Assembly (NCBI GenBank): GCA_964501035.1
Contig: CAZCRK010000014.1
Coordinates: forward strand, 1 to 32,955
Direction: 5' to 3'
DNA length: 32,955 nt
Shown here one piece after another: positions 1-32,955 of the stretch (position 1 is its first letter; each line of letters opens with the position of its first letter). Under the pieces are notes generated by a model. That model was not told the DNA's origin and did no database searches. It was given only the letters and a program-made list of their open reading frames with translations. A program made the position numbers and the translations under genes.

Positions 1-29
1 CGGCCAGGTAAAAATATTCCTGGGCCCTA

Positions 30-1166
30 TCACTTTATAGCATTTATCAACTTTTCAGTTAACAATTCAGCATTCATTTCTGGTTGTAAATCATATGTTT
101 TTACTTTTGGTGAAGGGATCAATATTCTATGTTCATTTTTAAATTGTTTCTCATCTCCGCCATTTAAAAAATAAGTTACATGTGCATATTTCTCAGTTTC
201 GGCTGCACGTAATTGTTGATATCCATTTTTTTCAAGTATTTCAGGAAAAATATTGGTTAGTAACTCAGGTTTAAATAAAACTGGAAATGTGAACGATTCT
301 TGATATGTTGTCATACTAATATAATGGAAATTGGTGTGCTTAACTTTAAAACTGTCAAAATTCTCATCGGTAAATGCTTGAGAAATCTGTCTCATTCTAT
401 CTGCTCTGAAATTGAAAGCAATAACGCCATCGTTCTCTTCAATCATGTTTTTTTCACCAATGATGGTAGGAGGAATGAATTCATCCGTGATATCCTGTTG
501 ATAATATTTGCTAATTGCTTCAACCGCACAGTTTTCCTCTTTACCATCACCGAACAAATAACACTTATACCCCTGTTCTGTTCTGTCCCATCTTTTATCT
601 CTATCCATTGAATAAAATCTACCACAAATGGATGCAATTATACCCACACCAACTTCATCCAAATATGCTTGGAGCTCTTGAACATATTTTATTCCACTAG
701 TGGGAGGAGTATCTCTACCGTCTGAAATAACATGGACTGCTATATTGCTAATTCCCTTTAATTTTGCTTGGTAAATTAAATATTTTAGATGGTTGATATG
801 ACTATGCACACCAGCATCGCTAAGTAAACCCATAAAATGTAAGGTAGAATTGTGTTGTTTTACAGTTGAAAACAACTTGTTAAGTTCAATATTATCCTTG
901 AACTTGTTTGATGCTATTTCATCATTAATTTTAACTAAATCTTGTTTAACAATTCTTCCAGCTCCAATATTTGTATGCCCAACTTCTGAATTCCCCATTA
1001 CTCCCTCTGGTAATCCAACATACTTTCCCGAAGTTTCAATTGGAATCCATGGATATGTTTTGAATAGTTCATCAAGTGTTGGAGTATGTGCTAACTTAAT
1101 AGCATTTGATTCTGTTGCTTCTCGTAATCCAAAACCGTCTAAAATAATTAGTGCAAATCGCTTCAC
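30..1166 (-). pseudogene. gpmI: 2,3-bisphosphoglycerate-independent phosphoglycerate mutase, 3'-truncated (378 aa of about 510) at the window edge
   Basis: Motifs LIILDGFG, GLPEGVMGNSEVGHTNIGAGR, DGRDT, NFRADR, AETEKYAHVTYF and PSPKVKTYDLQPEM; GTG start with GGAG RBS. The ORF stops at ...NAIK-TGA before the expected NFANPDMVGHTG segment; this may be an assembly-edge artefact. Confidence 0.8.
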
Positions 1167-1229
1167 AAGTTCTCCATTAGCGTTAAAATTTATAAGCTAA
1201 TTTATAACAATTGGTTTGTTTCATATAAT

Positions 1230-1258
1230 AAAAAAGCCCAGCAAATGCCGGGCTTTTT
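1230..1258. terminator. Rho-independent terminator downstream of the 740-aa secreted protein gene
   Basis: AAAAAAGCCC-AGCAAATGCC-GGGCTTTTT: GC stem flanked by A and T tracts, about 20 nt after the stop at 1277. Confidence 0.85.
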
Positions 1259-1276
1259 ACCAATATTAAACTATGA

Positions 1277-3499
1277 TTAACGTAACAACACCATTCTATG
1301 AGTAAATACATCGGTGGATGATTGATATTTATAAATATATATACCTGATGAAACAGGGTTGCCATTATTATCATTACCATCCCACACCACAGAGTAGTTT
1401 CCTCTTGTAAAATATTTATTAGTCAAAGTTTTAACTTTTTGACCACGAATATCATACACAGTTAACTCAATATTATCGTTATTTAAAACATCAAATTTGA
1501 TTGTTGTTTCTGGATTAAATGGATTTGGGAAATTTTGAGATAAAGCATTTGCTTCTGGTAATGCAATTTCATCGTTATCCACAGTATCAGAAAAGTTTGA
1601 GTTTTCTTCACCCGGTGTACCAAAGTTTAAAATCACACCATCTTCATCATATAAAAGCCAGCTTTCCGCATTGGAAGAAGCCCAATTTGCCGGGTCACTG
1701 TTATCAGAATGAGGGTCTGCTAATTCAAGAGCATGCCCACGATTATCATTGCCTGTAGCCCAAGTTTCAGAATCATAACTAATTGCATCCACTTCATTTC
1801 CATCTGCATCAAACAATGCAATATCATCTGAAGACGTACTAAAACTTACATCCGCAAATACACTATTGGGGATATCTTCACCTGCATATAATTCATCACC
1901 ATTTTCATCAAAAAATGGATCTTCACCTGCAATAAGTAGGTATCCACCAGCTGATATAGTTCCTGATGCAATAATACCATCTTCATCATTAATTGACCAA
2001 CCTGAAACATCAACATCCTCGCTTCCACCATTATACAATTCAACATAGTCTGGTACCGATGTACCTAAAGCAGATCTGAAGAAAAATTCATTAATTACTA
2101 TATCATAGGTTGGTCCAACTGTAATTTCAGAAACTGAGGTTAAAATTTGACCGTAGGTTCCATCACCTGTTGAGAATGTAAGGTTGACATCATATTCCAT
2201 TTCTTCAGAAGCATCCCATACTTTTGCAACAATATCATTTCCTGAAACATAACCAGCTAACTGAGGTCCTGCAAATTCACACATATCAACTGAACCAACA
2301 GCTACCAATTCTAGTTGTGTACCTGACCATGTTCCTGCACCTACTAATACTTCACCGTTATATGATCCATCACAATCTTCATTTTGGGCGGTGATACCAT
2401 TTGCATCAAATAATCCAATTTCATCACCTACTTCAAGTACGGTTATACTTTCTTCAAAAATAATGAGTGACGATTCGCCGGTTTCAGCAATATCAACAAC
2501 AAAATGTGGTTCTTGAAAATATACTTCGGATACAGATGTTAGAATTGCACCATATGTTCCATCTCCCATGGAATAATCAAGAGTTACAGTATACTCCATT
2601 TGCTCAGATACATCCCACACTTTTGCTAATATGTTGTTTCCATCAACATAACCAGCAAGTTGAGAACCACCAAATTCACATAAATCAACAGAACCAATAG
2701 TAACCAAGTCTAATTGAGAGCCATCCCATACACCTGCACCCACTAGTACTTCACCATTATAGGACCCATCACAGGCGTCATTTGCTTCTGTAATACCATT
2801 TGCATCAAATAAGGCAATTTCATCTCCTGCTTCTAAAGTTGTAATTCCATCTTCAAAAATTATAAGTGATGATTCACCGGTATTTGGTAAATCCATTGTA
2901 TAATGTGCTTGACAACTTGTCCCGTCTCCACCACAAACACCACACTCATCTTCAATGTTTCCATCACAATCACAAGCACCATCTGCAATATATTCACAAT
3001 CACCGTCTGCACCATAGTTACATGCAGTGTCATCTTCACACGTAGTTGGTGTACTAATTACCAATGGAGTTCCTAAATCAACAACCAAAGCCTCTCCATT
3101 TGCATCCGAAATAGTGGCAGAAGAAAAGTAAATTTCGCCATCAGTTCCTGTAAAACTTGCATCAACAAATATTAAAGAATGGTCTCCTGCTGGTATTACT
3201 TCCCCACTCATTGAAAATCCTAAAACAAGACCTCCTTCATTTGTTGAAATCATATAGCCTGCATCTTCGGATGCACCACCAGATGCACCTGAAACTGCAA
3301 AATCTGCAAATGTAGAATCTGCAGTAGCATCTAAATCAAATTGAAATCCGCCTACATCCACTGTGTTTGACATAGTAACTTCAATTAATCCACCTGTATA
3401 ATTATCTACTTGTAAAAACACATCTTGTGCAATCACAACAGAAAACAACCCAAGTAATGACGCCACAAATACAGTTATTTTATTTTTAACAATAGACAT
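1277..3499 (-). CDS. Secreted multidomain protein: cohesin-like N-domain, Cys-rich linker, two tandem ~130-aa domains, lamin-tail domain, T9SS type A/FlgD-Ig-like C-terminal domain
   Basis: Signal peptide ending VIA-Q; IEVTMSNTVDVGGFQFDL...VLGFSMSGEVIPAG...ISDANG (cohesin-like); CDCDGNIEDECGVCGGDG; IVINEF...DYVELYNGG...GTPGEENS (LTD); QNFPNPFNPETTIKF...WDG...SSGIYIY (CTD); AGGAG RBS. Confidence 0.8.
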   Translation of the reverse strand: MSIVKNKITVFVASLLGLFSVVIAQDVFLQVDNYTGGLIEVTMSNTVDVGGFQFDLDATADSTFADFAVSGASGGASEDAGYMISTNEGGLVLGFSMSGEVIPAGDHSLIFVDASFTGTDGEIYFSSATISDANGEALVVDLGTPLVISTPTTCEDDTACNYGADGDCEYIADGACDCDGNIEDECGVCGGDGTSCQAHYTMDLPNTGESSLIIFEDGITTLEAGDEIALFDANGITEANDACDGSYNGEVLVGAGVWDGSQLDLVTIGSVDLCEFGGSQLAGYVDGNNILAKVWDVSEQMEYTVTLDYSMGDGTYGAILTSVSEVYFQEPHFVVDIAETGESSLIIFEESITVLEVGDEIGLFDANGITAQNEDCDGSYNGEVLVGAGTWSGTQLELVAVGSVDMCEFAGPQLAGYVSGNDIVAKVWDASEEMEYDVNLTFSTGDGTYGQILTSVSEITVGPTYDIVINEFFFRSALGTSVPDYVELYNGGSEDVDVSGWSINDEDGIIASGTISAGGYLLIAGEDPFFDENGDELYAGEDIPNSVFADVSFSTSSDDIALFDADGNEVDAISYDSETWATGNDNRGHALELADPHSDNSDPANWASSNAESWLLYDEDGVILNFGTPGEENSNFSDTVDNDEIALPEANALSQNFPNPFNPETTIKFDVLNNDNIELTVYDIRGQKVKTLTNKYFTRGNYSVVWDGNDNNGNPVSSGIYIYKYQSSTDVFTHRMVLLR
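2123..2905 (-). repeat. Intragenic tandem duplication of a ~130-aa domain (about 2522-2905 and 2123-2506)
   Basis: Both copies contain TGESSLIIFE...GDEI.LFDANGIT...CDGSYNGEVLVGAG.W...GSVD.CEF.G.QLAGYV.GN.I.AKVWD...GDGTYG.ILTSVSE. Confidence 0.95.
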
Positions 3500-3655
3500 C
3501 CCATTTCTCCTTTTAATTAAATAAAATTATCCACACAACAAAGGGCAAAACTAAGAAGTAACCCACCCCCATTCCAAATATAATATTCAGAAATTCTAAC
3601 ACAATAATTTAAATTGAATTTATAATACTATAATGTAACATGTTGTAAAATTACA

Positions 3656-4249
3656 TTACATTTTAAAAAATGGGAGAAATATGCGAAATAAAATTCCTGT
3701 TAATGGATCTTTTTCATCTGAAATATTCGAATCATGAACAATTAAATCTTCTGAATCTAATTTATTAAAATCATGCAAATAACCTAATTCATAACCCCAT
3801 GAATTATTTTTATAATACCCTAACAATATCCCAAACCGCAAGCTAGACCCATTCGCTAGACCTTTTGGAATGAGCATTCCTCTATAGCCTACATAAGTTA
3901 TGATATTTTTTCTTCTTTGATTTTTCTTGAAAGAGTAAAGAGTAAAATCAAATGACGGGTTCATTGAATAATTCCAACTTAAATTGACAAGAGAGTATTT
4001 GCTCTTACTTTGTTTTAGAATTCGACTAATGTCAAATCCGCTTCCATATAGTGGCAACCCGATATGAGTACCAATTGAAGTGAATTTTGTTACACCTTTT
4101 CTATAGGTAAACACAGGCACTATTGACTCACTCGAAAAAGTAATAAATTGAGAGCTCTCTCCCTTTTTGAGTGGAACTGGATTTATTGTAGGATGTCCGG
4201 AACAGGCGAAAAATCCAAGCACAAGCACAACAACTATACAATGTTTCAT
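3656..4249 (-). CDS. Hypothetical lipoprotein (probable start at 4249, MKHCIVVVLVLGFFACS)
   Basis: The ATG overlaps the SLC13 stop (TAATG); a hydrophobic stretch is followed by a lipobox-like FFAC. Confidence 0.65.
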   Translation of the reverse strand: MKHCIVVVLVLGFFACSGHPTINPVPLKKGESSQFITFSSESIVPVFTYRKGVTKFTSIGTHIGLPLYGSGFDISRILKQSKSKYSLVNLSWNYSMNPSFDFTLYSFKKNQRRKNIITYVGYRGMLIPKGLANGSSLRFGILLGYYKNNSWGYELGYLHDFNKLDSEDLIVHDSNISDEKDPLTGILFRIFLPFFKM

Positions 4250-6051
4250 TAAAAAGGCCAAAACTTTGGAATATAAATAGTAGCTATAATCCAAAATATA
4301 ATGGTGAGTGGAAATCCAGATAGAATAAAGTCCTTCATTCTATATTGTCCTGGACCAAATACCATTAAATTTGTTTGATAACCCATCGGAGTCATGAAAC
4401 TTGCAGATGCACCAAAGCAAATTGCCATCAAGAATGGTCTAGGGTCAACTCCTAATTGACTTGCTAAAATTATGCCAATTGGTGTCAGCATAACTGCAAC
4501 TGCAGCATTTGAAATAAATGCAGATAATACAAATGTAACAAAGTAAATAATAGATAAGAAAATCACAGGATTAGTATTTTCAATTCCTCCAATAAAATAC
4601 CCCAGAGACACAATCATGTCTCCTATAATTTTATCTGCCCCTGTATTTTGAATTGCTGTACCAATTGGAATTAATGCAGCAATGAGAAAAATAACCGACC
4701 AGTTTATGGAATCATACGCATCTTGAATAGACAAAGACCGTAACATAAGTAATAAAATTGCACCTAGGACAGCTCCTTTAACTATAGGTACAATTCCAAA
4801 TGAAGCCAATGCCATAACTACTGGAATAACTAAAATTGACAACCACCAATATCTTTCATATTTTAGGCAAATATCTAATTCTTCAAGTACAATAAAATTG
4901 GTTGATTTTCGAAGGGATTCTAATTTTTCTTTAGGTACCATAATCAGCAATGTATCCGAAAATTTTAAACTAATATGGGCTATTTTCTCACGCAATAATT
5001 CACGTTGACGTTTTATTGCTAACACAAAGGCTGAATATCTATTTCTAAAGTCAAATTCGCTAAGGGTTTTTCCAATCATATTGGATTGCATGGTTACTAA
5101 ACCTTCAACCAATACATGGTTTTTACCTGCTAATTCTTGTTGAGACATTTTAACATCTGAAAGAAGCAATAAGTTTAAATCATTCTTGAGACGCATAATA
5201 TCATTTACATTTATTTGAACTAAGAAAATATCATTTTCTTGAATAATAACAGACCTTAAATTGAATCGAAAATGTTCATCATTTCGAATAATTTTATACA
5301 CTTGTAAATTGTAATTTTCGCTGAGTTCCATTTCAACATAAGTTTTACCAATAATTGGTGAATCTGAACTTACTTTGAATTCAGTTAGATATGTCCCCAA
5401 ATGATATTTTTGAGTTAATGATGAAGTAATAGTCCTAGAGGGTAAGAAAAATCTTGCAATAAAAATATTATATAATGTTCCAATACCTAAAAACACTATT
5501 CCTAATTTTGTAAACTCAAACATTGAAAAAGGAGGTTGTCCAGATTTTTCAATTATAGCACTTACTACTAAATTTGTTGAAGTACCAATTAATGTAAGTG
5601 TACCTCCAAAAATAGCAGCATATGATAATGGAAGTAAAATCTTTGTAGGACTAATATGAAATTTATTTGCTAGGTTTATACCCAATGGAATGAAAATTGC
5701 AACAGATGCAGTATTGTTTATAAATCCGGAAATTACTGAAACAGTTGACAAGAATATGAAAATAGTTAACCATTTTCTAGAACCTGCCATGCGATACAAA
5801 AAATCAGCTAATACCTCTAAAAATCCCGTTTTTACAAGGGCTTTACTGATTATGAAAATCGCACCTATTGTAATGACAGCTTTGTTACTGAATCCGCTAA
5901 TAGCTTCTTCGGGAGTTAAAATATTGAAGAGTAAAAGCAAGCCAGTTATACCCATTGCAGTTACTTCTAGTGGAAGTACTTCAAGAGTGAAAAACACCAC
6001 AGCCATAACCATGATAGCAAGTAAAATCATTACATCAAAATTAAAGTCCAT
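4249..6051 (-). CDS. SLC13/DASS-family anion permease with two TrkA-C (RCK_C) domains
   Basis: SGFINNTA, GGTLTLIGTSTNL, SAFISNAA and SFMTPMGYQTNLMVFGPG motifs; central soluble region between two TM bundles. Confidence 0.9.
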   Translation of the reverse strand: MDFNFDVMILLAIMVMAVVFFTLEVLPLEVTAMGITGLLLLFNILTPEEAISGFSNKAVITIGAIFIISKALVKTGFLEVLADFLYRMAGSRKWLTIFIFLSTVSVISGFINNTASVAIFIPLGINLANKFHISPTKILLPLSYAAIFGGTLTLIGTSTNLVVSAIIEKSGQPPFSMFEFTKLGIVFLGIGTLYNIFIARFFLPSRTITSSLTQKYHLGTYLTEFKVSSDSPIIGKTYVEMELSENYNLQVYKIIRNDEHFRFNLRSVIIQENDIFLVQINVNDIMRLKNDLNLLLLSDVKMSQQELAGKNHVLVEGLVTMQSNMIGKTLSEFDFRNRYSAFVLAIKRQRELLREKIAHISLKFSDTLLIMVPKEKLESLRKSTNFIVLEELDICLKYERYWWLSILVIPVVMALASFGIVPIVKGAVLGAILLLMLRSLSIQDAYDSINWSVIFLIAALIPIGTAIQNTGADKIIGDMIVSLGYFIGGIENTNPVIFLSIIYFVTFVLSAFISNAAVAVMLTPIGIILASQLGVDPRPFLMAICFGASASFMTPMGYQTNLMVFGPGQYRMKDFILSGFPLTIIFWIIATIYIPKFWPF

Positions 6052-6530
6052 TAATATCCTTTTTCGGATTTAACAACATCCATAATTTGTAGTTTGTCAT
6101 CAGAGGAAATTACATCAATTTTATTATTAATACATAATTGTGCAAATATACCATTTCCATTTATCAGCGTTTTTGAAAATGAACCATCATAAATTTTTCC
6201 ATAACCACAGGTAGGACTGTTTGATTTTAAAATTGCTACATTGACATTATTTTCTTGAGCAATATTCAATGATTTTAATGCCCCCTGGATAAATTGTTCA
6301 GTGACATCCTCCCCTTTTACATTTATCACTTTATTTTCATTACGTAAAACCGATGTTGCACTTCCTTGTAATTCTGCGGGAGGTCTTGGTGTAGACAAAT
6401 CTCCTTGTTCCTCTGGACAAACAGGGATATAATGTTGACAATTTTCGAGGACTTCCAACTTTGAACTACCCCCATCAAATCTACATTTCTTTCCAATTAA
6501 ACAAGCACTTACTAATAATGGTCTTTGCAT
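6051..6530 (-). CDS. DUF523 / 2-thiouracil desulfurase-family protein
   Basis: LVSACLIGKKCRFDG, PVCPEE.G.L.TPRPPAE and ILKSNSPTCG motifs. Confidence 0.9.
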   Translation of the reverse strand: MQRPLLVSACLIGKKCRFDGGSSKLEVLENCQHYIPVCPEEQGDLSTPRPPAELQGSATSVLRNENKVINVKGEDVTEQFIQGALKSLNIAQENNVNVAILKSNSPTCGYGKIYDGSFSKTLINGNGIFAQLCINNKIDVISSDDKLQIMDVVKSEKGY

Positions 6531-6584
6531 GTGTAAATTTACTATGATGAATTACTTGAATAATAACAAAAGCTATGGAATCTA

Positions 6585-7001
6585 ATGAAAAATAAGATAT
6601 TATTTTTATGTACTGGAAACTCTTGTAGGTCACAAATGGCAGAAGGTTTAGCGAAAGAAATGGGATGGGATGCGTATAGTGCTGGTACTAAACCTGAAAA
6701 GAATGTAAATCCAAATGCTGTAGAAGTCATGAGCGAATTACGTATAGATATATCGTCAAATTATGCTAAAAATGTTGAAAAATATCTCAATGATTCTTTT
6801 CATATTGTTGCAACTGTATGTGATAATGCAAAGGAAATGTGTCCAATATTTTCAGGTAATACTGAAAAAAATATCCATTATAGTTTTAATGATCCAGCAG
6901 AGGCCATAGGCAGTAAGGAAAATATTTTACCTATTTACAGAAACGTAAGAGATGAAATTAAAACTTGGATAAAACAGCTAACTAAAGAAAATCTTGTATG
7001 A
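6585..7001 (+). CDS. arsC: Arsenate reductase, LMW-PTPase (thioredoxin-coupled) family
   Basis: P-loop ILFLCTGNSCRSQMAEG, downstream VCD...CP cysteine pair and DPA motif. Confidence 0.88.
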   Translation: MKNKILFLCTGNSCRSQMAEGLAKEMGWDAYSAGTKPEKNVNPNAVEVMSELRIDISSNYAKNVEKYLNDSFHIVATVCDNAKEMCPIFSGNTEKNIHYSFNDPAEAIGSKENILPIYRNVRDEIKTWIKQLTKENLV

Positions 7002-7687
7002 AAAAGACGATTCTAATAGTTGATGATGAAAAAGATATTTTGCAAATGTTAGAATATAACCTTTTAAAAGAAGGGTACAATGTTTTAACAGCATCAAATG
7101 GTATTGAAGCAATAGATAAGTTAATTGATAAACCCAATTTGATAATTTTAGATATTATGATGCCAAAAATGGATGGATTTGAAGTATGTAAACAAATTAG
7201 AGCAAATGATGATTTTAAGTATCTTCCAATTATTTTTTTAACGGCAAAAGATAGTGAGTTTGATGAGGTTTTAGGTCTCGAACTTGGCGCTGATGATTTC
7301 ATTCCAAAGCCAGCTAGTCCTCGAAAAGTTGTTGCTCGCATTCGTTCGTTGTTTAGAAGAATTTCTGAAAATAAAAAACAAACTAAAACATCATTTATTG
7401 ATTTAAATGGTTTAACAATTGATACAGAAAAATTTCTAGTTAAAATTCGGGGAGATTCAATTAAATTAACAAAGAAAGAATTTGATTTACTTTACATACT
7501 CGTTTCAAATCCAGATAAAGTTTATACTCGAGAAGCTTTGCTTGTGAATGTTTGGGGGGATGATGTATTTGTAACCGATAGAGTTATTGATGTTCATATT
7601 CGTAAACTACGCGAAAAAATGGGAGAGTTTTCAGAAATTATCCAAACTGTTCGTGGCCGTGGATACGTGTTTAGATTGGAATCATGA
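6998..7687 (+). CDS. phoB: OmpR/PhoB-family response regulator, likely phosphate regulon regulator
   Basis: Receiver domain (IVDDE, LDIMMP, LTAK, GADDFIPKP) plus winged helix (DRVIDVHIRKLREK, TVRGRGY); next to phoR-like kinase, Na/Pi symporter and phoU. Confidence 0.8.
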   Translation: MKKTILIVDDEKDILQMLEYNLLKEGYNVLTASNGIEAIDKLIDKPNLIILDIMMPKMDGFEVCKQIRANDDFKYLPIIFLTAKDSEFDEVLGLELGADDFIPKPASPRKVVARIRSLFRRISENKKQTKTSFIDLNGLTIDTEKFLVKIRGDSIKLTKKEFDLLYILVSNPDKVYTREALLVNVWGDDVFVTDRVIDVHIRKLREKMGEFSEIIQTVRGRGYVFRLES

Positions 7688-8697
7688 AACCAATACGAAA
7701 AGTAATTATTACAAACATGATTTTTCAATTTTTATTAATCTTTGCATTGATTAATATATATTCAATATCTGTTAGCAATACATCTGAAATTCTTTCACTT
7801 ATTCTCATCTCACATATTTCAATTGGAACTAGTTCATATTTCATTTACAGATATTTAAAACCAATCAATGAAGTTAAACATAGCTTGAAACAAATTAAGA
7901 ACAATAAATATTGCCAAATCTCAAATGACCAAGAAATCTGGGAAGATATAATACCACTTTTTAATGCATATATTCATCGTCTCCAAGTTGATACTCAAGA
8001 GGTTGAACGCTTAGAAAAAATGCGTAGCCAATTCATGGCAAATGTATCGCATGAAGTAAAAACCCCCCTGTTTGCAATTAAAGGTTTTGCAGAAACATTA
8101 TTAGATGGTGCTATTGATGACTCGAATGTAAACAAAGAATTTTTGACCAAAATTCTTAATCAATCTGCTAGGCTTGAAGATTTATTCTCCGATTTAATTG
8201 AAATTTCAAGAATTGAATCAGGCGATTTAACATTACAACTTGAATATTTTCAATGTAATGAAATACTAGATTGGGTTCAAGATACCTTTTGGAATAAATG
8301 TTTAGAAAAAGGCATTAAATTAAGTATTCCTTCAGTATCTGGAATTGAAATATTAGGTGATAAACACCATCTTAAAACTGTATTTTCTAACCTTTTAAAT
8401 AATGCAATAAACTATTCAAATAGTGGTACTATAAATCTTTTAATCAAACAGAAACATAAAACAGTTAATTTTCGAATCATTGATAATGGAATTGGTATTG
8501 ATATCGAACATCAAGATAGAGTTTTTGAGCGATTTTATAGAGTTGATAAAGCAAGGTCAAAATCAATAGGCAGTACCGGCTTAGGTTTAGCAATTGTAAA
8601 ACATATTTTGGAAGCCCATAATTCAGAAATTCACCTTGAAAGTTCACCAAATATTGGTTCAACATTTTCATTTTCACTTGCTGCAAATGTTAAATAA
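7684..8697 (+). CDS. phoR: PhoR-like sensor histidine kinase
   Basis: Two N-terminal TM segments; H-box FMANVSHEVKTPL, N-box NLLNNAINY, DNGIGI, FERFYRVDKARS and GTGLGLAIVKH-like G2 box; ATGA overlap with the regulator. Confidence 0.8.
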   Translation: MKPIRKVIITNMIFQFLLIFALINIYSISVSNTSEILSLILISHISIGTSSYFIYRYLKPINEVKHSLKQIKNNKYCQISNDQEIWEDIIPLFNAYIHRLQVDTQEVERLEKMRSQFMANVSHEVKTPLFAIKGFAETLLDGAIDDSNVNKEFLTKILNQSARLEDLFSDLIEISRIESGDLTLQLEYFQCNEILDWVQDTFWNKCLEKGIKLSIPSVSGIEILGDKHHLKTVFSNLLNNAINYSNSGTINLLIKQKHKTVNFRIIDNGIGIDIEHQDRVFERFYRVDKARSKSIGSTGLGLAIVKHILEAHNSEIHLESSPNIGSTFSFSLAANVK

Positions 8698-8738
8698 CTT
8701 AATCAAAAATTAATATTTCTAAAATACCAACTTAATAC
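8698..8738 (+). promoter_or_regulatory. Candidate Pho box: four 8-mers at 11-bp periodicity
   Basis: CTTAATCA-aaa-ATTAATAT-ttc-TAAAATAC-caa-CTTAATAC immediately upstream of the Na/Pi symporter gene. Confidence 0.6.
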
Positions 8739-8784
8739 AGAAATCCTAAATTGCTAGCTTTAAAAAAGGATTAATTTGGTTTAA

Positions 8785-9885
8785 ATGAAAAAAGAAATAT
8801 ATCTAACCATAACTAAAGTAGCTGGTGTAATTCTTTCTCTCTATATTTTCTTAGTAGGTATAAAGGGTATGTCTTCAGCAATTAAATATATGGGGGGTGA
8901 TTTTGCAAATACTGTTATGACTACAACAGCAAACCCCTTCGTTGCTTTATTTATTGGAATATTGGCAACCACATTGTTTCAGAGTTCATCGACCACTACT
9001 TCAATGATTGTTAGTATGGTAAGTGGTGGAGCCTTGACTTTAACCGGTGCAATACCAATGATAATGGGTGCAAATATTGGAACAACGGTTACAAATACTA
9101 TTGTTTCAATAGGTCATATTAACAGAGGAAATGAGTTTAAACGAGCTTTTTCTGCATCCACAGTACATGATTTTTTCAATGTACTAGCTGTACTAATTTT
9201 GTTTCCATTAGAGATTACATTTCATTTTATTGAACGATCTGCAACTGGATTAGGTGTTTTAATGTTTGGTAGTTTACAATCAGATGAAGTGTTTAAAAGT
9301 CCAATCAAAGCTGCTATTAAATGGGGTGCAAAGCAAATCGACTACATTACATTTGACAATGAAATTATTTATCTAATTATTAGTGTTTTAATTACGTTTG
9401 CAATGTTGTATTCAATTGTGAAATTGTTACGAAGTTTAGTTTTAGCTAAGATTGAAGTATTTTTTGACCAATACATTTTCAAAACTGCAATCAGAGGAAT
9501 GTTCTTTGGTGTAATTTTGACAATCATGGTACAAAGTTCTTCAATCACAACTTCACTGGTTGTACCACTTGCAGGGGCAGGGGTACTGAATTTACGCCAA
9601 ATATTTCCATATACTCTAGGAGCAAATATTGGAACAACTGTAACTGCCTTATTGGCTGCTCTTACATTAAACGTAACAGCTCTAGTTGCAGCTTTTAGTC
9701 ATCTCATATTTAATATTTTTGGGATCGTAATTATTTATCCAATACCATTTTTACGCAATATTCCACTTAATTTAGCTGAAAAGCTATCCGATTTATCTGT
9801 TAAAAATAAATTCATTCCATTGTTTTATTTATTTTTATTTTTCATTGTAATACCCATAACTTTCATTTACTTAGGAGGTAAATAA
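8785..9885 (+). CDS. Na+/phosphate symporter (SLC34/NptA-like)
   Basis: Two inverted repeats with QSSS and GANIGTT signatures. Confidence 0.92.
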   Translation: MKKEIYLTITKVAGVILSLYIFLVGIKGMSSAIKYMGGDFANTVMTTTANPFVALFIGILATTLFQSSSTTTSMIVSMVSGGALTLTGAIPMIMGANIGTTVTNTIVSIGHINRGNEFKRAFSASTVHDFFNVLAVLILFPLEITFHFIERSATGLGVLMFGSLQSDEVFKSPIKAAIKWGAKQIDYITFDNEIIYLIISVLITFAMLYSIVKLLRSLVLAKIEVFFDQYIFKTAIRGMFFGVILTIMVQSSSITTSLVVPLAGAGVLNLRQIFPYTLGANIGTTVTALLAALTLNVTALVAAFSHLIFNIFGIVIIYPIPFLRNIPLNLAEKLSDLSVKNKFIPLFYLFLFFIVIPITFIYLGGK

Positions 9886-10550
9886 TGTTTAAACAAATCT
9901 TCGAATTATTTCAATCAAATAGCTTGTACGAACAAGCATTAAGCGAATGTCATGAAATGCTAGATATTGATTTAACAATGTTTAAAGCATCTATTGAATC
10001 ACTTAGAAATTCTGATTCAGCAGATATCCCAATTGATATCTATGAAATGGATAAAAAAATCAATTCATTTGAAAGGGATGTCCGACGAAAAATCATGACA
10101 CACTTAGCCATTAGCGGAACCAGTGATTTAGGATCTGGATTAATTTTAGTAAGTGTTGTTATTGATATTGAACGAATTGGCGATTATTCTAAAAACATTT
10201 ATGATTTAGCAGTCAATAATCCCAAAAGATTAAGTGGTTCAAGTTTAGAAAAAAGGTTGGTAGAAATTGAAAATAATTCAACTGAGTTATTTGAAAATAC
10301 AATTACAGCTTTTAAATCACAAGATATTGAACGTGCTCGAGAGCTAATGACATCGTATAAAACAGATGTTTCATCACAATGTGATGCCATTACTAATGAT
10401 ATTATTTCTGGTAAAATTGGTGACTTAGATTCTAATCAAGGTGCTTCGATAGCATTGTATGCACGCTACTTAAAACGTATCTGTGCTCATTCAAGGAATC
10501 TAATTTCATCTGTTGTAAATCCATTTGAAAGAATTGGATATCCAGAATAA
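9885..10550 (+). CDS. phoU: PhoU-domain protein
   Basis: DKKINSFERDVRR, DIERIGDYSKNI and RYLKRICAHSRN repeats; TAATG coupling to the symporter. Confidence 0.8.
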   Translation: MFKQIFELFQSNSLYEQALSECHEMLDIDLTMFKASIESLRNSDSADIPIDIYEMDKKINSFERDVRRKIMTHLAISGTSDLGSGLILVSVVIDIERIGDYSKNIYDLAVNNPKRLSGSSLEKRLVEIENNSTELFENTITAFKSQDIERARELMTSYKTDVSSQCDAITNDIISGKIGDLDSNQGASIALYARYLKRICAHSRNLISSVVNPFERIGYPE

Positions 10551-10573
10551 ATTTTGTTGATATAACGATGTAC

Positions 10574-10602
10574 AAAAAAGCCCGTTAGAACCGGGCTTTT
10601 TT
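10574..10602. terminator. Bidirectional Rho-independent terminator between convergent phoU and glutamine synthetase genes
   Basis: AAAAAAGCCCG-TTAGAAC-CGGGCTTTTTT, a perfect inverted repeat. Confidence 0.92.
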
Positions 10603-10622
10603 ATTTAATCTGATATTACAGT

Positions 10623-11633
10623 TTAACCGCAAATAGTTTCAAGTAATGCAGCACATACTTCATACGGATCCATATTAGCGGATGGTCGTCTATCCTCTAA
10701 ATAACCAAATCCATCATTTGCAGTTGCCATAGGAATTCGAATAGATGCTCCCCTATCACTCACACCATATCTAAAATCACTAATACTACATGTTTCATGT
10801 AAACCTGTTAATCGTTCTTCATTATGTGCGCCATACAGAGCGATGTGTTTATCATGGGCTTCCCCTAACGCTTCACAAGCTTTGGTTATCACATCCATGC
10901 CACCCATTTCTCGCATTGATTTTGTACTAAAGTTTGTATGTGCACCTGCACCATTCCAATCACCTGTAACTGGTTTTGGATGCAATGTTGCACTTACACC
11001 ATAATCTTCACCCAATCTATACAATAACCACCGTGCTATCCACAATTCATCCGAAACTTCAAGTGGTCCTAATGGTCCAATTTGGAATTCCCATTGTCCT
11101 GGCATAACTTCAGCATTTATACCGGAAATTAAAATCCCAGCACGAACACAAGCTTCCATATGTTCTTCTACTAAATCTCTACCAAACACTTCATCTGCAC
11201 CGACCCCGCAATAAAACGGACCTTGTGGAGCTGGATAACCACCATCAGGCCATCCCAGTGGAGATCGTCCTTGAAATAAAGTATATTCTTGTTCAATTCC
11301 AAACCATGATTCTTGGCTTTTGTGTTTTTCTGCTAGTACACGTAGTTTTGCACGTGTGTTTGATATATGAGGTGAACCATCTGCATTCATTACTTCACAC
11401 ATAACCAATATATGGTCGCCTCCGCGGATTGGGTCTGGTACAAAGTAAACTGGTTTCAACATACAATCGCTATCCCCACCTTCAGCTTGCATTGTACTTG
11501 AACCATCAAATCCCCAATCTGGTATTTGAGAAACGTCATTTACTGGTCCTTCAAATACTTTGGTTTTAGAACGTAGTTTTGATGTAGGTCTGTGACCATC
11601 CATCCATATATATTCTGCTTTTATCATTCCCAT
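10623..11633 (-). CDS. glnII: Glutamine synthetase type II (eukaryote-like GSII)
   Basis: 336 aa; AEYIWMDG, LRSKTK, WGFDGSST.QA.G.DSD, WFGIEQEY, PQGPFYCGVG, INAEVMPGQWEFQIGP, GDWNGAGAHTNFST and RLTGLHET motifs. Confidence 0.92.
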   Translation of the reverse strand: MGMIKAEYIWMDGHRPTSKLRSKTKVFEGPVNDVSQIPDWGFDGSSTMQAEGGDSDCMLKPVYFVPDPIRGGDHILVMCEVMNADGSPHISNTRAKLRVLAEKHKSQESWFGIEQEYTLFQGRSPLGWPDGGYPAPQGPFYCGVGADEVFGRDLVEEHMEACVRAGILISGINAEVMPGQWEFQIGPLGPLEVSDELWIARWLLYRLGEDYGVSATLHPKPVTGDWNGAGAHTNFSTKSMREMGGMDVITKACEALGEAHDKHIALYGAHNEERLTGLHETCSISDFRYGVSDRGASIRIPMATANDGFGYLEDRRPSANMDPYEVCAALLETICG

Positions 11634-11656
11634 GCTTTTTCTCCCTTTGTGATGAT

Positions 11657-12127
11657 TTAGTTTACTTTTGTTTCAAGATCTATATCTATTGTGTTCATAT
11701 CCTTGTATGAAGATAGAATAAGTTGGGTTTCTGTTCGAATAACTCCAGGCCAACTTTGAACTTGCCGTAATAATTGTTCTAATGTATGTGTGTTTTTAGT
11801 TCGAGCAATAAGGATATGTGAACCATTACCTGTTGTAGTAAAACATTGTGTTATTTCATTACTCTTTTTTACATTTTCAATAACTTCATTATAATGCTCT
11901 GAGGATTCTGAAACTACCGTAATTAATGCGCCTACATCCAAGCCCACTTTTCGTGGATTAACGACTGCCTGATATCCTAGTATTATATTTGATTCTTGGA
12001 GTTTACGAATTCGTTCAGCTACTGCAGGCACGGACATTCCAATTGCTTCAGCAATATGACTAGCAGTATCTCGCCCCTTTGTTTGAAGAATGTCTAATAT
12101 TTTTTTATCTGTTTTGTCTAAATGCAT
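11657..12127 (-). CDS. Lrp/AsnC-family transcriptional regulator
   Basis: N-terminal HTH LDKTDKKILDILQ...IGMSVPAVAERIRKL and a C-terminal RAM domain. Confidence 0.92.
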   Translation of the reverse strand: MHLDKTDKKILDILQTKGRDTASHIAEAIGMSVPAVAERIRKLQESNIILGYQAVVNPRKVGLDVGALITVVSESSEHYNEVIENVKKSNEITQCFTTTGNGSHILIARTKNTHTLEQLLRQVQSWPGVIRTETQLILSSYKDMNTIDIDLETKVN

Positions 12128-12250
12128 AATAGTTTAATTTGTTCAATACCTAATATTATTAACTATAATATAAGTATTGCAATATATTTTTATCAAACTT
12201 AATAATATACTGACTTTTATTAGCTATTTAGAAATTGTACAATAAAATGT

Positions 12251-12967
12251 TTATTTAATCTTTATATAATCTATGTATGCTTTTGATTTTTCACCTGTAT
12301 TGTCGGTATCAGTCATTATTGCTAAGCTAGCTTTTTTTGGAGGGTCTTCGCCAAATGCAAGCCTATAATCCTTCAGGATATTTACTTGTTCAATCAACCA
12401 TTTGTTTGCATTTTCGTTTCCTGATTCAACAATAAACATTTGAGCTTTTTCTGTAAATGGGTTCGATAGAAAATTAACTTTATGATTTTTATTTGCCCAT
12501 ATATAATTCAAACTACTCATTGGAGGATACTCACCGTATAACAGTTTTAGAGATTCATACATTATAGATTCAAGAAATCCAGCTCTTTTTGCATCATATT
12601 CAAATATTATATAAATTCTAAGTGCATAGTCATCACCAGATTTTTTTCGTGCATTTCCTTTTTCAAGGATGTTTTCAATTTTCCAAGACCATTCAATTTC
12701 AGGAGTTTCAAATGGGTTAAATGTATTTTTCCAAATTAATCCAGATGCAGATGAATCACTTATTGCCATTAGTACATTGCTATTTTCGTTTTCAATTATA
12801 GAGTATTGAGACCATCTATCAATTTTATTAAAATGGAGAGGTTTCCATTGATCAAGATTGTCGAAATCTTCCAAAAAGAAATTTTGACCAAATAAAAATG
12901 AACTAGCTATAACTAATAGGGGAGTAACAAAAAAAATTCTTAAACAGAAAATTCTAATTATTTTCAC
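12251..12967 (-). CDS. DUF3047-family exported protein
   Basis: Hydrophobic N-terminus; WSWK, KSGDDYALRIYI.F, LNYIWAN, DYRLAFGEDPP and IMTDTDNTG motifs. Confidence 0.8.
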   Translation of the reverse strand: MKIIRIFCLRIFFVTPLLVIASSFLFGQNFFLEDFDNLDQWKPLHFNKIDRWSQYSIIENENSNVLMAISDSSASGLIWKNTFNPFETPEIEWSWKIENILEKGNARKKSGDDYALRIYIIFEYDAKRAGFLESIMYESLKLLYGEYPPMSSLNYIWANKNHKVNFLSNPFTEKAQMFIVESGNENANKWLIEQVNILKDYRLAFGEDPPKKASLAIMTDTDNTGEKSKAYIDYIKIK

Positions 12968-14516
12968 TTATGATTACATTTACTAGCAAAACTATATCTA
13001 GTACATCTAATGCACCATCAGAGTTTAAATCACCAGCATCAAATTCTAAAGAACTTGGAGAGTCAATTATTACTACAAAATTTACCAAAATGACTATATC
13101 TTGAACATTAATTGTACCATCATTATTTAAATCGCCAGATAAATAGGATTCATTTTCTTCAGATAAAACAGATGCAGCATTATAAATATTTAGCCTACCA
13201 CCGCTAACGGTTATTGATTCTAAACTGGGGAGAATATCTACAGTTTCAAACATCGTATCTCGAATAAATATTGCGGTACCTGCAGGGTCATCTTTGTATT
13301 GTTGAGCAATTTCTTGTGAAGCAGCAGAGTGTAATAAACCAATTGCACCAGCTACATGGGGAGTTGCCATTGAAGTTCCTGTATATGAACAGCTAACACC
13401 ATTTCCATTTACTGTACTGCAAATACTTGTTCCTGGAGCACCTAAATCAATAGTTTCAGCGCCATATCCTGCATTTCCATACTTTTCATCCATTCGATTT
13501 GTATTTGTTACTGATACCATGTATTCACTTGAGCAACCGGTTGGAACATCACCAATATTGTCCACATTTTGATTGCCATTAATTGTTGCAGCGGCACTTA
13601 ATATTCCTACTTCCCCCATCGAATTGTATAAATCATTCCACACTGGATATTGCCCAGAATTACAGTTCGCATAATCAATTCCAAAACTACTATTAGTAGC
13701 AACAACATTTGCTCCAAATTCACCATCAGATTCCAAGTACAACGATTTTTGGTCCAAAACATATCCATAAGCAATGCTTACAACCGATGTTGAACTGGTT
13801 GAGCCTGCTATAGCCATTATTTTTACATCCCAGTTCACACCTACTACATCAGTAGAATTATCCCCCTTTGCGCCAATTGTACCAGAAACATGTGTTCCAT
13901 GATTATTTGAAGGGATACTACTATCATTTGAATATGCATCCCAACCATTCACATCATCAACATAACCATTGTTGTCATCATCAATACCATTTCCAGGAAT
14001 TTCATTTTCATTAACCCAAATATTATCGACCAAATCTTCGTGATTAATATCTACTCCACCATCAATAACTGCCACTACAATTTCTTCACCAAGAGCCGTC
14101 AATCCTCCTGTTGTAATATCCCAAGCTTCTGGGGCATCAATATCTGCATCTGCAACTGATCCTGCCCCACCTTCATTATGCATATCCCACATTTGGGGGA
14201 AAATTGGATCGTTCGGAAATAATCTTTCATTCACTTTATGATCAAATTGTGCATATATAATTTCATCCATTTTTCTGAGTTCAGAAAGTGCAATATCCAA
14301 GTTTTCATATCGATTATCTTCAAGTTTGACAAGATAAATATTTAGTTTTCGAACTAATTTTTTATCCAAAGAAAACCCGAAATCAGATAATAAACTTTTT
14401 ACATTTCCAATTTGATACTTTGGATTAACTTTGGCAATAAATTGATCTTCAATGACTGTATCTAAATTAACAGCAAGTAACGTGGTAATATACAATGTAA
14501 CTAAAATTTTCTTCAT
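12954..14516 (-). CDS. Secreted S8 (subtilisin-like) serine protease with C-terminal dockerin-like domain
   Basis: Signal peptide and prodomain; catalytic triad VIDGG / HGTHVSG / GTSMATPHVAG; C-terminal duplicated GDLN.DG...V.DIV motif. Confidence 0.92.
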   Translation of the reverse strand: MKKILVTLYITTLLAVNLDTVIEDQFIAKVNPKYQIGNVKSLLSDFGFSLDKKLVRKLNIYLVKLEDNRYENLDIALSELRKMDEIIYAQFDHKVNERLFPNDPIFPQMWDMHNEGGAGSVADADIDAPEAWDITTGGLTALGEEIVVAVIDGGVDINHEDLVDNIWVNENEIPGNGIDDDNNGYVDDVNGWDAYSNDSSIPSNNHGTHVSGTIGAKGDNSTDVVGVNWDVKIMAIAGSTSSTSVVSIAYGYVLDQKSLYLESDGEFGANVVATNSSFGIDYANCNSGQYPVWNDLYNSMGEVGILSAAATINGNQNVDNIGDVPTGCSSEYMVSVTNTNRMDEKYGNAGYGAETIDLGAPGTSICSTVNGNGVSCSYTGTSMATPHVAGAIGLLHSAASQEIAQQYKDDPAGTAIFIRDTMFETVDILPSLESITVSGGRLNIYNAASVLSEENESYLSGDLNNDGTINVQDIVILVNFVVIIDSPSSLEFDAGDLNSDGALDVLDIVLLVNVIISENN

Positions 14517-14825
14517 ATTTTTTCCTCTAAGTAGTAAGTATTAAACAAATGAACATGAAAAATTAACTCTAATTTTATACATTTATAGCAATTCATATGT
14601 AACAGCTTGTAAAGACGAACTTCCTTTAATATTCGTTGATATTTTTTTACTTTCAGACCTTTCATTTATTATTTTTTATCCATTAATCAACTACATTAGA
14701 TTATGAGTTCTAGCTTAAATTGAAATGTCGTCTAATTGACAAAATTGATTGATAATTGACTTTTTTAATATGTGTATATTTAGCTAATTGTATTTATTAT
14801 GAATTTAAAACAAAAAGCAGGAATT

Positions 14826-15170
14826 ATGATGATTTTATACCACAATCCAAATTGAAGTAAAAGTAGAGAATCCGTGAAGATTCTAGAAGAAAACAATGTT
14901 AGTTTTGAAATTGTCCTCTATTTAAAAACACCACCAACTTCGAGTGAGTTGAAAACATTAGGTGAAAAAATGGGACTCAGACCAAAAGAATTTATTCGAA
15001 AAAAGGAAACAGAATTCAAAGAGCAAGAACTTTCAAAATTTTTGGAAGATGATGACGCCCTGTTTGAATCAATGAGCAAATATCCAAAATTAATTGAACG
15101 CCCAATTGCTGTAAACAAAAACAAAGCTGTTCTATGTCGACCTCCTGTGCGAATTTTGGATATTATTTGA
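14826..15170 (+). CDS. arsC: ArsC/Spx-family (glutaredoxin-type) arsenate reductase, predicted selenoprotein (Sec at TGA 14853-14855)
   Basis: AGGA RBS and ATG at 14826 give MMILYHNPN-(TGA)-SKSRES in frame with the 14874 ORF; this matches the HNPxCSKSR active-site motif; ERPI and RPP motifs are present; 114 aa in total. Confidence 0.85.
14867..14884 (+). promoter_or_regulatory. Candidate bacterial SECIS hairpin
   Basis: Stem AGAATC/GATTCT with loop CGTGAA (G at loop position 2 followed by U); the loop starts 17 nt after the UGA. Confidence 0.65.
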
Positions 15171-15171
15171 T

Positions 15172-15625
15172 TTGACCATCAAACCTATCCATAGTACTAA
15201 TCATTTAGAAATTTCAAATATTGTAAAAAGAACTCTCGAGTTGGTTTGATACTGAAGGAATCAAATCAATTACAACTGATTTAAATTTTCAAACAGGATT
15301 TATTGCACAAGAATCAAATGATATTATAGGATTTCTAACTTATTTTGTTTACGAGGCAATTGGGAATATTAGTTGGATGGGAGTAAGGCTAAAGCACCAA
15401 AGAAAAAACGTTGGGTCAATGTTACTTAATGCATTTGAAAAAGAAATGATGGGTAAAAATATTTCTAATATTCAAGTCTATACCCTTGGCGATTCTGTCG
15501 ATTATAAACCCTATGAGCAAAAAAGAAATTTTTACTACAAAAATGGATTCAAAGAATATAGTAGAATAAAAACCAGCAATAAATCATGCCCTAAGGAACT
15601 CTTTTTACGCAAGAATTTAGTTTAA
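15172..15625 (+). pseudogene. GNAT-family N-acetyltransferase split by a frameshift in the A5 run at 15225-15229
   Basis: TTG at 15172 gives MTIKPIHSTNHLEISNIVK; removing one A continues as ELSSWFDTEGI...IIGFL...SWMGV...HQRKNVGSMLL...NFYYKNGF (GNAT motifs A/B); 150 aa when repaired. Confidence 0.7.
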
Positions 15626-15653
15626 TGTAATCTAAATAATTAGAAGGTAGCAA

Positions 15654-17357
15654 CTACCGTTTTATTCGCAAACCCTTATCTTCATTAATAAAAATCCACG
15701 ATGCAATTTTGCCAATATCAAATGAATTGTCAATATCCCAATATTGAATCCCATGATGGTATCGTGAACTTGAATCGTCCGTTGGCAATGAATCAACTTC
15801 TGAAAGAATTTGTCTAATTCTATGTTGCCATAATGCAATATTTGTTTCGCGTAAATCTACCCATCCAGCATAGGTCCATTTTTCCATTTCTGTACTATTC
15901 AAATCAATTGATGAACGTCCCAATTGTGTTGGTATTTTAACCACAGGACCACGGAGTATTTTATCACCATCAGCAAGTAAAATTGGAAGACCAATAGAAA
16001 TTATTTGAGATCTAATCTGGCTATTTTCTGCAATTTCATCATTTAACTTTTGAGTTAATTCTTCTGGTGTAAATTCAAGAATTTGCTTCATATTTTCACA
16101 TACTAATTTTAACAAATGTGCTTCATACAAAATTTTGGAAAGTCTTGGTGGCCCCAAAATCTCAAAAGCAACAGATTCTATATTGTTTTCTTTTTGTAGT
16201 TGTTTCATCTCTTTAATTGCTTGATGACGCATATACCCAGCTCTATAGGTGGGGCCTATAATTGCATTATCAAGAGCATTAATGATATCACGTCCGGTAT
16301 TATCTCCTTGAATTTCCATTATACTATTCGTGGCAATTTCTTCAGGAGTTACAAATTCCATTTGACCTGTTGATGTTATGGTTTCAAATTCGCCAAGTGA
16401 AAAAGTACCATTTTCACCCGTATCAATAAAAACAGATTTTAGAGTTTCACCGGTGTCTGTCCAATTACAGTTGCCCAGAAAATTAAATTCATTTTTAAGT
16501 AATTCTGCATCTTTCAAATCACAATCGAACAACTGAATAGCTTGACCATGTTTTTTTATCTCTCCACACCCAATTTTCTTCCAAGCAATTGCTGCTGCAG
16601 GTTTAATTTCTTTTACAATGGGCCCTTCTGGGGTCCTTCCCATTAAAAAGAGCAATAATGTATGAGCACCAGCAAGCGATGTTTTACTCAATAAAACTCT
16701 AGATGGTCTTTCTTCACTATGGGTATAGGGTATGTTAAGTCCCATTCCACCTGTACCAGTAGTGCCAATTTTTAAGTAAACACCTGTTTTATTTTCAACC
16801 ATACTTGCATGTAAAATTTGAATATGTCGTATAAGTTGAGGAATATACAAAGTTGTTAACATCCTTTCAATTTCTGATGTTAACCCTTCGGTTAAATTGT
16901 TATCTGTTTGGGCTTTGTTTAACTCCTGTTTTATGTTATAATAACCATTGTAAATATCTTGATAAGCCAATCCAGTCGCAGAATTAACCGAATCAATAAT
17001 CACATCGGGTTTATGTCTAGATATCACTTGGTTTAAAAACGATGATTCCATAACATGTTCATCAAATGCTTCCATGGCATCTTGCAAAAGAGATTGCCGG
17101 TGATTGCTATCTCCCATAATTTCAGAACGAGGTAAATCTTTCAAGCTTTCTCGAACAAAAATATTTCCCCATTCTGGTGTTAATGTAACACTGGGAGCTT
17201 CTTTTTTTAATTCTTCACAAGCTGATTTTGCTTCATGTTCTTGAAGTGAGAGTATGATTACTTCCTTAGGTTTGTGTACTACTAGCTTTCTAAGGATTGC
17301 CATTCCAACAAGACCCCATCCACCTAAAATCAGTATTTTTTTATCTGTAATATCCAT
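15654..17357 (-). CDS. Uncharacterised 567-aa NAD(P)-binding (Rossmann/SDR-like) oxidoreductase
   Basis: N-terminal ILILGGWGLVG dinucleotide-binding motif; PDVIIDSVN; GTTGTGGMGLNIPYTHSEERPS; GAGG RBS inside the upstream ptb. Confidence 0.65.
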   Translation of the reverse strand: MDITDKKILILGGWGLVGMAILRKLVVHKPKEVIILSLQEHEAKSACEELKKEAPSVTLTPEWGNIFVRESLKDLPRSEIMGDSNHRQSLLQDAMEAFDEHVMESSFLNQVISRHKPDVIIDSVNSATGLAYQDIYNGYYNIKQELNKAQTDNNLTEGLTSEIERMLTTLYIPQLIRHIQILHASMVENKTGVYLKIGTTGTGGMGLNIPYTHSEERPSRVLLSKTSLAGAHTLLLFLMGRTPEGPIVKEIKPAAAIAWKKIGCGEIKKHGQAIQLFDCDLKDAELLKNEFNFLGNCNWTDTGETLKSVFIDTGENGTFSLGEFETITSTGQMEFVTPEEIATNSIMEIQGDNTGRDIINALDNAIIGPTYRAGYMRHQAIKEMKQLQKENNIESVAFEILGPPRLSKILYEAHLLKLVCENMKQILEFTPEELTQKLNDEIAENSQIRSQIISIGLPILLADGDKILRGPVVKIPTQLGRSSIDLNSTEMEKWTYAGWVDLRETNIALWQHRIRQILSEVDSLPTDDSSSRYHHGIQYWDIDNSFDIGKIASWIFINEDKGLRIKR

Positions 17358-18189
17358 TTCTACCTCTTTTGAGCATCATCAAACTTAATGCTATTGAATT
17401 TAATTTTGTATCAATTATATCTGAGCGTGATAGTAAAACAATAGGGCATTTTGCACCCAAAATAATTCCGCCACCTTTGGATCCACCAAGGGACATCAAC
17501 GCTTTTACAATCATGTTTGATGCAGAAATTGATGGACCAATTAATACATCTGCTTCCCCAGAAATATGTGAGTGAATTCCTTTTTTCACAGATGCGTCTT
17601 GTGAAATAGCAATATCTAATGAAACTGGACCTTCGATATTAAACTCTTTGTGGTGTATGTAATTATTGCAAACTGAATATGCTAATTCCGTTTCAGGTAA
17701 TTTAGATGTCACTTTTTCCACTAAAGACAACAGAGCAATATTAGGCTTATCTATTTGCAATTGTTTACTTAACTCCAAACTGTTTTCTAATATCGACCCC
17801 ATGGTTTGTTCATCTAAGTGGGTGTTTACCCCTCCATCAGTAATTAACAAAAGTTTGTGGTACGTTGGTGACTCAACAACTGCAATATGTGATAATAATC
17901 TGTTTGTTTTTATTCCTTGTTCTGGTTTCAGCACTGCTTGTAGTAAAGTAGCGGTATCAACATCACCTTTCATGAGTAGCTGACAATCACCATTTCTAAC
18001 TGCATTTACAGCATTTTTAGAAGCTACTTCACTACTGCTGTGAGAAAATGAAATTGGTTCAATCCAACCCAGTTTAGTAGCTTCAAGTAAAGCAGTATTA
18101 ATATAATCACTGTTTGGATTTACAACAGCTAACCGAACAGATTTTGAATTTTCTAGTTGGGAATAAATGTTAGAATATGATATTATCAT
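17341..18189 (-). CDS. ptb: Phosphate butyryltransferase / phosphate acyltransferase (probable start 18189)
   Basis: LMKGDVDT..LL.AVL, LLSHIAV, TDGGVN, EGPVSLDIAIS and PIVLLSRSD motifs; ATGA overlap with the buk stop. Confidence 0.85.
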   Translation of the reverse strand: MIISYSNIYSQLENSKSVRLAVVNPNSDYINTALLEATKLGWIEPISFSHSSSEVASKNAVNAVRNGDCQLLMKGDVDTATLLQAVLKPEQGIKTNRLLSHIAVVESPTYHKLLLITDGGVNTHLDEQTMGSILENSLELSKQLQIDKPNIALLSLVEKVTSKLPETELAYSVCNNYIHHKEFNIEGPVSLDIAISQDASVKKGIHSHISGEADVLIGPSISASNMIVKALMSLGGSKGGGIILGAKCPIVLLSRSDIIDTKLNSIALSLMMLKRGRNGYYR

Positions 18190-19241
18190 GCTTGGTATGT
18201 TTTGCAAATATCAGGATTGTTTAACACGGCTAACCCACCTTCTACAAGTGCTTCTAGTTCAAATGAACCCGGGTACACAAAAATATTGGATATAAACGAA
18301 TTTTTCTGTTTTATCAATGATACAAAATTATCTGAATTACATAATCCCCCGGTCAAAATTAAACCTTCAATGTGACCATTTAAAGAAGCATACATGCCTC
18401 CTATTTCTTTTGTTATTTGATAAACCATTGCATTATATATCAATTTTGCTTGTTGATTTGATTCAATTTTGTTTTCTACTTGTCGTAAATCTCGAGTATT
18501 TATATATCCCATTAGTCCACTATTTTTTGACAATAATTCTTTTAATTCTGCTTCTTTTAACTTCTTTTTGAATACTAAATCAATTAGCCCTTGTAAAGGA
18601 ATTGAACCAGCGCGTTCAATTGAAAATGGTCCCATTCCTAACAAGGCATCATTCACATCAATAATTTTACTTTGGTTTACGGATGCAATAGAAAACCCAC
18701 TTCCCAAATGAGCTACAACAAATTTTCCGGAATTAATTGGGATATCTAATTCATTTTCTGTTTTTCTGACGCAATATTTTATGTTTAAAGCATGACTTCT
18801 ACTTTTTCGCTCTATTTTGGGAACACCAGATATTCGTGCCTCTGGAATAAAATCATCACTCGTTACTGGGTCAATTATAAACGATGGACATTGAAACATT
18901 GTTGAAATTCTTTCTGCTAAAATAGCACCTAAATTTGATGCATGATTTGAATATTTTTCAGAACGATAGTCAGAAAGCATCTCATTATTGATAGAATATA
19001 TCCCAGATGCTAATGGTTTAAGAGGCCCCCCTCTGCCGACAACACAATCTAATTGAGAAATTTCTTTTAAATGTGGAGCAATTAAGGAAAATCTGTATTG
19101 CTCTTGATATGATGGAATACGCGATAGTTTATCGTTAGTATGATCAATCTCTTCTCGCCAAATTTCAATATTATTTTCAAAATATCCAAATTCGGTACTT
19201 GTTGATCCTGGATTAATGGCTAAACAAAAGAAGGCGAACCT
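18186..19241 (-). CDS. buk: Butyrate (branched-chain carboxylate) kinase; the homologous frame extends well upstream of the annotated ATG, with no canonical start codon
   Basis: The open frame from 19241 reads RFAFFCLAINPGSTSTE...VVGRGGPLKPLASGIY...HASNLGA...IDPV...HALNIK...VAHLGSG.S...GPFSIERAG...ILTGG (about 351 codons). Confidence 0.85.
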   Translation of the reverse strand, partial: RFAFFCLAINPGSTSTEFGYFENNIEIWREEIDHTNDKLSRIPSYQEQYRFSLIAPHLKEISQLDCVVGRGGPLKPLASGIYSINNEMLSDYRSEKYSNHASNLGAILAERISTMFQCPSFIIDPVTSDDFIPEARISGVPKIERKSRSHALNIKYCVRKTENELDIPINSGKFVVAHLGSGFSIASVNQSKIIDVNDALLGMGPFSIERAGSIPLQGLIDLVFKKKLKEAELKELLSKNSGLMGYINTRDLRQVENKIESNQQAKLIYNAMVYQITKEIGGMYASLNGHIEGLILTGGLCNSDNFVSLIKQKNSFISNIFVYPGSFELEALVEGGLAVLNNPDICKTYQA

Positions 19242-19499
19242 CTAAAATTCTTCAGAAAATGAAGACATAATGCCCTCAGAGCAAAAATGATTTGCCCTAC
19301 ATTCTTCTAATTTTTCCTTTAACGTATTATAATGTTCAATTTCCATGGATGCTAATTTAAGCAAAAACCGTTTCATATCTGGATCAGCAATTCGCTCAGA
19401 TGCTTCCATATAGTAATCGTAGGCGTCTTTTTCCTCTTGAATAGCATACTGAAGTATTTCTTCAATCGTACTAAATTCTGGAATATGAGCATGTGTCAT
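19242..19499 (-). CDS. Short ferritin-like / rubrerythrin-family protein (single helix pair)
   Basis: AIQEEKDAYDYY...LASMEIEH (E...ExxH iron-ligand pattern); strong AGGAGG RBS. Confidence 0.8.
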   Translation of the reverse strand: MTHAHIPEFSTIEEILQYAIQEEKDAYDYYMEASERIADPDMKRFLLKLASMEIEHYNTLKEKLEECRANHFCSEGIMSSFSEEF

Positions 19500-19512
19500 A
19501 ACAACCTCCTAA

Positions 19513-20061
19513 CTAGGATACTGTTTCTAATATTAACTCACCTCCACGAGTTAATGCTTTTTCATTCAACGGAATCATATGGTGATGCCGTTCCGGAAGT
19601 ACTTTTTTTAACGCTTCAAGAATAGATTCAATTTTAATAATGGGATTTGTAGCTAAATATGCTCCCAAAATAATCATATTCATGATTTTTTTGTTTTCAA
19701 ATTTCACAGATTCTGAAAGTGCAGGAATACTATATGTATCAATATCTTCTCGTTTGGGTGGATGAAGAATATTATTTGCTTCAAACAAAATACGTCCATT
19801 CGATTTTGCTGAACTTTCAAATTTATCCATAGATGGTTGATTTAAAATGATTACAGAATCAAATGAGTTTATTATTGGAGAGCTCACTGGTTCATCCGAT
19901 ATAACAACCGTACAGTTTGCTGTTCCACCACGCATCTCAGGACCATAACTTGGCATCCAAACAACTTCTTTTTCTTCAACCATTCCTGCATAAGCTAAGG
20001 TCATCCCCATGGACAATACACCTTGACCCCCAAAACCAGCAATTAATATTTCTTCTGTCAT
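19513..20061 (-). CDS. 2-oxoacid:ferredoxin oxidoreductase gamma subunit
   Basis: IAGFGGQGV, PSYGPEMRGGTANC and NMIILGA motifs. Confidence 0.92.
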   Translation of the reverse strand: MTEEILIAGFGGQGVLSMGMTLAYAGMVEEKEVVWMPSYGPEMRGGTANCTVVISDEPVSSPIINSFDSVIILNQPSMDKFESSAKSNGRILFEANNILHPPKREDIDTYSIPALSESVKFENKKIMNMIILGAYLATNPIIKIESILEALKKVLPERHHHMIPLNEKALTRGGELILETVS

Positions 20062-20063
20062 TT

Positions 20064-20858
20064 TTATCCCTTTCCAGGTACTTTTAAATCGCCTAATTTG
20101 TAGAAGTCAAATATTTCTTCTTCAAGCCATTTGTTAGATTCAAGTGGTGTCATTTTCCATCCAGAAGGGCAGTTTGAAACTACTTCAACAAAACTTGTTC
20201 CACCCTCCCCATTCATTTGATATGTAAATGCTTTCTTCAATGCTTTTTTTAATTTTCTAACTGCCTTTGCAGTTGTAACTGCTTGACGAGTAACATAATG
20301 AGCACCGGGTAAAATCGAAATCATATCTGCAATTTTTAAAGGATGTCCTTGGGATTCAACATCTCGTCCATCAACTGACGTGGAGGTTTTTACTCCGGGG
20401 AGAGTTGTAGGTGCCATTTGTCCGCCAGTCATGCCATAGATACCATTATTGATAAAAATCATGACAATGTTTTCACCCCTATTAATAGTATGGATAGTCT
20501 CGGCTGTTCCTATTGCTGCTAAATCGCCATCACCTTGATAGGTAAAAACTGTTTTTTCAGGCATAACATGTTTGATACCCGTTGCAACTGCTGTAGCACG
20601 TCCGTGTGCTGCTTCTTGCATATCAATATTTAAGTAAAAATATGCCAACACTGAACACCCAACAGGAGCAATTCCTATTGTAGAATCTATCAATCCCAAT
20701 TCTTCGAGAACTTCCATTAAAACTCGATGCACGACAGAATGTCCACATCCAGGACAATAATGCATTGGTTTATCAATTAACGAGTCTGGTCTATCCCAAA
20801 CCTTATCCATTGAATCAAGTAATGCACATTGGACACCCTCAAATCCTACTTCAGTCAT
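20064..20858 (-). CDS. 2-oxoacid:ferredoxin oxidoreductase beta (TPP-binding) subunit
   Basis: HYCPGCGH, PVGCS, HGRA, YQGDGDLAAIG and NNGIYGMTGGQMAPTT motifs. Confidence 0.92.
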   Translation of the reverse strand: MTEVGFEGVQCALLDSMDKVWDRPDSLIDKPMHYCPGCGHSVVHRVLMEVLEELGLIDSTIGIAPVGCSVLAYFYLNIDMQEAAHGRATAVATGIKHVMPEKTVFTYQGDGDLAAIGTAETIHTINRGENIVMIFINNGIYGMTGGQMAPTTLPGVKTSTSVDGRDVESQGHPLKIADMISILPGAHYVTRQAVTTAKAVRKLKKALKKAFTYQMNGEGGTSFVEVVSNCPSGWKMTPLESNKWLEEEIFDFYKLGDLKVPGKG

Positions 20859-21934
20859 TATGAAACCTCCAATTCAGACACATTTTCTTTAATTTTTATC
20901 AATATATCCTCAGGTGAAGGAATTACCCCTCCCATTCGACCATAAAAATCAACAGGAATTTTACCATTTACAGATAATTTTACATCTTCAAGCATTTGCC
21001 CAGCATTCATTTCTACAACCAACATTCTAACGACGTGATCTGCTAATTTATTTAACTCTTTTTCAGGAAATGGGTATAAAGTTTGTGGTCTAAATAATCC
21101 AACATTAATACCGTCTTCTCGTGCTAAATCAACAGCTTTATGAGCAACCCGTGCAGACATTCCAAATGCTACCACAATTATATCTGTATCTTGAGTATGA
21201 ATAGCATCATAACGCACTTCGTTTTCTTCAATCTTTCTATACTTTCGTTGTAGAATATTATTCATTTCTTCCATATCTTCAGCTTGTAAATGAAGCGATG
21301 TAACAACATGCTTTTCTCGCATATTTTTCCGACCAGTAGTAGCCCAAGATGAATGATCCACTTTGTTCGCATCAATATCATAATCTGGAAATTGTACAGC
21401 TTCCATCATTTGACCTAGAGATCCATCAGTAAGTATTAAAACTGGAGTTCTATATTTATCAGCTAAATCAAAACCTAAATAGGTAAAATCAGCCATTTCT
21501 TGGACAGAATTTGGTGCAAGTACAATACATTTATAATCTCCATGACCACCTCCTTTAACAGCCTGAAAGTAATCTCCTTGAGAAGGTTGGATTGTTCCCA
21601 ATCCTGGTCCACCACGCATAACATTTACGAGCAAACAGGGAAGTTCAGCGCATGCGATGTAAGAAATTCCTTCTTGCATCAAACTATACCCTGGACCACT
21701 TGTGCTTGTCATGGTTCTAACACCTGCACCAGCTGCACCATACACCATATTTATGGCAGCCACTTCACTTTCAGCTTGAACAAATGCACCACCCCGTTTT
21801 TCTAAATGTACACCTAAATATTCTAATAATTCTGATTGTGGTGTAATAGGATAACCATAATACCCTTTTAAACCGGCACGTATTGCAGCTTCTGCGAGAG
21901 CTTCATTCCCCTTCATTAATAATTTTGTGCTCAT
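20858..21934 (-). CDS. vorB: 2-oxoacid:ferredoxin oxidoreductase alpha subunit, VorB-like (2-oxoisovalerate type)
   Basis: MKGNEALAEAAIRAG, GYPITPQSE, QAESEVAAINMVYGA, RGGPGLGTIQPSQGDY and GGGHGDY motifs. Confidence 0.85.
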   Translation of the reverse strand: MSTKLLMKGNEALAEAAIRAGLKGYYGYPITPQSELLEYLGVHLEKRGGAFVQAESEVAAINMVYGAAGAGVRTMTSTSGPGYSLMQEGISYIACAELPCLLVNVMRGGPGLGTIQPSQGDYFQAVKGGGHGDYKCIVLAPNSVQEMADFTYLGFDLADKYRTPVLILTDGSLGQMMEAVQFPDYDIDANKVDHSSWATTGRKNMREKHVVTSLHLQAEDMEEMNNILQRKYRKIEENEVRYDAIHTQDTDIIVVAFGMSARVAHKAVDLAREDGINVGLFRPQTLYPFPEKELNKLADHVVRMLVVEMNAGQMLEDVKLSVNGKIPVDFYGRMGGVIPSPEDILIKIKENVSELEVS

Positions 21935-21935
21935 T

Positions 21936-22217
21936 TTAACTCACCTTAATTGAAATATTATCAGATACATTTGAAATAGTTGCAATCGGTTTTTTCTTTT
22001 TACTTTCGCGATAAACCGTAATGATTGCTTCAGGGCAAACTAATGCACAATTTGTACAACCCGTACACGTATCTTCCACCAATACTGCATAATGATACCC
22101 TTTTCCATTGATATTTTCTGACATATCTAATGAATCTTGAGGGCATTCTTCAATACAAAGTTCGCACCCCTTACAATTCTCAATGTTAAATGTTACATGT
22201 CCTTTTAACTTCGCCAT
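21936..22217 (-). CDS. 2x[4Fe-4S] ferredoxin (oxidoreductase delta subunit)
   Basis: CKGCELCIEECP and CTGCTNCALVCP motifs. Confidence 0.92.
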   Translation of the reverse strand: MAKLKGHVTFNIENCKGCELCIEECPQDSLDMSENINGKGYHYAVLVEDTCTGCTNCALVCPEAIITVYRESKKKKPIATISNVSDNISIKVS

Positions 22218-22382
22218 ATTTATGAAATACCTATCCTATTATCTTGTTATAATTTACAAAAATATCGACGTATTTTGTTATAAAAAAAGGAATGTGATAT
22301 GGGGAACTGAAATTAAGAACTACATCAAAAAAACATGTAGCTTAAAAACACCAAATTATAATTAAAGGATCTTTTTACTTAT

Positions 22383-25190
22383 CTAACTAACTATATAATT
22401 CACAATTGAAATTATATCGAGGATATTAATAATGGAATCACCATTCACATCAGAGGCACAAGCTTCAGATGGGTTTGGTTCGTTTACATCCATGATGAAG
22501 TTAATAATTGTTATAATATCTAAAATATTAATAATGGAATCACTATTTACATCCATAACTGTGCATGAAACATCATTTGGTGAATCGGTTGTGAATTTAA
22601 TAGCAAAATTAGATACAATTCCATTGTCCATAGGCCATGAAGCGCCCAATGCAGTTTCTAAATTAAACAAATATTCAACACCTTCATTTTGATCGGGTGA
22701 TTCAATACCAATTGTAGAATAATTTCCATTGGCATCTATATCGTGAATTTCTTTATACTGAAACACAATTTCACCATCACCAGTTGAAGTTGGGTATTGA
22801 GCAGGATCCAATAATATCATTTGAAATGTTTCTTTGATACAATCTGGACAATTTTGATCATCTTCACCATTTGACACATTGTCCCATTCAACAATAAATC
22901 GTCCATTTTCAAAATCATTCCATGCGTATACATTAAACGGTTCAGTACCATCATTATCATCCAAATCATCTAAAAATGGTGCAATCATAGCATTTGGACC
23001 CATTGGGTTTGGAATAGAAAAATTCCAAAAATAATTTATAGGGCAGGTTTCAAAAGAAGCCCAACCATTTGAACATACTGTCATTGTGCTGTAAGTTTCG
23101 CCAAAATATGTAAACTCAAACCCTATTTCTACATCATCAATATGAGTGTCATCGGTTAAGTTTAAATTCGTTCCAATTTCATTTATTTCTACCCAATCAT
23201 AACTTGGTGCTTCGGTATAATCTGAATCAAAACTATCATAAGCCCAATATCCATATTCACTAGGAGGGGTTGGATCTGAATCAGAATAACTACTTTCATT
23301 AGATCCGACAATAATTGTAAAATAATTTTCAAAAATATCTGCATTTTCACAATTGTATTCTATTTCAAAATTTATTATACTTCCAGCAGAAATTGAGTTA
23401 ACAACCGATGCAGATAATACTGAATTTAAACTGCTATAATTAAAAGGTGAAATTGAAACTGTTTGTGGGAATACTGAAACATTTTCTAGTTCACTTCCAT
23501 AGTAATTAATTGAAATTGTAGCATCATCAATTTGATATGGAGAATTATTGATAATGTCTAAACTTAGTTCAAATTCTTGCCCGGGTTCAAGAAATGATTC
23601 ACCTGTATTAATTGTGTGCATTATATCTAAATATGTTTCAATGACAGGGTTAAACACTGACCCATCATCTTCAATAAAAGTTAACTCAATTTTCTTTTGA
23701 TAAAATTGTGCTTTGTTTAAGTACAATTCAAGAGAACTTCCAGCTGATATTCCATCAAAATCAATATATAACATACCTTCAGAGTTTGAAACTCCCTTAC
23801 CGATTAATTCACCATTTACTAATAGTGCTCCAACTACGTCTGACATTGATTCACCATCTTCATTTGTAATTGTTGTTGAAATATACGATTGATGTAAATT
23901 AGTTGAATTTTCGATATCAGAAATTAAGTGTTGAGGTTCTGTTAAAAATACTGGAATACTGGGGTCTCCAATTACACCGTACACATGATGGTAAAACTCG
24001 TCAATTACGGTACCATCTGGGGCTGATAACCCAGCAAACTCATCAATTAATGCATGTTTTCCTGCATGTAAAGCTGGTGCTAATTCAGTTGCATCACCCT
24101 CTAAAAGAGCATCCCACATGACTCCACATATTAAATTATTAAATCGAGTATCTGTATCCAAGTCAGATGGACCCACCATAGCAGCCGCACCTTTTGGGTT
24201 TGTAATCGAGCCTGCAGTCGTCATTGTTTCACCATAACATTTATCAAGACCAGGGCCGCTATAGTTGTTTCCAAAATCACCAGTATTGCAAACAAAACTT
24301 AAAACGATAGGTAGCTTCCAACCATTGTTTAAATCTTCCACATTTTCTCTGTGAAAATAAGGTTTGTGCCAACCATTTGCATCACCCCATCCACGATAAT
24401 TTATTACACCTACCCCGCTTGACCACACACTGGAAAGTAAAGGGTTATATGATCCCTCTTGCCAATTTCCTGCATGAAAAAATACCGTATCAATATTTGA
24501 ATAACCAAAATTTGATAATTCATCATAAAGCCATAATGATGTCCAGACAGGAGTAACTGGCCACTGAGACGGATCAACTTCTGTGCCATCAGCAGTGCTA
24601 TAGTTTCCAGCCGTTAGCAATGCATCGTTCAAATGCGAAACATCATCAATATTATCCATCCGAACATATTGAATACTTCTATTTTTAATTTTTAGAAAAT
24701 CTTGAATACCGCTTATAGACCATCTGCCTAAAAAGAATCGTGGGTTATATACATCATCATTAAAAAAAGTATATGGATAATCGGTTACATCAATATCGTC
24801 TTCATTATATGAATCAACAGTGAATGTTGGAATTTCATAGGCACCATTTACATCACCGACCAAAAGAACATATTCTAACATAGGATTATTATTAGAGTAA
24901 TACTCTAAATATTGTTTGAGGTAATTCGCAGTTCCACCAATTTCATTTAAATAAACTATTTCAACATCATATCCTTGGCTTTTCTTAAAGGACACAAAGT
25001 CACCACCATACGTTTCATTAGTTAGATAAATATCTAAGCTATTATCTGGTAGTACAATCAAGTATGTTCCACGTTGGTAATTAAAATCTCTATCTTCAGT
25101 ATTAAATGTACGTTGAGATATTGGTTTAGTATTATTTGCTATAAGCAAAGAAAATACACTAATTAAAATAATCTTACTAAAAAACTTCAT
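22383..25190 (-). CDS. Secreted C25 (gingipain-like) peptidase-family protein with C-terminal dockerin-like domain
   Basis: Signal peptide; YLIV, KKSQGYDV, EYVLLVGD, TDYPY, LGRWS, INYRGWG, LPIVLSFVCNTGDF and GDPS motifs; C-terminal duplicated DVN.DS.INILDI. Confidence 0.85.
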   Translation of the reverse strand: MKFFSKIILISVFSLLIANNTKPISQRTFNTEDRDFNYQRGTYLIVLPDNSLDIYLTNETYGGDFVSFKKSQGYDVEIVYLNEIGGTANYLKQYLEYYSNNNPMLEYVLLVGDVNGAYEIPTFTVDSYNEDDIDVTDYPYTFFNDDVYNPRFFLGRWSISGIQDFLKIKNRSIQYVRMDNIDDVSHLNDALLTAGNYSTADGTEVDPSQWPVTPVWTSLWLYDELSNFGYSNIDTVFFHAGNWQEGSYNPLLSSVWSSGVGVINYRGWGDANGWHKPYFHRENVEDLNNGWKLPIVLSFVCNTGDFGNNYSGPGLDKCYGETMTTAGSITNPKGAAAMVGPSDLDTDTRFNNLICGVMWDALLEGDATELAPALHAGKHALIDEFAGLSAPDGTVIDEFYHHVYGVIGDPSIPVFLTEPQHLISDIENSTNLHQSYISTTITNEDGESMSDVVGALLVNGELIGKGVSNSEGMLYIDFDGISAGSSLELYLNKAQFYQKKIELTFIEDDGSVFNPVIETYLDIMHTINTGESFLEPGQEFELSLDIINNSPYQIDDATISINYYGSELENVSVFPQTVSISPFNYSSLNSVLSASVVNSISAGSIINFEIEYNCENADIFENYFTIIVGSNESSYSDSDPTPPSEYGYWAYDSFDSDYTEAPSYDWVEINEIGTNLNLTDDTHIDDVEIGFEFTYFGETYSTMTVCSNGWASFETCPINYFWNFSIPNPMGPNAMIAPFLDDLDDNDGTEPFNVYAWNDFENGRFIVEWDNVSNGEDDQNCPDCIKETFQMILLDPAQYPTSTGDGEIVFQYKEIHDIDANGNYSTIGIESPDQNEGVEYLFNLETALGASWPMDNGIVSNFAIKFTTDSPNDVSCTVMDVNSDSIINILDIITIINFIMDVNEPNPSEACASDVNGDSIINILDIISIVNYIVS

Positions 25191-25191
25191 T

Positions 25192-27444
25192 TTACTCCAT
25201 AATTATCAAATTTACTACACTAATTATATCCAAAATATTGATTATACTGTCTTCGATTAAATCAGAAGTACACTGCTCAAATCCATTCAGTTGAACATCA
25301 TCAATTATATGGTTTACAATTTTTAATATATCAAGAACGTTGATTTCGCCATTTCTATCAATATCACCACCTACACATTCACCATCTGGTTCATACAGGA
25401 TGGTCATTTTATCCATTTTTAAACCACGATACCCCAATGTTGCATCTGAATTTAATTTTATATCTAACCAAGATGAATCCAATGAGCTAACTTCAACGGG
25501 AAAACTTTCATTATAATTAATCCATTCATGCCATTTATGGGATGAAAATTCAGCAATATATGTTGTATCATTTAATGAATTCAATATCAACTCAACATTA
25601 TCATTTTCCCATTCTAATTCATACCCTAAGTCAAATTCAAAAACTGTATGCCCTTCCCAATGTTTTACAATTGGAATATCATAAGATAATAAATAGTTCG
25701 CTTCATTATCATACACCAAACTGCTTTGAGAATATAAAACCCCTTCTTCAAACAACCAATCACCCGATTCTACTGTCCAGTTATCTGAAAAATCAAAATT
25801 TTCTTCAATATATACAGCTGACCATTTCATGTTTACATGTATTTCTGTATCCGATTCTAAATTTATACTATCAAAATATGGTAACATGTTCTCTGATTCA
25901 ATGACAAAGTCATAACTTCCAGTTGGTAAAGAAACTTCAAACCCATTTTGGGTTAAATCATAAGTTAACTTATGATTTAAAGTGGTTAACTTTATTGAAT
26001 TTTCACTGTTATATGTTATCGGCAAGCTGACATTTACAGTCAAATTATATTCAGGTAATTTTGTTAAATTAATATCATGCTCTGTTATCGAGCCATTTGA
26101 TGGTACAAATGTATAAGAATATGGCTCATAAACATTTTTAGAATTTATAGTTAAGGTATAGGTTGCATCGTGTAACAATCGACGATAACGACCAAATTCA
26201 TCTGTAGTTCTTTGTGTTAACATGGGACCATTTAACTCTTCAATCACAACTTCAATTCCACTTAGTGGCAACCCTGTTTCAGCATCTGTAATTGTACCAG
26301 TAATTTGATTTTTGTCAGGTCCATCTTGATAATTGGAACCAGCTGCACGTTTCAATAGGTGGAATGCACCCACCAAATTTCGCTCAACAGTATCATCAAT
26401 AACTGCAACATCAATTGCTTGTAAGTTTTCAGTTCCAGTTTCAATTAAATATTGAATACAACCCGTATTAACATATAGCCAATCATGAGCATTCCCTCGT
26501 CTTGATACACTATTTGTTGGCTGATAATTTCCACTTTCTGCTTCCTTGGGAATCAGTTGAGCAATTTCTTCGCCTAATTGTGCAATTACCGGATAATCTG
26601 GTGATGGTTTATCACCATCCCACAACCAAGGATAAATAACTTTTTCAGACACACAACCTGACCGTGAACTATGATATGCGATTGATAATAAGAAATTTTG
26701 GTCTAACACAAAATCTTTAATTGCTGCCGTTTCAGTTTCAGAAAAAGCGTATTCACCACGATAGTAGTCATAATTTGCAATATATGATGGGTTTCCAGAA
26801 CAACCACCATCCGTTTGTCCTTCAGCATCTCCAAAAATCCAATTGAAATCATAGTTTCGATTCAAATCAACCCCATCTAAATCATTTCCAATTCCAACTA
26901 CATAATCAAAAATTCCATTTTCATTGACATCACGTTTATTTTTTCGGTATGCTGTATCGTGGAGTAACTCCTCATGATCATAATACCCATGTACCATTCT
27001 CAAGCCTTCAGGATTATATGTTGGAATTACCCATATTTCGGTATTTTCCATAAAGGCTTTTAGATTAAAGTAGCTTGTAGGGAACTCAACAGGGTGCAAT
27101 AAACGATAAATTAATTCCATCGCTATTTCAACACCATAAATCTCCTCAGCATGACATTGACCTAAAATCAAAACTCTTGGTTGATCTTCTTTGACATCGG
27201 CATTAAATGATAATCGTACACCATAAAATGGAAGATGATCATGCGTTGATACACCTATTTCTTCCATATGATAAATAATACCACTTTCAGGATAATATGT
27301 TGGATAGGGTTCGAAATTACTTCCAAACTCTTCATCCCATGCTTCAAGTTGAGCTTGAATTTCTTCATATGTATGATACCTATCCGGAAGCTCTACTTGC
27401 CCCCAGAGAACCATAAAAAATAGTATGAAAATAACGAAACGCAT
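25192..27444 (-). CDS. Secreted M14 zinc carboxypeptidase with carboxypeptidase-regulatory-like domain and C-terminal dockerin-like domain
   Basis: HAEE (HxxE) zinc motif, RKN, GVDLNRNY, AYHS, IETG (catalytic Glu); ITGTITDAETGLPL; C-terminal GDIDRNGEINVLDI...DLIEDSIINILDI. Confidence 0.9.
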   Translation of the reverse strand: MRFVIFILFFMVLWGQVELPDRYHTYEEIQAQLEAWDEEFGSNFEPYPTYYPESGIIYHMEEIGVSTHDHLPFYGVRLSFNADVKEDQPRVLILGQCHAEEIYGVEIAMELIYRLLHPVEFPTSYFNLKAFMENTEIWVIPTYNPEGLRMVHGYYDHEELLHDTAYRKNKRDVNENGIFDYVVGIGNDLDGVDLNRNYDFNWIFGDAEGQTDGGCSGNPSYIANYDYYRGEYAFSETETAAIKDFVLDQNFLLSIAYHSSRSGCVSEKVIYPWLWDGDKPSPDYPVIAQLGEEIAQLIPKEAESGNYQPTNSVSRRGNAHDWLYVNTGCIQYLIETGTENLQAIDVAVIDDTVERNLVGAFHLLKRAAGSNYQDGPDKNQITGTITDAETGLPLSGIEVVIEELNGPMLTQRTTDEFGRYRRLLHDATYTLTINSKNVYEPYSYTFVPSNGSITEHDINLTKLPEYNLTVNVSLPITYNSENSIKLTTLNHKLTYDLTQNGFEVSLPTGSYDFVIESENMLPYFDSINLESDTEIHVNMKWSAVYIEENFDFSDNWTVESGDWLFEEGVLYSQSSLVYDNEANYLLSYDIPIVKHWEGHTVFEFDLGYELEWENDNVELILNSLNDTTYIAEFSSHKWHEWINYNESFPVEVSSLDSSWLDIKLNSDATLGYRGLKMDKMTILYEPDGECVGGDIDRNGEINVLDILKIVNHIIDDVQLNGFEQCTSDLIEDSIINILDIISVVNLIIME

Positions 27445-27446
27445 AT

Positions 27447-30362
27447 TTATGAAATTATATAATTAACTATTGAAACAATATCAAGCACATTTGTTACACC
27501 ATCAGCATTCACATCAGCAGCACAGGATTCTTCTGGCGTCGGATTATGATTGTCTAGGATGATATTTACAAGTAGTACGACATCTAACACATTTATCACG
27601 CTATCGCTATTGACATCCATTGCAGTACATGCATCACCTAGAGTAACTGATTGGATATAAATATTTTTCAAATCTTCTTTACCAGAACTTCTCATATCAT
27701 CCCAATAAATCATATACGAGTTATCCGTTTCAGAATAAAGGTCAATCTTTGGATTAAACTGGTTGAAATCTGCATCACACACAACTATCCCACCATTTTC
27801 AAACTCAAAACTATTATCATAAATTTCTTGGTAGAATATATCAAATGCAATCCCTAAACGAGAATCTTCCCATGCTATCATATATGTTCCGTCTTCACTT
27901 GTAAATGCATTTGGTGTCTTTTGATTACCTACATCATTTGAAATGATGATATCTTCACTCACTACCAAAGTTTCAATATTGACAGTTTTACAATACACAT
28001 CATAATCAGCACCAGACCTGAAATCTTCCCAACATACCAACACTTCACCCTCTACTTCATTATATGTAATCGTTGCAGATGTTTGATCATTTACATCAAC
28101 TGCGATTGGAATTCCATCTGGGTCGCCAACTAGATCACCTGAAAAATTAACAAACTGTCCATAAATATCTGCCCAACCTGATCGTTGGTCTTTCCATATT
28201 ACAAAAACACCTTCGTCAGTTTTGACGGATCCTTCTATAAATTGGTCACTATCTACATCCGTCAAATTCACTCCACTACCCCATGATTCAATTACATTTC
28301 CATCAGAATCCATTGCAATTGCCATAACAGAGCTTTCGCCACCACTTTCCGTGTTAAATGAAATAAAGCAACCACCACTTGGTAGTGCTTCTACTGTTTT
28401 AACATTGTCATCAATAAAAAAGTTACTTGCTACCAATACCGGTTCATCCCACTGGGGTAATCCATCCGAATCAAATTTTTGAACAAAAATATCATAATCA
28501 ATGTAATTTCGTTGGTCAGAAAAAATATAATATACAAATCCATCATTGCCATGAACTAATTCAAATGAGCTTTGATTTGTCCAAGATTCAAATACAGGGG
28601 TCCCTTCGCTATTACCAAGCATAAACAAATTTTCATCCAAAATTTGATAATATTGAACAATATCACCAAATGAATAGCCAAACCCAAGCAGAATATTTTC
28701 ATCTAACACCTCTGCTTTTGGATCAGATTGGTACGGATTGTCACTTAACTTTATTCCATTGTCTTCCGTAATTTGATTATAACTTGAATGTACTTTTTGG
28801 CCATAAGAAAGAATCTTTTGGTCTAACCCTATTCCGTCTGGGTCTTCATCCCATAATCGATTATCTTCCCAGTAAATTAAATTATTGTCATTTCCTAAGT
28901 ATAGTGATTTTGGTGAAATTGCATGACCATCTATTCCAAAATATAACTCAACTCCATTTTCAACCAAAGAAATGCCAGATTGTGGATGTAAATGTTGTGC
29001 AAACATTCCAATACTTCCAGTTCGCATATCGCCCCAAATTGCAATAGCACCACCATTACCGTCATTACGCACTAATGGATTAAATTGTTTATGATCTGCT
29101 ACACAAATTGCTTGACCGTCTGATTCAAAAGATGGGTTTCCATCAGCATCAATATGTTGCATGAAAATTTCAGTATTGGGATATGGTGCAAATCGTTCAT
29201 CCATCCACACATAATACACTCCACCTTGACCATCTGTAGTTAAACGAGGTTGATCTTGAGTGCTTGTAGCAACAGAAATTGGTTTTCCATTTTCTTCCCA
29301 AACTACTCCAGATGATATTAATTTTTGCGAGTATATATCACTATTACCATTTCTGGCATCTTCCCAAACAATATACGCTCCAGATGCATCGGCTTTAACA
29401 CGAGGTTTTAATTGAGGTGCTTCGTGTGTGCAAATTTCTAAACCATTATCTTGAAACTGGAAATTACCATCAATATCCAAAAATTGTGCATAAATATCAC
29501 CAGCTTCCTCGTTGCTTCTTTTATCTTCCCACGTAACTACTGTCGTATTATCAGAGACATACGTTACTTTTGCATATTCTTGGTTATTCATAGCATCACA
29601 AATTATTATACCACCTTCCTCTGGAGTACTCCAAAGTGTGTTTAAATCTGAGTCTATGCGTTGGCCATAAATGTTTAAATCATCAATGGTTCTATCGTCT
29701 GTCCATACCATTACAGCATGTCCAGAACCAGCAACTTCAATACTGACTCCTGTATGGTCAGAATCATTTGAAAGAAGCGGTACACCCACACCTGCTTCAA
29801 CAATATCATTTACATCTGCAGTTAAATGAGTACCGTAGATATGACCCACAGTTGAAACAGTTTTGTCCTTCCAAATTACAAACGCACCACCTTGTCCATC
29901 TGAACACATATTAGGTGAAACTTGTTTTCCTTCAACATTTGTCAAAACTACACCTTCAATTCCCCACGCTACACTACCATCAGATAGCACATGTTGACCA
30001 TAAATATCACCATGTTCAGGTTCATCACGATAGTCTACCCAGATAACAAATGCACCACCTTGTCCATCTGAAACTAAAATTGGGTCTTCTTGTCTTCCCG
30101 GTGCTAAAACTACGGCAGTTCCTTCAGAACCCCAAAGGTTGTTGCCATCTACATCTACTTTTTGAATATAGATATCTCTTCCACCAAAACGAGTATCTGA
30201 CCATGCAAAAATCATTTCGCCATTATCACCAACATCACCCGTTCGTTGCCATTCAATATGAATTCCTTGTCGAACTGGTATTCCATTATCTTGCCAATCA
30301 AATTGTGCAAATAATGAACTTGCTATAACTAATGTAGTTAAAAATTTTAATCCTAGTTTCAC
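27447..30362 (-). CDS. Secreted repeat protein (about 60-aa repeats, probably beta-propeller) with C-terminal dockerin-like domain
   Basis: Signal peptide ending LFA-Q; repeated Q..P...DGxGGA.V.W.D.R...DIY.Q motif; C-terminal DVNSDSVINVLDV...DVNADGVTNVLDI. Confidence 0.8.
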   Translation of the reverse strand: MKLGLKFLTTLVIASSLFAQFDWQDNGIPVRQGIHIEWQRTGDVGDNGEMIFAWSDTRFGGRDIYIQKVDVDGNNLWGSEGTAVVLAPGRQEDPILVSDGQGGAFVIWVDYRDEPEHGDIYGQHVLSDGSVAWGIEGVVLTNVEGKQVSPNMCSDGQGGAFVIWKDKTVSTVGHIYGTHLTADVNDIVEAGVGVPLLSNDSDHTGVSIEVAGSGHAVMVWTDDRTIDDLNIYGQRIDSDLNTLWSTPEEGGIIICDAMNNQEYAKVTYVSDNTTVVTWEDKRSNEEAGDIYAQFLDIDGNFQFQDNGLEICTHEAPQLKPRVKADASGAYIVWEDARNGNSDIYSQKLISSGVVWEENGKPISVATSTQDQPRLTTDGQGGVYYVWMDERFAPYPNTEIFMQHIDADGNPSFESDGQAICVADHKQFNPLVRNDGNGGAIAIWGDMRTGSIGMFAQHLHPQSGISLVENGVELYFGIDGHAISPKSLYLGNDNNLIYWEDNRLWDEDPDGIGLDQKILSYGQKVHSSYNQITEDNGIKLSDNPYQSDPKAEVLDENILLGFGYSFGDIVQYYQILDENLFMLGNSEGTPVFESWTNQSSFELVHGNDGFVYYIFSDQRNYIDYDIFVQKFDSDGLPQWDEPVLVASNFFIDDNVKTVEALPSGGCFISFNTESGGESSVMAIAMDSDGNVIESWGSGVNLTDVDSDQFIEGSVKTDEGVFVIWKDQRSGWADIYGQFVNFSGDLVGDPDGIPIAVDVNDQTSATITYNEVEGEVLVCWEDFRSGADYDVYCKTVNIETLVVSEDIIISNDVGNQKTPNAFTSEDGTYMIAWEDSRLGIAFDIFYQEIYDNSFEFENGGIVVCDADFNQFNPKIDLYSETDNSYMIYWDDMRSSGKEDLKNIYIQSVTLGDACTAMDVNSDSVINVLDVVLLVNIILDNHNPTPEESCAADVNADGVTNVLDIVSIVNYIIS

Positions 30363-30369
30363 TTACTTG

Positions 30370-32715
30370 TTACCTTTCTATTTGAAAAATATCTATTCCA
30401 TCTTCAGTTGCAACAAAAATGGAATTTCCTTGTACTTTTACTTCGTTTGCATAACTTGTTTCAAGTATGCCCAATTCTGTTAGTCCAGTATTACCATCCC
30501 AATCATAAAGAAGTACCCCATAATGACCTGCTGCCAACGCGATCAATCCAGTATCTTGGTGAATACCGTTAATTGTATAACCTTGTCCAAAGGGTAATGT
30601 AGATAGAATATTACCACCTGAATCAAGTAACACCATGTAACAACCATTGCTTGTTGAAAGCCCAGCAAAAATTGTATTCCCCGTAGAGTAAACAGTGTTC
30701 ACCTCCCCAGGTGTATCAAACTGAGCAAAAATGTTTGGTTCTAACCCCCCAGCTGGTTCGAAAGTGCCATCAAATCCACCCATCCAAACTGGATTTTCAC
30801 AATTTGATTTATCTTCATCATAACTTTCAGTTGATTCAAATTCTGAAATAATTTGATTTTCATCATCAAAACATATTGATGAACTTGTCTGTTTGTAGAT
30901 TTTCACACCTAATTCTCCTTCACCAGTAATTAACAACTCATCAGAAAATGACACGTTATCAACAAAATAACCTAAATTATTTGAATATTCACAACTTGTT
31001 TCAATTAAATCAAATTCAGGGTTTGGATTAAATTCAATATATGTTAATGAAGTTGAATATTCATCATATTCTGATGGATCATCTTCACCGATTCCCTCTT
31101 CAGCTCCAAAATGTTTAACTAACGGGTAAAGTCGTATAAAATCTAGTTGAGAATCATCAATTGCTAAATCTAACCACTTATTTCCAAAACAATTTTCTGT
31201 AATATTATTTGATTCATTTTCTATGTTAAAACTTGTTTCTGGAGAGTAAAGGTTAATAACCCAAATTTTATCTAGTTTATCTAAAATAAAAGCAACTCCA
31301 TGATTTTTTGAAATGATTACTTTTTCAGCTCTATCATCACCAGTAGATGAAAACATATCCGCTTTGTGAAACAATTCATTCAATTCAATAATTGTTGAAT
31401 CTGAATCATCAATAATTGTTGAATCTGAATCAAATACTATTTTATGAACATAATAACCATTGTAATTATTAGCTGAAACAATATAATTATTGGAAATATC
31501 AATATCATTAGTTTCTCCTATTGAATGGAAAAATAGATGATTTATTACATTAAGTGGACCTTGAATAAATTCTCCATCATAACTCAGAACACCATTAAAT
31601 TCATCCGAAAAACTTTCATAATTTATGGTTTGAACAATATTATTCCCATTAATTGAAAAATTAAGGTTGATAGTATCGCTGATAGTAGAGTCCATGATAG
31701 TATAGTCCATTTGAAAACATTCATTACTTTCGTACATTCTTGATTCAATCCACTTCCAATTCCCATCCAAGGATAAACTGTCAGGTGCTTCTCCTACCCT
31801 GGTAAAATAGTGATTAGGACATCTGAAATCAATCCAAGACATACAAGCATCTCTGCATTCCCATTTTGTAGTGTATAATGAATCTCTCTCCATAGTATTT
31901 GGATTGACACATAATGATTCTTCATTAAATCCAAAATAAAGTGTATCATTAGATTCAACTATTTCGTATTCAATACATTCATCTGAATCATTAGTAATAA
32001 TTGGTAAATCCGAATTGTTAAAGTAAAATTCATCATATCTTGCACCAAAATCGATGATAACACAATCTAAGTCCTCAAGTTCATACTCAATTATATCACA
32101 ATTTTCTGCCTCAGAATAGAAAAGTTCACCATGAAAATACTCTGTAATATTTTCATAATCTATTGATTGTAAAATGGTTGAATCTTCTACAGTTAAAACA
32201 AAATCAATATCTTCATTTGACTCGATTGTAGCATCTAGGTCAAGATCCCCTTCATAATATCTGCCTTCAATATAAAACTTTGATTCAATCCACTTCCAAT
32301 TCCCATCCAAGGATAAACTATCAGATGCTTCTCCTACCCTAGTAAAATAGTGATTAGGACGCCTATAGTCAATCCAATACAAATAAGCTTCTCGACATTC
32401 TGACTTTGAATTAAATGAAGGTACTCTTTCTAAGGTATTCGGATTAACACATAATGATTCTTCAAAAAAACCTAGATGAAGCGTATCATTAGATTCTACT
32501 ATTTCGTATTCTATGCAATCATCTGAATCATTTGTGAAAAGTGGAAGTGAATTATTATTCCAAAAATAAAATTCATCATATTCTTCACCAAAGTCTGCAC
32601 GAATACAATCTAAATCAATTAATTTGTATTCATTTATAATTGGCTCAGATGGTAATCTGCAACTTAAAGTAAATAGTGGAATTAGTATCCCAATAAACAT
32701 ATATTGTACTTTCAT
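30370..32715 (-). CDS. Lipoprotein with duplicated ~180-aa N-terminal domain and LVIVD-like beta-strand-rich C-terminal region
   Basis: Lipobox FTLSC; AGGAG RBS; internal duplication; C-terminal FDTPGEVNTV, LAAGHYGVLLYD and IFVATEDGIDIF repeats. Confidence 0.7.
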   Translation of the reverse strand: MKVQYMFIGILIPLFTLSCRLPSEPIINEYKLIDLDCIRADFGEEYDEFYFWNNNSLPLFTNDSDDCIEYEIVESNDTLHLGFFEESLCVNPNTLERVPSFNSKSECREAYLYWIDYRRPNHYFTRVGEASDSLSLDGNWKWIESKFYIEGRYYEGDLDLDATIESNEDIDFVLTVEDSTILQSIDYENITEYFHGELFYSEAENCDIIEYELEDLDCVIIDFGARYDEFYFNNSDLPIITNDSDECIEYEIVESNDTLYFGFNEESLCVNPNTMERDSLYTTKWECRDACMSWIDFRCPNHYFTRVGEAPDSLSLDGNWKWIESRMYESNECFQMDYTIMDSTISDTINLNFSINGNNIVQTINYESFSDEFNGVLSYDGEFIQGPLNVINHLFFHSIGETNDIDISNNYIVSANNYNGYYVHKIVFDSDSTIIDDSDSTIIELNELFHKADMFSSTGDDRAEKVIISKNHGVAFILDKLDKIWVINLYSPETSFNIENESNNITENCFGNKWLDLAIDDSQLDFIRLYPLVKHFGAEEGIGEDDPSEYDEYSTSLTYIEFNPNPEFDLIETSCEYSNNLGYFVDNVSFSDELLITGEGELGVKIYKQTSSSICFDDENQIISEFESTESYDEDKSNCENPVWMGGFDGTFEPAGGLEPNIFAQFDTPGEVNTVYSTGNTIFAGLSTSNGCYMVLLDSGGNILSTLPFGQGYTINGIHQDTGLIALAAGHYGVLLYDWDGNTGLTELGILETSYANEVKVQGNSIFVATEDGIDIFQIER
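31385..31432. repeat. Perfect 24-bp tandem duplication (DSDSTIID/E twice)
   Basis: TCAATAATTGTTGAATCTGAATCA at 31385-31408 and 31409-31432. Confidence 0.95.
31580..32632 (-). repeat. Intragenic duplication of about 540 bp
   Basis: 31741-31820 and 32281-32360 differ at only 3 of 80 nt; both copies encode CIEYEIVESNDTL...EESLCVNPNT.ER...PNHYFTRVGEA.DSLSLDGNWKWIES. Confidence 0.92.
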
Positions 32716-32724
32716 TTTGTTCTC

Positions 32725-32955
32725 CTAATAACCATAAAATAAAGCTATATTAAATGTGAATTTTAACCATAATTCGTGTTTTTTATATTCTTTTTCCATC
32801 CAATCAAAATCACTCCAGTTAATCTCATCCGAGTAACGTTCAGTAAATTTGTACTCAAACGTTATATCCATATTATCGGCAATATTATGTTTAATCCAAA
32901 ATTGAAATTGAGTTTCATTGAAATATTTTAAAAATAAACTGTTAAAGCTATCCGA
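32725..32955 (-). CDS. Partial CDS (C-terminal 76 aa), possibly an outer-membrane beta-barrel protein
   Basis: Open frame from the window end: SDSFNSLF...MDITFEYKFTERYS...HELWLKFTFNIALFYGY-stop; alternating hydrophobic strands and a terminal aromatic residue; the stop overlaps the RBS of the next gene. Confidence 0.6.
   Translation of the reverse strand, partial: SDSFNSLFLKYFNETQFQFWIKHNIADNMDITFEYKFTERYSDEINWSDFDWMEKEYKKHELWLKFTFNIALFYGY

Follow-up and report, generated by a model that had tools for sequence, protein, structure and literature searches.

The locus considered here raises the question of whether docking modules of the kind that build cellulosomes can gather protein-degrading enzymes at the surface of a marine bacterium. 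It spans positions 1277..30362 of a 32,955-nt stretch (assembly GCA_964501035.1, contig CAZCRK010000014.1), which was analysed over its whole length and is called the window below. An earlier note on this DNA had proposed that four secreted proteins with dockerin-like ends assemble, as a peptidase complex, on a surface-sorted scaffold with a cohesin-like domain. Judged by labelled homologues, the host most likely belongs to the marine SAR406/Marinimicrobia, a group of abundant, almost wholly uncultured ocean bacteria whose feeding has been deduced mostly from gene lists; our literature search brought up no publication that connects dockerins with SAR406. We consider it probable that the five window genes are parts of a cohesin-dockerin system that extends across the genome and lineage of this bacterium, which bears a type IX secretion system (T9SS). 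A docking scheme of the cellulosome kind thus appears to be directed here at proteins instead of plant fibre.

Docking modules in the window

The cohesin and dockerin ORFs of the window, every one of them on the minus strand, their modules and an adjoining lipoprotein gene are listed below, with the evidence in brackets.

1277..3499, minus strand: P0001 (740 aa), T9SS-sorted single-cohesin protein, predicted to lie at the surface
1289..1531, minus strand: T9SS type-A C-terminal domain (CTD) of P0001, residues 657-737 (PF18962, PF13860)
2114..2911, minus strand: two tandem ~133-aa beta-sandwich modules of P0001, residues 197-330 and 331-462 (AlphaFold2)
3053..3424, minus strand: cohesin module of P0001, residues 26-149 (profile links, AlphaFold2, Foldseek)
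12954..14516, minus strand: subtilase (S8) with C-terminal dockerin (Pfam, local dockerin profile)
12960-13157, minus strand: S8 dockerin, no flanking cysteines
22383..25190, minus strand: C25 (gingipain-family) peptidase with NIDO-like region and C-terminal dockerin (Pfam)
22386-22577, minus strand: C25 dockerin, paired-Cys type
25192..27444, minus strand: M14 carboxypeptidase with CarboxypepD_reg and C-terminal dockerin (Pfam, local profile)
25195-25389, minus strand: M14 dockerin, degenerate second Ca loop
27447..30362, minus strand: 971-aa repeat protein with C-terminal dockerin (Pfam, translation)
27450-27641, minus strand: repeat-protein dockerin (Pfam, above cut-off)
30370..32715, minus strand: 781-aa putative lipoprotein with an LSC motif (ORF call, translation)

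Each of the four dockerins consists of two tandem segments of ~22 residues, in which a Dx[ND]xD-type Ca loop is followed by a helix, and the stop codon lies 0-2 residues past the dockerin end in all four proteins. Measured against the curated Pfam cut-off for Dockerin_1 (PF00404; 22.9 bits), the modules of the repeat protein (41.2 bits), the C25 peptidase (32.4 bits) and the S8 peptidase (28.5 bits) score above it. The M14 module, whose second Ca loop reads DLIEDS, falls below it (18.4 bits, E 0.0025) and is recognised by a profile built from dockerins of the same genome (49.3 bits, E 3.7e-14). A duplicated dockerin module at the end of all four proteins, as the earlier note had described, is therefore well founded. 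The same holds for its remarks that they begin with signal-peptide-like sequences, judging by eye from a brief charged beginning that leads into a hydrophobic segment, and that they lack a T9SS tail, Pfam detecting no Por_Secre_tail in any of them. In an alignment of 62 dockerins, D9, D13, D20, D43, N45, D47 and D54 show no or almost no variation. The catalytic domains are unambiguous in Pfam (Peptidase_S8, E 3e-28; Peptidase_C25, E 7e-44; Peptidase_M14, E 1e-35), and the repeat protein, with its ~55-aa 'W-x-D-x-R...DIY-x-Q' repeats, is a suspected propeller.

Three of the dockerin genes belong to a four-gene operon that starts with the putative lipoprotein gene, 7 nt upstream of the repeat-protein gene, continues with the M14 gene and ends with the C25 gene; neither a Pfam domain nor a dockerin was detected in the lipoprotein. 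The operon is kept in the congeneric genome G001, where the dockerin proteins are 80-89% identical (C25 86%, with a nearly unchanged dockerin; M14 80%; repeat protein 89%) and their dockerins conserved. The lipoprotein has a counterpart of 504 aa in the same position, with 48% identity and the lipobox region kept. In two sequencing runs labelled metatranscriptomic, which were classed as 'probably DNA', contigs of 151-240 nt match within the C25, M14 and repeat-protein genes at ≥99% identity, at most a weak hint of expression. Below the C25 gene, the window does contain the amino-acid fermentation operon reported earlier, in which Pfam identifies OFOR subunits, a butyrate/acetate-kinase family gene and a PTA_PTB gene. 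This operon is not found beside the C25 orthologue in G001, so that any link between C25 and fermentation is not a fixed one. We also agree with the observation that carbohydrate-active enzymes are not seen in the window.

P0001 combines a signal-like N-terminus with a cohesin, a Cys-rich linker, two beta-sandwich repeats, a lamin-tail domain (LTD; residues 464-575, E 2e-17 in Pfam) and a type-A T9SS CTD. Its sorting tail, already suspected in the earlier note, is recognised both as Por_Secre_tail (PF18962; 27.9 bits, cut-off 27) and as FlgD_ig (PF13860; E 2.6e-10), and a genome-wide CTD scan recovers it at the same position. The cohesin is of a short 'GGFQF...A-x-GG' subtype. The HMM check suggested for it gave a negative answer: residues 25-197 match no Pfam family, Cohesin (PF00963) included, even at E≤10, and only 1 of 17 homologues of this segment in a protein collection carries a precomputed PF00963 assignment. 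As evidence against a cohesin, this missing match is overruled by the fold and by profile links. Phmmer connects the domain to modules of the giant paralogue P0009, one canonical-type module among them (E 2.8e-7), and the A1 profile, built from 35 modules of the genome, matches the Ruminococcus flavefaciens cohesin 5n5p_A (E 5e-4). The AlphaFold2 model (pLDDT 97.1, pTM 0.89) resembles cohesins or cohesin-like modules in 37 of the 38 PDB matches listed by Foldseek (ranks 1-49), including the solved clostridial pairs 1ohz, 2vn5 and 5nrk; the single other one among these 38 is a cellulose-binding domain at rank 43. The best of them (2xdh) has E 4.5e-6, TMq 0.67 and 15% identity, and TMq is ~0.6-0.72 for the best matches. 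The N-terminal domain of P0001 is therefore a cohesin, as had been predicted from its sequence.

The ~133-aa sandwich module of P0001 is found again in numerous giant proteins of this lineage, with many matches in relatives. It was modelled as a beta-sandwich (pLDDT 89.5) and has neither a Pfam match nor a Foldseek match in the PDB at E≤1e-3; a resemblance to the lipoxygenase N-domain (VIA-align Z 6.7, rmsd 4.1 Å, 104 aligned residues) is in the chance range for sandwiches and was rejected. P0001 itself has a paralogue in the same genome (contig C21, 63% identity) and relatives in G001 (62%) and G025 (48% over the full length). A search of genome contigs from outside the window's own lineage returned 4 loci, matched by the T9SS tail only and so uninformative for taxonomy.

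A genome- and lineage-wide repertoire

The genome to which the window belongs (1.87 Mb, 95.7% complete) contains 62 Dockerin_1 matches, 60 of them above the cut-off, and the local dockerin profile identifies 64 dockerin ORFs. For cohesins, Pfam yields 4 matches in 3 proteins, all of which are recovered by an iterated local profile seeded with P0001, which finds 35 modules in 18 ORFs (E≤1e-5). One of these modules is an assembly duplicate with identical rows, leaving ~34 modules in ~17 proteins, so that cohesins elsewhere in the genome, whose absence would have spoken against docking, are plentiful. Pfam-based cohesin surveys would miss such systems, having found 4 of the ~34 modules here. Together, dockerin and cohesin ORFs account for 8.7% of the genome's bases. 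With 4 of ~64 dockerin genes and 1 of ~17 cohesin proteins, the window cannot be regarded as a self-contained complex.

Candidate scaffoldins with 4-6 cohesin modules sit on other contigs and are better candidates for this role than P0001. P0009 (≥2177 aa) has six modules, three P0001-like and three canonical-type, and ORFs on three further contigs (C55, C87 and C130) have 4 each; Fn3-like and Cys-rich repeats also occur on the scaffoldins. The small P0007 (251 aa) consists of a signal peptide, one cohesin and a T9SS CTD, and five ORFs carry both a cohesin and a dockerin. Contig ends cut at least nine cohesin ORFs, among them scaffoldin genes on C9, C55, C87, C130, C21 and C19, so the architecture and anchoring of the scaffoldins are seen incompletely. 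By sequence, at least two cohesin types can be distinguished, and modules of the GG subtype comprise ~105-125 aa. The 62 aligned dockerins divide into 22 in which both loops are preceded by a cysteine, 26 that lack such cysteines and 14 that have a single one or escaped scoring; members of both cysteine classes occur in the window.

The cargo is not restricted to peptidases, contrary to what the window alone had suggested. Firm peptidase domains are present on 17 of the 64 dockerin ORFs, and catalytic domains of any kind on at least 28, comprising peptidases, nucleases, a phosphatase, an esterase, sulfotransferases (arylsulfotransferases among them), PAD, CotH and a PNGase-F-like protein; protease-inhibitor domains occur as well. 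Many others bear only binding-type domains (FG-GAP, PKD, LRR, LTD, MAM) or none, and as 23 of the 64 have no domain besides the dockerin at E≤1e-4, the overall role of the complex is only partly known. No glycoside hydrolase was found on any of the 64 at E≤1e-4, the only trace being a sub-threshold GH43 match (21.5 bits; cut-off 32.2).

Both modules are a lineage trait. Within a sample of 41 genomes from the order, 38 contain dockerins and 35 match the cohesin profile at E≤1e-25; the six genomes left without a cohesin-profile match coincide with those that have 0-8 dockerin matches. Both modules occur in each of the 24 further genomes searched from the same family, at 31-98 dockerin matches apiece. 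A phylum-wide first look, whose numbers are those of candidates, gave 105-183 dockerins in five of six genomes of the window's order, with G026 as the exception (16), and 1-45 in 75 genomes of other orders; a count at E≤1e-14 was too strict, returning 0 for the window's own genome. With the system in every family genome searched and a cargo of endo- and exopeptidases, nucleases, a phosphatase and sulfotransferase-like enzymes that lacks glycoside hydrolases, these cells may attack particulate or polymeric protein, and other organic nitrogen and phosphorus, by means of surface-held multi-enzyme assemblies.

Pairing, anchoring and export

In the reading that we prefer, the S8 and C25 endopeptidases, the M14 carboxypeptidase and the repeat protein would be exported by the Sec pathway and bind, in a Ca-dependent manner through their C-terminal dockerins, to cohesins on surface-fixed proteins with a T9SS CTD (P0001 and, elsewhere, P0007) and on giant multi-cohesin scaffoldins. 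Through docking, the cell surface would retain endo- and exopeptidases, nucleases, the phosphatase and other scavenging enzymes, and the peptides and amino acids set free may then be taken up and fermented.

Which cohesin receives which enzyme is a separate matter. The P0001 gene shares no operon with any dockerin gene and lies 9-19 kb away from those of the window, with unrelated housekeeping genes between. In a 1.87-Mb genome with ~82 genes for cohesins or dockerins, a nearby one is unsurprising, and since the system is genome-wide and P0001 distant, proximity says little on pairing. When the P0001 cohesin was modelled with the C25 dockerin, the pair scored 0.45 (runs 0.48, 0.45 and 0.42; contact agreement ≥96%, partner pLDDT ≥79), compared with 0.01 for the best of three controls. 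It thereby reached a mark that 116 of 157 solved complexes attain, as do 2 of 215 pairs of mismatched partners; scores in this range, up to 0.60, are shared by only 18 of the 157 solved complexes and by both passing mismatches. The model thus weakly supports binding, and because solved cohesin-dockerin complexes exist, the passing score may reflect likeness to them rather than binding of this copy. It is a serious possibility that the system is real but that the window enzymes dock elsewhere than on P0001, being taken by other cohesins such as the modules of canonical type in P0009 or P0007. The P0001 cohesin would then receive another class of dockerin, perhaps those located ~90 residues ahead of a T9SS tail in other surface proteins, and act as adaptor or anchor. 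The ~34 cohesins of at least two sequence types, the differing cysteine classes of the dockerins, the separation of P0001 from the dockerin operon, the ten ORFs that pair an internal dockerin with a CTD and the modest score of the modelled pair all fit this alternative, although that pair, the only one modelled, did reach the mark. Of the enzyme complex on a surface-sorted scaffold envisaged earlier, the dockerins, the cohesin fold and the T9SS tail thus stand, self-containment and restriction to peptidases do not, and the specific pairing has weak support from one modelled pair.

Two further alternatives concern the purpose of the modules. Dx[DN]xDG is a common Ca-binding motif, and non-cellulosomal cohesins and dockerins without a known role are reportedly widespread, so the tails could be stand-alone Ca-binding, stabilising or ligand tags and the cohesin-like sandwiches could serve other roles. 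However, the numbers of the two modules co-vary over the 41 related genomes (which, as relatives, are non-independent samples), five ORFs carry both, and tandem arrays of 4-6 cohesins are hard to explain without repeated partners, which makes this alternative improbable. Somewhat less remote, though still unlikely, is the idea that the modules chiefly build a structural surface layer or a matrix for adhesion between cells and particles, from scaffoldins and LTD, PKD and FG-GAP proteins, with peptidases as minority cargo. The share of dockerin ORFs with firm peptidase domains (17 of 64), the many with binding-type domains or none and the Fn3-like and Cys-rich repeats of the scaffoldins are in line with it, but at least 28 of the 64 are catalytic, and adhesion and enzyme display are compatible, as cellulosomes combine both.

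The docking of enzymes to surface-fixed cohesins, which we favour, leaves their export to be explained. The genome encodes SprA (SprA_N matches of 52.9 and 28.1 bits on contig C12) and 37 T9SS CTD matches, 34 above the cut-off, but such a tail is missing from 54 of the 64 dockerin ORFs; in the other ten, the dockerin lies internally, ~90 residues before the tail. The type II secretion core components GspK and GspL have no match in this 95.7% complete genome, which contains three T2SSE-family ATPases and two secretins, one with PilMNO and the other beside only a sub-threshold T2SSB-like neighbour; this set would fit type IV pili together with one orphan secretin. The genome revealed no clear way through the outer membrane for tail-less dockerin enzymes, so their surface location is an assumption, and their passage across the outer membrane is a concrete, testable problem raised by this genome. 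One speculative and rather improbable solution, suggested by the 54 Sec-type but tail-less dockerin proteins and the lack of GspK and GspL, is that cohesin-dockerin pairing is itself a means of export. Sec-type dockerin proteins would meet CTD-tagged cohesin cargo in the periplasm and hitch-hike with it, either crossing the T9SS translocon as pre-formed complexes or becoming attached at its exit. If so, the sorting signals of a few scaffolds would export and anchor a whole secretome, which would help to explain why a small-genome marine order spends ~9% of its DNA on two modules.

Relation to known cohesin-dockerin systems

In the published accounts as far as they are drawn on here, the closest case is the cellulosome-like complex of Ca. 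Stygibacter (Cloacimonadota), an untested proposal based on MAGs (Williams et al. 2021, PMC8542988). As described in that paper, it likewise involves signal-peptide enzymes with C-terminal dockerins, S8 and C25 peptidases among them, and a non-catalytic tandem-cohesin scaffoldin with a T9SS-type CTD, and its host also has VOR, phosphate butyryltransferase and butyrate kinase (PMC8542988). That description covers four enzyme types (GH18, GH57, S8, C25) and one scaffoldin of 3,755 aa with CBM2/CBM3 (PMC8542988), whereas the system analysed here comprises ~64 dockerin ORFs, with no glycoside hydrolase among them, and ~17 cohesin proteins, shows no CBM2/3 match, has cohesins mostly missed by Pfam, belongs to a different phylum by its labelled homologues and is family-wide.

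The 'planctosome' of freshwater Planctomycetes (Nemodlikiaceae) is a cohesin-dockerin model for the breakdown of polypeptides (Andrei et al. 2019, PMC6461901). As described there, it resembles the present system in being non-cellulolytic, in its LTD-bearing cohesin anchor and in its dockerin-carrying M14 carboxypeptidase (PMC6461901). P0001, with LTD and cohesin, and the M14 protein, with its dockerin, match this domain content, a likeness of content only. The model as given there has one anchor, one adaptor, M12B and M14 peptidases, P-domains and anchoring ascribed to the LTD (PMC6461901). At the thresholds used, neither P0001 nor the 64 dockerin ORFs contain proprotein-convertase P-domains, thrombospondin repeats or M12B, and, unlike in that description, anchoring here would rely on T9SS CTDs and the repertoire surpasses that of the model by an order of magnitude (PMC6461901).

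With the clostridial cellulosomes of C. thermocellum, C. cellulolyticum and A. cellulolyticus, the system shares duplicated Ca-loop dockerins at enzyme C-termini, the cohesin beta-sandwich, multi-cohesin scaffoldins and proteins with both modules, as in adaptors. Those cellulosomes are Gram-positive, anchored by SLH domains or sortase, dominated by glycoside hydrolases as cargo and equipped with CBM3 on the scaffoldin, whereas here we find outer-membrane T9SS genes and tails, no glycoside hydrolase cargo and shorter cohesins. Of the features of a cellulosome in the strict sense, multi-cohesin scaffoldins are thus present (outside the window) and plant-cell-wall hydrolases as cargo are not. If our reading is true, the cellulosome principle extends to marine protein degradation and to bacteria with type IX secretion, in a docking system that takes up ~9% of a 1.9-Mb genome. 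The best structural match of the P0001 module, the non-cellulosomal cohesin of Archaeoglobus fulgidus (2xdh), is by contrast a single archaeal module without a large repertoire.

Dockerin-tagged proteins and the cohesin of P0001

The earlier note described four secreted proteins ending in dockerins and a fifth, P0001, that combines a cohesin-like N-terminal domain with a T9SS-like C-terminal domain, and our analysis confirms this observation. All five proteins are encoded on the minus strand of the window (GC content ~33%), which is contig C14 of a genome of 1.87 Mb in 167 contigs (completeness 95.7%, contamination 1.33%); they are listed here together with the lipoprotein gene of the operon and a DUF3047 gene:

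1277-3499, minus strand: P0001, 740 aa
12251-12967, minus strand: DUF3047 gene (E 1.6e-69)
12954-14516, minus strand: S8 subtilase with dockerin
22383-25190, minus strand: operon gene 4, C25 gingipain-family peptidase with dockerin
25192-27444, minus strand: operon gene 3, M14 carboxypeptidase with dockerin
27447-30362, minus strand: operon gene 2, repeat protein with dockerin, 971 aa
30370-32715, minus strand: operon gene 1, putative lipoprotein

The four operon genes are tightly packed, with intergenic gaps of 7, 2 and 1 nt. The interval between P0001 and the S8 gene is occupied by a CitMHS transporter, a two-component system, a Na/Pi cotransporter with PhoU, a glutamine-synthetase-like gene, an AsnC regulator and the DUF3047 gene (Pfam). 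The latter overlaps the 3' end of the S8 gene by 14 nt, so that the two are probably co-transcribed.

Three of the four dockerins pass the Pfam Dockerin_1 cut-off of 22.9 bits (S8, 28.5; C25, 32.4; repeat protein, 41.2). The M14 tail, whose first segment is regular and whose second loop reads DLIEDS, stays below it with just 18.4 bits, but scores 49.3 bits with a profile of the genome's own dockerins and therefore belongs to the same family. All four modules stop 0-2 residues short of the C-terminal end, and, as proposed, Pfam detects no T9SS tail in any of these proteins.

P0001, by contrast, carries an LTD and a Por_Secre_tail/FlgD_ig C-terminal domain (Pfam). Its residues 1-197 match nothing in Pfam, even at E 10, so that the assignment to the Cohesin family itself failed, whereas the cohesin-like nature of the domain is borne out by profile links and the predicted fold. 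Residues 25-150 match modules of P0009, a giant paralogue on another contig (phmmer, E 2.7e-29), and reach one of its canonical-type modules (E 2.8e-7). A profile of 35 cohesin modules from this genome (A1) in turn matches the Ruminococcus flavefaciens cohesin 5n5p_A (E 5e-4), its sole PDB sequence match at E<=0.01. The AlphaFold2 model of the domain is very confident (pLDDT 97.1, pTM 0.89), and of the Foldseek PDB matches listed (38 rows from ranks 1-49), 37 are cohesins or cohesin-like modules, with the non-cellulosomal Archaeoglobus fulgidus cohesin 2xdh at the top (E 4.5e-6) and partners from solved cohesin-dockerin complexes among them.

The central part of P0001 (2114-2911, minus strand) contains a ~133-aa repeat that has neither a Pfam family nor a clear solved relative and is among the commonest modules of giant proteins in the order (40-60% identity; loci in genomes G001-G036). 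The P0001 cohesin is followed by a Cys-rich linker, C-x-D-x-x-A-C-N-[YF] ... C-G-V-C-G-G (~2920-3050, minus strand), which recurs after each of the three N-terminal P0009 cohesins and may serve as a spacer knotted by disulfide bonds or bind a metal.

A probable genome-wide cohesin-dockerin system

The window had been interpreted as a peptidase complex of its own, with P0001 as the scaffold. This interpretation is right in kind, but its scope is too narrow and the role of P0001 was assigned too confidently, because the system extends over the whole genome. Dockerin_1 has 62 matches, 60 of them over the cut-off, and the local profile finds 64 dockerin ORFs. The module forms the C-terminus in 48 of these (with at most 6 residues beyond it). 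In ten others it is internal, and a T9SS tail ends ~170-210 residues later (contigs C1, C2, C13, C27, C32, C43, C64, C67 and C68); with the dockerin placed on a protein anchored to the surface, this inverts the usual layout, in which it tags an enzyme. The sole N-terminal dockerin is found in a PNGase-F-like protein.

Cargo of the 64 dockerin ORFs (4 in the window plus sets of 32 and 28; Pfam, E<=1e-4)
Firm peptidases, 17 of 64: C25 (6), S8 (4), M14 (3), C10 (1), M6 (1), M1 (1), trypsin-like (1)
S9-like peptidase: one further, weak match
Inhibitor-type domains: Kunitz, thyroglobulin-1
Peptidyl-arginine deiminase: 1
Nucleases: 2 (Exo_endo_phos, Endonuclease_1)
Phosphatase: purple-acid-type
Esterase: PETase-like
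PNGase-F-like protein: L062:7464-9290, plus strand, contig C62; dockerin at residues 46-96
Arylsulfotransferase-family proteins: 4
CotH
Binding-type domains: FG-GAP, PKD, LRR, LTD, MAM
Dockerin as the sole recognised domain: 23 of 64

The set is thus wider than a peptidase complex, including nucleases, a phosphatase, an esterase and arylsulfotransferases. No glycoside hydrolase family is present in any of the 64 ORFs at this threshold, extending to the entire dockerin set the remark that the window lacks carbohydrate-active enzymes.

Cohesins are likewise found well outside the window. Pfam Cohesin detects just four modules in three proteins and none in the proteins on contigs C55, C87, C130, C21 and C19, whereas a profile seeded with P0001 recovers all four and finds 35 modules in 18 ORFs (E<=1e-5). 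One module is counted twice, since contigs C19 and C9 end in the same cohesin-coding sequence (identical alignment rows), and ~34 modules in ~17 proteins is therefore the better count, which represents a lower bound because at least nine cohesin ORFs run off contig ends. The two ends (L082, L086) probably join into one gene, whose ~1,000-aa product would contain two cohesins followed by a T9SS tail. A paralogue of P0001 on C21 is 63% identical. Among the other cohesin proteins are:

P0007, 251 aa: signal peptide, cohesin and T9SS tail
P0008, 539 aa: cohesin, LRR and dockerin
P0009, L071:2-6532, minus strand, at least 2177 aa: three P0001-like cohesins, each with the Cys-rich linker, then long Cys-rich and Fn3-like repeats, then three canonical-type cohesins

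Both modules occur together in five ORFs, and cohesin and dockerin ORFs account for 8.7% of the genome's bases. P0009 contains two long, nearly letter-identical internal repeats ('MFIVCSDGSAEYEDCVGLCFNN...') that alternate with Fn3-like segments; they either arose by recent duplication or result from misassembly of a repeat.

Proposed pairing, surface attachment and export

By analogy with established cellulosomes, the dockerins would be expected to bind the cohesins in a Ca-dependent manner. The cohesin proteins that end in a T9SS tail (P0001, P0007 and the one spanning C19/C9) would then be anchored at the outer membrane, and each giant scaffoldin would gather several enzymes. Adaptors would be provided by the proteins that combine both modules, and the ten proteins with a dockerin before a T9SS tail could link scaffoldins lacking a tail to the cell. 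The window operon would deliver the C25 endopeptidase, the M14 exopeptidase and the repeat protein to this cohesin platform; the gene for the S8 endopeptidase lies outside this operon.

The one pair modelled, the P0001 cohesin with the C25 dockerin (each with its alignment), scored 0.45 (0.48, 0.45, 0.42; best control 0.01), with a contact agreement of at least 96% between runs and a partner pLDDT of at least 79. This score passes a mark that 116 of 157 solved complexes reach, as do 2 of 215 mismatched pairs, although the range up to 0.60 holds just 18 of those 157 complexes along with both passing mismatches. The model thus hints that the two modules may bind each other; the pass may, however, reflect likeness only, because cohesin-dockerin complexes have already been solved. 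Both module types are heterogeneous. A short 'GGFQF...A-x-GG' cohesin type (105-124 aa) accounts for ~20 of the 35 modules, the others being longer. In an alignment of 62 dockerins, a cysteine precedes each of the two loops in 22 and neither loop in 26; the remaining 14 carry a single such cysteine or are unscorable. In the window, the C25 and repeat-protein dockerins have both cysteines and the S8 dockerin has none; for M14, the first was scored by script and the second seen by eye.

The genome encodes SprA and has 37 T9SS tail matches (34 over the cut-off), and 54 of the 64 dockerin ORFs are without such a tail. No GspK or GspL match was found in the genome. One secretin gene adjoins PilM, PilN and PilO genes; the only neighbour of the other, on a 3.2-kb contig, is a sub-threshold T2SSB-like gene. 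These findings point to no evident route across the outer membrane for the enzymes lacking a tail. On them rests the idea that such enzymes may hitch-hike through cohesin-dockerin pairing, which we consider improbable.

Known systems, relatives and genomic neighbourhood

The cohesin-dockerin principle is already known, and the system described here is a new variant of it. A cellulosome-like complex has been proposed for Ca. Stygibacter (Cloacimonadota), comprising dockerin-bearing GH18, GH57, S8 and C25 enzymes and a scaffoldin of 3,755 aa that combines cohesins and CBMs with a CTD (Williams et al., 2021; PMC8542988), as has a 'planctosome', in which M12B and M14 peptidases dock to a cohesin anchor with an LTD (Andrei et al., 2019; PMC6461901). 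For scale, the 78 cohesin modules of Pseudobacteroides cellulosolvens are termed 'unprecedented' (PMC5590126). Our system shares with the first two the principle and some enzyme families, but differs in its scale, lineage and family-wide spread, in lacking GH cargo and CBMs, and in a cohesin subtype that escapes Pfam. In the open-access literature searched, we found no paper linking dockerins to Marinimicrobia, SAR406 or Marinisomatota; judging from titles and the openings of abstracts, only Williams et al. (2021) describe dockerin-bearing C25 peptidases or a dockerin/type IX secretion system of this kind. The system deserves the attention of marine microbiologists and of the cohesin-dockerin field.

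Among 41 sampled genomes of the genus, family and order, 38 have Dockerin_1 matches, including the 24 other members of the family without exception (1.1-2.4 Mb; 31-98 matches each); in one other family of the order, just one of four genomes has a match. The cohesin profile (E<=1e-25) matches 35 of the 41, and the six genomes it misses coincide with those holding 0-8 dockerin matches; since related genomes are not independent samples, this is a pattern rather than a statistic. Based on homologue labels rather than a phylogeny, the organism is most likely a marine member of the Marinimicrobia/SAR406, because, among the best 120 homologues listed for the VorB subunit encoded in the window, seven with 69-78% identity carry an organism label, which in every case is 'Candidatus Marinimicrobia' or 'Neomarinimicrobiota' (three with the label Bacteroidota or Ignavibacteriae appear only at 68%), one P0001-cohesin homologue is labelled Marinimicrobia and several stem from ocean survey data, and the operon DNA occurs in seven runs of five studies (word share of at least 0.59), five of them labelled seawater metagenome, one brine and one unlabelled; one of these runs may be the source sample.

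Full-length or near full-length relatives of P0001 are found in the congeneric genome G001 (62%) and in G025 (48%). G001 also retains the operon in the same gene order, with a lipoprotein gene in first position, conserved dockerins and identities of 86% (C25), 80% (M14) and 89% (repeat protein). Beside its C25 gene, two plus-strand ORFs (450 and 158 aa) replace the oxidoreductase genes. In the window, the latter encode 2-oxoacid:ferredoxin oxidoreductase (OFOR) subunits and form an operon below the C25 gene with an acetate/butyrate-family kinase gene, PTA_PTB and, as its last member, a 567-aa gene (15654-17357, minus strand) without a Pfam family match. The kinase gene (18186-19241, minus strand) encodes 264 aa if counted from the first ATG, and its open frame extends ~88 codons further upstream, including an 'AINPGSTST' stretch that we take to be the N-terminal motif of this kinase family. 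No ATG, GTG or TTG precedes this stretch in the frame, so that either translation starts at an unusual codon or the sequence contains an error. An 85-aa ORF (19242-19499, minus strand), whose product is E/Y-rich and looks helical, separates the kinase gene from that of the OFOR gamma subunit.
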